From Heptranchias perlo (taxonomy: Eukaryota): a stretch of 64,000 nt of DNA. The notes under the pieces are model-generated. The model saw only the letters and a program-made list of their open reading frames with translations, was not told where the DNA came from and ran no database searches. This document shows positions 1 through 64,000 of the stretch, one piece after another (the stretch's first letter is position 1; the number at the start of each line of letters is the position of its first letter). The position numbers and the translations under genes were made by a program. The stretch covers positions 6,076,001 to 6,140,000 of the forward strand of contig NC_090348.1 in the NCBI RefSeq assembly GCF_035084215.1. Direction: 5' to 3'.

Positions 1-90
1 TGCGAAAATGGAGTTGAGGTACAGATTAGCCATGATCCAATTGACTGGCGGAGCAGGCTTGAGGGGCTGAATGGCCTACTCCTGTTCCTA
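1..90 (+). mobile_element. 3' tail of a CR1-type LINE
   Basis: gcaggcttgaggggctgaatggcctactcctgttcct tail shared with other CR1 ends in the window. Confidence 0.6.
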
Positions 91-429
91 TAAAGAAAGC
101 AGCACTTCTCAAAGCAGCAGTGCCAAATTCTAATGCTAAACACTGGGACTTATTGTGTTGTGGACGTTTCTACTTTGGAAATACCTGAAGTAGTTTTACT
201 TACAATTGTTACTGTCCATTAGAGAGGAGATTTTTTTTCCCATTTGTGTGGATAGGTTCAGTCCCAGATCCCAGAGATATTTGTGGGTAATGGAATGTCT
301 ATTTTGGTTGTACTGTTCCATTGCATTGCACCTCCTGTGCCCATATTTATGAACTATAGCAATTTTGTGCTGGCAATGCTGAAGGTGTGACTGGGTTCAC
401 GAATGTAGTCTGAATATTAACTTATGAAA

Positions 430-1110
430 AGAAGGGCAAGAAAAGCCCACCTCAGCCAGCCCACAATGAAACCTCGTACACTGCTGACCCACCTATTAAC
501 CACACAATCTTGTGGGAGGGTGAGAAAACTGGAGGAAAAAACCTGTGACAAATTCCGGAAAGTTATTTTTCAGCTCCCAAAGGCCATGGAGTGAGCGCCA
601 GGATATCCCTTTACCCCTCATTATCACTAGCAACTAGCCCTCTATAACTGGAATAACCCTTTTCTCTCAGCAACTTGTCAAGTTCTCTTTTAAAAGGACC
701 GTAGCAATTCCCTGCCACCGCATGTTTCAATAGTTTGTTCAGAAGGCATGACTCTCAAGTACTCACTGGCAATCTAACCTTACTCTTTGCCTACGCATTT
801 TATAGGATGCTTTCTAGTTCTATCATCCCTCTCCATCTCAAGTAACCTATCTAACCGGACTAAGTCCAATCCCTTCATCGTTTTAAAAAGCTCAATCCTG
901 TTCCTTCTTAACCTGCATTTCTCTAAAGCAAAGCCCCTAATTCTTGAAGCCTGTCCTCATAACTGAGAGCTCTAAGGTTAGGTATCTTTCTGGTTGTCCT
1001 GTACTTTCTGTAATGCCTCGATATCCTTCACCAAATGCACTAACTAGAACTGAATACTAATACTCCCATATGTGGACGTACTAGACCCTGACAGAACCTA
1101 AATATAAGAC
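430..1110 (-). mobile_element. Old, decayed CR1-like LINE 3' fragment
   Basis: Degenerate reverse-strand similarity to CR1 ORF2 C-terminus and to the tails at 9250-9470 and 60765-61230. Confidence 0.4.
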
Positions 1111-1120
1111 TTTAGTATCT

Positions 1121-1567
1121 GCCCTGGCTCAGTCGTAGCAATCTTGCCTCTGAGTCAGAAGGTTGTGGGTTCAAGTTCCACTCCAGAGACCTGAGCACAA
1201 AATCCAGGCTGACACTCCAGTGCAGTATGAGGGAATGCTACACTATCAGTGATGCCGTCTTTCGGATGAGATGTTAAACTGAGGCCCTGTCTGCCCCCTC
1301 AGGTGGACGTAAGATCCCATGGCACTTTTTCAAAGAAGAGTAGGGAAGTTCTTCCCGGTGTCCTGGCCAGTATTTATCCCTCAACCAACATCACTAAAAA
1401 AAGATTATCTGGTCATTCTATTGCTGTTTGTGGGATCTTGCTGTGAGCAAATTGATTGCCGCGTTTCCTACATTTTGCAACAGTGACCGTATTTCATTGG
1501 CTGTAAAGTACTATGGGATGTCCTCGGGTCGTGAAAGGTGCTATATAAATGCAAATTTTTCTTTCTT
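1121..1567 (+). mobile_element. DeuSINE (SacSINE1/AmnSINE1-like): tRNA head, Deu domain, L2-like tail
   Basis: A box tggctcagtcg, B box ggttcaagttcc, Deu core ggatgagatgttaaactgaggccctgtctgcc...gatcccatggcac, tail gctatataaatgcaa. Confidence 0.8.
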
Positions 1568-2997
1568 CAATTTGTACTTGATGGTCTGAGCAATACAACC
1601 TAAAATTATTTTCTTATCCTGATAGCCACCTTGCACTTCTTTAATGAATGATCACCTACTAACCCCAGGTCTCTCGATCCATTAACAGGTACCCCTGCAT
1701 GGTATAAATATGCCTCACTTGGAGGTTGATCTTTGTCAGTAGCTATGGTTTGGCATTCCTTCCTTCTGCCTCCTGCTTCTCTTCCTGGTGGATCTAACCT
1801 TGCACATTCCTATACATATACAGGTGTATCCTGAGCTAACTTTGTCCCTCTATTCTCACATACAATTGATGAATATAGCTGATGTGCTTAAAACATTTGC
1901 CAGTATTTGATTAGACTTCTTAAACATTTGAACTTTGACTTAACACTTTTAGTTTAGAAGGTTTTTTTGTTAAGCCTGAAATGCTGCTCCAAAGCCCTTG
2001 TCTAGTTTTCTCCAAACTTTCCTCTTTTTTGGGGGTTAAAAGCACAATCTTTATACTTAATTTCACAAACTAAGGTCCTTTCCCCCACCTATTCCAATGC
2101 CTGACCAATCAAGATGACTCATTGCAAATATTTGTGTTTAGGTCTCAATGACCTTAAATAGACATAGTTCAAGGACTTTTGAGCAAATTTTAACTATTTG
2201 ACAAAAAACAGGCTTGTTAGCTGATAAATTCTTTTTCCTTTCCCAGCCTTAAATAGCAATAAACTAGAAACACCAAATAAAATTGGCTTTCCTTTGGGCC
2301 ACTCCCTGATCTTATCCAGACTTGTAACTCATCCATTATCTCTAAACTTGTAACGTTGACAACCTTGGTCTACCAGTTTCAGGCATTAATTGGAGCCAGC
2401 TGCAAGAGTTGTTTTGTTCTAAGAGTCTGGACATTCCAGAGTACATAATAATTAAGACTCCCCAGAGTGTAGCAGGGTAGCTTAAAACACCATTTGTAAG
2501 ACCAGTTATACAACACCACATGACAGTTACATTTTTCTCATTCTTTTTAATTGAAAGGGACAGTTATTAGACAAGTTATCTTTAAGGTTATCAAAATGAA
2601 ACTATTGGTTAAACATTCCAGGTGAAAAAAAATAGCTTTGTTTGACTTGCCCCACCTGAGTGACCCCTCCGATAGTTGTAGAGGAGCTTTGATGCTGGTC
2701 ATGGAGAAGTCAGTTGGCAAAACCATCTCGCTGTCTTGTCAAATGGTGACCAAAGGAGAAAATTTGGAGAGAGGAATTTGATGTTTGTCAGGAAGTGTCA
2801 CTTAAGTTAATGAAAGGATCATTAGCAGTACGAGTGTGCCGTGATAATCGGACTTAAAGTGCTAAGAGTTAACAGAATAAATGTTAGCGAGCTGAACAGA
2901 CCAGAATGGATATTTGTAAATACAATGTAATTTTTTCCACGCTTAAAATTTAACCATAGGTACATCTGACAGCCACATATGAGACTGAGTTGTCTCC

Positions 2998-5900
2998 ATA
3001 GGAACAGGAGTAGACCATTCAGCCCCTTGAGCCTGTTCCACCATTCAGTCAGATCATGGCTAGTCTTTATCTCAACTCCATTTACCTGCCTTTGATCCAT
3101 AATCCCTTGATATCCTTCCCTAACAAAAATCTTATCGATCTCAGCCTTGAAGGTTCCAATTGACTCATTATCCACAGCCTATTGGGAGGAGAGTTCCAGA
3201 TTTCCACTACACTTTCTGTGAAAAAATGCTTCCTGATTTCACTCCTGAATGGCCTAGCTCTAAATTTAAGATTATGCCCCCTGTTCTGGATTTCTCCCAC
3301 CAATGGAAATAATTTCTCAATATCTACCCTGCCGAATCCTAGATCATCCCTCAACCAGTTAAACTCAAGGGACTGCAAGCCAGGTTTCTACAACCTGTCC
3401 TCATAATTTACTTTTTCAGTCACAGTATCATTCAGATGAATCTGCTATACCCACTGCAAGGCCAGTATATCCTTCCTGAGGTGCAGTGCCCAGAACTGAA
3501 CGCAGTGCTCCAGAAGGGGTTTCACCAAGGCTCTGTACAACTGAAGGATAACATCATTCCTTTTGTATTCCAGCCTCTTGAGATAAAGACAAACATTCCA
3601 ATGGCTTTTTTGATTACTTTTTGTCACTGCCCACCAGCTTTTAGCAATTTGTGTACATGGACGCCCAAATCTCTCTGCTCCTCCACAGTTCCTAGTTTCT
3701 CACCATTAAGAAAATATTCTGATTTATTTTTCTTGGATCCAAACTGGTTGACCTCACGCTTCTCCACATTGAACACCATTTGCTACAGTTTTTCCCACTC
3801 ATTTAATCTGTCTATGTCCCTTTGTAACTTCTTGCTCCCATTTGCACAACTCGCTGTGCCTCCTAACTTAGTCATGATGTGGAGATGCCGGTGATGGACT
3901 GGGGTTGACAATTGTAAACAATTTTACAACACCAAGTTATAGTCCAGCAATTTTATTTTAAATTCACAAGCTTTCGGAGGCTTCCTCCTTCGTCAGGTAA
4001 ATGTTTACCTGAGGAAGGAGGAAGCCTCCGAAAGCTTGTGAATTTAAAATAAAATTGCTGGACTATAACTTGGTGTTGTAAAATTGTTTACAATTCCTAA
4101 CTTAGTGTCATCAACAAATGGATATATAACTCTCTCTTTCTTCATCCAAGTCATTGATAAATATGGTGAAAAGCTGCTGCTCCAATACAGACCCCTGGGG
4201 AACACCACTTGTCACATCCCGACAATCAGAGAACACTCCCTTTACCCCTAATCCACGTCTCCTACCTGCCAACCAATTACCAACCCATAGTATCATAGTA
4301 GGTACAGCACAGGAGGAGGCCATTTAGCCCATCGTGCCTGTGCCGGCTTTTTGAAAGAGCTATCCAATTAGTCCCATTCCCCCGCTCTTTTCTCGTAGCC
4401 CTGTAAATTTTTTCCCTTGAAGTATTTATCTAATTCCCTTTTGAAAGTTACTATTGAATCTGCTTCCACCACTCTTTCAGGCAGTGTATTCCAGATCATT
4501 ACAGCTCAGTGCCTCTGGCTCTTTTGCCGATCACCTTAAATCTGTGTCATCCGGTCACCGACCCTTCTGCCACTGGAAACAGTTTCTCTTTATTTACTGT
4601 ATCAAAACCGTTCATAATCTTGAACACCTCTATCAAATCTCCCCATAACCTTCTCTGTTCTAAGGAGAAACAACCCCAGCTTCTCCAGTCTCATCACATA
4701 ACCGAAGTCCCTCATCCCTGGCACCATTCTTGTAAATTTCTTCAGCACCCTCTCTCTGGCCTTGACATCCTACAGTGTGGTGCCCAGAATTGAACACAAG
4801 GTTGCCTCCAATTTCATTTACTCTCATTTTTGCTAATATTCTCTGGCGCGGAACCTTGCCAAATGCCTTCGGGAAGTCCATGTAGATAACACCCATAGAC
4901 ACTCCCTTATCCACGATGTTAGTGACCTAGATTAGTCAGACATGACCAACCCTTCACAAATCCATGCCGACTCTCTCTGATCAGCTGCTACTTGTCCAAG
5001 TGCTCAGTCACTCTGTCCCTGAAGACAGATACCAGTAACTTCCCACAACTGATGTTAGACTGACAGGTCTGTAGTTATCTGGTTTCTGCCTCTCCCTTAA
5101 ATAGTGCAGTGACATTTACAATTTTCCAATCCAATGGTGCCATTTTTGAATCAAGAGTTTTTTTGGAAATTATGACTTATGCGCCTGCAATTTCCTCACC
5201 TGTTTCTTTTAATACCCTGAGGTGGAAACCATCAGGTCCTGGTGATTTGTTTATCTTAAATCCCATTATTTTCTCCATTACCATTTTGTTACTTATATTA
5301 AATCCAATAAGTTCCTCCCCATGACTTATTTTTAGCTTCCCTTGTACTACTCTGCTGTGAAGATGGATACAAAGTTTAATAAGAATGCCATTTCCTTATT
5401 GTCAATAACAGTATCACCTGCATCCGTCTTTAATGGGCCCACATTCCACTTCACCATTCTCTTTCTCTTAATATATTTATAAAAAATGTTACTGTTAGCT
5501 TTGATATCCCTTGCAAGTTTTTTTTCATATTCCCTTTTTGAAGCTCTTATTATTTTCTTTGTATCCCGTTGTTACTTTTTATAGCTGTCCCAATCCGTTG
5601 TATTTCGACTTATCCATGCATAAGCCTTTTCTTTTAGCTTGATACTGTCTCTTACCTCATTTGTTGACCATCGTTACTTAACTATACAAGTACAGCTTTT
5701 TTGCCTTTTAGGGGTATATACTGGTTTTGTATTATACCAAATTCTTCTTTGAAAACCTCCACTATTTGTCTGTAGCTTACCCATTAACAGTTCAGCCCAG
5801 TTTACTGTGGTCAGCTTATGTCTCATTCCTTCAAAGTTTGCCTTACTTAAATTCAAAACCTTGGTTTGTGACTCTCCCTTCTCCCTCTCAAACTTAACAT

Positions 5901-7370
5901 CAAATTCTATTATGTTATAGTCACGTTGCAAAATGTTCATTTACTACCAGATTGTTAATTAATTCTTGCTCGTTACTCATCATTAAATCTAGTATGGCCT
6001 GTTCCCCTGTCGGCTGTAAAACATATTGTTCCAGAAAATGGTCCCAAATACACTCTAAAAATTTGCTGCCTTTATGACTTGAGCTGTTGCTTCTCCCAGT
6101 CTGTCTGAAAATTAATATCTCCCAGTATAACCGCATTGTTTTTGCAACATGCTTCTCTTATCTTTGTATTTATGCATCCCACTACTACATCACAATCAGG
6201 AGGTCTCCCGCTAGAATTCTGCATCCTTTACTGTTCCTTAGTTCTACCCATACTGTTTCCAATGCCTGCTCACCCTCACTATAAATGCTTCTTTCTACTG
6301 CTGTAATTGTGTCTTTTATCAATATTGCTTCTCCTCCTTTCCCAATTTCCAAGTCCTTTCTAAAAGAGCTTATAGCCTGGAATATTTAGCTCACAGTCAT
6401 GCCCAGGTTTTAGACAGGTCTCTGCAATGGCTACTAGGTGATGCCCTTTAAGCTGAATTTGGGCTTTTAAATTGCTTGTTTTATTCCTTATGCTACATGC
6501 ATTTCTGTACAGCACTCTTATTTGGGTAACTGTCTATTACCTCTATTACTTTTTATATTCTGACCTGTGTTCTTATTCCCTCTTTTTCTTATCATTAGGG
6601 TACTAGTATCTCAACTTGAACCCGCCACACCCACCCAACCCCCCCCCCCCCCCCGGGTACTGGTTCAAAGTCCTTTCTACAGCCCTACTTATCTTTTCTG
6701 CTAGGACCTTGGTTCTAGCCAGGTTCAGGTGCAGCCTGTCCCTGCAGCACTACTCCTTCCTGTCCCAGTACTGGTGCCAGTGTCCCATGAAATAGAACCC
6801 CTCCTTCCCACGCCAATCTTTCAGCCATGCATTCACCTTTCTGATCTGTATCCCTATGCCACTTAGCACGTGGCTCGGGTGGAGATTACCACCTTTGAGG
6901 TCCTGCTTTTTAATTTAGCTCCTAGCTCCTGATACTTCCTTAGCAGGACTTCCTCCCTCTTCCTTCCTATGTCATTGATTCCGACATGGACCATGACAAC
7001 TGGTTCCTCACCCTCCCTTTCCAGCCACTTTGAGATATCCCTTGCCCTGCCAACACACCCTTCTGGACTCTCAGTCGTGACTGAAGAGGATACCCTCTAT
7101 CCCCCTATGTATCAAATCCCCAATAACTACAACCTTTCTGTTCTGCAACCCCTCCCCCCTCTTGAACTGCTTCCTGCCCCACATTGCCCTGGTAAGCATT
7201 CTGGCTGTCCTTTCCACAGCCTTTCTCCATTTCCTGACACGTAGCAAGTACATCGTACCTGTTGGATAGGACCAGATTCTGCGGTTCCTACTTCCCTGCC
7301 AGTCTCACACTCCTCTTCCTGTATCTGTATATCTGTGCATGGTGTGACTGTGTTCTAGATTAAACTATCC
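2998..7370 (-). mobile_element. Long decayed CR1 LINE (ORF1 esterase remnant, APE and RT fragments) with nested insertions
   Basis: ORF fragments [45 protein letters not shown]...KHFFTESVVEIWNS; many stops and frameshifts. Confidence 0.85.
3876..4095. mobile_element. Penelope-like palindromic insertion (92-bp inverted arms) with hammerhead core
   Basis: 3910-4095 is a near-perfect palindrome centred at 4002/4003; flanked by a duplicated cctaacttagt. Confidence 0.7.
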
Positions 7371-8559
7371 AGATATTCATCCCTGCAGCTTAACGACTCT
7401 GTGCCGGAGTGTCTCAAGGCAAAGACGTTTCCCACAGGTGTGGTTATCTGGGACATTGTCATTGTCCACAAATTCCCACGTTCTGCAGTCCCGACACACT
7501 GCCTGTGCTGCTAATATCTATACTATATTTATTTATTGTTTATACGGCAGTTATTTATTTATCTGTAGTGCTAGATGATTTGCCTTTAATGCTAAATTAT
7601 GGATCGACAATAAATTCTGGCCTTGCTAGCGACATCCATATTCCAAGAATGATTTTTTAAAAAGTTACTTCTAATGCTCAGTTTAGTATATTTAGCCTGT
7701 TATAGCTATTTACTTATTTAAAGTTTGTTTTTCACCCTTGCTCATGTATTTTTTAAAATTAAGTAGCCCCTTAATCTCCTATTTAGTTAAAATTACAGTG
7801 GGGATAAATAATTGAACGCTTAGCTTTTATTCCTCGGGCTCTGTCGCTCCCCCCTCTGTGTTGACTATGATGTCACTTTTTTCAAATTCTTCCCTCCATT
7901 TGTTACAGACTTATTCGATGTATGTGAGCATTGAGGGAGGGAGAAGAAACCAGAGGAAATAATAATGAATTGCATATTCTTAGATATGAACAAATACATT
8001 TACAATACAATAAAACTGGTCTTAAAAGTCACAGATACAAACGATCCTGTTTGTCCTAAAATTTTTTAATTAAATCCTACTAATCCTTTTTGGCTGTTAA
8101 CGGCCTCGTGATGTGTTTCTAGCACTGCCTCATCTTGTCCTTGAGGTAACCCAGTTTGAGTTACAGCTAGCTATGGGATTCAAGTCCACACCCATCTGTA
8201 TGGAAGGCCTGCACTTTAATCACTAGATAAACCAAACTGATGTAAGTTCTTATCTGAGACGACAGCCAGGTTCTCTTCCAGTGTATAATGTATGAAGCAA
8301 TTTTATCACAACATCAATTGCACATGTAATCTGTTCAGTATTCACCTTTGTAAACCAACTTCAGCTTTGTCTATTTGCACTATTTCTAGAAAGAAGGACT
8401 TGCATTTAGATAGCGCTTTTCATGACCTCAGGATGTCCCAAAGCGCTTTACAGCCAATGAAGTACTTTGGAAGTGTAGCCAGTATTGTAATGTAGCAATG
8501 TAGGAAATTAATGTTCTGTTTAAAAAACGCTGATGTTTATGTCCTTTTGTATACATCAG

Positions 8560-8738
8560 GTCGATCAGTTTTGTTGGAACAGCCTCGCAAGTCAGGTTCC
8601 AAAGTGATTAGTCACATGCTTTGCAGCCACGGTGGTGAGATTTTCCTGCATGTTTTAAGCAGTGTTCGCTCCATTCTGGAGGACCCCCCATCAATTAGTG
8701 AAGGGTGTGGAGGAAGGGTTACTGATTACAGGATTACG
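8560..8738 (+). CDS. INTS13: INTS13 (Asunder) internal coding exon: (G)[20 protein letters not shown]...GRVTDYRIT
   Basis: Peptide matches recalled vertebrate INTS13; cag|GT acceptor and ACG|gttagt donor; 179 nt, phase 1 to 0. Earlier exons were not found in 1-8559, so they probably lie upstream of the window. Confidence 0.95.
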
Positions 8739-10344
8739 GTTAGTCACTTTGCAAAAATATTTTCTTATTTAATTGATTTTTCATGTCCTGATGTTGAATG
8801 ATAGTGACAGCGTGGACTGCCTGCTTAAAAGCTAAATCAGCAGTGTACAATGAGAAAAACAATGCCTGAACAAACATGTATCCGTACTTTCACAGAATTT
8901 AGCACTATTTTCAAAGGCCTTCAAAACTTTTTACTTTGAAACTGACCACCCACTTCTTGTAAACAAATTCTAGTTCAGCATTGATTGTAAAGAAGCTTTG
9001 TACCAGTGAATTGAATCCCGTAATGCCTTCTTTGACAGCACATAGAGTACATGCAGCGATCCTCAATATATATGGTAGTTGCATTAGCTAATAGGAATAT
9101 GGATGCAGAATAATATTTACCATCACTTCATTTGGTTCTGCATTTTTGGCTTGTATCCACACTGATAACTGAAATTTACTTGAGGCACCTTTTAAGCCAG
9201 AAAATTAGAAACCATGTTTTTATTTGACAGCTTTACCTAGATCCATACAAACATACAAAAATGACAGGTAGGAAAAGACCTACTGGCCCATCCAGCTTGT
9301 CCCACAGTTGTGATGCATCATCACAGTACATATACTCCCCACCCACCCAGAGCCATGTAATTAAAAAGCCCAGACTAATTGGGGGGGAAAAACTAGAAAA
9401 TTCCTCTCCGACCCCCTTAGGCGATCGAATCTAGTCCAGGAGATTGATCACATTGGCCCTGATTTACATTAGCAGATATCTACCTCAAGTATACTAAAGC
9501 ATCTTTGCTAATTTTCGAAGGGGGAAATGGTCGCCAGTTTTCTCTCTTGTTCTCCCCTCCCCAGTACTGAAGTGTCGACTCTGGTTGGGAAATAGCTCCA
9601 CAGGTACCTTCTGGTACCTAGACCAAGCAGCCATTCTTCACATGTGTGAACTCATTGGTTGAGCGTCAGTAGGCTATTTGATTCTGTTCCCACTCATTCC
9701 TCTCTTTGCCCGACCCCTAGACATTGGACTTTCTGGCAGGAGTCACTGGGTATTGATCAGGAATAGGAACCCTGACTGATTTTCCCCTCCCTAGCTCAGT
9801 GGCAGTGTGGCCAATTGTTGAGCCCCTTTGCAATCCCAGCCGACTGAGCACAAACCAAGCATCAGACCTGGGGCCACCTGACTTGTAAGGCTCAGTTGCA
9901 GCCCACCTTTACCAACTGAGCCAGCCGGTTAGCTCCCCTCACTCACTCTTATATTTGATTCTCTGCAAGATACTCCCTGCCTAAGAAATAAATAATGTAC
10001 AGTATAAATTGTACAAGGAGAATCCAAATCGATTGGTTTATTATTACTGTTTCACATCTCCAGCTAGCAAATTAAATTTTTAAATTTTATTATTAATTGT
10101 ACATTACTCTCATTAGTCTTCTAATATTGCTGTTTTGAATGACTTAAGCAGAAGCAATTGTCAGTCTCAGTAAAATCTGATATCATCTGCCTACCCTCCT
10201 TTATTACAGCCAAAGTGGGGGATATAAAACTAATTACTCATCTTAAGAGATTTTATCAGTTCAAGAAAATGTACCACCAATAAACAGTTAAAACCTGTAT
10301 CACATCCAGTGTTCTGGGTTCACAGCACTTTTTTTTGTTGTTAG

Positions 10345-10515
10345 GACTTTGGTGAGTTCATGAGGGAAAACAGATTAGCTCCTGTACTGGAAACACGATA
10401 CATGATGGATGGGAGTATGGAAGTGCCATTGGAGAGGGCCAAGTCCCAGCTTGAGAGACATACACGCTATTGGCCGATGATTATATCTCAAACCACGATC
10501 TTCAACATGCAGGCT
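10345..10515 (+). CDS. INTS13: INTS13 coding exon: DFGEFMRENRL...SQTTIFNMQA
   Basis: ttag|GAC acceptor, GCT|gtaagg donor, 171 nt, phase 0-0; peptide matches INTS13. Confidence 0.96.
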
Positions 10516-11209
10516 GTAAGGAAATTTCTGTTGGCGTTGATTCACATGGCAGTGTAATTTTCACAAGTTGAGCGTGCACGTGGGAGTTCAACCTCAAGTG
10601 ATGGGATTAATGTTCGCCTTGTTTACTCTACAGCTTTCAAAGCATGGGTAACAATGCTATCTTACTAGTTCTGGTTTTTGTCTAACATTCACAATTTCAG
10701 CGTGTGATGCATTCTTCTTAGTAAATACAAAGCCCATAACTTCAGAACGAAAATTAAACTTTTGTCTTCCTTCAGCGAGAGTTTTATAACATACTGTTCA
10801 CACTGTAACAGCATCTTCATCCTGTTGGAAGCTGCAGTTGTCAAATGGTGACCAAGCTGAGAGCATTTCCTTGCAATAATCTGCAACCGGAATTATGAGA
10901 AGCTATTGTTAGGTTTCGACTTCATGCTTTGAGCGATTTTGTTTTCCAGATCTTGTCGGTCACTGTGTCGCAAAATAGATTCTGTTGAGGCCAGGGTTGT
11001 AAATCGCGACTATAAGATTCTTCTTTATACAACAAATCACACCAGTTCTGCAATATGAAGAGTACAGCTATAGGAGCACACCCAACCTCTGACAGTTTCA
11101 GTTTTCACAAGCTAAAAATGACGTAGCAAGCGTCTCTTAAACATCCTACATTTTTTGCAAACAGGTTATTTAGGTAGAACACAAAATGTACCAAGAAGAA
11201 GAAGAAAGA

Positions 11210-11645
11210 CAGGCTTGCATTTACACAGTGTTCTGTCATATTTCTAAAATGTTTCTAGTATTTCACATATAATTCATTATCTTGAATTGGTGTGATTTAT
11301 GGTAGGCAGACATGACAATCATTTAGTGCACAGCTAGATTCCGCAGATAGTAATGGGATGAGTAGCCAGTTGACGTGTTTTTAGTGAGGTTGGAGGAACG
11401 TTGGTCAGTATGCTAAGAGAACTCCCTGCTCTTCAAATAGTGCAATTGAATTTTAACACCCGGCTGATCCACTGCAACAGGCGGAATGAAGCCTCGGTTG
11501 AGTTCGGTACCTTCGACAGTGCAGCACACTCTCAGTCCTACAGTAGAATGTCAGCTTAGATTTTGTGCTCAAGTCCTGTAGTAGAGCTTGAACTTGGAAC
11601 CTTTAACTCAGTGGAATGAATGCTACCAACTGAGCCCAGCTGGCA
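11210..11645 (-). mobile_element. Diverged DeuSINE
   Basis: Reverse-complement tail cttgcattta..., Deu-like core, and head ...ccaactgagcc. Confidence 0.6.
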
Positions 11646-11849
11646 CAAACACAATCTGTAGGTTCTAGTGTTACACTGCGTGTTTGGTGACACTTTAAAC
11701 GTGTCTGCAGAGAAACCAGCCATTGATATTTACCGAAGACGGCGTAGTTCTGTAGTGAACCTTCTCTAGAATCTGGACTCTTTCAGTGCATTGCTGTCCT
11801 GTTATATGGTCTCTTTGCAAGTTTCCACGGGAACGTGATCCAAGTGTCA

Positions 11850-12197
11850 GCAGTGGCTCAGAGGGCCTCTGAATCAGAATGTTGTAGGTTCAAGTCCCAC
11901 TGCAAGACTTGCGCACATAATCTAGGCTGACACTCCAGCGCAGCGCTGAGGGAGTGCTGCACTGTCTGAGATGCTGTCTTTCGGATGAGATATTAAACTG
12001 AGTATCCCTATTCAAAGAAGAGCAGGGGAGTTCTCCCGGGATAAATGTCCTGGCCAACATTTATCCCTCACCCAACACCTTAAAAAGAAAAAGATTGTCT
12101 GGTCATTTATTTCAGTAATGTTTGTGGGACTTTGCTGTGTGCAAATTGGCTGCTGCATTTCCTACATTATAACAGTGACTATGCTCCAAAAAGTACT
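11850..12197 (+). mobile_element. DeuSINE interrupted in its tail by a CR1 (tail resumes at ~14560-14610)
   Basis: Head gtggctcag...gttcaagtccc and Deu core; tail stops at aaaagtactt and resumes at atacttcattgactgtaaagcgctttgg. Confidence 0.75.
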
Positions 12198-14555
12198 TAC
12201 AGAAAGATGCAAGAACTATAGAATAGTGATAATGGGGGGCTTCAATTATCCCAATATAGACTGGGACAGTAACAGAGTAAAGGGCAAAGGGGGGGAGGAA
12301 TTTCTGAAATGTGTACCAGAGAACTTTCTTGATCAGTGTGTTTCCAGCCCAACGAGGAAGGAAGCAGTGTTGGATCTAGTTCTGGGGAACAAAGTGGGGG
12401 AGCATTTGGGGAACAGTGATCATGCTTAACTGGAGGAGGGCTAATTTCATTGAGTTAAAAAGGGATCTTGTCCTGGTGGATTGGAATCAAAAATTGGAAG
12501 GCAAAACAATAACTGAACAATGGGAGGTCTTCAAGGAGGAGTTGGTTTGGCTACAAAGTAGACACATTCCTACGAGGGGGAATGGAAGGGCATCCAAAGC
12601 TAAAGCTCCCTGAATGACTAAAAATATGAAGATTAAAATGAAAAAAAGGGAGGTTTATGACAAATGTAAGGTTCATAATACAATAGAGAACCAGGCTGAA
12701 AACAGAAAGTACAGAGGAGATCTAAAAAAGGGAATAGGAGGGTCAAAGAGAGAGTATGAAAATAGATTAGTGGATAACATAAAAGTAAACCCAAAAGTCT
12801 TTTATAAACATATAAATAGTAAAAGGATAGTCAAAGGAATGGTGGGACCGATTTGGGACAAAAAAGATCATCTTGTGGAGGCAGAGGGCATGGCTGAGCT
12901 GCTAAATGAATACTTTGCATCGGTCTTCACTAGAGAAGACGATGCTGCCATTGTAGCAGTAAAGAGGAAATATTAGTGATACTGGATAGGATAAAAATAG
13001 ATAAAAAGGAGGTACTTAAAAGATTGGCAGTATTCCTACATTATAACAGTGACTACACTTCAAAAATACTTCATTGGTTGTAAAGTGCTTTGGGACGTCC
13101 TGAGGTCGTGAAAGGCGCTATATAAATGCAAGTCTTTCTTTTCTTTTTTCAAAGTAGAAAAGTCACCCAGTCCAGATGGGATGCATCCTAGGTTACTGAG
13201 GGAAGTAAGGGTGGAAATTGCAGAGGCTCTGGCCACAATCATCCAATCCTCCTTAGATATGAGGGTGGTGCCAGAGGACTGGAGGATTGTAAATGTTACA
13301 CCCCTGTTCAAAAAAGAACAGAGGGAAAAACTTTGTAATTATAGGTCAGTCAGCTTAACGGTGGTAGGGAAACTTTTAGAGACAATAATCCGGGACAAAA
13401 TTAATTTGGAAAAATATGGACTAATAAATGAAAGTCAGTACGGATTAGTTAAAGGAAAATCGTGTTTGACTAACTTGATTGAGTTCTTTGATGAAGTAAT
13501 GGAGAGGATTGATGAGGGCAGTGCGGTTGATGTGTATATGGACTTTCAAAAGGCATTTGATAAAGTACCACATAATAAACTTGTTCGCAAAATTAAAGCC
13601 CATGGGATTAAAGGGACAGTGGCAGCTTGGATACAAAATTGGCTAAGGAACAGGAAGCAGAGAGTAGTGGTGAACGACTGTTTTTCAGACTGGAGAGAAG
13701 TATACAGTGGTGGTCCCAGGAGACAACATTAGGATCATTGCTCTTTTTGTAGTAAACAATGTGGAGGATAGGAACAGACTTCAGGAGGACATAGACTGGT
13801 GAAATGGGCAGACATATGGCAGATGAAATTTAACGCAGAGAAATGTGAAGTGATATATTTTGGTAGGAAGAATGAGGTGAGGCACTATAAACGAAATGAT
13901 ACAATTTTAACGGGTTTGGAGGAACAGAGAGACCTGATGGTGTATGTACACAAATCATTGAAGATGGCAGGACAAGTTGAGAAAGCTGTTGAGAAAGGAA
14001 GTTAAGCTAAACCTTTATAAAATGATGGTTAGGCCTCAGCTTTGATATTGTGTTCAGTTTTGGGCACCACACTTTAGGAAGGATGTCAAGACATTAGAGA
14101 GGGTGCAGAAGAGATTTACTAGAATGGTACCAGGGATGAGGGACTTCAGTTATGTGGAGAAGCTAGGGTTGTTTTCCTTAGAATAGAGGTTATGGGGAGA
14201 TTTGATGGAGGTGTTCAAAATCATGAAGGGTTTTGATAGTGTAATCAAGGAGAAACTGTTTCCAGTGGCAGAAGGGTTGGTAACCAGAGGACACAGATTT
14301 AAGGTGATCGGCAAAAGACCAGAGGCGACATGAGGAAACATTTTTTTATGCAGCGAGTTGGAATGACCTGGAATGTACTGCTTGAAAGGGTGGTGGAAGC
14401 AGATTTAATAGTAATTGTCAAAGAGGAATTGCATAAATACTTGAAGGGAAAAAAATTACAGGGGAATGGGGAAAGAGCAGGGGAATGGGACTAATTGGAT
14501 AGCTCTTCCAAAGAGCTGGCATGATGGGCCGAATGGCCTCCTGTGCTGTACCATA
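12198..14555 (+). mobile_element. 5'-truncated CR1 LINE (end of APE, RT, 3' tail), frameshifted
   Basis: IVIMGGFNYPNIDW, VVPEDWRIVNVTPLFKK, KSCLTNLIEFF, VYMDFQKAFDKVPH. Confidence 0.9.
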
Positions 14556-14689
14556 CTATGATACTTCATTGACTGTAAAGCGCTTTGGGTGTCCTGAGGT
14601 CGTGAAAGTCTTTATTTTTATGAGCTGCAATAGGTCCCAGGCTAACATGACTTGAGAAGTTGTGGGGAGCTGATAAAGGAAATATTTCT

Positions 14690-15068
14690 TCGGGGTGATC
14701 TTATAGAAGTCTATAAAATAATGAGGGGCATAGATAAGGTCGATAGTCAAAATCTTTTCCCAAAGGTAGGGGAGTCTATAACGAGGGGGCATAGATTTAA
14801 GGTGAGAGGGGAGAGATACAAAAGGGTCCAGAGGGGCAATTTTTTCACTCAAAGGGTGGTGAGTGTCTGGAACGAGCTGCCAGAGGCAGTAGTAGAGGCG
14901 GGTACAATTTTGTCTTTTAAAAAGCATTTGGACAGTTACATGGGTAAGATGGGTATAGAGGGATATGGGCCAAGTGCAGGCAATTGGGACTAGCTTAGTG
15001 GTATAAACTGGGCGACATGGACATGTTGGGCCGAAGGGCCTGTTTCCATGTTGTAAACTTCTATGATT
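14690..15068 (+). mobile_element. Young CR1 3' fragment
   Basis: RGDLIEVYKIMRG...GYGPSAGNWD* plus 3' UTR ending ttctatgatt; near-identical to 47510-47945 and 59695-60095. Confidence 0.9.
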
Positions 15069-15157
15069 CCAGTATTGCCCCCTGGTATCTCCAAAGTTGC
15101 CAAGTGCCTGGTTGTTCAATTTACTCACTGACTCTTCCTGTTTTATTTGATGCCCAG

Positions 15158-15312
15158 GTGGTTCCTTTAGCTAGTCTAATTGTGAAGGAGAGCCTAACCG
15201 ATGACGACGTCCTCAACTGTCAAAAAACTATCTACAACTTAGTAGATATGGAGAGAAAAAATGATCACTTACCCATTTCAACGGTTGGCACCAGAGGCAA
15301 AGGATCCAAAAG
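15158..15312 (+). CDS. INTS13: INTS13 coding exon: VVPLASLIVKESL...GTRGKGSK(R)
   Basis: cccag|GTG acceptor, AG|gtaaaa donor, 155 nt, phase 0 to 2. Confidence 0.95.
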
Positions 15313-15449
15313 GTAAAATGCTTCCTTAAGAATTAATTTAATTGTTAAATACAGAAGTATTGCAGTCAGTCAAAGCTTCGATGTGCATGTGCAGTGTATA
15401 AATATGGCACCTTTACTTTTGTTTTATATTTTTGTAACATGTATAAAGA

Positions 15450-15845
15450 AAGACTTGTATTTATGTAGCTCCTTATCACATTTCTCTGATGTATTCCAGT
15501 TAATTTAAAAGTGCAGCTTGTCTGACGTAGATAATGTGGTACCCATTTTGCGCACAGCAGGATCCCATAAACAGTGGTGGTGTTTTTTTGGTGGTGGTAG
15601 TTGAGGGAGGACCAAGATACTTGGCGAACTTCCTGCTCTTCGAGTAGTACCATGGGATCATTAATGTCCACCTGCACCAGTGGGACAGGGGGCATCCTTC
15701 CAAAAGACAGCATTTCAAGAATCCAGTAATCTCAGTACTGTTCTGGAACGTTTAGCCCAGTTAACATGCCCAGGTATATGGGTAAGGCTTGCACTCCCAA
15801 CCTTCTGACACCTTGATAAGAGTGCTTCTAACTGAGCCAAGCTGA
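15450..15845 (-). mobile_element. Diverged DeuSINE
   Basis: Reverse-complement Deu core (taccatgggatc...tgtccacctg) and tRNA head. Confidence 0.6.
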
Positions 15846-15954
15846 AACTCCTGTATGTGGCATATCAGCATTTCTTAGCTGAATAAAAGTCTTCAAATAT
15901 TGCTATGTTTGGGGGGTTGGGAATAGCATCAGCAGAGCTGTTGTTACAAGTGTC

Positions 15955-16167
15955 AGCCTTGGCTCAGTGGGTAGCACTCTCGCCTCCAAGTCAGAAGGTC
16001 GTGGTTTCAACTCCCACTCCGGAGACTTGACCACAAAATCTAGGCTGACACTCCAGTACTGAGGGAGGGTTGCACTGTCGGAGGTGCCGTGTTTCAGATG
16101 AGAGATTAAACCAAGGCCCCATCTGCCCTTGCAGGTGGACATGAAAGATTCTATGACACTATTCAAA
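15955..16167 (+). mobile_element. DeuSINE 5' half
   Basis: tggctcagtggg A box, ggtttcaactccc B box, Deu core. Confidence 0.75.
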
Positions 16168-16722
16168 GAGTCTTTACGAACTACAGCAAACAGAGCTCAT
16201 GACCGAAACTCTCCCGAGAGTCTCCCGATAAAGCAGGATTATCTCTCCAGCAAAATGCAGTGAGTGGAGGATAGTTACGTAATACAAATTATGTGCATAA
16301 AATCAATCCCAGTCACTTGCAGCAGGTGGTCTCTAGGTATGTTTGACGGGGGAATTACCCGATCATCTCCAATCTGGGTGGGACTTGTGGTGTCACTACA
16401 TGCAGCAGCCTTAAAAAAAAATAACCAGTTCCAAAAAATGGTAATCCCTAAAGCATTATAGAGGTAGGTAGTGCTGTTAGAAGTGGTGTTATACGCCTTG
16501 ACACAGAGTGTACCTTCAGCAGCATCTCTGGAGAGAAAGCTTGTGAAAGGCAGTGCACTTCTTTGCTGGGTTGCATATGTTGAAATCGTAAAGTGAAAAT
16601 ACACTGATAGTGAGTCATACTGCCACAGTGCACTGCCAGAATTAAATGGCAGCATTTTAATTTTATGTTGTTGTTTTTAGCCAGTAATAACTATAGTGTG
16701 TTTCTAATTCTTTCCTGTTCAG

Positions 16723-16953
16723 AGATGAACAGTACCGGATAATGTGGAACGAGTTGGAAACCCTAGTAAGAGCACACTTAAACAACTCCGAGAAGCACCA
16801 GCGCGTGCTGGAATGTCTGCTGGCTTGCCGGAGCAAGCCCCCCGAAGAGGAGGAACGCAAGAAGAGCCGGAGGAAGAGAGAAGATAAAGAAGATAAATCG
16901 GAAAAAGTAGTGAAAGATTACGAGCCTGACAAATCCTGGCAAGATTCTGAGCG
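16723..16953 (+). CDS. INTS13: INTS13 coding exon: DEQYRIMWNELETLVRAH...KSWQDSE(R)
   Basis: ttcag|A acceptor, CG|gtgagt donor, 231 nt, phase 2-2; includes the basic RKKSRRKR stretch. Confidence 0.96.
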
Positions 16954-17309
16954 GTGAGTGCAGTATCGTAAAAATAAAGAGGCCATTGGTGCCATTTAAG
17001 TACTGCTTTGCGTAAAGGAGGAGGAAAGCCTGGGGGGAGGGCACTTTTGTTTTAAAGTACTATTCTTCATTGAAGAAAATCACTCTTTTAGAAAAAAATT
17101 AATTGACGCTTTTTAAAAAGTTCCATTTTATTGCTGACGCAAAGACGTCCGAGTAGAGTGTCCTTCCTTGATTTAACCATTCCAGCTACGTCAAATAAAG
17201 GGTGTAGATTGGCCTGAGAGTAGCCCTGAAACCAGTAAACTGCCATGCAGGCTGGGAGTGCAGACTTCACACATGCACAGAATGAAGTGTTGGATAGTAC
17301 AGGGTCACT

Positions 17310-17640
17310 CATAATCTCATTGAAACATATAAAGATTATGAGGGGGCTTGACAGGGTAGATGCTGAGGGGTCGGCCATTTAGGACTGAGATGAGGAGGAA
17401 TTTCTTCACTGAGGGATGTGAATCTTTGGAATTCCCTACCCCAGAGGGCTGTGGATGCTCACATGTTGAGTATATTCAAGACTGAGATGGATAGATTTTT
17501 GGACTCTAAGGGAATCAAGGGATATGGGGATCGGGCAGGAAAGTGGAGTTGAGGTCAAAGATCAGCCATGATCTTATTGGATGGCGGAGCAGGCTTGAGG
17601 GGCCGTATGGCCTACTGCTGCTCTTATTTCTTATGTTCTT
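17310..17640 (+). mobile_element. CR1 3' fragment
   Basis: aatctcattgaaacatataaag...aatttcttcactgag...tail ttcttatgttctta. Confidence 0.75.
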
Positions 17641-17940
17641 AGCACCGATTGGCACCCATTCCCAAAAGAGTGCAGGGTGGCTGATATTGGAAAAGAAAAT
17701 GTCATGGATTTACTTTAGGGGCACTGTCCTGGAAGCTAGAACTAAGGAACCCTGCTGACAGTGAAGAAAGACCTCACATGGTATGGCTGATCGGGAGATC
17801 GCCTATGCTGGAGCTAATTGGAGAGCTGTGGTGTAGCGGACCGGGAGAGCTATGATACACTTATTGCAAAATTTCCTATGGTTTAGATGATCGGGAGGTC
17901 ACCAATGGCATAGCTAGATCTGTTATGGTATAGCTGATCT

Positions 17941-18543
17941 CGGGAGATCACCTGTGGTGTGGCTGATCGGGAGATCACCTGTGGTGTGGCTGATCGGGAG
18001 ATCACCTGTGGTGTGGCTGATCGGGAGATCACCTGTGGTGTGGCTGATCGGGAGATCACCTGTGGTGTGGCTGATCGGGAGATCACCTGTGGTGTGGCTG
18101 ATCGGGAGATCACCTGTGGTGTGGCTGATCGGGAGATCACTTGTGGTGTGGCTGATCGGGAGATCACCTGTGGTGTGGCTGATCGGGAGATCACCTGTGG
18201 TGTGGCTGATCGGGAGATCACCTGTGGTGTGGCTGATCGGGAGATCACCTGTGGTGTGGCTGATCGGGAGATCACCTGTGGTGTGGCTGATCGGGAGATC
18301 ACCTGTGGTGTGGCTGATCGGGAGATCACCTGTGGTGTGGCTGATCGGGAGATCACCTGTGGTGTGGCTGATCGGGAGATCACCTGTGGTGTGGCTGATC
18401 GGGAGATCACCTGTGGTGTGGCTGATCGGGAGATCACCTGTGGTGTGGCTGATCGGGAGATCACCTGTGGTGTGGCTGATCGGGAGATCACCTGTGGTGT
18501 GGCTGATCGGGAGATCACCTGTGGTGTGGCTGATCGGGAGATT
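17941..18543. repeat. 27-bp minisatellite, about 22 near-perfect copies (cgggagatcacctgtggtgtggctgat) with degenerate flanking copies
   Basis: Direct reading; one substitution near 18141; degenerate units extend to ~17779 and ~18625. Confidence 0.97.
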
Positions 18544-19957
18544 TCCTTTAGCGTGTCTAATGGGCTGGAGATCTATAGCAAGTTTGATGGGCTGGAGATG
18601 TCCTATAGTATGGCTGGTCGTGAGTACTTAATCCTGTCATTGAGTGCAAAGGCAAAAAGGTTGCTTTCTTCATTAAGAACGTCCCTTACCCTTATTAATG
18701 CACAAAATTTACTTACAGATAAAAACACAGCAGGATATATATACCCGGACTATTACTTACCCTTGCGCCATGCAGGAACAGCTCTTTCTGCTTTACACTG
18801 CTCTTGGCCGGTAAAGCAGAACCTCCAGGATGAGCCAAGTTCACGATTTTGACTTTGTGAATACAGAAACTGTCACGTAAACAGCCCATGTTTAAATCAG
18901 GCAATGAGTTAAATTGAGCAAATAGCGCAAACCATTTGCCATCACTGTTAGTGTCAATTACAGAGACCCTTCTTACAGTGCGTTATGTGCGCTCGGTATT
19001 TCGGGCAGACACGGGTGAGTTCGCATCTCATTAAGGTGCCGTTACCGATTACAACTCTCGGTTATGGAGCCACTCCGGGAATTCAGCTGAATGGAAGCTG
19101 GGCAAAGCTGAATGATCACTGCCGACAGCCAGTACGGAAACGAAAGTGAGGAGTTCATGGTTTTTTGCCACGTCCCGTCAGTGTGAGAATCGCACAGAAC
19201 ATTACACGATGACTGTGGTGCATATCACACCAGAGAAAAGTGCAAGCGGATCAGAATTACAGAGTTCTGAGTTCCAACAGCACCTCCCAGGTACCTGATT
19301 AATGCAGGATAGTTCAGGTATAGTTTGTGACGGGGGAGATTAATCAGTTTTAAACAGAGCACTCTGATGTATAAACTGTCCAACGCATATAGCGGACAAA
19401 TCACATTAGCGCCAATGCTCTCGCTATAAGCAGTGGGGACTGCAGTTTATTTTTGAAAAAGAGTAGTGCTGTGCAATCTAAATAGCCAACAAGAGCTCTA
19501 TACCTGCGGTACAACTCTTAGTGCACCCTAGCTCTTCCGCCATTGCATTCCTAGCCAAGAACATTGATTTCCCAGAGTCTGACAGACACAGATCAGTTCT
19601 TATGCCAGTCTGAAGTTGATCCCTCTGCTGTTTGAAATGGAACCCCTTCAGGATACTCTCTGTAATTGACATCACTGGAGCAGGTCAAGGGTGTATTGGG
19701 ATACTCTCTGTAATTGACCTCACTGTAATAGCCTACTAGAGAATAGTGCCCTATTTAAACGTGCTTGTTAGTAATAAAATTAACATTTATGGGGGAAAAA
19801 TGTGAAAAATTTCAGGGAAGTAATTTTCTTCTATAAAAAGGGGTAGTACTTCAAACAAGTTTATTCTGTCTAAACTTTCCTTTTGCTTTCCCACATGAAG
19901 TAGAACTTTGTGTCTCTAGCTCAAGGTGAGGGTTGTGACCCTCAATGTGCAGTCTGT

Positions 19958-20632
19958 CTTTTTTTCTATTCGTTCATGGGATGTGGGCGTCGCTGGCGAG
20001 TCCAGCATTTATTGCCCATCCCTAATTGCCCTTGAGAAGGCGGTGGTGAGCCGCCTTCTTGAACTGCTGCAGTCCGTGTGGTGACGGTTCTCCCACAGTG
20101 CTGTTAGGAAGAGAGTTCCAGGATTTTGACCCTGCGACGATGAAGGAACGGCGATATATTTCCAAGTCAGGATGGTGTGTGACTTGGAGGGGAACATGCA
20201 GGTGGTGGTGGTGTTCCCATGTGCCTGCTGCCCTTATCCTTCTAGGTGGTAGAGATCGCGGGTTTGAGAGGTGCTGTCGAAGAAGCCTTGGCGAGTTGCT
20301 GCAGTGCACCCTGTGGATGGTGCACACTGCAGCCACAGTGCGCCGGTGGTGAATGGAGGGAATGTTTCGGGTGGTGGATGGGGTGCCAATCAAGCAGGCT
20401 GCTTTGTCCTGGATGGTGTCGAGCTTCTTAAGTGTTGTTGGAGCTGCACTCATCCAGGCAAGTGGAGAGTATTCCATCACACTCCTGACTTGTGCCTTGT
20501 AGATGTTGGAAAGGCTTTGGGGAGTCAGGAGTTGAGTCACTCGCCACAGAATAGCCAGCCTCTGACCTGCTCTTGTAGCCACAGTATTTATATGGCTGGT
20601 CCAGTTAAGTTTATGGTCAATGGTGACCCTCA
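19958..20632 (-). mobile_element. 3' fragment of LINE family B (CR1/L2-group; ORF2 ends HHLLKGN*)
   Basis: ORF MATRAGQRL...LLKGN and tail gggcaattagggatgggcaataaatgctgg...aatagaaaaaaa. Confidence 0.9.
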
Positions 20633-21034
20633 GAATGGTGTGGTTTTAAGTGCTTTTTGCACTGCTTTACAGAAAGACCAGTGCTATACATGGCCGTAAC
20701 CAAACTTTACTTGTTGGACCGAGACACTGCTCACTTAGTATTTCTACCACTTGTAGATTTTAAAATTTGTTTTAATATACTTTTCTTTAAAAGGAATTGC
20801 TGGATGTGCTTTTATTGGAAAGCCTAGAAGGACAGGGATAGCTTTCTTCCTCCCTCATTGTTATGGTCGATCTCTCTTCAGTAAAGGAAATTAGTCGTGC
20901 TGTATTGATTTTACTTTTCTCTTTGCTCCCTCACTCCCACTGGTCTCCGTAAGCTATGGCACTATCGTGAGCAGGCAGATAACCTCCTTCAACATATTCA
21001 CTAGCGCCAGTGTGACCTGCATGACACGTCGAGG

Positions 21035-22490
21035 GCGCCATAGCCTAGTGGTTATAATACTGGAGCAATAACCCAGAAGACATGGGTTTAAAACTTACTA
21101 TGGCATGTTGTGAAATTGAATTTAATAAATCTAGTAATTAATGGGCTGGCATTAGAAAAAATGACAATGAAGCTGCTGTTTTGTTGTAAAGACCCAACTG
21201 GTTGACTTGATATCCTTCAGGGAAGGGAAACTTCCACCCCTACATGGTCTGGCCTGCACGTGACTCCAGTCAATTGAAGTCAATGGGAATCAGGGGGAAA
21301 ACTCTCCAGTGGCTGGAGTCATACCTAGCACAAAGGAAGATGTTAGTGGTTGTTGGAGGCCAATCATCTCAGCCCCAGGACATTGCTGCAGGAGTTCCTC
21401 AAGGCAGTGTCCTAGGCCCAACCATCTTCAGCTGCTTCATCAATGACCTTCCCTTCATCATAAGGTCAGAAATGGGGATGTTCGCAGATGATTGCACAGT
21501 GTTCCGTTCCATTCGCAACCCCTCAAATAATGAAGCAGTCTGAGCCCGCATGCAGCAAGACCCCGGACAACATCTAGGCTTGGGCTGATAAGTGGCAAGT
21601 AACATTGGTGCCAGACAAGTGCCAGGCAATGACCATCTCCAACCAGGGAGAGTCTAACCACCTCCCCTTGACATTCAACGGCATTACCATCGCCGAATCC
21701 CCCACCATCAACATCTTGGGGGTCACCATTGACTAGAAACTTAACTGGACCAGCCATATAAATACTGTGGCTACAAGAGCAGGTCAGAGGCTGGGTATTC
21801 TGCGGCGAGTGACTCACCTCCTGACTCTCCAAAGCCTTTCCACCATCTACAAGGCACAAGTCAGGAGTGTGATGGAATACTCTCCACTTGCCTGGATGAG
21901 TGCAGCTCCAACAACACTCAAGAACCTCGACACCATCCAGGACAAAGCAGCCTGCTTGATTGGCACCCCATCCACTACTCTAAACATTCACTCCCTTCAC
22001 CACCGGCGCACAGTGGCTGCAGTGTGTACCATCCACAGGGTGCACTGCAGCAACTCGCCAAGGCTTCTTCGACAGCACCTCTCAAACCCGCGACCTCTAC
22101 CACCTAGAAGGACAAGAGCAGCAGGTACATGGGAACAACACCACCTGCACGTTCCCCTCCAAGTCACACACCATCCCGACTTGGAAATATATCACCGTTC
22201 CTTCATCGTCGCTGGGTCAAAATCCTGGAACTCCCTTCCTAACACCACTGTGGGTGAACCTTCACCACATGGACTGCAGTGGTTCAAGAAGGCGGCTCAC
22301 CACCACCTTCTCAAGGGCAATTAGAGATGGGCAATGAATGCTGGCCTCGCCAGCGACGCCCACATCCCATCAACGAATAGTAAAAAAAAAAGTCCCATAC
22401 TATGTGTTTGACTCTTAATGGCCTCACAGCAACTAGAAATGGGAAATAAATGCTGCCTTGTTGGTGTCACCCACATCCTAAGAAAAATAT
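21035..22490 (+). mobile_element. tRNA-headed SINE (21035-21270 and 22391-22490) interrupted by a 5'-truncated LINE family B copy (21271-22390)
   Basis: RT motifs [10 protein letters not shown] and MFADDCTV, poly-A end; the SINE body resumes after the poly-A, with agtc at both junctions. Confidence 0.85.
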
Positions 22491-22749
22491 TAAAAACTTA
22501 CGGATGATGCACTCCCTGTTATCTTGATGGAGGAGAGATGGACCCACAATCTCTGCTCAGCCCTTCCCCGCAGCAACATTGGAGTTTGACCCAGCACCAA
22601 CTGCTATAGCGTAACTTGATGGTGCTCCGAAATGCTGCACCCCTTTGTTTGAAGTTTGGTTTCATGTCAACGTGAGTTATCTTGTGAATGTGAACATGAT
22701 TTGATGCTATCTGTCACAAATGATGGACATTTGGAACTTGTATCTAAAG

Positions 22750-22889
22750 GCTAAAAGGAGCACAGGAACGGGAAAAGGAGGAGTTGGCTGAAGCTGAGAT
22801 AATCAAAGACTCTCCCGACTCCCCTGAGCCACTGAACAAAAAACCCCGGGTCAGCATAGGTGAAATACAGCCTCTTGAAAAGGTTAAAG
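22750..22889 (+). CDS. INTS13: INTS13 coding exon: LKGAQEREKEELAEAEIIKDSPDSPEPLNKKPR...EKVK(G)
   Basis: Not in the ORF track; read directly. aaag|G acceptor, G|gtgagt donor, 140 nt, phase 2 to 1; EELAEAEIIKDSPDSPEP matches INTS13. Confidence 0.93.
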
Positions 22890-24534
22890 GTGAGTTATGT
22901 TGGTGCTGCTAGGTATCTATTATCCTATGTTATATACAGCGTGTGCTCAAAGCAGTATATTAACGTGTTTCAAAATGTCTTCTGAACCTGTGACACCCCA
23001 CTGGTATATATAAAAAAAAGCCCTATAAATTTGTTATTTATAATAAACCTTTTGGGGCATTGCAAGCGGTGGGAAAGTAGGGGGGGTGGACTTAGAATGT
23101 GTGTAGCCTTATGAGGAAGCGATGTTAGAGGGTGTGGGATGATGGGACCAGGGTGCGTAATTCACTCTCCATGTGAAAGTCATACCTTTTCTTATTTTTA
23201 TACAAGACTTTAACTATAGATAACAATATAAAATGAAATAGTGAAACTTACAGCAAATTGGAAAGCAGAGAAGTAGCGTTGTTTGGAGCGTAGGCGTTTC
23301 TCTGCAGTACGGGCGGAGGAGCTGGGAGAGGCACAACTGACACGCTATAGCGCCACTACTGGCGGGAGGATGTAATCATCAGCTGACAAGTTCAGATAGG
23401 TAATTTCTGTTACAAAGTGGACAGCAATTTATAATGGAAAAAGATTGACACACAAGTGTGACAAAAACGTGACAGTAGGAAGTAAGGTTTTGTAACAGGA
23501 CGTAAGAATAATATAGAGACGACAGTAAAAAGGGTTTCTGGCAATTTGTGATGTATTGAACGTAAATTGGGCTCAGGTGACAACGACCAATTGACGTGAG
23601 AAAAATGTATTTGTGCTACAAGTCTCAGAGAGTAAAGCACCTGAAGTAATAAAGCTTCACTACACTGCTATATGCTGATCTGTCACTTGTAACAGGGAGC
23701 TGTTAATATTTATATTAACTATTTTAATAAAACAGCCTTAATTATCCTGTAACAAAACCAAAATAACTAGTGGAGACATTATATGGCAGGGATTATCTCT
23801 TTCTTTCTATCTTTCGTTTGTTCTCTATCTTGTTTTCTCTCTCTTTCTCCCCACCCCCACAGACAGAAATAAGATGAAAGCCCAATTAATTGTTTTGTTT
23901 TGGGTAATTTTTGATTTGTATATGTACAGCTGTATATTTTTGAAGATGGAAACTCTAATAGTCCTAGAAAGGTTGCTTCACTGTGATTGTCATGGTAGAT
24001 ATTACTTCTAAGATTTCTCAGCTGTTTGGTATTTTGACGGCATCGCATATTAAAATAGACTGTTTGATTTTTGAACTATATCAGTATTTTACAAGAAATT
24101 GGTGTTTTCAGAGATTTTTGTAGTGGGCATGCAGCTTGTTGTGAGTTTGTGAAGGCTTTAGGGATGCTTAGAAACATGTCTTTCCTGTAGCACCTATGAC
24201 TGGGAATGCTTGATATTGGTCAGAGTCCTTTGGTGCAATATCTGCAGCCATATGGCCAGAACATCATATCAAGTAACTATGCTGCACCGATATTTGGGAG
24301 GACACTGAAATCGGGTACTTGTATAGTAATAAATGACAATTACTTTTTTTTTTAAAAGAGTAACCGCAGGTGGTATATTTCTTTTAAACTTCCGGCAGTG
24401 ATTCCTTTTGTCTTCTTTCTGGCATGTAGTGTTCGAGAATACAAATTGCAGTATTTGCTCATCCTTGGTTCTCAATTATTGGCTGCTGTATTTAAAGAAA
24501 ATATTGAGATTCATAAACCATGTTACAGGCTGAG

Positions 24535-24800
24535 AACAGCAACTTGCATTTATATAGAGCCCTTTAACCTACAACAAAATCCCAAAGCACTTCACAGAGG
24601 AAGAAAAAAATTAACGTTGAGCCAAAGCATGAGACATTAGGAGGGGTGACCAAAAAATTTGGCTGAAGAGTTGGGTTTTTAGGAGGGTCAAGGAGGAGAT
24701 GGAGAAGCGGAAGAATTGAAGGGGGGAATTTCAGAGCGTGAGATCTACGCAGTTGAAGACATGGCTGCCGATGGGGAAGCAAAGGCTGGGGATGCATAAG
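24535..24800 (-). mobile_element. L2-type LINE 3' end (tail shared with DeuSINEs)
   Basis: aacttgcatttatatagagcc...ggtgaccaaaa; a similar piece lies at 40960-41135. Confidence 0.55.
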
Positions 24801-25757
24801 TGAAATGGGAATAGCGCTTAGTGGTGCTGTGGAAAACTGAAATGTCACCATGTTGCTGTCAGGTGATTGCCTGGAAGATGGAATTTAGGCAGGCTTCTGA
24901 TCAAGATAAAGGGAGATTGGGATTCGTGGTCAGTGGTGAATTGTAGATGGTCCTGTACTGCGGAACAGTGCAGCATGGGAATCCTAGGCACCATGGGATG
25001 CTGGGGGGAGTGACTAAGAATTTAGAACTTTTTTGATTTACCAAAGTTTACTATCCTTTTTAAAGATGCAATTAAAATCAGTCTTGTCAATTTTCCAAAT
25101 GTGCCTCCTTTTGCTGCATAGAAAGTTTATCATGAGGGAGGAGAGCAACAACATAGTAAAGGGGAAAATAACAAATAAATGGAAACAGTGAAAATAAAAA
25201 ACGCCAAGGTGGAGAATCCAACTCTCTGTTCAACCCTCTTTTCACATGCAGTATATTATTGGTCTCTGTTTTCAGGTTTTATTGATTCTGTGCTTACACA
25301 AATATCCAGAAATTTCATGGCCCAAAAGGTGGAATTCTGTGGCAGAAAATCCTGAAATGTCGGCAGTCAGCACAGCTGTGTTCTCTACAGAAATTCACAA
25401 AGAGTTAACAGTATGACACGTACTGAAAGTGACATCTACAGCTAGATACAATGGCTGGGAGCATCTGTCACTAAATCTGATTTCATGCAAAATGTCTGTA
25501 ACTATGCAAGTTTTTTTTGTAGTGGAGTTTAGTGTTTTCTTCGCTGAATCCATGCAAACATGGGGAAATTCTGAAGTATAGCTGCTGAGATTGAAATTAA
25601 TTGGAGGAGTTTGCAGAATATGAGGGACCCTGATTTTAGGCCATGCCATGTATTAGATGTTTATAGATGGGGAGAGGAAGCTGTCGTACATTTTTACTGT
25701 CGTATTGTTTTACATGGGCACTGACTTTGTTTCCCGTTCTGTCCCAACAATCTCCAG

Positions 25758-25893
25758 GCCCAGTTTCCTTGCTCACTATGTGGACTAATAGAATCAATAC
25801 AGCAAATTCAAGGAAGCATCAGGAATTTGCTGGTCGTTTGAGTTCTGTTAACAACAAAGCTGAGTTGTACCAGCATCTTAAGGAAGAAAATGG
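25758..25893 (+). CDS. INTS13: INTS13 coding exon: PVSLLTMWTNRINTANSRKHQEFAGRL...HLKEEN(G)
   Basis: ccag|GC acceptor, GG|gtcagt donor, 136 nt, phase 1 to 2; conserved INTS13 C-terminal motif. Confidence 0.95.
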
Positions 25894-26191
25894 GTCAGTA
25901 GTCTTCTCGAGTTTTTGTATATCCCTGCATATGCTTAGTAAGTCTAGGCTATTCATTGCACTGTAATGGCATGGTAAAAAGTTAGATAAAAGCCAGTTAT
26001 TTTCTTTCAAGACTGGTTTTAAAAATTAATCTTGTTTTGATTCATGTTACTGTAATTATATGTAATATTTGTAAGACAGATCTTTGTAGTTCTAATATTT
26101 GTAAGATGTTTGTAGTACAGTAATACTAGTAAGACATTACTTTGTAGTACAGAGTCTCTATATTGGCAAATTGTCTTTTTGTGTGTTATAG

Positions 26192-26231
26192 AATGGATAC
26201 ACATGAAAACGGTAAAGCCAGCAGACAATAA
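26192..26231 (+). CDS. INTS13: INTS13 terminal coding exon: MDTHENGKASRQ*
   Basis: tatag|A acceptor completes the phase-2 Gly codon; ENGKASRQ* matches the recalled human C-terminus; TAA at 26229-26231. Confidence 0.93.
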
Positions 26232-26515
26232 AGAGAAGCTTCAACGCAAGATGTTTCAGAAGCTCCTGGTCAGCTGTAATGCTGTTTGTAAATTAATAAT
26301 TCCCACAAAAGATCTGAGATGTTTTAAGGAATTCAACCTCAGTCTCTCAAAATGCTGCTGTTGAAATGACTTGCAACAAATTGTACAAAGATTACAAGTT
26401 TGTGCTGTGTACGAAGATCAAGAAGAATTTTACTCTTTGTTAAAGTTGGCATTTTCTACTACAAAATACATTGACAATTTTAGACAATATTTACATAAAG
26501 CTTACATTGTTCAAA

Positions 26516-26521
26516 AATAAA
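26516..26521 (+). promoter_or_regulatory. Candidate polyadenylation signal (AATAAA) of INTS13
   Basis: AATAAA about 285 nt after the stop codon in an AT-rich 3' UTR. Confidence 0.55.
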
Positions 26522-26990
26522 AGTTATGTCTCTACACAAATTTCAGTGCTCTACTTATTAAAAATGTTATTCCTGAGTGCTCTAGACACATCCACACAAC
26601 TTATCACGGAATATGGTTCACTGTTCTAATGTATCTAATTTTACCGCTTTGTTATATAAAGTCAGTCAGCCCACCTTTTGTTTCCATTTGTTCTTGGGAT
26701 ATGGTTTGTGCATTTATTGCCCACCTTAGTTGCACTGAGAAGGTGATTTGCAAATTGAGTGACTTGCAGGGCCACATTAGAGGGCATTTATTGTCAACTA
26801 CATTGGTACAGGACTGACGTCATGTGAAGGACATTAATTTCTAAGACAATCCGGCAGCTGTCGTGGTCCTCCAACAAATGACTACATTCAGTCTCACTTG
26901 CCATGGTGGGATTTGAACTGGCAACCTCTAGATTGCTAGTCCAATATAACTGCACTGCTGTACCCAGTGCATGTCTGTTTAACACTGATG

Positions 26991-27155
26991 TGGAGATGCA
27001 GGTGATGGACTGGGGTTGACAATTGTAAACAATTTTACAACACCAAGTTATAGTCCAGCAATTTTATTTTAAATTCACTGGAGATGCCGGTGATGGACTG
27101 GGGTTGACTTTCAAATAAAATTGCTGGACTATAACTTGGTGTTGTAAAATTGTTT
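26991..27155. mobile_element. Second copy of the Penelope-like palindromic element, rearranged
   Basis: Same arms as 3876-4095, with the centre replaced by a duplicate of the 5' segment; flanked by a direct repeat aacactgatg. Confidence 0.7.
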
Positions 27156-27588
27156 AACACTGATGATGCTTTTCTGCACTCCTCAGTAGTCTTAGCAGAT
27201 AGCCAATTCTTTAGTTGTCTGCAGGATGTTACCATACAGTCAGTTAGGCTGATTATAAACATGACTGTTGAATTTGTTCTTCGGCAATATGACATAAGAA
27301 TCCTTTGCCTCCAATACAGACCCACAGAGGAACGGATCAGTGAATCAGCAGTAATTTTACACCATTTAGTATGTGAGCATTCATTGACCTTTTGGCTTGT
27401 GGTACAAGTTTGTTTTATGTGAAAGCCCATGCCTTCTGCCCTAGCAGTGCACGTTTAAGATTCACTTTGTAAATATGTTTGTCTTCTATCCTGATAGATA
27501 ACGCATTTGGCAGTTTCGAAATAATTTAAAGCTCATATAACAAAATAAATCAGATTTTATCAATGTGCATTTTTTGAGGAGGCAGTGG

Positions 27589-28724
27589 TTATTTTTTGGA
27601 TTGCAGCTCATAAGGAGGAGGGAGTTGATATTTTGGTGGCTCGGATTGTAAATTAGGCAGCCTGATGCGGGATGGTGTATTGTGTTGTATGTTACTGGGT
27701 GTTAAGTCTGCTCTGTGCAGTTGATGAGGAAGTTTTACCCACAGCTGCGATGGCGGGGGCACCTCAGGAATGAACATGGGTGGCTTTCTCGGTCTTAGTG
27801 CGTGCATCTCTAAGTGGTGACTACGTGCAGTTGGTCGGTTTTCTTGAAAGCTCAGTACTTCAGAGGGGAGGATCTTTTCTGAGTATCTGCAGAAGCAATA
27901 GATCGTAACTAATAAGGCAATTAGAAGAATAAGAAGCAACACTGTGAGAATGGTAGGCCAGATGGTCGTCAGCAAGTAAGAGCTGTGAGATTGAATGATC
28001 GTAGTACTCAGATCTGCTGTGGGCATTGTAGACAGGCAGGCTCCACCATAAGTGACATTCTCAACTGTTTGAATTCGGTACTCTGGTAACATCGTCTCAA
28101 CAAAAGATGGATGTGCACGGCCATCTGGCAAACGGATTAGTTTGAACAACTTTTCAATAGTACTCGTTGGACATTCCTTTAAAACGCCTTTGCTTGCTGA
28201 ACACAAGGAATTGTTGTACCACGATACTAGTGTGGAACCTGGTTTTATGGAGAAGAGGACAATGTCCTCACTGCTCGAGTCATTCAGATACTTAGCAAGT
28301 TTTTCTAGGAAGTAGACCACTCTTCCTCTATCTCGAAGAAAAGAATTGTAACTGTTTTTTGTTCTGACTGTGTACAAGTGGCAGGGCGTGTAATGTGATA
28401 GCCGGAGTTCAATCACAAAACCTTCTTGAACAACAAGTCCACCTGAATCAGTAGCAGTCAAGACAAATTCTTGTGGTGAGTATTGATAGTCTGTCTCCAG
28501 TGGATACCCAAACAGAGTTTTCCGCGATTGATTAAATCTCACCCAAGACTCTTTTCCTGAAGGGGATCCATCGACTGAAGCTACTGTCAGAGTTAAGTTT
28601 CTGGCATTTCCGTCTTCTTGATCAAAAAATGTGTGTGCAGGTACAGAATAATGAAATCTTTGTCCTACAGTTGCCAAGATGAATTCAATTGGGTTGATTA
28701 CAATTGGAGACTTGTTGGCCTGCC
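27589..28724 (-). CDS. Dystroglycan-like gene, terminal coding exon 5: second cadherin-like domain, SEA module (G|S), TM helix, cytoplasmic tail ending PPKYQLPPPYELQSKK*
   Basis: tttag|GG acceptor, phase 1; TFFDQED, SWVRFN, ATDSGGL, IKPG|STLVSWYNNSL, CP...GAC, TM helix and PPPY all parallel the DAG1 alpha C-terminus and beta subunit. Confidence 0.93.
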
Positions 28725-28984
28725 CTAAAGGACAGTGCAAAAAAAAATAAAATGTGATTAGTATTGCAAATACCGTTCCGTAATTAACAATTATCACTAT
28801 TTCCATTTATTGTGCCACAGATTATTAGCTAGTCCCTGAAACTGACTACACCACTCCTGATCTTAGCTGAGAAACTGAAGGGAAGCCCAGTGGTTTCCAG
28901 CGCAGGGAGGATGGTAAAATCTGAGACTTTCAGTGCCATTATATGCCAATTTTGTATCAGTGCCAAGTCATGTCTGGTGTAATA

Positions 28985-29330
28985 AAACAGAAAATGATGG
29001 AAATACTTAGCAAGTTAAGCAGTATCTGAAGAAAGAAACAGTTAGTGTTTCAGGTCGAAGACCTTTCGTCAGAACTGGAAGATGTTAGAGTTAACAGTTT
29101 TTAAGCAAGTACACAGCCAGGGAAGAGGAGGAGAGGAAAGAACAAAAGGGAAGTCTGTGATGGGATGGAGGGCAGGAGTGATTAAATGATGATAAAAGAG
29201 TGATGAGCGGTCTTCGACCTGAAACGTTAACTCTGTTTCTTTCTCCACAGATGCTGCCTGACTTGCTGAGAATTTCCAGCATTTTCTGTTTTTATTTCAG
29301 ATTTCCAGCATCCACAGTATTTTGCTTTTG
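28985..29330. mobile_element. Penelope-derived inverted-repeat element (second family) with hammerhead-like cores
   Basis: aaaacagaaaatg.tggaaa...gtttcaggtcgaagacc is mirrored by ggtcttcgacctgaaac...tttccagcattttctgtttt. Confidence 0.6.
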
Positions 29331-30512
29331 ATTTAGTGTATGTTGACGCAAGAGTGGAAGTGTAACTCGAGGAAGGCAATCTGACTCCAGTGTGTTGAAA
29401 CTAGAAGCTGCAAGGCCACGTTTAGCAGATAATCTCCTACCAGCTGGGCTTTACACCAGGTGTAGAATCACTCCAGCCAAGAGCAAAGCATTTGAAATTA
29501 ACCAACTGGGAGGCGAGCATTGGCAGTACATTTGCTGTGCACGGGTAGGAGCAACCGGCAGCATAGCCTGGGTCTGCCACCTGTGAACCTCAATGTACAG
29601 ATCGTAAACCATTATCTGTAACACCACAATTAGTCACACTCAGTTGGTCTCTTACAAATCCTTGAAATCAACTCAAGAGCAGTATTAATGGAAACCTGGG
29701 AGCATGTTTGTGTCTGCCTATTGGCTGGAGAATAGTGTAGGGTGTGAGGGGAGGAAGGGACAAGTAAAAGAGCAAAAAGAATGGCTAATCAGTAATAGAA
29801 AGTGACCGGGCAAAATATGGTATCGTTCCAGCCATTAATTGCATGTACTGTTGCCTCCATATGAACTATAACTTTGTGCTGGCAGTTTTTCTCTACGTTA
29901 CGATGACAGATGTTTCCAAGGAAACAGCTACTTGCATCAGGGAAGAAAATGGTAAGAACTGGAAAGAATATCTGTTTTATTAAATATCTGTGGCATTGAT
30001 CATGCTGAATCAGGGGATGTGCTGTTTTGAATTGGGGTATACAAAGTACGGACATCTTTGTGGGCGAGGGAACCTGAAGACAACAACTCTGGTGGTGTGT
30101 GGGGCCCAGCACGACACAATTGAATGACTGAATGAAGGGATAATGGTGTAAGGTTCTGCACACTGGTTAAAGATATAGTACAGCAATATTGCACTACATC
30201 ACACAGATGTTCACAAGACTTTTAATAATAGTGATGGATTTCACCGTTCGGTACCTGAGACAGCCAGTTCAATTTAGGTTTATGATAAGCCTTCCAAAAT
30301 GCAAAAGGACTTAGAATTCAAGACTCATTATTCCTGAATTATGCAGCAATATTACATAACAGAATAATAGTGTGCAAAAGATTGTGAAGTTATAGCCAAC
30401 TGTAAAAGATAAGATGGAGCATAATGAATCGCATTCATTGCAATGCTGTAAGTTGCATTAAGTAGAGTGATATAAAACTGATGCATGATAAGGTAATTAC
30501 GTTGTACCTTAC

Positions 30513-32531
30513 CATTGTACTCTGAGGCAGGTATTTCAAGGGTAGATGAAATCTTCTTTGTGTCCTTGGGGCTCAGACTTTCAATTATAGTTGTTTGAGA
30601 GGAACTTGGAATCTTCGTGAACGTATCCTGAGAAGTCCAACTTTTGAAGGCATGTGTTTCTTGTATTAATACTGAGTGAACTGGTGCTGTAATTGATTGA
30701 CTTGACCAGTATGTGAATACTAGACTTTCGTCAAAACTAAAAGTAGGGATGCTGAGGCTTGACTGGCTGGGTATTAAGATGTTTAATATGCTGGATACTT
30801 GAAACTGTTCTGTGTGATTGTAACTGTCTTGCCAAATGCCAATCTTGTTGACTGACATTGCATTCATTGAATACTGACTGATTTGATGTGTGTTAGTAGA
30901 GGATATTGTGGAATAGAATAAATGTGACCCAAAGGAATGAAACAAACTTTCAGGTAACGGTATGGTCTGTTGCAAAGATGAGATGAAGTATGACAACTCT
31001 GTAGATACAATATAATGGCTAAAAAATGGCTGTGAAGTGGGATATCTTAAGTCCACCTGGGATGAGAATGATGGCATGAGAGATGGTAGGCTATCATTCT
31101 GTGTCATTAAGGTAGTAATAGGCATTCTTGCATTGTCACTGTATGCCTCAAATACACCAACAGATGTTTTTAGCTCATTGGATGGAACTGAAGAGCTGAA
31201 AGTCTCAGTGAAATTAATTGATGGCAGAATATCTGTAAACGAAGGTGGAAAACTGATGGAATCACCCTGGCTGAACTGATTTTTAACTTGCCTGAATGAC
31301 TGTAAACTGGTAAGAGGATCTTGAACTGTGGACAGAAAAGAAAATTCAGGTAATGGAGAAGTAGGAGACATTGTGAAGGTGGACAGCATAAGATCCTTTC
31401 TGACTGATGAGTAGGATGTAACAGTCACAGAAGACCATACGAGTTTGGTGGCTGAGTGAGAGACCAAGAGTGAATATGGTGTGCGATCCACTGCTGTAAG
31501 AGAAGAAGTGATGAACCTTGAGTGGTGTAATAGTATATGGCCATCGATGGATGAATTTAAAGGATTAATAGAGTCCCGACTAGATTGGTTTTCTTGGAAT
31601 GAGTGTGAATACATGGGAATCATTGAATGGGTAGACAGCACTGGATGTTCTTGAAAAGAAATAGAAGGAACGTGTGATTGTTTGATTGATTGCTTTACAA
31701 TTTCTCCAATTGATAGAGAAGATACAGTTTCAAAAGAGTAAAAGAAAATTGAGGTGAGAATCAACTGATCAGAGATGTATGTGGTAGTGAGAAAGTTAGC
31801 TGTTTGTGTGTCAAAAGAGGACAAAATAACTTTATTAGGATAAGAAAAAGATTGTGACTGAGGATAAAACATAGTGCCTGATTTGACAGAATATAAGGTA
31901 GACTCTGAAAGCTTTCTGTCTGAACTAAGTAACAAAATATTTGTAGCCATTAATTCAGGTTTGATTGTATGTACTGAAATGGGTTCTGATGAGCTTTGTA
32001 AGTGTGCTGGTGTACTTAGTGTGCTAGGTGAGATGGTAAAAATGTTGGGTGCTAATAGATAACTTGTGCCAGTAATTTCCTCGCTGCTGCCATTAAATAA
32101 CAAACTTGTTTGAATATCGCTTATATTGGTAAATGCAAACGGTAGGCTTGGTGACATGTCAATTTTCTGTGTCGCATAAAATAAACTTTTCATGGCTCTT
32201 GAAGCTAGCCCTGTTGACCAAAGTGTACTGTCCATTGAGTGGAAAGACAAGTCGTCTTTGGTTAGCTTTATGCTCGAGGCATCTGTGACCAGCATCCCTG
32301 TAGAAAGTGATTTCTCCACGTTGATATATGTTGTCAACTGGGAAATTGGCATAAGGCTACTTGGTAAAGGTGAAGCATCGGAGAACAGCTGGGTGTGTTC
32401 TGACAAAAGGTGTAAAGGACTGACCAGATTGAGACTTGTTTCAACCTTGGCATCTGATTCAGAACTGTATCTTTTGTCATCCATGGTGGATTTGATGAAA
32501 CCAGTGTTGTCTTCAGTTGCTGTATACATCT
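30513..32531 (-). CDS. Dystroglycan-like gene, coding exon 4: 673-codon Ser/Thr-rich mucin-like exon
   Basis: Polypyrimidine tract then aacag|AG acceptor, G|gtaagg donor, 2019 nt open frame, phase 1-1, consistent with both flanking exons. Confidence 0.82.
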
Positions 32532-33229
32532 CTGTTTTAGGGCAAAATGGAAAAAACAGAACATCTATACTTACTGTACTTTGTTAATGTTAATCTCTTG
32601 AATATAATTTACAAAAAGGTAAAAGCTTTTTTTTTCCTATTCGAAGAAAAGGGATGGCATTTGTAACACATTTCTCAAAGTGAAATACTCTGGTGCGCAG
32701 GTTCTGCCATTAGGTAAACCAACCACATGCACGCAGCAAAATCCCTCAAACAGCAATGAGACCAATGAGCAGTTGATCTCTCTTCCAGGAGGAAAGTTGG
32801 CCAGGACACTGGGAGAATTCCCTGGTCTGTGAATAAACTTCAGTGAAATAATGTTCAACACCCCCAATTCCTTATTATTTGTTCAGCTTCCACATACAAA
32901 CAAAAAGGTTGTCAACCTAACAGGTGAAGTCATAGGAATGATATCCCTTTTAAGAATTTATATCCAGCCCATGTTATATGCAAGTCATCATTCCAGATTT
33001 AACCCATTTTTAGTTATCTGAATTGGCAGCAAAGCTACTGTTCTCCATGCCAGGAATAATTTCTTCCAGACTTTACTATTTTAATGTGTTTCTGCTTCAG
33101 TTTTTGTTCAGATTCTCTGGAGTTGAAGCATACTTTATTTGCCGTTCTGTGGTTGATATGTTCAACTCTCTTGCCTCACTTCAAAAGCTGCCACTTGAAT
33201 TTTCCAGTGGCTAATGCATTGCCCCCTAC

Positions 33230-34392
33230 ATATGTGATATACATGGATATTCAACAGGCCTTCAATAAGGTACCGCATAGTAGATTCATGACTAAGGTCA
33301 GGCCATGTGGAGTCGGGACAAGGAGCAGAATGGATAGCAAATTGGCTACAAATCGGAAAATAGAGTAGGAATTAAAGATAGTTACTCAGACTGGCGGAAG
33401 GTGGGAAGTGGTGTTCCACAGAGATAGGTGCTGGGACCGCTGTTGTTCACCGTTTACATAAATGATTTGGACTTTGGAATCGGAAGTACGGTATCAAAAT
33501 TTGCGGATGACACCAAATTGGGGGGTATAGCTAATACTGAGGAAGACAGAAAATACAAGAAGACATTAACAAACTTGCAGAATGGGTGTGTAAATGGCAA
33601 ATGAATTTCAATAGATAAGTGTGAGGTGGTGCATTTTGGTAGGAGGAATAAAGAGGCTGCCTGTTCCTTGGAAAAGAAGAGTAAGTGGAGTAGAGGTGCA
33701 AAGGGGTCGAGGGGTACAGTTTCACAAATCATTAAAAATAGCAACACAGGTTAATAAGGTCATAAGAAAAGCAAACCAAGCACTGGGGTTCATTTTTAGA
33801 GGAATAGAATTCAAAAACAGAAGTTACGTTAAACTTGTATAGAACTTTGGTTAGACCATGTTGAGAGTACTGTTCACAGTTCTGGTCTCCATATTACGAA
33901 AAGGATATAGAAGCACTGGACAATATGCAAAAAAGATTTACAAGGATGATACTAGAACTGAGAGTACAACTATCACGAAAGACTGGGGCTCTTTTCTCTG
34001 GAACAGGGAAGACTGAGAGGTGACCTGATAGGGGTCTTTAAAATTATGAAGGGGTTTGGTAGGGTAGACATAGAGAAGATGTTTCCACTTGTGGGGAATC
34101 CAAAACTAGGGGCCATAAATATAAGATAGTCACTAATAAATCCAGTAAGGAATTCAGGAGCAACTTCTTTACCCAGAGAGTATCACGCTACCACGTGGAG
34201 TAGTTGAGGTGAATAGCATAGATGTATTTAAAGGGAAGCTGGATAAGTACATGAGGGAGAAAGGTCTAGAAGGTTTCTGCTGATCAGGTTAGATGAAGTA
34301 AGATGGGAGAAGGCTCGTGTGGAGCATAAACACCAGCATAGAACTGTTGGGCCAAATGGCCTGTTTCTGTGCTGTAAAATTCTATGTAATTT
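33230..34392 (+). mobile_element. Decayed 5'-truncated CR1 LINE
   Basis: VIYMDIQQAFNKVPH and KFADDTKLGG motifs; tail ttctatg repeats. Confidence 0.85.
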
Positions 34393-34844
34393 TCTATAGT
34401 GTACCAGTTGTTTGTTAGTTCTTGAACTGCCACAGCAAGAACATGGGAGTGTTCCAGATCAGACAGAAAATTAATTTGAGTTTTGCAGCATGTCCTTGGA
34501 CACTGCCAAATAGCATCGTGCTGCTTATGGCTCTCGAGCTCATGGTTATATCAAATGCAAAGACTATAAAGGAGACCATTTGTACTTGAACCCTCCTGCA
34601 CAAAAGTTCAAGAAGTAAATGCTGTTTTGCCAGGAAGCAGTAGGGTGTGGCCATTGCCGTAAGCTGATAGACTTGATGAATGTTCAAGGCAAGTTACCTT
34701 TACAGCCTCCTCCACAGTTTCTTACATTAACAAGACTCAGGCTCGTGCATGAATTCAACCAAACACCACTGAGTGGACAGACAGGCTTGAGATTCAAAGA
34801 GTGTAGTTGGGACTGGCCTGCTAGGGCCTAATCCACGAATATTA

Positions 34845-35172
34845 GAGTCATAGAGTTATATAGCACGGATAGAGGCCCTTCGGCCCATCGTGTCCGCGCC
34901 GGCCATCGAGCCCTGTCTACTCTAATCCCATATTCCAGCATTTGGTCCGTAGCCTTGTATGCTATGGCATTTCAAGTGCTCATCCAAATGCTTCTTGAAT
35001 GTTGTGAGGGTTCCTGCCTCCACAACCCTTTCAGGCAGTGAGTTCCAGACTCCAACCACCCTCTGGGTGAAAAAGTTCTTTCTCAAATCCCCTCTAAACC
35101 TCCCGCCTTTTACCTTGAATCTATGTCCCCTTGTTATAGAACCCACAACGAAGGGAAAAAGCTCCTTAGTAT
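34845..35172 (-). mobile_element. CR1 3' fragment
   Basis: TRGHRFKVKGGRFRGDLRKNFFTQRVVGVWNSLP...GPNAGIWD*. Confidence 0.88.
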
Positions 35173-36845
35173 CCAGTGAGGCTTTCTTCTGACCATATCA
35201 ACTTGCTCCTGATCTCTATGCAAGGGTGCAATGCAGATTTGGACCCAGACAATCGATTCTCTTCAACACCTCATACATAGTAATGCAGAATGGAAGTGGT
35301 ATCCCCTGTGCTCTTTCCATCAATATCAGCTTAATTGATGGATTCTTATACTGTTATCCAGTCTATCACCTATTATTTGGAAATGGGTTGACTTAATAGT
35401 TTTGTTAGAAAATGAAAACTAACTGCCCCCTGGACAAGTGGATGCCCTGTCTATGGAAAAGCAAGGTTCTAGAAATATAAATGGAGAGACTGTGATGGCG
35501 GATAAAATTTTAAGTACCATACTTTCTTGGGTAAGTGAAACTTAATTTTGGACAAATACTTTGGATATGGCCTTATGATTGCTCCATACAAGCATTAATT
35601 GTGATGGATTTATCCACTGCATCAAGGTTATTTACATAACGTACTCAGGAAAAACAAGTATGTAATCTTCAAAATTGGCAATTTAATATCACAAAAGACC
35701 ATGCCAACTTTCAAGACTACGTACTTAAAAACAAACGGACAGGAGTAGGCCATTCAGCCCCTCAAGCCTGTTCTGCCATTCAGTTAAATCATGTACCTCA
35801 ATCCCGTTTACCTGCCTTCACTCCATACCCCTTGATACCCATACCTAACAACAATCTATCGATCTCAGTCTTGAAAATTTCAATTGATTCAGCAGCCACA
35901 GCCTTTTGAGGGAGTGAGTTTCCACTACCCTTTGTGTGAAAAAGTGCTTCTTGATTAAACTGAGGATAATGCGCATTATCTGACAGAATAACCTTGATTA
36001 CATCTTCCCCGCTGACAAAAACCCAACTATTGATTTAAAACTGAAACTTTCACAACCACATACAGAAGATGGAGGGCTAGATATAATACAACTGCTCTTA
36101 CAACAGCCATTTTCTGGCTTGGAAGAATCTACTGATCCGAGGCTTCCTTCAGAGTTGAACTCTGGAAAGTATTTTGTTAACATCTTGAAAGCCTAATGCC
36201 AAATTGTTGACATTGGGTTTTAATCTCGGGGATACATTTTTACCAAGATGGATCTATAACTCCGATAAATTTCCAATGATAATGTTTCAATTACTTTATT
36301 CAAAAAGGAAACAAACCTGTTAAACCTACCGGCCATTAGGGGTTTTCTTGAGAATAGGTGGTGGCCGTATTATCTAGTATTGATTGTATTTAAGGCTGCG
36401 ACATTCTTTTGACGGCACTGACAAGATTTGAAACCAGCACTGTTTTGCTCTTGCAATATTTTTCTTTGCAATGCTTCACTGCATATGCTTGGTGTTTTCT
36501 TCTGTACTCTCCCTCAAAAGAAAATGGTATGCTTCCAGAGCAAGGCAGTACGGATAGAAGTTCACATGACTGGCACGTAAACTCTTAATGGGACAGCGGT
36601 TTCTGATAACGTGCCAGGCATTGAGACCCAAGTTTCAAATCCCAGCCTATTACCGACATTTCCTCAGAGGAAAGTTATCCATCGCATGGAGGTGGACATA
36701 CCATCCAGCTCTCTGTCAGCAAGGACTGTCAAAGGGAATGAGGGGAAAAACCGACCCAGCACTGGCTGTTGGTTGAATAAGGAATAGCATCAATTGTGTT
36801 TGTGGAGATGGGTCAAACTGGATTGCCAGATATGGCAGGCGCGAG

Positions 36846-38527
36846 TTTTTTTTTTATTCGTTCACGGGACGTGGGCGTCGCTGGCGAGGCCAGCATTTCT
36901 TGCCCATCCCTAATTGCCCTCGAGAAGGTGGTGGTGAGCCACCTTCTTGAACCGCTGCAGTCCGTGTGGTGACGGTTCTCCCACAGTGCTGTTAGGAAAG
37001 GAGTTCCAGGATTTTGACCCAGCGACAATGAAGGAACGGCGATATATTTCCAAGTCGGGATGGTGTGTGACTTGGAGGGGAACGTGCAGGTGGTGTTGTT
37101 CCCATGTGCCTGCTGCTTTTGTTCTAGGTGGTAGAGGTCGCGGGTTTGGGAGGTGCTGTCGAAGAAGCCTTGGCGAGTTGCTGCAGTGCATCCTGTGGAT
37201 GGTACACACTGCAGCCACAGTGCGCCGGTGGCGAAGGGAGTGAATGTTTAGGGTGGTGGATGGGGTGCGAATCAAGCGGGCTGCTTTATCTTGGATGGTG
37301 TCGAGCTTCTTGAGTGTTGTTGGAGCTACACTCATCCAGGCAAGTGGAGAGTATTCCATCACACTCCTGACTTGTGCGTTGTAGATGGTGGAAAGGCTTT
37401 GGGGAGTCAGGAGGTGAGTCACTCGCTGCAGAATACTCAGCCTCTGACCTGCTCTCATAGCCACAGTATTTATATGGCTGGTCCAGTTAAGTTTCTGGTC
37501 AATGGTGACCCCCAGGATGTTGATGGTGGGGGATTCGGCGATGGTAATGCCGTTGAATGTCATGGGGAGGTGGTTAGACTCTCTCTTGTTTGAGATGGTC
37601 ATTGCCTGGCACTTATCTGGCGCGAATGTTACTTGCCACTTATGTTGTCCAGGTCTTGCTGCATGCGGGCTCAGACTGTTTCATTATTTGAGGGGTTGCG
37701 AATGGAACTGAACACTGTGCAGTCATCAGCGAACATCCCCATTTCTGACCTTATGATGAAGGGAAGGTCATTGATGAAGCAGCTGAAGATGGTTGGGCCT
37801 AGGACACTGCCCTGAGGAACTCCTGCAGCAATGTCCTGGGGCTGAGATGATTGGCCTCCAACAACCACTACCATCTTCCTTTGTGCTAGATATGACTCCA
37901 GCCACTGGGGAGTTTTCCCCCTGATTCCCATTGACTTCAATTTTACTAGGGCTCCTTGATGCCAGGATCGGTCAAATGCTGCCTTGATGTCAAGGGCAGT
38001 CACTCTCACCTCACCTCTGGAATTCAGCTCTTTTGTCCATGTTTGGACCAAGGCTGTAATGAGGTCTGGAGCCGAGTGGTCCTGGCGGAACCCAAACTGA
38101 GCATCGGTGAGCAGGTTATTGGTGAGTAAGTGCCGCTTGATAGCACTGTCGACGACACCTTCCATCACTTTGCTGATGATTGAGTGTAGACTGATGGGGC
38201 GGTAATTGGCCGGATTGGATTTGTCCTGCTTTTTGTGGACAGGACATACCTGGGCAATTTTCCACATTGTCGGGTAGATGCCAGTGTTGTAGCTGTACTG
38301 GAACAGCTTGGCTAGAGGCGCAGCTAGTTCTGGAGCACAAGTCTTCAGCACTACAGCTGGGATGTTGTCGGGGCCCATAGCCTTTGCTGTATCCAGTGCA
38401 CTCAGCCGTTTCTTGATATCACGTGGAGTGAATCGAATTGGCCGAAGACTGGCTTCTGTGATGGTGGGGATATCGGGAGGAGGCTGAGATGGATCATCCA
38501 CTCGGCACTTCTGGCTGAAGATGGTTC
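36846..38527 (-). mobile_element. 5'-truncated LINE family B copy (RT plus 3' tail)
   Basis: ORFs 37671..38501 ([29 protein letters not shown]) and 36910..37602; poly-A end. Confidence 0.92.
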
Positions 38528-38642
38528 AGTGAGGCAATTAAGTGACTGTTTTATAAACAGCAATAAATAACCTATTAAAACAGGATACTATTAAAGTGAT
38601 ATCTCAACTGTAGGGGCTAAGAAATGAAACCAAATTACTTAC

Positions 38643-40225
38643 CTAATAAACTTGTGTTCAGATGAATCGTTGAAAGAGAGCTAAAGGCATTGTAAATATC
38701 CTGGGATTTTGTCATTTTTTGAGGAGAAGCATAGGTATTTGATAGAAACAGCAGAGATCTGAGTATATGATCACCAGAAGCCAATGAATTTACCGTAAGT
38801 GCTGTTGTGGTACCAACAAATATTGAGGAATGGATGGGAGGAGTGCGTAATGGAGAAGTTAGTTTCGTACTGATGACTGATGAATGACTGTAGAGAGTTG
38901 GGAGAGGAAGTAAGTACTTAGGACTATCAGTCATGCTATAACTATGCAGAGCTTTAACTGATGAAGTCTCCACCTTGTAATATTGGTTAGTGCTAGTGAT
39001 GATGGCCAAGACTGTTGGTGCCATTTTATCCAAAATGGGTGTACCAAACGTGTTCAGTGCAGTCAGTAGGGTAGTTTCGTCAAATAGTGATGACATTGAT
39101 GAAGATAGTATGTTTGGGCTGGCAGTAACAGTAAACTGTTCAGTCAGCTGAGGTTGTATGATGGCTATAGAGGAGGTCTGGGTAGCGGAAGTGAGAACTG
39201 TTGGAATTATGCTTTGAATCCCCTTTGTTACAAACTCAGTAACCACTGTTGGAGTAGGTGACAGTTGTGACTGTTGCGCAATTCTGAGAGATGAAGTACC
39301 AAGGAGAAAATAACTTGAGGGTTCAAGCACAGGGAAACTTGGGAACATTGACTCCATCTCTGATTTAGCCAAGAGCACATGTGAAGTTTGTGTGTCTAAT
39401 GACGTTACAGGTTTTGATGGCAGCGTAAATAAGGGTAAAAGTTTGGTCGTTTCTAAAACAGACTTCATTGCAAGTGAGGTTGGTGGTGGGAATGAGAGCA
39501 CAAAGCCAGAGAAACTGCTCAAGTAAATCTCTGTGAAATTAATGGATGCTTTGAGTTGAACAGAAGTGAATGAGGTTCTGAACGGGGAGCTTTGTTGCCT
39601 TTTCGGGGACGTTGGGATGCCTGACGCTGTAGTTTGTACATCCCATCTGTCCTGCTCGGTTGCAGAATCCAGTTTTGAATAGTCTATGTTTGACGTGAAA
39701 GTTTTGGTAAAGATCTGGGTAAGTATTGTAGGCTCAGGTCTGATTAAGTAGGTTGGTTTAGGTGGTGTCATTGCAGGTGTTGGTGAAACCATTAAAACTT
39801 GGCGCCGGTTCCTTTGAAGATGCATGATCTTTTTTCCTTTTCTCAATACCCTCCAGCCTGAAATATGCCATCCTAAATACTGTGAAATATGACCGGAGAA
39901 GACATTATGATTCAAAACCTGACTGAGTTCCTGCAACATCCCAAAGCTCCCGCAGCTGATAGGCCAATAGATTTCTACCGCTTCTCTGTCCGTAGAACTC
40001 CTGTTGCCGGCTTCAGAAGCCAAAATATGGATCATCTTCGGTTTAAGATTCGTCATATCCCTGAATGGGCATAGTGTTAATAAAAATGGATCTGTACGTA
40101 GATACTCAGCCATGGATAGGACGAGAGATATGCGACTGCTCGCTCCTAAAGAGTTGATCTTGGCCTGGAGGATAACACCTGCGTAAACGGTGGGACCATC
40201 TGCTGTACATCCTCTTAAGTGAAAG
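38643..40225 (-). CDS. Dystroglycan-like gene, coding exon 3: S6-like domain, furin site RNRR, start of mucin region
   Basis: ttcag|C acceptor, G|gtaagt donor, 1583 nt, phase 2 to 1; CTADGP..VIL, WPISC and SQYLGWHISGWRV parallel DAG1 CAADEP..VIL, WKLGC and SAQLGYPVVGWHI; followed by ~385 S/T/P-rich residues. Confidence 0.9.
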
Positions 40226-40653
40226 CTGAAGACAGGAAAAAATAGCTTTAGCAAATTAAATCTGTAAATATAACATTTTAGTTATGTTTAATAAAATATA
40301 ACTACAGTAGGTATAAAGGTATGAAAGTGCTTTTTTTTTGCTTGAAGATGAATGCCCTGGGTTACTTTCTAGTTCCGTACTGATTAGCATAAGAAACTTG
40401 ATCATTAATTTGTCCTGAATTTCACTAAAGATCAGCACTGATTTTAAGATCTGAGACCAGATTTTGATAAGTTTCTATAATGTGGTTGGATCCCCAAGGA
40501 AATTGTCAAGAAAAGCAGTGTCAGATGGAGGTGACCCTAAAGATCAGCTATTTGTACAGTCAAGATAATAACCCATCAAGAGCAGGTTGTACTCAATAGT
40601 TTTAAAACATTCATAATTTCTTACTGAAGTGAAAAAAAAAATCTAAATCCTAC

Positions 40654-40898
40654 TTGTCCGATGTTGGAAAGCGACGGCCTGTTGTGGTGTTCCGTTCGTT
40701 GGTGTTTCGATCTTCGTTCAAAACCAACAGTTGAAAAGTTGTAGAAACTTGGCTTGACTTGTGCTGCATATTTCCTCGAGCTGTCACCTTTATGTTGTAT
40801 CCTCCAGCATCGTTGCTTGTTGGAAGGCCTTGAATGGTCCTTGTTTTTGAGTTGAATTCCAGCCATTTGGGTAGAATGGTGGCACCAACTAATGAGAC
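40654..40898 (-). CDS. Dystroglycan-like gene, coding exon 2: VSLVGATILPKWLEFNSKTRTIQGLPTSNDAGGYNIKVTAR...FPTSD(N)
   Basis: Found in a different frame from the listed ORF 40621..40866; accag|GTC acceptor, AA|gtagga donor, 245 nt, phase 0 to 2; LPxWL.F....T.xGLP...D.G matches DAG1 [24 protein letters not shown]. Confidence 0.88.
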
Positions 40899-41961
40899 CT
40901 GGTTTAAAATATAATCAGTGATGGGAGTAGTTCTTAATATGAATTATCTACCTCTCCAACAACAAATTGCATTTAAATAGTGCCTTTAATGTAGTAAAAT
41001 GTCCTAAGGTGCTTCACAGGAGCGTAATCAGACACAAAAATAAATTTGGCACTGAACCAAAGAAAGTGACATTAGGACAGGCGACCAAAAGCTTGGTTAA
41101 AGAGGTAGGTTTTAAGAAGCGACTTAACGGAGGAGAATTCATATTGATCAGGGGTGTCAAAACTACAGCCCGTGGGTCACATACGGCCTCAACCCCTGGC
41201 ATTTAACCCTTGAAGCCCAGATAATTCCGTCCTATTTGCACTTGTACATCTTGCTCTCTGGTTTTGAATTTTATGAGCCTGGAGATTTGGAAAAATTTGT
41301 TCTTAGTCCTGTTGCCCCATTGGTAGATAAATCGTAAATCAGAACACCAAGATCTGTACATATCAGCAACTTGGGACGTGTGCAAATTAATGGGAGCACA
41401 GATTTAAAGTTTTTATATGGTTCCGGAGATTCTGTGGTATCCACCTTTGTGCTCCTTCAAGACAAAAAGCCTGGACTTCGCTGACCAGGATTAATCCAAG
41501 TTGCAGCATTAATTTCACCGGTTTGTATTATCCAAGCAATGTTCGGTTCTGTTAGTGTGTTCCAGCATATCGATCCTATTGTTTAACTAAGCCACCAAGT
41601 AAATAGTTTGTTGGTTTAGATAAAACTAATGGCCTGCATTTCAATAATTCACATCAGCAATTCTCTCAGACTTTTGATTTTTCTCCTGATGTCGCCCTAT
41701 ATAATTGCTGAAGAATTTTGATCTGCCCACTTTTTTTTGTACACTCAAATTATGTTGGACAATTGATCCTTCCAGGGGTCAGTTCCCTGACTTCATTGCA
41801 ACATATGTTATAGAACTATTGCATTCATTGAAACTGTCCAGTATATCATAGAATAACCCATTATCCAAGGTGAGAGGAGGCAATCACTGGGACATTGGGT
41901 GCTTGATGCCTTATAGGAAGCATGTTGACCACATGCTTCAGCTTTGACCCTTCGTAAGTGT

Positions 41962-43120
41962 CAGCCTTGGCGCAGTGGTAGCACTCTCACCTCTCAGTCA
42001 GAAGGTCATGGGTTTAAATCCCATTTAAGACACTTGAACACATTATCTAGGCTGACACTTCAGTGCAGTACTGAGGGAGTGCTGCACAGTTGGAGGTGCT
42101 GTCTTTCAGATGAGATGTTAAACTGAGGCTTCGTCTGCCCTCTCGGAAGGATGGAAGATCCCATGGCACTATTCAAAGAAGAGCAGGAGAGTTCTCCCCA
42201 GTGTCATGGCCAATATTTATCTCTCAACCAACACTTAAAACACATTGGGCCAGGAGCAGGGCATCTCATGGCGTACAGTGTTAGTTAAACTTCTTCCTGC
42301 ACCCTTCACTCAAAATTGTTGGAAGTGCGTGGTGCTAACAGCATGGTGAGGGCAACGGGGCATCTGGGACCTTGGTGAACAACGGGACCAACAGTCTGTC
42401 TCCTTAACCAATGAGATTTAAGGATTGAGAAAGAAACAGAGGAACGAGGGGTAAGTTCATGAATTAGAGTTAAATCAGGTACCGAAAGAGAGGGAAAGAA
42501 AAAATTGGATTAAGAGAGAGAGAAATAAGAGACAAGAAACGTAAGAAAAAAAATGTAAAAATTTTAAATTTGACATTTTTAAAATCTTTAACAACAATTG
42601 ACTACAGGCAGGAATGAGATTGAACAATTTAAATTGTTCCCTTTCTGGGCCAGAGAGATTGATTGGCACTGCATTAACGATTATCACCTCGTTAAGTTCC
42701 AGTCCTAACTTTCTGCGTCTAGTTTAATGTTCAATTAATATGCAAATACAGCAAGCTCTTAAAAATAACGGGAGGCTCAGGGCGAGATGCTGTTTGTGCG
42801 AAGCAAACAGCGGAGCAGTGTAAATCGACCAGCAAGTTCTGGAGATTTGCAACTCAGTGTATCTATTAATCCCCTGAACTTGCTGGCTGATTTGCGCATT
42901 AATAACACCGTGCGTCGTGAACACACGATTAATTTTCCAGCAAGATTCAGCCCATTATCTGGTCACTTATTTCATTGCTGTTTGTGCGACCTTGCTGTGC
43001 ACAAATTGGCTTTCGTGTTTCCTACATTACAACAGTGACTACACTTCAAAAGTACTTCATTGGCAGTAAAGCACTTTGGACACTTTGGTGAAAGGTGCTA
43101 TATAAATACAATTCTTTCTT
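41962..43120 (+). mobile_element. DeuSINE split by a 707-bp MITE-like insertion (42247-42953)
   Basis: SINE head and Deu core to 42246, remainder from 42954; ATT duplicated at both junctions. Confidence 0.8.
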
Positions 43121-43269
43121 TCACATGGGGTGTTCTGGGTCCAAGACAGATGGAACAATGTGATCTTGTCACTTCTGGAGTAGGGAAGCTCACTCACAAT
43201 CTTCTATTTCTGTTACCTGTTCCAAATGTGACTGATCAGCGTACTTAACAGTTCTATGACCTGAATCGG

Positions 43270-43730
43270 AGCATAGAATCATCGTACGTTACAACACAGA
43301 AGCAGGCCATTCGGTCAGTCGTGCCTATGCCGGCTCTTTGAAAGAGCTGTCTAATTTAGTCCCACTCTCCAGCTTTTTCCCCTTAACCCTGCAAATTGGT
43401 CCTCTTCAAATACATGTCTCATTGCCTTTTGAAAGCTCCTATGGAATCCACCACCCTTTCAGATAGTAAGTTCCAGACCTTAACAACCCTCCGTGTGAAA
43501 AAATTTCTCCTCATTTCCCCTCTACTTCTTTTGCCAATTATTTTAAATCTATGACCTCTGCTTACTGAGCCACTTACCAGAGGAAACAGTTTCTCCCTAC
43601 TTGCTCTATCAAAACCCTGCATAATTTTGAACACTTCTATTCGGTCTCCCCTTAACCTTCCCTGCTCTAAGGGGAACAATCCTATCTTCTCTAATCTCGA
43701 CACATAACTGAAGTCCCTCATCCCTGGTAT
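43270..43730 (-). mobile_element. CR1 3' part (upstream part continues at ~46951-47270)
   Basis: MRDFSYVSRLEKIGLFPLEQGRLRGD...; RT remnant on the far side of the family B insertion. Confidence 0.8.
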
Positions 43731-46700
43731 TTTATTATTATTCGTTCATGGGATGAGGGCGTTGCTGGCGAGGCCGGCATTTATTGCCCATCCCTAATTG
43801 CCCCTGAGAAGGTGGTGGTGAGCCGCCTTCTTGAACTGCTGAAGTCCGTGTGGAGAAGATTCTCCCACAGTGTTGTTAGGAAGGGAGTTCCAGGATTTTG
43901 ACCCAGCGACGATGAAGGAACGGCGATATATTTCCAAGTCGGGATGGTGTGTGACTTGGAGGGGAACGTGCAGGTGGTGTTGTTCCCATGTAGCTGCTGC
44001 TCCTGTCATTCTAGATTTGAGGAGGTCGTGGGTTTGGGAGGTGCTGTCGAAGAAGCCTTGGCGAGTTGCTGCAGTGCATCCTGTGGATGGTACACACTGC
44101 TGCCACAGTGCGCCGGTGGTGAAGGGAGTGAATGTTTAGAGTAGTGGATGGGGTGCCAATCAAGCGGGCTGCTTTGTCCTGAATGGTGTTGAGCTTCTTG
44201 AGTATTGTTGGAGCTGCACTCATCCAGGCAAGTGGAGAGTATTCCATCACACTCCTGACTTGTGCCTTGTAAGTGGTGGAAAGGCTTTGGAGAGTCAGGA
44301 GGTGAGTCACTCTCCACAGAATACCCAGCCTCTGACCTGCTCTTGTAGCCCTAGTATTTATATGGCTGGTCCAGTTAAGTTTCTGGTCAATGGTGACCCC
44401 CAGGATGTTGATGGTGGGGGATTCGGTGACGGTAATGCCGTTGAATGTTAAGGGGAGGTGGTTAGACTCGCTCTTGTTGGAGATGGTCATTGCCTGGCAC
44501 TTGTCTGGCACGAATGTTAATTGCCACTTATCAGCCCAAGCCTGGATGTTGTCCAGGTCTTGCTGCATGCGGGCTCGGACTGCTTCATTATTTGAGGGGT
44601 TGCGAATGGAACTGAACACTGTGCAATTGTCAGCAAACATTCCCATTTCTGACCTTATGATGGAGGGAAGGTCATTGATGAAGCAGCTGAAGATGGTTGG
44701 GCCTAGGACACTGCCCTGAGGAACTCCTGCAGCTATGTCCTGGGGCTGAGATGATTGGCCTCCAACAGCCACTACCATCTTCCTTTGTGCTAGGTATGAC
44801 TCCAACCACTGGAGAGCTTTCCCCCTGATTCTCATTGACTTCAATTTTACTAGGGCTCCTTGGTGCCACACTCGGTCAAATGCTGCCTTGATGTCAAGGG
44901 CAGTCACTCTCACCTCACCTCTGGAATTCAGCTCTTTTGTCCATGTTTGGACCAAGGCTGTAATGAGGTCTGGAGCTGAGTGGTCCTGGCAGAACCCAAA
45001 CTGAGCATGTTATTGGTGAGTAAGTGCCGCTTGATAGCATTGTCGACGACACCTTCCATCACTTTGCTGATGATTGGGAGTAGACTGATGGGGCGGTAAT
45101 TGGCTGGATTGGATTTGTCCTGCTTTTTGTGGACAGGACATACCTGGGCAATTTTCCACATTGTCGGGTAGATGCCAGTGTTGTAGCTGTACTGGAACAG
45201 CTTGGCTAGAGTCGCAGCTAGTTCTGGAGCACAAGTCTTCAGTGCTACAGCCGGGATGTTGTCAGGGCCCATAGCCTTTGCAGTATCCAGTGCACTCAGC
45301 CGTTTCTTGATATCATGTGGAGTGAATCAAATTGGCTGAAGACTGGCTTCTGTGATGGTGGGGATATCGGGAGGAGGCTGAGATGGATCATCCACTGGGC
45401 ACTTCTGGCTGAAGATGGTTGCAAACGCTTCAGGCTTATCTTTTGCACTCACGTGCTGGACTCCGCCATCGTTGAGGATGGGGATGTTCACGAAGCCTCC
45501 TCCTCCTGTTACTCGTCCACCACCATTCATGACTGGATGTGGCAGGACTGCAGAGCTTTGATCTGATCCATTGGTTGTGGAATCGCTTAGCTTTGCCTAT
45601 AGCATGTTGCTTCCGCTGTTTTAGCTTGCATGTAATCCTGTATTGTACCTTCACCAAGTGGGCAACTCATTTTTAGGTACACCTGGTGCTGCTTCTACAC
45701 TCCTCATTGAACCAGGGTTGATCCCCTGGCTTGTTGGTAATGGTAGAGTGAGGAATATGCCGGGCCATGAGGTTACAGATTGTGCTGGAATACAATTCTG
45801 CTGCTGCTGATGGCCCACAGTGCCTCATGGATGCCCAGTTTTGAGCTGCTAGATCTGTTCTGAATCTATTCCATTTAGCACGTTGGATGGTGTTCTCAGT
45901 GTGAAGACAGGACTTTGCCTCCATAAGGACTTGTACGGTGGTCACTCCTACCGATACTGTCATGGACAGATGTATCTGCGACAGGTAGATTGGTGAGGAC
46001 GAGGTCAGTCGGTTTTTCCCTCGTGTTGGTTCGCTCACCACCTGCCGCAGTCCCAGTCTGGCAGCTATGTCCTTCAGGACTTGGTCAGCTGTGGTGCTAC
46101 TGAGCAACTCTTGGTGATGGACTTTGTACTGTGGGTGGGGGACTTCATTTTGTGCTCTTACTACCCTGAGTGCTTCCTCCAAGTGGTGCTCAACATGGAG
46201 GAGGACTGATTCATCAGCTGAGGGTGGGTGATAGGTGGTTTCCTTGCCCATGTTTGACCTAATATCGTGAGATTTCATGGGGTCCAGAGCCCATGTTGAG
46301 GACTCCCAGGGCCACTCCCTCCTGACTGTATATCACTGTACCGCCACCTCTGGTGGGTCTGTCCTGCCTGTGGGACAGGACATACCCAGGGATGGTGATG
46401 GAAGAGTCTGGGACATTGGCAGAAAGCTATGATTCTGTGAGTATGGCTATGTCAGGCTTGACTAGTCTGTGGGACAGCTCTCCAATTTTGGCACAAGTCA
46501 AAGATGTTGTTGAGGACTTTGCAGGGTCAACTGGGCTTGGTTTGCCTTTGTCGTGTCCGGTGCCTAGTGGCCCGTCTGGATTTATTCTTATTATGACTTT
46601 TTGTAGTGGGATTGTACAACTGAGTGGCTTGCTAGGCCGTTTCAGAGGGCAGTTAAGAATCAATCACATTGCTGTGGGTCTGGAGTTACACATAGTAACT

Positions 46701-46950
46701 CGGTATGTAATTGACAGGGTAAGGATGGTAGGTTTCCTTCCCTAAAGCACATTAGTGAACCAGATGGGTTTTTACGACAAAGGTCGCCCTTACTGATAAG
46801 TCACCATTACTGATACTAGCTTTTTATTCCAGAATTTATTGAATTTAAATTCCCCAGCTGCCATGGCGGGATTTGAACTCATGACTCCGGATTATTAGTC
46901 TAGGTCTCTGGATTACTATTCCAGTAACATAACCACTATGCTACCGTACC
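43731..46950 (-). mobile_element. Near full-length LINE family B: tRNA-like 5' head, APE-RT ORF2 (frameshifted), 3' tail
   Basis: 5' end ggtacggtagcatagtggtt...gagttcaaatccc; APE motif KPDIAILTES; RT ORFs 44011..45272; same tail as the other family B copies. Confidence 0.88.
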
Positions 46951-47509
46951 CTGCATACTGCTCACTATTTGCTTCGTTGTCAAGTTTTGTATCATATGCA
47001 AACTTTGAAATTGTACTCAAGTACATACTATACCCAAGTCCAGGTCATTTATATATAACAAAAAAAGCAATGGTCCAAATACCGACCCCTGGCGGACCCC
47101 ACTGCGTACTTCTCTCCAATCTGAAAAACATCCGTTCAACACTACTCGCTGCTTCCCATCCCTTAGCCAATTACATACCGAAGTTACCACCGTCCCTTTA
47201 ATACCACGTGCTCCTATTTTCTGAACAAGTCTGTTATGTCGTACTTTTTCAAACGCCTTTTGAAAGTCACTGTCACTTTAGTGGGACATGGGAGCAAACG
47301 GGGTTTCCACCGATCTTTATAGAATCAATGAAATGAAAATTCGGGCGGCTTCTATAATGGGTGGCCAATCGGATCCGCTCCACCAGATTACCGCCCGTGC
47401 AATGAAGGTGAAAGTTTACCCCATGATCCTTAAACCAAATGTGCAAGTATGACACATGCTTTCCATGTGTGATGCTTTAAGACGTGATCAGCTCATTCGA
47501 TGCAAAATG

Positions 47510-47945
47510 AGCAGGGAGAGGTTAGACAGACTGGGACTTTTTTCCCTGGAGAGTAGGAGGTTAAGGGGTGATCTTATAGAAGTCTATAAAATAATGAGGG
47601 GCATAGATAAGGTCGATAGTCAAAATCTTTTCCCAAAGGTAGGGGAGTCTATAACGAGGGGGCATAGATTTAAGGTGAGAGGGGAGAGATACAAAAGGGT
47701 CCAGAGGGGCAATTTTTTCACTCAAAGGGTGGTGAGTGTCTGGAACGAGCTGCCAGAGGCAGTAGTAGAGGCGGGTACAATTTTGTCTTTTAAAAAGCAT
47801 TTGGACAGTTACATGGGTAAGATGGGTATAGAGGGATATGGGCCAAGTGCAGGCAATTGGGACTAGCTTAGTGGTATAAACTGGGCGACATGGACATGTT
47901 GGGCCGAAGGGTCTGTTTCCATGTTGTAACTTCTATGATTCTATG
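47510..47945 (+). mobile_element. Young CR1 3' fragment
   Basis: RLDRLGLFSLESRRLRGDLIEVYK...GNWD*, tail ttctatgattctatga. Confidence 0.9.
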
Positions 47946-49044
47946 AAAATCTTTTATTTCTATAAGTATCAAATTGCTTCATTCTATGAAACGGTATTTA
48001 TTCCCTACTCTTAAACCTCTGTGGCTGTACCTCGCTGACCCCATTCCTTTTCCCAAGATACTCTCCATCATTCAGCCACTTCCTCTCTGACCCCTACACC
48101 ACATGGGCACCCATACCTTGCTGTATCTCTGCTAACTCTCTTTCACATTATTGTTTTCTCTACCCTTGCTGTTTCCAGTTGATCCACTTTGAAAGACTAG
48201 GGATCCCATCTTCTTCCGTAGAAATACTGAGCGATTTCATTGACCAGGGAGACGAACAGGAAATCATTGTGTTTGCTAACAACTGATTCTCCACTGATAG
48301 CTTCCATACTTTTTTGGTGCTTCTGGATTGGTAATTTTTGTGCCTACTTGCTACGTGTTCATTGCAAAGAATAAATTTTGATGATAGGAGTCTATTGCAC
48401 CCCGCCCCCAGTTTGGTCGGTAATCTTCCCCTGGTTATTTTGGGAAGGTTTGGTACAGCTGTATCTTCTCCCCTTTCCAAGCCCCACAAGTAGCATTGCT
48501 ATCTATTTAATGTTTTGCATCAGTAGGCCCCCCCCAAAATCCCTTACATTCATCCCTTTGTACCTCATATCGTGGGCATCCTAGATTAAATGTGTATCTC
48601 TCGGCTTCTCTGCTGCTCCTCCTGCTCTTCTTTCACAAATCATCTTCCCAATGGGCTCCATCCTGTCTTGATTTTGTGCTGAGAAACAGTATGTCTCTGA
48701 TTCCATTTTCTCCCTGTGGCGTCTTGTCCATCATTCTATCAAATTTTGTTCCACTAATTATCTCCAGGCCCAATCCCAACATCATTTACAGTAATCTGAT
48801 TTGAAAGGTAGATTACTTGGCAAATCGCACTACTATCATTGCTTAAAGGATATAAATCCTTATTTACAATCCTCGAGTCTTTCTATAATATCTCACGTTC
48901 TCCAAATTATATTATTCAGACTTCACCTGATCTTAAATATGGATTCCCACATCAGACTATAACTTGAGATTTGTCTCAGTCTTGTTGCAACCCCTTTGGT
49001 GCTAGTGTGTCTGTTAATTCACTAGACCAGAAAGATCAAAATCT

Positions 49045-49420
49045 TATCAGTCACTGTTGCAAGAAACACGGCAACCAATTAGCGTACAGTAAGGCCCCAC
49101 AAACAACATTGTGATAATGACCAGATAAACTGTTTTAGTGATGTTGGTTGAAAGATAAATATTAGTTAGGACACCAGGAAAATTCCCCAGCTCTCCTTCA
49201 AATAGTGCCATGGGATCTTTTACATCCACCTAAGAGGGCAGACATCACATTTAACATCTCGGTTTAACATCACATCCGAAAGATGGCACCTCTGACAATG
49301 CAACATTCCCTCAGTACTGCACTGGAGTGTCAGCCTGGATTATGTGCTCAAGTCTCTGGAGTGGGGCTTAAACCCATAACTTCTGACTCAGGCAAGAGTG
49401 CTACCCACTGAGCCACAGCT
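49045..49420 (-). mobile_element. DeuSINE
   Basis: Reverse-complement Deu core gtgccatgggatcttttacatccacc and tRNA head cccactgagcca. Confidence 0.8.
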
Positions 49421-50159
49421 GGCAACTAATATACAATACATAATATATTGTAACTAATATACAATATAACTAATATACAATATATTATCAGAGCCACTGG
49501 CTTATGGTGATTGAGTAAGTCAAATTGTGTTTTTATTAGAGTTTTGTAGCAATGTTAGTGATACTTTAGGGCTCAAATTTCATGATTCTGTGCATATTTG
49601 TGTGGAAACTAAATTGGTGGCCTTGATTACTGTAAAATGTTAGCTTAACTCTGTGTAGTTAATTTTATCTTTTTTTAAGCCCAGCACTCAGCGGAAGAAT
49701 GTTGCAAGGAGACAGGCTGTAGGAACTGCAAGTAGTAATAGTGAGTTGAGGGAACCAAATGGATTGGTAGAGTTGGGAGGATGATCCTGGGATTTGCCAA
49801 TAAGGCATCATAGGGTGTTCATCTCTCAAAACTCTCAGTGAACTGGAGAGATTTCCACCCCCCCACCACCCCTCCCCTTTCAAAAAAAAATTGGATTCCC
49901 AAAAATGCATGTTCGTAAATATATTTTATGAAACCATTGTACATTTGGATTGCATGCGGAAGGAGTTCATTGATACATCCCAGTACCTGCACTGGGATCA
50001 GCGTGAGTCAAGGGGTTGAGGCAACTTGTAGCTAGGGGAAACAAAATTGCACGTGGTATTCTGAATGGCCTCTTACCAGTTGGGTTAAATTAAGTGTTTA
50101 GCCTTAAAAAATAAAAACCAGGAAGACATGTCCTGGTACTATTTGCTGTTCTAAAATCA

Positions 50160-52070
50160 GAGAATCATAGAAAGGTTACAGCACAGAAGGAGGCCATTCA
50201 GCCCATCGAGTCCGCGTGGGCTCTATGCAAGAGCAATCCAGCTAGTCCCACTCCCCCACCCTATCTCCGTAGTCCTGCAATTTTTTTCCTTTCAAATACT
50301 TATCCAGTTCCCTTTTGAAAGCCATGATTGAATCTGCCTCCACCACCCCCTCGGACAGTGCATTCCAGATCCTAACCACTCGCTGTGTAAAAAAGTTTTC
50401 CCTCATGTCACCTTTGGCAAAAGAACCAATCACCTTAAATCTATGTCCTCTGGTTCTTGACCCTTCTGCCAATGGGAGCAGTTTCTCTCTATCTACTCTG
50501 TCCAGACCCTTCATGATTTTGAATACCTCTATCAAATCTCCTCGCAGCCGTCTCTGTTCCAAGGAGAACAACCCCATCTTCTTCAGTCTATCCACGTAAC
50601 AAAAGTCCCTCATCCCTGGAATCATTCTAGTAAATCTCTTCTGCACCCTCTCTAAGGCCTTCACATCTTTCCTAAAGTGCAGTGCCCAGAACTGGACACA
50701 ATATTCCAGTTGTGGTCGAACCAGTGTTTTATAAAGATTCATCTTGACTTCCATACTTTTGTACTCTATGCCTCTATTTATAAAGCCCAGGATCCCGTAT
50801 GCGTTTTTTAACTGCTTTCTCAACCTGCCCTGCCACCTTCAACAATTTGTGCAGATAAACCCCCAGATCTCTTTGTTCCTGTACCCCTTTTAGAGTTGTG
50901 CCCACTAGTTTATATTGCCTCTCTTTGTTTTTCCTACCAAAATGTATCACTTCGCATTTTTCTGCGTTAAATTTCATCTGCAACGTGTCAGCCCATGCCA
51001 CCAGCCTGTCTATATCCTCTTGAAGTCTATCACTATCCTCCTCGCTGTTTACTACCCTTCCCATGTTTTGTGTCACCTGCAAATTTTGAAATTGTGCCCT
51101 GTACACCCAAGTCCAAGTCATTAATATATATCAAGAAAAGCAGTGGTCCCAGCACCGACCCCGGGGGAACACCACTGTACACCTCCCTCCAGTCCGAAAA
51201 ACAACCGTTCACCACTATTCCCCATTTCCTATCCCTTAGCCAATTCTGTATCCATGTTGCTACTGCCCCTTTATTCCATGGGCTGCAATCTTCATGATAA
51301 GCCTACCGTGCGGCACTTTATCAAACGCCTTTTGAAAGTCCACATACACCACATCAACTGAAGTGCCCTCATCTACCCTCTCTGTTACCGCATCAAAAAA
51401 ATCTATCAGGTTAGTTAAACACGATTTGCCTGTAACAAATCCATGCTGCTTTCCCCAATCAATTCATACTCATCCAAGTGACTGTTAATTCTGTCCAAGA
51501 TTATCGTTTCTAAAAGTTTCCCCACCACTGAGGTTAAACAGACTGGCCTATAATTGCTGGGTTTATCCTTACACCCTTTTTTGAACAAGGGTGTAACATT
51601 TGCAATTCTCCAGTCCTCTGGCACCACCCCCGTATCTATGGATGTTTGGAAGACTATGGCCAGCACCTCTGCAATTTCCACCCTTACTTCCCTCAGCAAC
51701 CAAGGATGCATCCCATCCGGACTGGGTGACTTATCTACTTTAAGTACAGCCAGCCTTTCTAGTGCCTCTTCTTTATCAATTTTTAGCCCATCCAGTATCT
51801 CAACTACATCTTCCTTTTTTGTAAAGAAAGAGACTCTGGCAGCATCTTCTTCCTTTGTATAGGCAGATGCAAAGTACTCATTTAGTACCTCAGCCATCCC
51901 CTCTGCCTTCATGAGTAGATCTCCTTTATGGTCCCTAATCGGCCCATCCCTCCTCTTACTACCCGTTTACTGTTTATATGCCTGTAGAAGACTTTTGGAT
52001 TCCCTTTTCATGTTGGCCGCCAGTCTATTCTCATATACTTTCTTTGCCCTTGCTATTTTCTTTTTCACTT
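50160..52070 (-). mobile_element. 5'-truncated CR1 LINE
   Basis: ORFs 51415..51912, 50774..51121 and 50242..50823 carry CR1 RT and C-terminal motifs. Confidence 0.92.
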
Positions 52071-52072
52071 CC

Positions 52073-55000
52073 ATAGAATCATAGCATGGTTATAGCACAG
52101 AAGGAGGTCATTCGGCCCATTGAGCCTGTGCCGGCTCTTTGTAACAGCAATCCAGTTAGTCCTGATCCCCTGCTCTTTCCCCATAGCCCTGCAATTTATT
52201 TCCCTTCAAGTATTTATCCAATTCCTTTTTGAAAGCCACGATTGAATCTGCTTCCACCACCCGTTCAGGCAGCGCATTCCAGATCATAACGACTCACTGC
52301 GTAAAAAAGTTTTTCCTTGGTTTTTTTGCCAATTACCTTGAATCTGTGTTCTCTGGTTCTCGACCCTTCTGCCAATGGGAACAGTTTCTCTTTATTTACT
52401 TTATCTAAACCCTTCATGATTTTGAACACTTCTATCAAATCTCCTCTCAACCTTCTCTGCTCTGAGAACAACCCCAGCTTCTCCAGTCTATCTACATAAC
52501 TGAAGTCCCTCATCCCTGGAACTATTCTAGTAAATCTTTTCTGCACCCTCTCTAAGGCCTTCACATCCTTCCTAAAGAATTAGGACACAATGCTGCAGTT
52601 TTGGCCAAACCAGTGTTTTATAAAGGTTCAACATAACTTCCTTGCTTTTATACTCTATGCCTCTATTTCTAAAGCCCAGAATCCTGTATGCCTTTTCAAC
52701 CTGTTCTGCCACTTACAAAGATTTGTGCACATATACCCTCAGGTCTCTGTTCCTGCACCCCCTTTAGAATTGTACCATTTAGTTTATATTGTCTCGCCTC
52801 ATTTTTCCTGCCAAAAGGTATCACTTCGCACTTCTCTGAGTTAAATTTCATCTGCCATGTGTCTGTCCATTCCACCAATGTCCTCTTGAAGTCTATCTCT
52901 ATCCTCCTCACTGTTTATTACACTTCCAAGTTTTGTGTCATCTGCAAATTTTGAAATTGTTCCTTGTACACCCAAGTCCAAGTCATTAATATATATCAAA
53001 AAAAGCAATGGTCCCAGCACCGACCCCTGGGAAACACCACTGTATATCTTCCTCCAGTCCAAAAAAACAACCATTCACCACTACTCTCTGTTTCCTGTCA
53101 TTTATCCAATTTTGTATCTATGCTGCTACTGCCCCTTTTATTCCATGGGCTTCAATTTTGCTGACAAGCCTATTATGTGGCACTTTGTCAAACACTTTTT
53201 GAAAGTCCATATACACCACATCAGCCACATTGCCCTCATCAACCCTCTCTGTTACCTCATCAAAAAACTCAATCAAGTTAGTTATACACGATTTGCCTTT
53301 AACAAATCCGTGCTGGCTTTCCTCAGTTAATCCACACTTGCCCAAGTGACTATTAATTTTGTTCTGGATTATCATTTCTAAAAATTTCCCCACCACCGAG
53401 GTTAAACTGACTGGCCTGTAGTTGCTGGGTTTATCCTTACACCCTTTTTTGAACAGGGGTGTAACATTTGCAATTCTCCAGTCCTCTGGCACCACCCCCA
53501 TATCTAAGGAGGATTGGAAGATTATGGCCAGAGCCTCTGCAATTTCCATCCTTACTTCCCTCAGTAACCTAGGATGCATCCCATCGGACCGGGTGACTTA
53601 TCTACTTTAAGTACAGTCAGCCTTTCTCTTTATCGATTTTTTAGCCCATCCAGTATCTCAACTATATCTTCCTTTACTGAGACTGTGGCAGCATCTTCTT
53701 CCTTGTTAAAGACAGATGCAATGTACTCATTTAGTACCTCAGCCAGGCCCTTTGCCTCCATGCGTAGATCTCCTTTTTGGTCCCTAATCGGCCCCACCCC
53801 TTCTCTTACTACTCATTTACTATTTATATGCCTATTGAAGACTTTTGGATTCCCTTTTATATTGGCCACCAGTCTATTCTCTTACTCTCGCTTTGCCCCT
53901 CTTATTTCTTTTTTCATTCTCCTCTGTACTTTCTATATCCAGCCTGGTTCTCACTTGTATTATCAACTTGACATCTGTCATACGCCCCCTTTTTCTGCTT
54001 CATCTTATTCTCTATCTCTTTCATCATCCAGGGAGCTCTGGTTTTAGTTGCCCTACCTTTCCCCCTTGTGGGAATGTACATAGACAGTACCCGAACCATC
54101 TCCTCTTTAAAGACCGCCCATTGTTCGATTACAGTTTTGCCTGCCGATCTTTGCTTCCAATTTATCCGGGCCAGACCCGTTCTCAACTTACTGAAATTGG
54201 CCCTCCTCCTTTAAGTATTTTTACTCTAGATTGCTCCTTGTCCTTTTCTATAACTAATCTAAACCTTATGATACTACGATCACTGTTCCCTAAATGTTCC
54301 CCCACTGACACTTGCTCCACTTGGCCCACCTCATTCCCCAGGACTTGATCTAACAATGCGTCCTTCCTCGTTGGGCCGGAAATATACTAATCAAGAAAGT
54401 TCTCCTGAACACACTTCAGAAATTCCTCCCCCTCTTTTCCCTTTACACTATTACTGTCCCAGTCTATATTAGGGTAGTTGAAGTCCCCCATTATCACTAT
54501 TCTATAGTTCTTGCACCTCTCTGTAATTTCCCTGCAAATTTGCTCCTCTATATCCTTCCACTAGTTGGTGGCCTATAGAATTCACCCAGTAGTGTAATGG
54601 CGCCTCTATTGTTTCTTAACTCTAACCAAATAGATTCTGTCCTTCACCCCTCAAGTACATCCTCTCTCTCCAGCACTGCAATATTCTCCTTGATCAATAC
54701 TGCCACCCCCCCTCCTTCTTTCCCTTCCCTATCTTTCTGAACACTGTGTATCCAAGAATATTTAATACCCAATCCTGTCCTTTTTTGAGCCAGGTCTGTT
54801 ATCACCACAACATCATATTCCCATGTGGCTATTTGCCCCTGCAGCTCACCAACATTATTTACCACACTTTGTGCGTTTACACACATGCACTCTAAACCAG
54901 TCTTAGACCTTCTCGTATTCTCTGTCTGTCTGATCCCACCTAATACTGTACTATTTCTTACTCCAGTGCTATCTGTCTCTCCCAATTCTTTGTGCACCTT

Positions 55001-55545
55001 GTATCTCCTTTCTAATGCTACATCCTGGTGCCCACTCCCCTGCCAAATTAGTTTAAACGCCCCCCACGGCACTAGTGAGCCTCCCGGCGAGGACATTGGT
55101 CCCAGCTCGGTTGAGGTACAACAAGTCCGTCTTGAACAGGTCCCTCCTGTCCTAGATCTGGTCCCAATGCCCCAAGAATCTGAAGCCCTCCCTCCTGCAT
55201 CATGCCTCTAGCCACACATTAACCTGTCTCATCCTACTATTCCTACACTCACTGGCGCATGGCACTGGGAGTAATCCAGAGATTACTACTTTTGAGGTCC
55301 TGCTTTTTAACTTCCTCCCTAGCTCCTGAAACTCTAACTGCAGGACCTCAACCCTTTTCTTTCCTATATCTTGATTCCCACATGGACCTCGACATCTGGC
55401 TGTTCCCCCCCCCCCCCCACAGAATGTTCTGCGCTCTCTCCGTGATGTCCTTTACCCTGGCACCAGGGAGGTAACACACCATGCGGGACTCACATTGGCG
55501 GTTACAGAAACACCTGTCTGTCCCCCTGACTATCGAATCCCCTGT
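52073..55545 (-). mobile_element. Long CR1 LINE (part of ORF1 esterase, APE, RT, tail), directly abutting the previous copy
   Basis: LECMCVNAQSV...YDVVVIT and GGGVAVLIKE (APE); RT ORFs 53118..53579 and 52841..53074; tail at ~52075. Confidence 0.92.
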
Positions 55546-55643
55546 TTATAACTGTAAGCTTCTCACTGATTGGATAAATCATCTCCAAGTAGAGTAATTT
55601 AAAACACCATCTATGCAGCATTTGCCTGATATGCGGTCCTTAC

Positions 55644-55916
55644 CTTGTATTGGTCTATTGGGCCATAAAAAGCAAGCGGTGGTACAGGGTAATAAAATAT
55701 CTTTCCTGCTCTGGCGATTGCGTCTGGAATTCCCCGATAGATCCTCACCTCCCCCGGGAGGAAAGTGGTGCTGGCCGAGTACGGCTGGTTGGTAACAGGG
55801 GTAGGGTCAGACAGTGCGATGAAGAAGCCCGTTGCCCCCGCCAACACCAACAACAAAGGCAGGTAGCTGAGCGCACCACTCCGCAGCCTGCCCCAGGCTC
55901 TGGCGGGGCTCGCCAT
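55644..55916 (-). CDS. Dystroglycan-like gene, coding exon 1: signal peptide plus start of Ig/cadherin-like domain (MASPARAWG...GIPDAIARAGKIFYYPVPPLAFYGPIDQYK)
   Basis: ATG in strong Kozak context (acgATGG); hydrophobic LPLLLVLAGATG; GIPD..A..G..F...P resembles DAG1 GIPDGTAVVGRSFRVTIP; AAG|gtaagg donor, phase 0. An upstream in-frame ATG at 55964 is also possible. Confidence 0.85.
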
Positions 55917-57254
55917 CGTTCCGCACAGAACGATCCAAACGTTGGCTTCGCAACAAGATCGCATGCGTTAGCTGTAATATTCGGATGTTGTCACTCCCAT
56001 TGCTCTTTAGATGTACACTTCAAACCGCTGCAGGGGAAAGGCTGCAATTAACAGTAGGACTGGTGAATAAAGGGTCCAGTAAATGTTCCTGGGCTGTGTC
56101 AGAGGTTATAGCTATCACATTAAAGGCAGTCATTTTCATCTGCACTGTAAAATATCCCAGACTCTGTCTCATAGTCCCACCTGATATGCTGCTATAATTA
56201 ACATAAATACAGGAAAACAACCAAAATCCCCAGGTGAACCGTTGTATCAATGTCCTCGGGTCTTTCTGTTTCCGGCTGAGGGTTTCAATGAAGCTCCGGT
56301 CCCTGTCTCTTGGATACCAAGAGCTCTGAGGACTCCCAAGGGGGGACTGTGACATACGACCCTGCAGGTAGACAGGGTTAAATGAAGTGCACTAAGGGTT
56401 TTCTAAGGGGGAAATCCCGGATATTTGCTGTTAATTGTTACTAACACGAATGGAGAACTGAGGAAAAAAATATTCTCAATTCAGGATTCATGAGATTGAT
56501 ATTCTGCATCAAACATTCCCAGTTCCCCATCAGGAAGCCCTTATTATATACGAGTGACGTTTACACCTGTTTCACTTCAGTGAGGACATTTAATGACATG
56601 ACTTGGTACTTTCTGAAATTCCACTCTCTCATGAATCCCAAAAATTACTCCACCACCTTTTAATTGTGACACGAATTATTAAGCTGTTTCCTTTTCTAAT
56701 TTCCAATTTATGGAAAAATAAAACTAAATTAAAAAATAGCTTCTTTTTCTGGCTGGGTGGTGTGCTGAATGAGCTTGTATGAGAGAGAGAGAGAGAGAAT
56801 ATCATTTAGTGCTTCTCTCTGAGTGAATAATATTGATTTTTATTTTTGTCATTGTATTCCATTCATGAGTAAGGCAAATAACAACTGTGAAAGTCTGAGG
56901 AGTCATAGATTAAAACTGCATTATTTATATATTAGTAGTGCTGTCCAAAATGTTTAGCCTATAGCCACATGTGGCCAGTTGAGAATCCAGATGTGACTAA
57001 TTGCATTTCTGATTAGTAAATAAAAAAATGAGTAAGTCACCCTTGGGCCTGTTATCTCAATACTCATATTCGCACAGTGTATATTCGTGAACTTTAACGT
57101 TTCTGTGCATTTGTTGGTAAAACGAAAAGCAGAGTGTGCGAGTGTTTTTTGGATCGTTGCGAGTGCTTTACTCCCTTGGTTACTGAATGGTGGGGGACGT
57201 TTGTTAAGTAAATATACACGTGTGAAGTACATTTACCTGTATGAGTGTGTGTAA

Positions 57255-57695
57255 GGCATTAGCCCCTTATCATATCCTCAGGATATCTCAAAGTGCTTCA
57301 CAGTCAACAGATTGCTTTTGAAGTGCAGGCATTGTTGCTATGTGGGCAAAGGCAGCCACTGATTTCTTTTTTTTATGCAGACAGCAAGATCCCACAAACA
57401 GCATTTGAATCAATGAGCGGGTAATCTGTTCTTGGCGGTGTTGGATGTGGGAGGAATGTTGACCAGGACTCAGGAGAACTCCCCCCGGTTTTCTTCGAAT
57501 ATGGTCATGAAATCCTTGACGTCCTCCTGAGAATGGCAGGCACCTCGGTTTATCGTCTCGTCTGAAAAGACAGCAGCTTCAGCAATGCAGCACTGACCTG
57601 TCGACCAAGATTATGTACTCAAGTCAACTGTGGTACTCGAACCCATGGCCATCTGACTTAGAACTGAGAGTACTACCAACTGAGCCAAGCTGACC
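57255..57695 (-). mobile_element. Diverged DeuSINE
   Basis: Reverse-complement tail aaagtgcttcaca...ttttgaagtg, Deu-like core, and head ccaactgagcca. Confidence 0.6.
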
Positions 57696-57704
57696 CTTTA
57701 AGAA

Positions 57705-58040
57705 GTGTCCAAATCTGGGCACCACACTTTAGGGAGGATGTCAAGGCCTTAGAGAGGGTGCAGAGGTGATTTACCAGAATAGTATCAGGGATGAGGGCCT
57801 TCAGTTACATGGAGAGACTAGAGAAGCAGGGATTATTCTCCTTAGAGCAGAGAAGGTTAAGGGGAGATTTGATAGAAGTGTTCAAAATCATGAAGGGTTT
57901 AGATAAAGTAAAAGGAAAAGTTTGCAGGGCTATGGGGAAAGAGCAGAGGAGTGGGACTAATTGGATAGTTCTTTCAAAGAGCCGGCACAGGCATGATGGG
58001 CTGAATGGCCTCCTTCCGTGCTGTATGATTCTATGATTCT
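57705..58040 (+). mobile_element. Internally deleted CR1 3' fragment
   Basis: FSYMERLEKQGLFSLEQRRLRGDLIEVFKIMKG, tail tatgattctatgattct. Confidence 0.8.
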
Positions 58041-59694
58041 CCAGCCGAATCTCTGATGTTCTCACTTTAACACGTCTAAACAATTATCATCTTGGTAAAT
58101 ACAAAAAAAATCTAACCCTCTCTGGCAGTTTCGGTAATCAGGTACCTGAACCAGCTCTGTGGTACACCAGGGCACTATGAATAACTGGTCTGGCTCACTA
58201 ATGGAACTTTGTGGCTGGGATTCTTCCCACTCAGATCCCTGCAGGCAAAACCCTAATGGGGAGAATAGTCCTACCTGGACAGGAAGCAAAGTGTTTACCA
58301 GTGCTCTATGCTGGTAAGATGCAAGGTTTTAGCTGGTTAAACTCCAGCAGTAACCAGTCACCTGCTTTGCGTTCCCTAAGCTAAGCTCTCTGAACTTGGG
58401 CAAATGGGATGTGCTCCTATGGGGCAGAGGACGTGCATTCCATATCGAGCAACAGAAATTCTACTTCAAAATGGCTGTAAAACGCTTTGGGCCGTCCTGA
58501 GGTCACGAAAGGCACCATAGAAATGCAAGTTCTTTCTTCTTTCTATGTCAGACATTCAGCTTTTCAAAAAAAAATCCCTTCATCCTTGAGGGAGGAGTGA
58601 AGCTAACATTTACTGACTCTCTCTCTGGCAACTTATTCATAGGAATTATAAATGCAAACCTAAATACAACCATTTTGTGATGTTACAGAGCAGACCAGTA
58701 TTGTACACTGTAAGATCAATGTATTGTATGGTAGCAGTACTGAGGGAGTGCTGCACTGTCAGAGGTGTCATCTTTTGGATGAGACGTTAAAGTGAGGCTC
58801 CCTCTGCCCTGTCAGGTGGATGTAAAATATCCCAATAGGCCAACACGTATGTGCAAAAGTTTACGTAAAAACTGAATGCACGGTTTAAGGTCCAGCTCCA
58901 CATATACTGTTTGTTCCGTCACACTAATGACTTGTCTTTAAAGATTTTATATTAATTTTCCATAAGCTTTTACAAATTGCACCATTAACACTAACTGCAC
59001 CAGTCATATATCAAATTTTAATAAGGTTACTCTTCCCATCTGTGGAGAAAGAAACAGAGTTAACGTTTCAGGTCAAAGACCTTTCGTCAGAATCAAAGTT
59101 TCCTGTTAGCCTGTAACTTAATAATTATATAACCATTTTACATTCAAATTGTTGTATATGAAGAATAGTAATTGTAATTTCAACACATATATATGTATAG
59201 TACAGTCCCCACCACTTAAAATGTCCAGATTTAAAACGGGCAGTCACTTATATCAGCCACAAAGCGAAAACCATTAACCACTTACATTAACGTCAATTTC
59301 AAGTTGCCGGTTATAGCGTCTTAAGCCCTCCGTTTATTTTGTCCAGAAACAGCTGTGTTCACTCACCAGATCGAACCTTGTTTACTGCACTGAAAGCAAC
59401 ACCAATCAGAAGTATCTGTAAATAGCACATCTTTAAAGTGCCTCTTGCTTCAAAAGCCACAGTAGAGCACTAGTAGAGTACTGTCAAGGTGCTGCCCCGT
59501 TATATCGGCCATCGCACAAACGAGCCCACTATAAACAGCCGGAACTGTATTTAAATTTAAGGGTTAGCAAGGAGCTGATTGTCCTGTTGCCGCTTTACAG
59601 ACATTGAAAATCCAAGGGCCAGTTGGTACACCAGCGAGTGTGTACATGGGCGTGCAAAATGCGTGGTCAGAAAGCAATGTGGAGCCGCAGTATA

Positions 59695-60095
59695 TCATAG
59701 AATCATAGAAGTTACAACATGGAAACAGGCCCTTCGGCCCAACATGTCCATGTCGCCCAGTTTATACCACTAAGCTAGTCCCAGTTGCCTGCACTTGGCC
59801 CATATCCCTCTATACCCATCTTACCCATGTAACTGTCCAAATGCTTTTTAAAAGACAAAATTGTACCCGCCTCTACTACTGCCTCTGGCAGCTCGTTCCA
59901 GACACTCACCACCCTTTGAGTGAAAAAATTGCCCCTCTGGACCCTTTTGTATCTCTCCCCTCTCACCTTAAATCTATGTCCTCTCGTTATAGACTCCCCT
60001 ACCTTTGGGAAAAGATTTTGACTAACTACCTTATCTATGCCCCTCATTATTTTATAGACTTCTATAAGATCACCCCTAAACCTCCTACTCTCCAG
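59695..60095 (-). mobile_element. Young CR1 3' fragment
   Basis: Near-identical to 14690-15068 and 47510-47945. Confidence 0.9.
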
Positions 60096-60764
60096 ATATC
60101 TCCAGATCACCTGCTCTAAAACAGGGGCTGGTGTCAGACCAGTTACTGCAGGGTGAGAGTCTGTTGGGAAGCACGTACTCAGTGGGCCAGTTGATGGTGA
60201 ACTCACAATGTGTGAACCCTTGGGTCACCGTTCTACTGTGCGATATATCTATTCCTGTTTTGAGTATCTCAATATTAGTATTGTTGCTACGTTTTACTGA
60301 GATTTGCTGTGGGTTCCCCAATTTCTAAAGTCTGTTCTCGAGTCTGTAAACTGGAATATTCCTGCTAATTACCAGTGCTGCTTCTATTATGGGAACATTA
60401 ATCACTTATCTTTTTAATATAGTGTTGAGTTGAGGAAGTATTGCACATATGAATGATAAAAGTACAATATTATCCTAAAAAATTTGAAGATATCATTAAA
60501 CTTTTACCACAATGTGCTGAGGAGGAAGAGTATGAACTTTTTTTTACAGTATGGGACTGCTGCAGATATCACCTGGAAAAGTGAAGGATCTACCAACAAA
60601 TTAACATCACCAAATATTGTGAAGGAGTAAACACTTAAAAGGGAAATAATCTCATACCGTAGATGCGGAGTTCAGCAGCTTTCCCCTCCAGTGGCAGGGA
60701 GGCTGAGCAAGAGCTGATTAGTTTTGATCACCAGCTGTCGTAAGGCCGCAACTGGACAGAAACT

Positions 60765-61230
60765 TACCAACATATGAATAATGACAGATCTGAAAAGACC
60801 CTCTGGACCATCAGCCTGTCCCACACAAATGCAACGCCTTGTGTATCACAATAAATACACTCCCCCAACCCCTCCGCCCCTCTCCGAGACATGTAATCCC
60901 CAGGGAGCAGAGGCGAAAAAAAAGATAACAACCCTGGCCAATTTGGGGAAAGAAATCTGGGAAATTCCTCTCCAACCCCCCTGAGGTGATCAAAAGTAGT
61001 CCAGGAGATCACTCTGGCCCTGATCAATGTTGTACATCACCTACCCTTTTGTACGAGGAGATCTCCGCCCCAGCCATAAACAGGTCCAGCTCTCGCTTGA
61101 AGGAATTCAGCGAATCGGCGTCCACCGTACGAGCCTGCAGCGTGTTCTACAGGCCCACTATTCCCTGGGAAAAGAACCACCTCCCGACATCTAACCTCGA
61201 TCTGGCCTCACATCACTTGAGATTGTGACC
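60765..61230 (-). mobile_element. 3' end of a further CR1-group LINE family
   Basis: Reverse strand reads RLDVGRWFFSQGIV...DADSLNSFKRELD; 3' UTR resembles 9250-9470. Confidence 0.65.
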
Positions 61231-61404
61231 CCTGACTTGCTCAGAAAATCTCATGTCCGAGCTTACAAAAAAACCCCAATGTCTTGATCACTTTTGTTAC
61301 TCCCCTACAAAGACCAACTTTAAACCCTGACTTTTACATATTGTATTGGAAAAAGAATTCAGTGGACATCAGTGCTGCCAGAATAACTCTCCATCTGAAT
61401 GTGA

Positions 61405-62515
61405 GCCCTGGCCCAGTGATAGCACTCGTTCTTCTGAATTGGAGGGTTGTGCGTTCAAGCCTTATTGCAGGGACTTCTGCACTTCAGTACAGTGCTGATG
61501 GAGGTGCCATCTTTGATATAAGATGTTAAACTGAGGCCCTGTCTGCCTGTTCCGGTGGATGTAAAAGATCCCATGGCACTATTTGAAAAGGGTTGTGCTG
61601 ACTAACATTTATGAATCAACACAACCAAAAACAGATTGGCCCAGAATTTGCAGGAGCGGGGCATCTCACGGTGAGTGCTGTGATTTGGGGTTTTTTCCTC
61701 ACTCTTCAGCTCCAATTATTTTTGCGCCACAAATTGCTGGAAGTGCGAGCTGATAACGGGGGCAACAGGGCACCTGTTAACATGGTGAACGATGGGACTA
61801 ATAGTCTATCTCCTTAACCGACTAAATTTAAGGATAGAGAAAGCAACAGAGCAAATGATGGAGAAGGAAATAGGATGAATTAGATAAAGAAAGAGAAATA
61901 AAGAGAGGGAAAAGAAAAGATTCGATTAAGAGAGAAAAAAGAGAGACAGAAGGGAAAAGTAAGACAATTTACTACCTGCAGGAATGAGACTCCACAGTTT
62001 CAATTGTTCCCTTTCTGGGCCTCCACGGTTGAATGGCATTGCAGGAACATAAATCACCCCATTAACAGAGTCCTTACGCCATGAAATACCAGCCCTAATT
62101 TTCTGCGGAGAATTTAATTCGTACTTAGGCTCAAATCCGTCAATTACTTGACACAGGGAGGTTGACGACGAGCTCTGGTTTTTGCGAGGCTAACGGAGGA
62201 ATGGCGCAAATCGTCCAGAAATTTGTGACGATACGCAACTCATGGTGTATCTCTTCCTCGCCAAAAATTGTTGTTTTTTTTACACACTAATAACAGCGAG
62301 CACCATGAACTCGCCATAATTTTTCCAGCAGATTCTGGGCCGTTAACTGGTAAGTTCTCTCATTGGAGTTTGTGGGACCTTGCTGTGCGCAAGCTGACTG
62401 CTGTGTTTGTCTCCATAGCAACAGTGACAACACTTCAAAAGAAATTCAATGGCTGTGAATCACTTTGGGACATCGTGAGGAGATGAAAGGTGTTATATAA
62501 ATGCAAGTTCATTCT
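61405..62515 (+). mobile_element. DeuSINE split by a 704-bp MITE (61638-62341) with terminal inverted repeats
   Basis: TIRs ggcccagaatttgc / gcagattctgggcc; SINE continues on both sides. Confidence 0.8.
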
Positions 62516-63284
62516 CTCTCATTTCTTGCAGTTTGCATTCCCCAGTACGGCGAATAATATAAATGGTAAGATCTGTTGGAAAATATACAAGGGGTTACCT
62601 GATACCAACATTCCTTAGAACCTAATGACAACTTATAAATATATACCAATTGTAACTGTAGCCATCCCTAATTCTTCAACTTTAATCTGCCCTAATGTGA
62701 TATTTCAACAAAGTGAGGAGAATGTGAGCAGTTGAAGCCATTTCTCATAAAGGCATGGGAGGTATCAAAGTGCTTCCTGCCTTTACAAGAACCCCAACTA
62801 AAATATATACATGGAATTAAATTAATTATTTGATGCCAGTGGGAAGTCACAGAATATGGGATTCATCCCACTTGTAACTCAAACCTACATAACGCACAAG
62901 GATTTGTGGCTTCCATGAATTTCATGATTTGTGGCTTCTTGCTCATGAGATAGATTCCCGATTCAGCTGCCCACCGAGCACCCTCTGAGTGACTTACTCC
63001 CAACCAGCTATTCTGTATTTATAGTTAATACTATAGCCGGCATAGACATGATGGGCCGAATGGCCTCCTCCTGTGCTGCATGATTCCATGATTGAGAGGG
63101 TGTCACTAGAATAAGTTTATCAGTGGTGTCATCTATTGTACGATGTTTATGCGGTTCTCAAAGTAGGTGTAGCTGCTCCTAACCCACAGGAATATTAAAC
63201 TTGCGGTATACCCAAAAAACAACAATCAGAATTCATAATAGAACTGAAAGCAGAGCTTTGCTTCCTACACTGGTAACTGCAATG

Positions 63285-63650
63285 TTTTTTTATTCATTCT
63301 CAGGATGTGGGCATCGCTGGCAAGGCCGGTCTTTATTATCCATCCCTAGTTGCCCTTGAGATTGCAACAACAGATGAGAGTCAACCACGTTGGTGTGGGG
63401 CTGAAGTCACATATAGGCCAGACTGGGTAAGGACGGCGGGTTTCTTTCCCTAAGGGGCATTAGTGAACCAGTTGGGTTTTTACAACAATCTGACAGCTTC
63501 ATGGTCACTTTTACTGATACCAGTTTTTTTTAAAGACTGAATTCAAATTCTCAAACTGCCATGGGATTTTAACTAAAATTGTGTGGATTATTAATCCAGG
63601 CCTCTGGATGACTAGTCCAATAACATAACCACTACACTACTGTACCTATT
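63285..63650 (-). mobile_element. tRNA-headed SINE carrying the 3' tail of LINE family B
   Basis: Head and body match 46620-46950; tail ctcaagggcaactagggatgg...gccagcgatgcccacatcc matches the family B 3' end. Confidence 0.8.
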
Positions 63651-63772
63651 ATTAATCCAGGCCTCTGGATGACTAGTCCAATAACATAACCACTACACTA
63701 CTGTACCTATTATTAATCCAGGCCTCTGGATTACTAGTCCAATTTCATAACCACTACATACTGTACCTATTA
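63589..63772. repeat. 61-bp tandem triplication of the SINE tRNA head
   Basis: ttaatccaggcctctgga... recurs at 63591, 63652 and 63713. Confidence 0.9.
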
Positions 63773-64000
63773 TTCAAAAAGTGTCTCATTTCAGTTTGGT
63801 TTTATTTTCTAATTCCCAGAACTCCCAGTGAAGTCCTTTTTCTTCACAACTTCTTTCACCAGATGGCTTTGCATTCACTTTGAAGCACAGATGAAATTTG
63901 CATGTCCTTTTCACTTTACATAAGAACATCAGAAAGAGGAGCAGGAGTAGGCTATTCGGCCCCTTCAATAAGATCATGGCTGATCTTCTACCTCAACTCC

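Follow-up and report, generated by a model that had tools for sequence, protein, structure and literature searches.

A spliced second dystroglycan gene beside INTS13 in the shark Heptranchias perlo, likely older than the vertebrate genome doublings

The stretch of the Heptranchias perlo genome analyzed here (C27:6,076,001-6,140,000; 64,000 nucleotides, hereafter the window) carries on its minus strand, at 55916-27589, a second dystroglycan-like gene that we name DAG1L. We read it as a second dystroglycan gene, intact and spliced, that likely diverged from DAG1 ahead of the vertebrate genome doublings and whose product is predicted to be a long-stalked matrix receptor of the dystroglycan type, and we consider this reading, taken as a whole, to be probable. 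Textbooks treat dystroglycan as a single gene, and DAG1 anchors muscle. DAG1L is a real, overlooked dystroglycan subfamily, for which a search of open full-text papers returned no published study.

The DAG1L gene has five coding exons with canonical splice sites throughout and an open frame of 5256 nt (1751 codons), built with orthologue proteins as a guide. Exon 1 (55644..55916, minus strand like the others) holds the ATG, a predicted signal peptide (hydrophobic residues 15-37) and the start of the IG1 domain, ending at a phase-0 intron after Lys91; tblastn of gar-like, turtle and sturgeon orthologues matches 55751-55620. Exon 2 (40654..40898), likewise found by orthologue tblastn, encodes the remainder of IG1. 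Exon 3 (38643..40225) encodes an S6-like domain, a furin-type RNRR (residues 311-314), an SPTP motif and the first half of a Ser/Thr mucin region, whose second half lies in the 673 open codons of exon 4 (30513..32531), 70% identical to a sawshark model. Exon 5 (27589..28724, from its acceptor at 28724 to the stop codon at 27589-27591) encodes the IG2 domain, a SEA module with KPG/S (1534-1537), a transmembrane helix (~1622-1655) and a 99-residue tail with PPKY and PPPY. Beyond it lies a transcribed 3' UTR (27128..27588), given as far as contigs reach; contigs continuous with exon 5, or beside it, end at 27128-27151 in all four runs.

DAG1L is spliced, and the exon 1-2 and 2-3 joints were seen in a related shark about 96% alike, in contigs from public runs that we guessed to be RNA, none being recorded as such. 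The loose contig ends at the exon 2 acceptor equal the 3' end of exon 1 at 29 of 30 letters in three of four runs, and exon 2 is joined to exon 3 in two of four, with the exon 3 acceptor (40225) observed as a transcript joint. Contigs stop at the borders of exons 4 and 5; those of the related shark start at 30511 and 30513, the exon 4 border, carrying extra unaligned letters. The listed joints, from tables shortened by repeats, include none for intron 3 or 4.

An earlier note on this DNA had placed the gene tail-to-tail with INTS13, with stop codons about 1.36 kb apart, and this is borne out: INTS13 (plus strand) and DAG1L face each other with 1357 bases between stops. The last two coding exons of INTS13 occupy 25757..26231 (stop 26229-26231), and a transcript contig extends to 27015. 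Its penultimate exon (25760-25894) matches the solved INTS13 protein (E 3e-22), the family matches ten places on C27:6,034,380-6,101,888, and splicing at a GT..AG joint (25892/26191) appears in four of four runs; a 1431-aa open frame in INTS13 was not reproduced on re-check. The INTS13 contigs (to 27015) and the DAG1L contigs (from 27128) come to about 110 bases of each other, in the area of a short inverted repeat-like stretch of very high repeat depth at about 26984-27160. Within an INTS13 intron, a 27-base minisatellite (17940-18542; 22 copies, 99% match) opens long frames on both strands. Reverse-transcriptase fragments, which we take from their sequences to be LINE-type, occupy introns of both genes at 36800-38525, 44011-45326, 20022-22324 and 50242-55207.

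The domain order of the predicted protein (signal-IG1-S6-furin site-mucin-IG2-SEA-membrane helix-tail) is that of the dystroglycan family. Pfam hits in the last exon are DAG1 (E 2e-11) and He_PIG, solved beta-dystroglycan matches it too (E 2e-21), and the top fold matches of its model (mean pLDDT 71) are the dystroglycan chains of the dystrophin complex. The S6 region scores weakly and under the cut-off on Pfam a_DG1_N2 (E 0.03) and had no usable match in the ESM Atlas; the head as a whole aligns to that of DAG1, furin and Thr-Pro motifs included. Intron 1 aligns with the start of the large exon of shark DAG1, that is, with the IG1 intron, which one study describes as universally conserved in dystroglycans (PMC5216574). 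An arthropod-style doubled IG2-SEA was ruled out, since DAG1L has one module only.

The dystroglycan furin site is given as R-x-RRQ followed by Thr-Pro-Thr (PMC4582122). In DAG1L, RNRR is followed by QVLMVSPTP, and the shark site, RNRRQVLMVSPTP, thus keeps the basic residues with Ser for the first Thr, showing SPTP plus a one-residue insert where TPTP is expected. The stalk behind it spans about 1050 residues, 38% of them Ser, Thr or Pro, and is Ser-rich and poor in Lys and Arg. Across gene models of chimaera and gar, mucin length varies widely (gar 842-1611 aa), hinting at alternative splicing of the exons for the stalk. At the SEA site (IKPG/STLV) the basic residue sits one place earlier than in the published consensus; Ser164, Cys185 and Cys230 of exon 5 are invariant in an alignment with DAG1 and fly dystroglycan. 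The tail ends PPKYQLPPPY, where the terminal dystrophin-binding site of the family reads YRxPPPY, and is without RKKRK and KG.PIIFADE, motifs of ordinary dystroglycans from cnidarian-type sequences to mammals; apart from its end it scores 3 bits on a DAG1 tail profile, on which ordinary dystroglycans reach 28-234.

The earlier note had suggested looking beyond one shark lineage, and protein searches recovered DAG1L orthologues in chimaera, sharks, gar, bowfin, sturgeons, coelacanth, turtles, lizards and birds. Among 3579 candidates of 663-2000 aa, 52 matched: 45 vertebrate orthologues (37-83%; sawshark, sturgeons, paddlefish, turtles, lizards, a snake and birds), six fly dystroglycans and one unrelated protein. 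Among 3090 candidates of 207-662 aa, 22 of the 23 matches were orthologues, including horn shark, chimaera, coelacanth and a dolphin, and gar and bowfin came from a search of representatives. No teleost, amphibian, lungfish, crocodilian, marsupial, monotreme or cyclostome DAG1L was named among the matches of these word-limited searches, many of which are unnamed, and the best 150 of 3355 representative matches held none from amphioxus, hemichordates, echinoderms or cyclostomes.

The processing and binding motifs are shared to different degrees across this range. Among 50 non-mammal proteins, PPxY is found in 49 and the Gly/Ser site in 48. Of 44 orthologues that cover the region, 28 have the strict basic site RxK/RR, and 15, among them coelacanth, gar, bowfin, turtles and several birds, have R.R..[ILV]..TPT, presumably close to the POMGNT2 motif R-x-R-x-x-I-x-x-T-P-T.

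Because the furin, Thr-Pro, SEA Gly/Ser and PPxY sites are kept around a mucin of 1050 residues, DAG1L likely works as a long-stalk dystroglycan, with its processing and binding predicted as follows. By likeness to DAG1 (PMC4582122, PMC8478517), the precursor would enter the secretory path, furin would remove the IG1-S6 head at RNRR, and the Thr-Pro sites behind the cut would take O-mannose glycans, possibly matriglycan. The stalk, six times as long as that of DAG1, may hold these glycans off the membrane. The SEA module is expected to self-cleave at Gly1536/Ser1537, yielding alpha and beta chains that remain associated, and the two PPxY motifs of the tail could bind WW-domain proteins, such as dystrophin or utrophin.

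A protein of dystroglycan descent could instead have become a membrane mucin that serves as spacer or barrier, is released at the SEA site and has neither matriglycan nor a dystrophin link, and such a change would fit either origin of the gene. The Ser-rich, Lys/Arg-poor stalk, unlike that of DAG1, is consistent with this, as are the names of some orthologues in databases ('mucin-like'), the loss of most conserved dystroglycan tail motifs and the lizard proteins, which have ATPR or ATPG in place of TPTP. However, orthologues from chimaera to birds retain the IG1-S6 head, the basic site and, behind this site, the Thr-Pro motif, and PPxY is nearly invariant outside mammals. We regard the mucin role as possible but doubtful.

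The earlier note had interpreted the gene as a retained 2R ohnologue of DAG1, and it is here that our analysis departs from it: protein trees point to a DAG1L/DAG1 duplication that probably preceded the vertebrate doublings. A site-mixture tree (33 proteins, 563 columns) groups DAG1L with Lineus longissimus XP_064632762.1, a nemertean protein (100/99, stem 0.77), and vertebrate DAG1 with both hagfish copies (100/99), leaving DAG1L outside. The grouping with Lineus is unchanged in a tree of 54 proteins and is recovered from each half of the protein alone (N-terminal 97/98, C-terminal 99/97), although for the N-terminal tree the program warns of long branches coming together. These trees leave aside fragments, mammalian models and multi-repeat proteins, and most of their invertebrate rows are unnamed. 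With Lineus present, an AU test rejects DAG1L plus vertebrate DAG1 (p 0.003). Once Lineus is removed, the test still rejects three nested placements (p 6e-5, 0.004 and 0.004), and DAG1L as sister to all vertebrate DAG1 passes (p 0.23 and 0.18); the stem that the two then share measures 0.03-0.06, and the one of DAG1 alone 0.43-0.52. The free tree without Lineus puts DAG1L among protostomes, probably wrongly; the deep dystroglycan tree is poorly resolved, with amphioxus pulled to the root.

Simulations argue in the same direction. C60 versions underestimated long branches and were replaced by a calibrated simulator, which assumes a stationary model. Under its long-branch null, none of 34 sets (34 evaluated of 60 made) reaches the observed gain of 26.6, the highest being 8.3, and none of 80 ohnologue-like sets has a shared stem of 0.059 or less.

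Other comparisons with the Lineus protein are mixed. Its tail scores 18.2 bits on the DAG1L tail profile, against 5.2 for the next non-vertebrate, and of 80 columns diagnostic for DAG1L it matches 13, with 6 of 51 in the runner-up. Hemichordate and amphioxus dystroglycan give the DAG1L head higher scores than Lineus does, and a count of vertebrate-specific residues is uninformative (4 vs 5). The Lineus protein itself scores 133 bits on Pfam DAG1; its C-terminal part finds only dystroglycan, sarcoglycan and cadherin clusters in the ESM Atlas, and a metagenome scan with the protein gave 74 pattern matches and no relative. It is the sole invertebrate member found, lies on a long branch, and could be a diverged ordinary dystroglycan. 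Multi-repeat proteins of cnidarian type were tried as members and rejected, their tails scoring at most 2 bits on the DAG1L profile; one was dropped from the trees as its branch was too long. Also seen were numerous giant proteins in which 6-27 IG2-SEA modules stand in tandem and the tail is not of dystroglycan type; the one named is from an octocoral. Two Saccoglossus dystroglycan models lie on scaffolds that are both 197,249 long and are probably tandem copies of the ordinary type.

The chromosomal setting is where an ohnologue reading draws its strength. The earlier note had asked whether ITPR2 and sarcospan follow beyond the window, and both do: C27 carries, in order, INTS13 (+), DAG1L (-), ITPR2 (+; its coding part starts 44 kb beyond the window, best match ITPR2), sarcospan (-, 6.512 Mb) and a Hairy-orange gene (+, 6.673 Mb). 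Of the suggested link with sarcospan, closeness on C27 stands (about 380 kb), with nothing beyond proximity. On C20, a Hairy-orange gene lies at 47.57 Mb, ITPR1 at 47.9-48.0 Mb and DAG1 at 51.97 Mb. From their sequences we take the Hairy-orange genes of C27 and C20 to be BHLHE41 and BHLHE40, respectively. Order and relative orientation are common to DAG1L-ITPR2-Hairy-orange and DAG1-ITPR1-Hairy-orange, and each of C27 and C20 has a gene of the Piccolo/Bassoon family, Piccolo and Bassoon not being told apart. The proposed paralogy between this block and the DAG1 chromosome is thus upheld by the ITPR2/ITPR1, Hairy-orange and Piccolo/Bassoon pairs. The CACNA1D/1C pair, also cited in the earlier note, finds no counterpart on C27: the L-type calcium channel and SIKE/FGFR1OP2 families match on C20, C21 and C30 and have no match on C27. 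The SIKE/FGFR1OP2 genes lie at C21:3.46 Mb and C30:6.33 Mb; as they are absent from C27, the head-to-head INTS13-FGFR1OP2 pair that we assume for human is absent in the shark. DAG1L exon 5 has two matches in the genome, DAG1L and DAG1, from 19 candidates, and no third dystroglycan-like gene was found in the genome or between the window end and ITPR2.

On this basis DAG1L could be an ohnologue of DAG1 from the first or second round, with very fast evolution immediately after the doubling, its grouping with Lineus reflecting convergence of fast, mucin-expanded dystroglycans. In favor of such an origin are the shared paralogon, the membership, in which all named DAG1L-type proteins but one come from jawed vertebrates, and the sister placement, which passes once Lineus is removed. 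Set against this, DAG1L shares almost none of the long stem leading to DAG1 and both hagfish copies, the nested placements are rejected, and both protein halves and the tail point to Lineus. Moreover, DAG1 sits 4 Mb from ITPR1, so the match between C27 and C20 is chromosome-scale and not gene-to-gene, and the L-type calcium channel and SIKE/FGFR1OP2 families have no match on C27. Paralogon position cannot date a gene pair, because two older linked genes can be kept reciprocally. We therefore judge a doubling-born DAG1L to be unlikely and favor the older duplication, under which DAG1 and DAG1L would have been neighbors on a single pre-vertebrate chromosome, one copy of which retained DAG1 and another DAG1L once the doublings had taken place, mimicking an ohnologue pair.

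A recent, shark-only duplicate, retrocopy or pseudogene of DAG1 is extremely improbable: the low apparent depth in the runs that might suggest it is a measure unable to rank genes, whereas four coding introns, an open frame, splicing and the identities, about 30% with DAG1 of the same shark and 39-62% with orthologues from chimaera to birds and mammals, mark DAG1L as an old paralogue.

The phrase 'lost in human', with which the earlier note described the mammalian fate of the gene, appears too simple, judged from mammalian database models rather than from the human locus. Cluster look-ups and the search of shorter candidates show mammalian DAG1L as shortened models of fin whale, a dolphin and macaque, plus a primate-type frame of 291 aa on 175 contigs that stops directly after the membrane helix. 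PPxY occurs in none of eight mammal-type proteins (three assigned by likeness only), in contrast to the other vertebrates, and both mammalian models that have a head, automatic models in each case, lack the stretch with the furin and Thr-Pro sites. At its start the fin whale model carries an RNA-recognition-motif piece, probably a retrocopy that the gene caller joined to it. Conserved columns are avoided by the changes between primate-type and cetacean sequences (4/74 vs 31/158, p 0.003), and five within-order mammal pairs, with small counts, show no such avoidance (p 0.31-0.94). This contrast between and within orders indicates that DAG1L was constrained into early placentals and then seems to have decayed; in placental mammals it appears to have been under early constraint, to have lost its tail motifs and to be decaying.

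It is tempting to speculate that bilaterians had two dystroglycan lineages predating the protostome-deuterostome split. In sharks, non-teleost bony fish, reptiles and birds, the long-stalked one might be an additional carrier of matriglycan and an anchor for the dystrophin family; it would have been stripped of its tail and be on its way out in placental mammals, where the relic beside INTS13 may in some primates still encode a tailless IG2-SEA protein. We offer this broader picture tentatively, and as a whole it is less likely than not.

Beyond its history, the gene may be of practical use. The matriglycan sites of dystroglycan are treated as unique to it, the O-mannosylation consensus being 'found exclusively in alpha-DG' in mammals (PMC8478517), and a conserved paralogue with the same processing sites would be a natural second substrate for testing recognition by LARGE and POMGNT2. 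DAG1L would also bear on dystroglycan studies that use chick or reptile models and would count as one more late gene loss of mammals; it shows, too, how paralogon position can mimic an ohnologue pair.

Second vertebrate dystroglycan genes are not new as such. They are described in teleosts (Dag1a/Dag1b) and cyclostomes, and the passages considered from three studies name none in cartilaginous fish, reptiles or birds (PMC4582122, PMC5216574, PMC8478517). The second hagfish copy groups with DAG1 and keeps an ordinary tail; DAG1L does neither. Entries in RefSeq and UniRef called 'dystroglycan 1-like', 'mucin-3A-like' and 'mucin-17-like' are DAG1L orthologues, so the gene is already annotated automatically in many genomes, and UniRef labels several orthologues simply 'Dystroglycan 1', hiding the paralogy.

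With vertebrate DAG1, DAG1L shares domain order, the position of the IG1 intron, the Gly/Ser site, two SEA cysteines and PPxY near the end. It differs in its separate locus, three extra introns, length (1751 vs 888 aa), Ser-rich stalk (about 1050 vs about 165 residues) and a tail without RKKRK and KG.PIIFADE, and the folded parts are 26-32% identical. The Lineus protein ('mucin-2-like', 2182 aa) resembles DAG1L in its IG1-S6 head and basic site, in a Ser/Thr stalk of great length, in SPQ within IG2 and in the end of its tail, PPSYRLPPPY. It is unlike DAG1L in having two IG2-SEA modules and a basic juxtamembrane stretch in the tail, and the two proteins are about 30% identical.

Follow-up and report, generated by a model that had tools for sequence, protein, structure and literature searches.

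The window, a 64,000-nt stretch of the Heptranchias perlo genome (NC_090348.1, positions 6,076,001 to 6,140,000), contains the 3′ half of INTS13 (Asunder) on the plus strand (8556..27015) and, convergent with it on the minus strand (27589..55916), a second dystroglycan gene, for which the working name DG2 is used here. INTS13 was recognized by the Pfam domain Mat89Bb (PF10221) and by contigs of a related organism; its stop codon lies at ~26231 and its last exon extends to at least 27015. DG2 is located between INTS13 and ITPR2, and INTS13 serves as a synteny marker.

The five-exon gene model put forward in the preliminary description (GT-AG introns, phases 0, 2, 1 and 1, a stop-free frame of 5256 nt) was reproduced in full, coordinates included. 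GT donors and AG acceptors were present in all five exons, and the joined exons encoded 1751 aa followed by a single stop at the end. Open frames of 672, 527 and 377 codons were measured for exons 4, 3 and 5, respectively, compared to 196, 156 and 158 codons for the longest frames obtained in 300 base shuffles of each exon.

Exon 1 (coding part 55644..55916; this and all following exons on the minus strand) comprises the start codon, the signal peptide (hydrophobic residues 15-33) and the first part of the IG1 domain. Its 3′ end falls between K91 and V92 in phase 0, corresponding to the K|V intron position in IG1, which is described as universal among dystroglycan genes in the available part of PMC5216574. 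The ATG exon may also comprise a candidate 5′ segment at 55917..56027 on the same strand, delimited by a polypyrimidine-CAG acceptor ending at 56028, with a short upstream ORF at 56000 and an alternative in-frame ATG at 55964, 16 codons upstream of the DG2 start and in weak context. This candidate acceptor may point to a further, non-coding exon upstream, similar to the arrangement in DAG1.

Exon 2 (40654..40898) encodes the remaining, cadherin/Ig-like part of IG1 (Pfam He_PIG, E 3.1e-10; alpha-dystroglycan 9C3C_A, E 2.2e-8). Exon 3 (38643..40225) encodes the S6-like domain (C179/C264), a furin site at R311-R314, S320-P-T322-P as a candidate core-M3/matriglycan site, and the initial 385 aa of the mucin stalk. 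The stalk continues through the 672 Ser/Thr-rich codons of exon 4 (30513..32531), which is 76% identical to the sawshark orthologue and covered by the relative's contigs. Exon 5 (27589..28724) contains IG2, the SEA/S72 module with the G1536|S1537 site, the cysteine pairs C1558/C1603 and C1488/C1548, the transmembrane helix (~1624-1653), the cytoplasmic tail with a double PPxY motif, and the stop codon.

Spliced reads had been proposed as a check of the four junctions. The exon 4/5 junction was found joined in contig X3 record 20 from the related organism (one study, with runs guessed to be RNA), giving transcript-like support for one junction of four. Among the joints listed for the relative's contigs, most of which belonged to repeats, neither the exon 2/3 nor the exon 3/4 junction appeared, and the exon 1/2 junction lies outside the stretch covered by these contigs. 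A non-functional or mis-joined model is nevertheless very improbable: although only one junction was seen joined and mammalian copies are broken, the whole 5256-nt frame is free of stops, conservation is biased to the domains, orthologues occur across jawed vertebrates, and the start of exon 5 is identical in them. The designation of the protein as giant holds for the 1751 aa of the shark; as a trait of the DG2 family it was rejected, since most full-length orthologue models listed measured about 1150-1600 aa.

The dystroglycan family is defined by a signal peptide, IG1, S6, a mucin-like region, IG2, MAT/NU (SEA) and one transmembrane helix in this order, with a furin motif R-x-RRQ following S6 (PMC4582122). 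The same order was found in DG2, with S6 below the Pfam cut-off (a_DG1_N2 in exon 3, E 0.03), and R311-R314 is followed by Q. He_PIG was detected in exons 2 and 5 and DAG1 (PF05454) in exon 5 (E 1.4e-11), S6 aligned to alpha-DG over 163 aa (E 6.9e-5), and the top PDB sequence matches of exons 2, 3 and 5 were all dystroglycan chains. For the AlphaFold model of exon 5, the top Foldseek match was beta-dystroglycan 8YT8_O (E 2.9e-23). The domain order originally read from the translation was thus borne out by Pfam, PDB sequence matches and the predicted structure.

The processing motifs were followed in an orthologue set of 54 vertebrate proteins among the 55 matches listed (38-82% identity). The Gly-Ser autoproteolysis site, at which cleavage is predicted, was present in 53 of them; G1536-S1537 and the pair C1558/C1603, equivalent to the disulfide of the DAG1 beta ectodomain, are both covered by the family definition (PMC4582122). 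The extra pair C1488/C1548 spans the alpha/beta cut and was found in 52/54 listed orthologues and in 0/120 DAG1 sequences. For the 44 listed orthologues covering the furin region, R-x-x-R was observed in 43 and the strict form R-x-K/R-R in 26, while S/T-P-T followed the S6 domain in 36. The glycan motif reads S-P-T-P in sharks, with Ser instead of Thr in first position, and T-P-T in holosteans, coelacanth, turtles and birds; its second Thr was lost in 8/44, all lizards. A carrier of matriglycan (core M3) is described in the available parts of PMC8360118 and PMC9917425 as having a TPT motif after an RXR motif and an N-terminal domain for LARGE1. Because of the Ser in sharks and the lost Thr in eight lizards, matriglycan on DG2 is not assured. 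As judged from the sequences, the complete dystroglycan architecture with its processing motifs is kept from sharks to birds.

The mucin stalk comprised 1060 aa with 31% Ser and Thr and no Cys, about six times the length of the DAG1 stalk (180 aa), and no tandem repeats were found in the DG2 coding exons, stalk included. Compared to the sawshark orthologue, folded domains and motifs were 82-96% identical, the mucin region 72-76% and the tail 77%. The stalk also varied in length, even between isoforms (1068 and 1581 aa in gar, among the matches listed). These features, together with the SEA autoproteolysis site and the loss of the TPT motif in lizards, would suit a protein acting mainly as a SEA-type transmembrane mucin, forming a barrier or anti-adhesive glycocalyx, or shed or mechanosensing in the manner of MUC1-type mucins, for which the dystroglycan parts would serve as a scaffold. 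Such a role is considered unlikely, as IG1-S6, the furin site and S/T-P-T-P, all needless for a plain mucin, are kept in most jawed vertebrates, and the stalk lacks tandem repeats.

It was evident that DG2 is not the DAG1 orthologue. A search of the genome for the DAG1 Pfam family gave two loci only, DG2 and a canonical DAG1 (G000:C20:~51.97 Mb), the latter being the best DAG1 match of the genome, with a 795-aa single 3′ exon and the usual PPPYVPP end. DG2 lies outside the vertebrate DAG1 clade and forms its own clade with a starred support of 100; it has five coding exons and 1751 aa compared to two coding exons and about 890 aa. The initial view of an old paralogue accompanied by a separate true DAG1 was therefore upheld.

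DG2 and vertebrate DAG1 agree in the order SP-IG1-S6-furin-mucin-IG2-SEA-TM-tail, the K|V intron in IG1, the Gly|Ser cleavage site, the C1558/C1603 pair and a terminal PPxY. In contrast, their folded domains are only 22-27% identical, the DG2 stalk is Ser-rich with few basic residues, the extra Cys pair and the double canonical PPxY with a C-terminal extension occur in DG2 only, and the basic juxtamembrane cluster of DAG1 is absent. In the evolutionary literature, as far as the available parts of PMC5216574, PMC4582122 and PMC8478517 extend, additional vertebrate dystroglycan genes are described only in teleosts and lampreys, one lamprey copy carrying an intron in the mucin region. Teleost Dag1a/Dag1b and the lamprey duplicates resemble DG2 as second vertebrate dystroglycan genes with an extra intron; however, they are described as near-normal in length and lineage-limited, whereas DG2 occurs in sharks, holosteans, sarcopterygians and teleosts alike.

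DG2 orthologues were recorded in chimaera, sharks, sturgeons, gar, bowfin, teleosts, coelacanth, turtles, lizards and birds, with additional ones in dolphin, macaque and fin whale; the whale and primate copies were shortened or truncated. DG2 thus spans jawed vertebrates, with remnants in mammals, where it appears eroded; a shark-specific duplication was rejected. Amphibian, lungfish, marsupial, monotreme and cyclostome sequences did not occur among the named matches listed, which is not evidence of loss. Database names of the orthologues were ‘mucin-like’, wrongly DAG1, or ‘dystroglycan-like’, the automated label that had been anticipated. Neither a description of this second dystroglycan nor, in agreement with the preliminary description, a functional account was found in the literature; most subscription papers lay outside the search, so absence from print is unproven.

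When considering the origin of DG2, the genomic neighbourhoods were compared. C27, which carries DG2, contains INTS13, DG2, ITPR2 (from 6.18 Mb), a CD20-family gene (6.51 Mb) and a bHLH-orange gene (6.67 Mb), and C20 contains a bHLH-orange gene (47.57 Mb), ITPR1 (47.88-48.01 Mb) and DAG1 (51.97 Mb). DG2 and DAG1 therefore lie in paralogous ITPR/bHLH-orange regions, as predicted by a genome-duplication origin, although only two marker families define the block; the WNT family, as a further marker, gave zero loci on C27. One supplement of a jawed-vertebrate ohnolog database paper (PMC13450315), in the part available, held no DAG1, ITPR2 or INTS13 entry.

A different origin was suggested by the trees, in each of which DG2 grouped with amphioxus P0308 (XP_078597724.1, ‘dystroglycan 1-like’) and P0238 of the nemertean Lineus longissimus (XP_064632762.1, ‘mucin-2-like’). 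The split of these three from DAG1 and canonical invertebrate DG had 100/100 support. It received 99/97 from the N-terminal half, 94/98 from the C-terminal half with outgroup (the bootstrap of 94 being just under the star threshold) and 100/99 without two awkward rows; in the first quick tree of 63 rows the grouping reached only 86 SH-aLRT. None of the trees included DG from lamprey, hagfish, tunicates or echinoderms, or a named canonical DG of lophotrochozoans, and both invertebrate members are long branches. A vertebrate-only clade of DG2 and DAG1 gave p=0.011 in the AU test; DG2 was not recovered as sister to DAG1 with invertebrate genes excluded, with long branches as a caveat.

In the N-terminal domains, identity was 33% between DG2 and amphioxus P0308, and 22% between DG2 and DAG1 of the same shark. 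Over the 92 columns separating DG2 from DAG1, amphioxus matched DG2 in 26 and DAG1 in 21, and Lineus in 22 and 21, whereas all 13 canonical invertebrate rows favoured DAG1 (24-36 vs 15-21). Both invertebrate proteins, which are uncharacterised automatic annotations, resemble DG2 in the signature of the S6 domain and in a tail with double PPxY plus extension, and Lineus P0238 also in the long stalk; in contrast to DG2, both have retained a basic juxtamembrane stretch, and the extra Cys pair is absent from them. Lineus P0238 contains two IG2-SEA modules. For P0308, the ESM Atlas returned only generic dystroglycan clusters.

Accordingly, DG2 as a fast-evolving DAG1 ohnologue, initially preferred on synteny, was downgraded by the trees. 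The amphioxus/nemertean grouping would then reflect long-branch attraction or retained ancestral states. In favour of an ohnologue are the long DG2 stem (0.76-1.16) and the same order and head-to-head orientation of the markers on C27 and C20. This origin is improbable in view of the AU test, the agreement of both protein halves, the column counts, and the S6 signature and tail form common to DG2 and the two invertebrate proteins. The linkage is also loose, DAG1 lying about 4 Mb from ITPR1, and the same map would result if two old duplicates had shared one ancestral chromosome and reciprocal loss had followed. DG2 is thus probably older than the vertebrate genome duplications, long branches being involved, and its subfamily possibly diverged from that of DAG1 as early as the base of bilaterians.

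The cytoplasmic tail ended in a double canonical PPxY in 49/54 listed DG2 orthologues, compared to 0/120 DAG1; the canonical arthropod DG P0268 also carried it. The WW-tandem consensus of KIBRA, MAGI2 and MAGI3, Phi-Phi-x-Y-x-x-Psi-P-x-Y with a two-residue linker (Lin et al., PMC6744271, available part), matched shark DG2 and 51/54 listed orthologues, and a looser form also fits DAG1 (119/120). In the same part of that source, Dendrin, JCAD and USP6NL are the only human proteins named as carrying the canonical motif twice at this two-residue spacing, and KIBRA affinities of ~96 nM for beta-DG and ~2 nM for Dendrin are given. DG2 resembles these PY-tandem ligands, PTPN14 and beta-DG included, in having two PY motifs exactly two residues apart; it differs in that it would be a transmembrane matrix receptor with the fully canonical form, for which binding is predicted.

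A dystrophin-binding site within the final 15 residues belongs to the dystroglycan definition (PMC4582122). In shark DG2, the Y-x-x-PPPY core ends six residues before the stop; most orthologues carry a longer extension, and the residues preceding the core are different. The juxtamembrane stretch of beta-DG reportedly contacts the dystrophin ZZ domain (PMC13250547, available part); in the alignment, vertebrate DG2 lacked the basic cluster and resembled this stretch weakly. An alternative dystrophin/utrophin-sarcoglycan complex, DAG1-like but in other tissues, could be envisaged from the alignment of the terminal PPxY with the dystrophin-binding motif of DAG1, the modelled likeness of IG2-SEA-TM to the beta-DG chain of the DGC structure, and the basic stretch kept in the amphioxus and nemertean members. 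It is rather doubtful, given the missing cluster, the variable extension in place of an end three residues from the C-terminus, and the absence of the PY tandem from 12/14 teleost-type and 8/8 mammalian sequences examined. The DG2 tail would instead suit KIBRA/MAGI WW tandems better than the dystrophin/utrophin complex, although the lack of the PY tandem in these teleost-type and mammalian copies, the double motif of arthropod P0268 and the fit of DAG1 to the looser consensus also count against this reading.

The preferred reading, held with a probability of roughly 0.6 and resting on sequence for its function, is that DG2 is a functional second dystroglycan, representing in vertebrates a subfamily that probably diverged from DAG1 before vertebrates arose. 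It would act as a matrix receptor with a long stalk, coupled to WW-tandem scaffolds, rather than as a second dystrophin anchor in muscle. The precursor would be secreted, IG1-S6 helping LARGE to make matriglycan on S/T-P-T-P just past the furin site and subsequently being freed by furin. The SEA module would self-cleave at Gly|Ser, the C1488-C1548 pair may hold alpha and beta together covalently, and the long stalk would place the laminin-G-binding glycan far from the membrane. With the DAG1-type basic juxtamembrane cluster lost and two canonical PPxY motifs two residues apart, DG2 should therefore surpass beta-DG in the tightness with which it recruits the WW tandems of KIBRA/WWC or MAGI2/3, scaffolds of Hippo signalling and polarity; dystrophin/utrophin WW binding would be possible but secondary. 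In placental mammals, DG2 has lost the PY tail and appears to be disintegrating in several lineages.

A wider scenario is offered tentatively and is somewhat less likely true than false. Two dystroglycans would have existed in bilaterians since before the protostome-deuterostome split, with DG2 as a long-stalk matriglycan receptor, covalently stapled across the cleavage site, signalling to KIBRA/MAGI-Hippo scaffolds and surviving in most jawed vertebrates, including chicken. Placental mammals would long have kept a shortened form under selection and now be losing it in one lineage after another; in primates, a remnant should then lie between INTS13 and ITPR2. When and why the gene was lost can be tested on the mammalian remnants.

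Dystroglycan, the muscular-dystrophy receptor, is generally regarded as unique, and DG2 represents an intact, overlooked second one. Descriptions of matriglycan give alpha-DG as the only protein on which it is made; if DG2 carries it in most jawed vertebrates, alpha-DG would not be its sole natural carrier there. In chicken, lizards, fish and sharks, the dystroglycanopathy enzymes would have DG2 as a candidate second substrate. DG2 might also confound work on non-mammalian models, in which results with glycan antibodies or knockouts are taken to concern DAG1 alone. Comparison of DG2 with DAG1 also offers a natural way to separate the load-bearing (dystrophin) from the signalling (KIBRA/Hippo) roles of dystroglycan. 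A selection scan in chicken from 2026 labelled ENSGALG00000047534, which lies next to INTS13, as ‘DAG1’ by BLAST and interpreted it as DAG1, whereas chicken DAG1 is ENSGALG00000027710 (PMC5216574, available part); this label is a mistake already caused by the overlooked DG2.

The gene referred to here as DG2 (window positions 27589..55916, minus strand) was recovered with exactly the five exons of the preliminary description: every intron is GT-AG, and the joined exons give 1751 codons followed by one stop. The three long exons stay open far longer than expected by chance: their frames reach 672, 527 and 377 codons, whereas 300 shuffles of each exon gave at most 196, 156 and 158, respectively. 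Long frames elsewhere in the window lie in a 27-nt tandem array or, judging from their translations, look like retroelement fragments.

The proposed dystroglycan architecture was borne out by Pfam, which detected Ig-like domains in exon 2 and, together with the DAG1 family, in exon 5; the alpha-DG S6 family was a weak match in exon 3. The top PDB sequence matches of exons 2, 3 and 5 were dystroglycan chains. The structure predicted for exon 5 (mean pLDDT 73) contains Ig, SEA and one long helix, its best structural match being the beta-dystroglycan chain of the DGC cryo-EM structure. Intron 1 sits at the K|V position, termed universal by Brancaccio and Adams (PMC5216574).

Four runs presumed to be RNA were compared over window 23500-41500. 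Among the four predicted junctions, exon 4/exon 5 was seen joined and the other three were not seen in these runs, so that splice support amounts to one junction in one study. The joining contig comes from a related organism (~96% identity); it covers exon 5 and passes into exon 4, omitting 1788 bases. Its joint is displayed two bases off the predicted junction, an offset that one synonymous change in the split codon could account for.

DG2 is not the DAG1 orthologue, as had been proposed. Canonical DAG1 was found separately, on contig C20 (~51.97 Mb), where a single 3' exon spans 795 codons; over the C-terminal half, this protein shows no difference from a Heptranchias perlo protein named dystroglycan. 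A genome search with the DAG1 Pfam model yielded two loci only, DG2 and this DAG1; the two shark proteins are 22% identical over their N-terminal domains and 27% over their C-terminal ones.

In a search among long proteins, 54 of the 55 listed exon 5 matches were vertebrate (sawshark, sturgeons, paddlefish, gar, bowfin, turtles, lizards and birds), the remaining one being a bacterial cadherin. A protein search without filter and cluster look-ups of 30 matches added chimaera, horn shark, coelacanth, five named teleosts, dolphin, macaque and fin whale. Database names of the orthologues are 'dystroglycan-like', 'mucin-like', 'uncharacterized' or 'DAG1/dystroglycan 1'. All 22 DG2-type rows fell into one clade (100, passing the support threshold) that roughly tracks species relationships. 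Identity to the sawshark orthologue was 82-90% in the domains, 96% in the furin region, 72-76% in the mucin stalk and 77% in the tail, as expected when selection acts on the protein.

The sturgeon and paddlefish models (P0002-P0004) are without the S6 end and the furin/TPT region present in gar and bowfin, through either real loss or mis-prediction. Many proteins of 3500-7500 aa with 10-23 IG2-SEA module matches (P0176-P0188 and similar) were also encountered; these are giant dystroglycan-like repeat proteins.

An S6-domain signature is common to DG2, amphioxus 'dystroglycan 1-like' XP_078597724.1 (P0308) and 'mucin-2-like' XP_064632762.1 (P0238) of the nemertean Lineus longissimus, and is absent from DAG1, from one hemichordate dystroglycan and from arthropod dystroglycans. 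In a tree built from the N- and C-terminal domains combined (LG+C20; 22 of the 28 rows, one DAG1 and five canonical invertebrate sequences being omitted to shorten computation), these three were split from DAG1 and canonical invertebrates at 100/100 (two support values per split). The split was obtained at 100/99 without Lineus and a biased teleost row, at 99/97 on the N-terminal half alone, and at 94/98 when the C-terminal half was analysed together with an outgroup of multi-module proteins that we take to be cnidarian-like, where P0306 and P0286 join the DG2 side. A 63-row quick tree gave the same grouping at 86 only. The ancestry trees contain long branches, and their rows include no cyclostome, tunicate or echinoderm and no named canonical lophotrochozoan.

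The gene map at first suggested that DG2 is a genome-duplication ohnologue of DAG1, since ITPR and bHLH-orange genes map alike on the two contigs. On C27, which carries the window, ITPR2 extends from 6.18 Mb, beyond the window, and a bHLH-orange gene, presumably BHLHE41, lies at 6.67 Mb; the C20 counterparts, ITPR1 and a bHLH-orange gene, keep this order at a distance of ~4 Mb from DAG1. However, the sequences disagree, through the S6 signature, the trees and the rejection of a forced DG2+DAG1 grouping (AU p=0.011), and the synteny would then reflect an old gene pair on a single ancestral chromosome, followed by reciprocal loss. A pre-vertebrate origin of DG2 is preferred, with a probability of roughly three in four; a DAG1-type gene in amphioxus and Lineus is putative. 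Since both sides include a protostome and deuterostomes, the duplication would predate the protostome-deuterostome split if Lineus is correctly placed; if amphioxus alone is, it would predate vertebrates.

The dystroglycan family is known, and the DG2 gene already bears labels from automatic pipelines. Dystroglycan duplicates are reported, in the portions of the literature consulted, in teleosts and lampreys only, as isolated events (PMC4582122, PMC5216574, PMC8478517), and a literature search of limited coverage found no description of the DG2 paralogue. DG2 is a real and ancient dystroglycan subfamily, probably an undescribed one.

Like DAG1, DG2 retains the furin site, the post-furin S/T-P-T motif (36 of 44 orthologues covering the region; missing in 8, lizards), the Gly|Ser site (53 of 54 listed orthologues) and the beta-ectodomain cysteines. 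Since the TPT motif is recognised by POMGNT2 (PMC8360118) and the N-terminal domain enables matriglycan extension by LARGE1 (PMC9917425), DG2 is a candidate matriglycan carrier, with doubt arising from the shark Ser at the first motif position.

In contrast to DAG1, the stalk is Ser-rich and measures 1060 rather than 180 residues, with 5.5% rather than 15% Lys+Arg. A cysteine pair spanning the cut (C1488 on the alpha side, C1548 on the beta side) occurs in 52 of 54 DG2 orthologues and in 0 of 120 DAG1. In the exon 5 model the two cysteines flank SEA strands 1 and 3; since these strands adjoin each other in this fold, a disulfide could plausibly link alpha and beta.

The tail also differs. The basic juxtamembrane cluster of DAG1 is lost, and DG2 weakly resembles, in alignment, the juxtamembrane stretch reported to touch the ZZ domain of dystrophin (PMC13250547). 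Two canonical PPxY motifs, two residues apart, end the tail in 49 of 54 DG2 orthologues and in 0 of 120 DAG1, and the double motif recurs in 4/4 invertebrate DG2-type rows. Such spacing is reported to give nM binding to the WW tandems of KIBRA, MAGI2 and MAGI3 (Lin et al., PMC6744271). Counting against a universal role, 12 of 14 teleost-type rows (of the 14, 8 were assigned on similarity alone) and all 8 mammalian rows lack the double motif, and one canonical arthropod dystroglycan possesses it. We infer function from sequence features and predict a distinct wiring for DG2.

Acanthomorph-type tails (P0241, P0261, P0269 and similar) have lost the PY tandem, and several finish in a short hydrophobic C-terminal motif, presumably resembling a PDZ ligand.

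In fin whale (P0369) and in the mammalian rows P0350 and P0351, the IG2-SEA-TM-tail frame is open without the PY tail, and P0350 has lost the cleavage Gly. The dolphin model is without most of the TM helix, the macaque model and the cluster grouped with it end inside that helix, and the furin/TPT region is missing from the macaque and whale models. Whale-primate identity of DG2 was 83-85% over 155 residues, compared with 92-96% for DAG1 among cat, horse, pig and one mammal-type row. The pattern suggests a constraint that was relaxed yet persisted for long, with the gene breaking independently afterwards; any working mammalian protein is putative. At its N-terminus the P0369 model is fused to sequence resembling an RNA-binding protein; this fusion is probably an artefact of annotation caused by a retrocopy nearby.

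INTS13/Asunder (window 8556-27015; G000:C27:6034380-6102900, plus strand) is convergent with DG2. The stop codons lie ~1.36 kb apart with polyadenylation-like hexamers on both strands between window 26500 and 27120, so the 3' ends would abut or overlap. DG2 and ITPR2 are head-to-head, their first coding bases ~52 kb apart (G000:C27:6131916-6183823); a putative non-coding first exon of DG2 could have regulatory DNA in common with ITPR2. The genome gave a single CD20-family match (C27:6.51 Mb, G000:C27:6512247-6512513), presumably sarcospan, a DGC subunit, ~0.38 Mb from DG2; this nearness may be coincidence. We take the C27 gene order to be that of human 12p.

In a chicken selection scan, the gene adjoining INTS13 at chr1:67.94-67.98, ENSGALG00000047534, is listed as 'DAG1' via BLAST; it falls in a reported selective sweep and is interpreted there as DAG1 (PMC13064311, Table 4 and Table S2). 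Given its position and the different identifier of chicken DAG1 in PMC5216574, we read it as a mislabelled locus, very probably DG2.

The 5' region of INTS13 holds a 1431-codon open frame (G000:C27:6052121-6056389) with two Mat89Bb matches, unusual in a many-exon gene and possibly a repeat or insertion. An extra Mat89Bb match with many stops (G000:C27:6074090-6074359) overlaps the profile range of a downstream exon and is possibly a duplicated, decayed INTS13 exon. An INTS13 intron contains the 27-nt minisatellite (window 17940-18542; 22.3 copies, 99% match), with several frames open, and a 61-nt triple repeat lies at window 63587-63774.

Follow-up and report, generated by a model that had tools for sequence, protein, structure and literature searches.

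Is α-dystroglycan the only protein that carries matriglycan? The question is raised by a gene in a 64,000-nucleotide stretch of the Heptranchias perlo genome (NC_090348.1, forward-strand positions 6,076,001 to 6,140,000; hereafter the window), which a first-pass annotation proposed as a second natural matriglycan carrier and laminin receptor, α-dystroglycan being otherwise the only well-established one. That premise stands for native tissue, in which α-dystroglycan is described as the sole carrier (PMC4453867, accessible sections). It does not extend to LARGE2, which can modify proteoglycans, glypican-4 among them, with laminin-binding glycan (PMC5137251, accessible sections). The reading proposed here is that the locus is a second gene of the dystroglycan family, spliced and separate from DAG1, and that its product is predicted to undergo the maturation of prodystroglycan and to receive matriglycan on a [ST]PTP sequence behind its furin site; taken as a whole, this reading has about an even chance of being correct. 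The gene belongs to a real, conserved second dystroglycan subfamily that is apparently undescribed. No paper on such a subfamily was found in the literature searched, a scope that excluded most subscription journals and supplements, where gene lists may mention it, and the database names of its members are automatic (dystroglycan-like, mucin-like, uncharacterized).

The gene lies on the minus strand and has five coding exons with canonical splice ends, which form a single open frame of 5256 bases with zero stops and encode a 1751-aa product. Exon 1 (55916-55644; aa 1-91) contains the ATG, a hydrophobic likely signal peptide and the start of Ig1, and closes on a GT donor. It ends in phase 0 between YK and V, the position of the dystroglycan IG1 intron, which falls between LK and I in the DAG1 of the same shark and between K95 and V96 in human DAG1 (PMC5216574, accessible sections). 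Exon 2 (40898-40654; aa 92-172; AG/GT ends) supplies the remainder of Ig1, and exon 3 (40225-38643; aa 173-700) encodes the S6-like domain, the furin site, the acceptor motif and the first half of the mucin. The Ser/Thr-rich mucin continues through exon 4 (32531-30513; aa 701-1373; open frame, AG/GT ends), and exon 5 (28724-27589; aa 1374-1751) carries Ig2, the SEA module, the membrane helix and the tail. DAG1, in contrast, has two coding exons.

Transcript evidence comes from contigs of probable RNA runs, their RNA status being a guess, from a related organism that is 95-99% alike; no run listed with matching contigs is on record as RNA. Junctions 1/2, 2/3 and 3/4 were found in these contigs. 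In run X1, a loose contig end agrees with the last part of exon 1 at 29 of 30 bases, exon 2 is covered and joined to exon 3 at 40225, a contig stops exactly at 30513, and exon 5 is covered from 28723 downward; in run X3, a contig with a loose end joins exon 3 to exon 4. Runs X2 and X4 (99% alike) offer short pieces only, one of them extending beyond the acceptor. Among the joints listed for these contigs there is no direct exon 4-exon 5 joint; this junction is used by the database models of Pristiophorus and Heterodontus, both of which read ASEYNGQ(A/D)NKSP. An alternative exon 3 acceptor at 40213, giving 1747 aa, was rejected because the X1 joint lies at 40225. One X1 contig joins to exon 5 a 132-base piece of intron 4 (28856-28987, minus strand), which lacks AG/GT ends in the window, contains stops and is not a clean exon.

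Other features of the window may be recorded here. A possible alternative last exon with GT..AG boundaries (30311-30399, minus strand) lies 113 bases into intron 4 and would yield a 1402-aa form with a hydrophobic tail in place of Ig2, SEA and membrane helix; a depth calculation on one X1 contig is consistent with some 90 bases at this place, the joint itself being outside those listed. Intron 4 also holds a short, very abundant SINE-like repeat (29200-29330) matched by thousands of contigs. Frames of broken LINE-type reverse transcriptase/endonuclease, as judged from translations, occupy introns and flanks (36900-38525, 44011-46332, 20022-22324 and 50242-54300). Tandem repeats occur at 17940-18542 (27-base unit, 22.3 copies, 99% matches) and 63587-63774 (61-base unit, 3.1 copies).

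The sequence on which the first-pass annotation rested, RNRR↓QVLMVSPTP (the arrow marks the predicted furin cut), was confirmed at 39813-39775 on the minus strand, within a 548-codon open frame; translation of 39813-39766 on that strand gives RNRRQVLMVSPTPAMT. As the annotation held, the furin site, the following Gln and the PTP of DAG1 are kept, with a one-residue insertion and Thr317 changed to Ser. The predicted furin site RNRR (aa 311-314; 39802-39813) aligns with RVRR/RIRR of DAG1 and is the sole R-x-[KR]-R in the 1751 residues. Behind it, the spacer QVLMV and SPTP (39775-39801; SPTP, aa 320-323, at 39786-39775) make up the candidate core-M3/matriglycan acceptor, in which Ser320 and Thr322 correspond to DAG1 Thr317 and Thr319. 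When the ectodomain was shuffled 5000 times, no shuffle placed [ST]PTP 4-5 residues behind a furin site (a furin site alone appeared in 525, [ST]PTP alone in 822); since this composite pattern was drawn up post hoc, more weight attaches to the homologous position. RxRxxIxxTPT, the strict POMGNT2 consensus, is absent from the window. Unlike DAG1, the protein has no conserved second site of the Thr379 type, and its only TPT (aa 497) is missing in Pristiophorus.

The rest of the protein shows the whole dystroglycan layout, in the domain order of vertebrate DAG1: signal peptide, Ig1-S6 prodomain, furin site, mucin, Ig2-SEA with its Gly-Ser, membrane helix and PPxY tail. Exon 5 matches the Pfam families DAG1 (E 1.7e-11) and He_PIG (E 3.6e-6), both above cut-off, exon 3 reaches a_DG1_N2 below cut-off (E 0.032), and exons 1 and 2 alone have no match in Pfam. 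In a PDB search, the exon 3 region aligned with rabbit α-dystroglycan 9c3c_A, RIRRQIHATPTP, at E 2e-4. The cysteine pair that the first-pass annotation saw in the N-terminal domain is present (39952-40209, minus strand): Cys179 in GCTAD (40209-40207) and Cys264 in WPISC (39954-39952) both align with the S6 cysteines of DAG1. Both are found in 31 of 60 family rows, many of which are partial, and in lizards and snakes the second is replaced by Phe. The position of DAG1 Thr192 is changed, to Gly in the shark protein and Glu in 36 of the 60 rows. Because the prodomain of the window protein is split over three exons, the orthologous prodomain of Heterodontus was modelled instead, from an alignment of 36 rows that contained paralogues only. 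The model (pLDDT 79) found α-dystroglycan N-terminal structures as all of its top six Foldseek matches (including 1u2c/5llk; E ~1e-18; TM 0.66-0.67 by query), which predicts an α-dystroglycan N-terminal fold for the prodomain of the second dystroglycan.

Downstream, the mucin spans 1050 aa (180 aa in DAG1), is 31% Ser+Thr, dominated by Ser, and contains no Cys. Gly-Ser stands at the predicted α/β autocleavage site, SIKPG↓STLVSW (28234-28239, minus strand), a pattern that 47 of 50 family rows share. It is followed by a predicted membrane helix (aa 1632-1650; 27895-27951; hydropathy peak 3.07) and by a tandem PPxY, PPKYQLPPPY, in the cytoplasmic tail (27610-27639); PPxY occurs in 48 of the 50 rows and YxLPP in 47. 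The Y-x-x-PPPY spacing of the tail is shared with DAG1, but the shark tail lacks the juxtamembrane KKRKGK run and extends beyond PPPY, whereas DAG1 ends in PPPYVPP.

Orthologues were found in sharks, chimaera, sturgeon, paddlefish, gar, bowfin, teleosts, coelacanth, turtles, birds, lizards and snakes. A homologue search with exon 3 found just two of 205 candidates; the ESM Atlas gave sarcoglycan and dystroglycan clusters and nothing specific to the family. No amphibian appeared among the named matches, for which 30 names from one large search were looked up, and this is not evidence of loss. Motif conservation was scored in 50 rows (the window and 49 homologues), of which 43 were scorable and 24 are birds and so non-independent. 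Conservation among orthologues, the check that the first-pass annotation had itself named, held: Ser/Thr-Pro occupies the Thr317 position in all 43 scorable rows, 40 of them with DAG1 spacing, and the sequence reads TPTP in 30, SPTP in three and TP followed by other residues in ten. The motif is thus genuine and conserved, the shark has a deviant form of it, and most bony-vertebrate orthologues are closer to DAG1 than the shark is. TPTP is found in all three gar rows, all five turtle rows and 22 of 24 bird rows, and in none of 11 lizard rows, ten of which have lost the second Thr (TPRP, TPRL, TPGL). Snakes have neither a dibasic/furin site nor the second Thr, and in the three sturgeon and paddlefish models the motif region is missing. 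Among later matches, coelacanth has RQRR↓QLMLTPTP, bowfin RARR↓QIIQTPTP and chimaera RHRR↓QVIMVSPTP, and percomorphs have KVKR...TPTP in two cases and APAP in one.

In a DAG1 control of 120 rows, 115 of them scorable, TPTP was found in 111, SPTP in none and a canonical furin site in all 115; a canonical furin site occurs in 25 of the 43 rows of the second family and in seven of its 24 birds. Strict RxRxxIxxTPT occurs in 56 of 115 DAG1 rows and in none of the 43 rows of the second family, 14 of which match once I/L/V is permitted; bowfin P0199, judged by eye, conforms to the strict form. Compared with nine bony-vertebrate orthologues, the shark PTP is 89% identical, S6 40%, Ig1 37% and the next 22 residues 13% (downstream stretches, 12-13%). 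Since the insertion and SPTP are common to all four cartilaginous fishes examined, from chimaera to sharks, they are a cartilaginous-fish trait.

By analogy with DAG1, POMT1/2 would O-mannosylate Ser320 and Thr322, and POMGNT2 would extend the mannose on the residue preceding Pro, Thr322-Pro323 being intact. LARGE1 would then dock on the contiguous prodomain and polymerize matriglycan, after which furin would remove the prodomain. Cleavage of the SEA module at Gly-Ser would give α and β chains, the roughly sixfold longer mucin would set the glycan at a great distance from the membrane, and WW-domain proteins may bind the PPxY tail. In the accessible sections of PMC8360118, POMGNT2 binds the TPT core, contacting both Thr, together with hydrophobic residues C-terminal of it; the upstream RXR is not essential, and Pro after the mannosylated Thr is proposed as needed. 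The shark motif keeps Thr322-Pro323 and a Pro/hydrophobic run (AMTPPKP), with Ser at the first site. LARGE1 requires a contiguous prodomain (PMC12514197, PMC9917425, accessible sections); its docking on the shark prodomain, which is only 25% identical to that of DAG1, is a prediction. Against matriglycan stand SPT in place of the contacted TPT, the changed Thr192 position (the Thr192 cleft determines matriglycan length; PMC12514197, accessible sections), the lack of a conserved second site, the decay of the motif in squamates and a furin site less widely kept than in DAG1. By judgement rather than computation, it is slightly favoured that at least one member of the family carries matriglycan; that the shark protein itself does so is possible, at somewhat less than an even chance.

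The strongest competing explanation, which we consider rather unlikely though a serious contender, is that the product is a large membrane mucin, processed by furin and at the SEA module, that bears ordinary core M1 or GalNAc glycans and no matriglycan, its motif being kept for cleavage or for the start of O-mannosylation. KIAA1549 offers the precedent: it too is a type I membrane protein, large and O-glycosylated, with furin processing and an SEA module, and is O-mannosylated, with no core M3 evidence in the accessible sections of PMC13570299. It is not a dystroglycan-family protein in any comparison made here, and those sections claim no dystroglycan prodomain for it. The long, Ser-dominated mucin, unlike the Thr/Pro mucin of DAG1, would suit such a protein, as would the altered Thr192 position and the decay that the motif, unlike the conserved exon 5, has undergone in squamates and some teleosts. 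Against this reading, no stretch measured near the site is better conserved than PTP, which exceeds even the folded domains, and birds keep the furin site less strictly than TPTP (seven versus 22 of 24). The predicted fold and contiguity of the prodomain are also retained.

A matriglycan reading restricted to the TPTP forms of bony vertebrates, with the SPTP form of cartilaginous fishes carrying little, short or no glycan, is improbable. It draws on the confinement of Ser and insertion to four cartilaginous fishes, on the absence of SPTP from the 115 DAG1 rows and on the POMGNT2 contacts with both Thr of TPT (PMC8360118, accessible sections). Yet Thr322-Pro323 is intact, and chimaera and three sharks share SPTP(A/V)MTPPKPT with little or no change, which implies selection. 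The accessible sections of PMC11715199 and PMC12803454 do not mention Ser acceptors or a second dystroglycan.

Lastly, a reading of the locus as DAG1, as a recent duplicate or as a relic without expression is very improbable and largely refuted, since, for all that mammalian orthologues are truncated and the spliced contigs belong to a related organism and to runs of guessed RNA status, DAG1 lies elsewhere in the genome, the five-exon frame is free of stops and represented by spliced contigs, and the protein is 75% identical to the Pristiophorus model over its full length. The first-pass view of the gene as a dystroglycan paralogue distinct from DAG1 is thereby upheld. The true DAG1 of this shark (G000:C20, 51.97 Mb) matches a record named Heptranchias perlo dystroglycan at 100% identity, and the second protein shares 25% (N-module) and 28% (C-module) identity with it. 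The second gene lies on C27 between a Mat89Bb-family gene (L014:8368-8682, plus strand) and an IP3-receptor gene (L009:3793-3900, plus strand), which we take to be INTS13 and ITPR2, presumably adjacent on human 12p11; in the human genome the gene for sarcospan, part of the dystrophin complex, presumably follows on the far side of ITPR2. C20 holds DAG1, an ITPR and a zf-piccolo gene, and C27 the second dystroglycan, an ITPR and a zf-piccolo gene, which suggests, from these two families only, that they are paralogous chromosomes.

In phylogenetic trees, the second dystroglycans form a clade of 21 rows (support 100/100) whose branching broadly follows the species tree, and DAG1 forms a separate clade (100/100). 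When both modules are used, amphioxus P0307 and Lineus (nemertean) P0242 join the family (98/96) under two models, and the AU test rejects a vertebrate-only clade of DAG1 and the family (p 0.00025 under LG+G4, 0.006 under a mixture model), in a tree that has long branches, Lineus among them, and samples neither lamprey nor hagfish. P0307 and P0242 share with the family the S6 signature W..(S/A)CG.F...HN...G and the extended PPxYxLPPPY tail, whereas eight of nine other invertebrate tails listed end in YVPP like DAG1. From the grouping, the AU rejection and these shared features, it follows that the duplication, and with it the second lineage, probably predates vertebrates. A simple whole-genome-duplication ohnologue of DAG1 fits the synteny and is rejected by the AU tests; it is kept as a lesser possibility because of the long branches and because lamprey, hagfish and any second amphioxus dystroglycan are missing. 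We infer that linkage of both genes on one ancestral chromosome, followed by differential loss, would reconcile tree with synteny. P0242, P0307 and P0306 are invertebrate proteins of the extended-tail, long-mucin type, and the amphioxus dystroglycan of earlier surveys may be of the second type rather than a DAG1 orthologue. The amphioxus "dystroglycan-like" P0307 and Lineus "mucin-2-like" P0242 differ from the vertebrate family in their long branches and their motifs (RRRR↓QAAGFATPMPTPT and RLKR↓AVNAASTPV).

Vertebrate dystroglycan duplicates have been reported in teleosts (DAG1a/DAG1b) and lamprey only, as copies of the same architecture with one extra mini-intron (PMC4582122, PMC5216574, accessible sections). 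These too are second dystroglycan genes in vertebrates, but teleost DAG1 rows are about 60-65% identical to shark DAG1, whereas the second family forms a clade of its own in which sharks are already represented; lamprey's duplicate lies outside the present dataset and is hence not placed relative to the family.

In mammals the gene appears to have decayed. A first search (56 matches) contained no mammal and suggested loss, but later searches recovered dolphin and macaque models, so "decayed" is preferred to "lost". Dolphin P0204 (345 aa) corresponds to exon 5 only and its membrane helix is interrupted, macaque P0344 (567 aa) is without furin site or TPT and stops in the helix, and 291-aa records in the macaque cluster likewise end there. 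Across the mammalian remnants (P0204, P0344 and the P0205 cluster), some 270-290 exon 5 codons are open, at about 50% identity to the shark, and the break falls at the membrane helix. The models may be pseudogenes; either a recent loss or a secreted Ig2-SEA product could account for them.

The old, separate dystroglycan subfamily is a larger point than the single motif, and one that the first-pass annotation overlooked. The fullest form of our proposal, which we advance tentatively and at somewhat less than an even chance, is that two dystroglycan genes have existed since before vertebrates, and that in sharks, holosteans, coelacanth, turtles and birds the one with the giant mucin would naturally carry O-mannose-linked matriglycan and act as a laminin/LG receptor, surviving in mammals as a truncated remnant. 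The gene bears on two open questions: why some 18 genes serve one substrate, and which rules govern the sites used by POMGNT2 and LARGE1. A natural paralogue at 25% identity with graded motifs (TPTP, SPTP, TPRP, none) makes those site rules testable. If the proposal is true, IIH6 may be staining more than DAG1 in non-mammalian models, chick among them, the history of the dystroglycan family needs revision, and the rule that only α-dystroglycan carries matriglycan would be a mammalian peculiarity.
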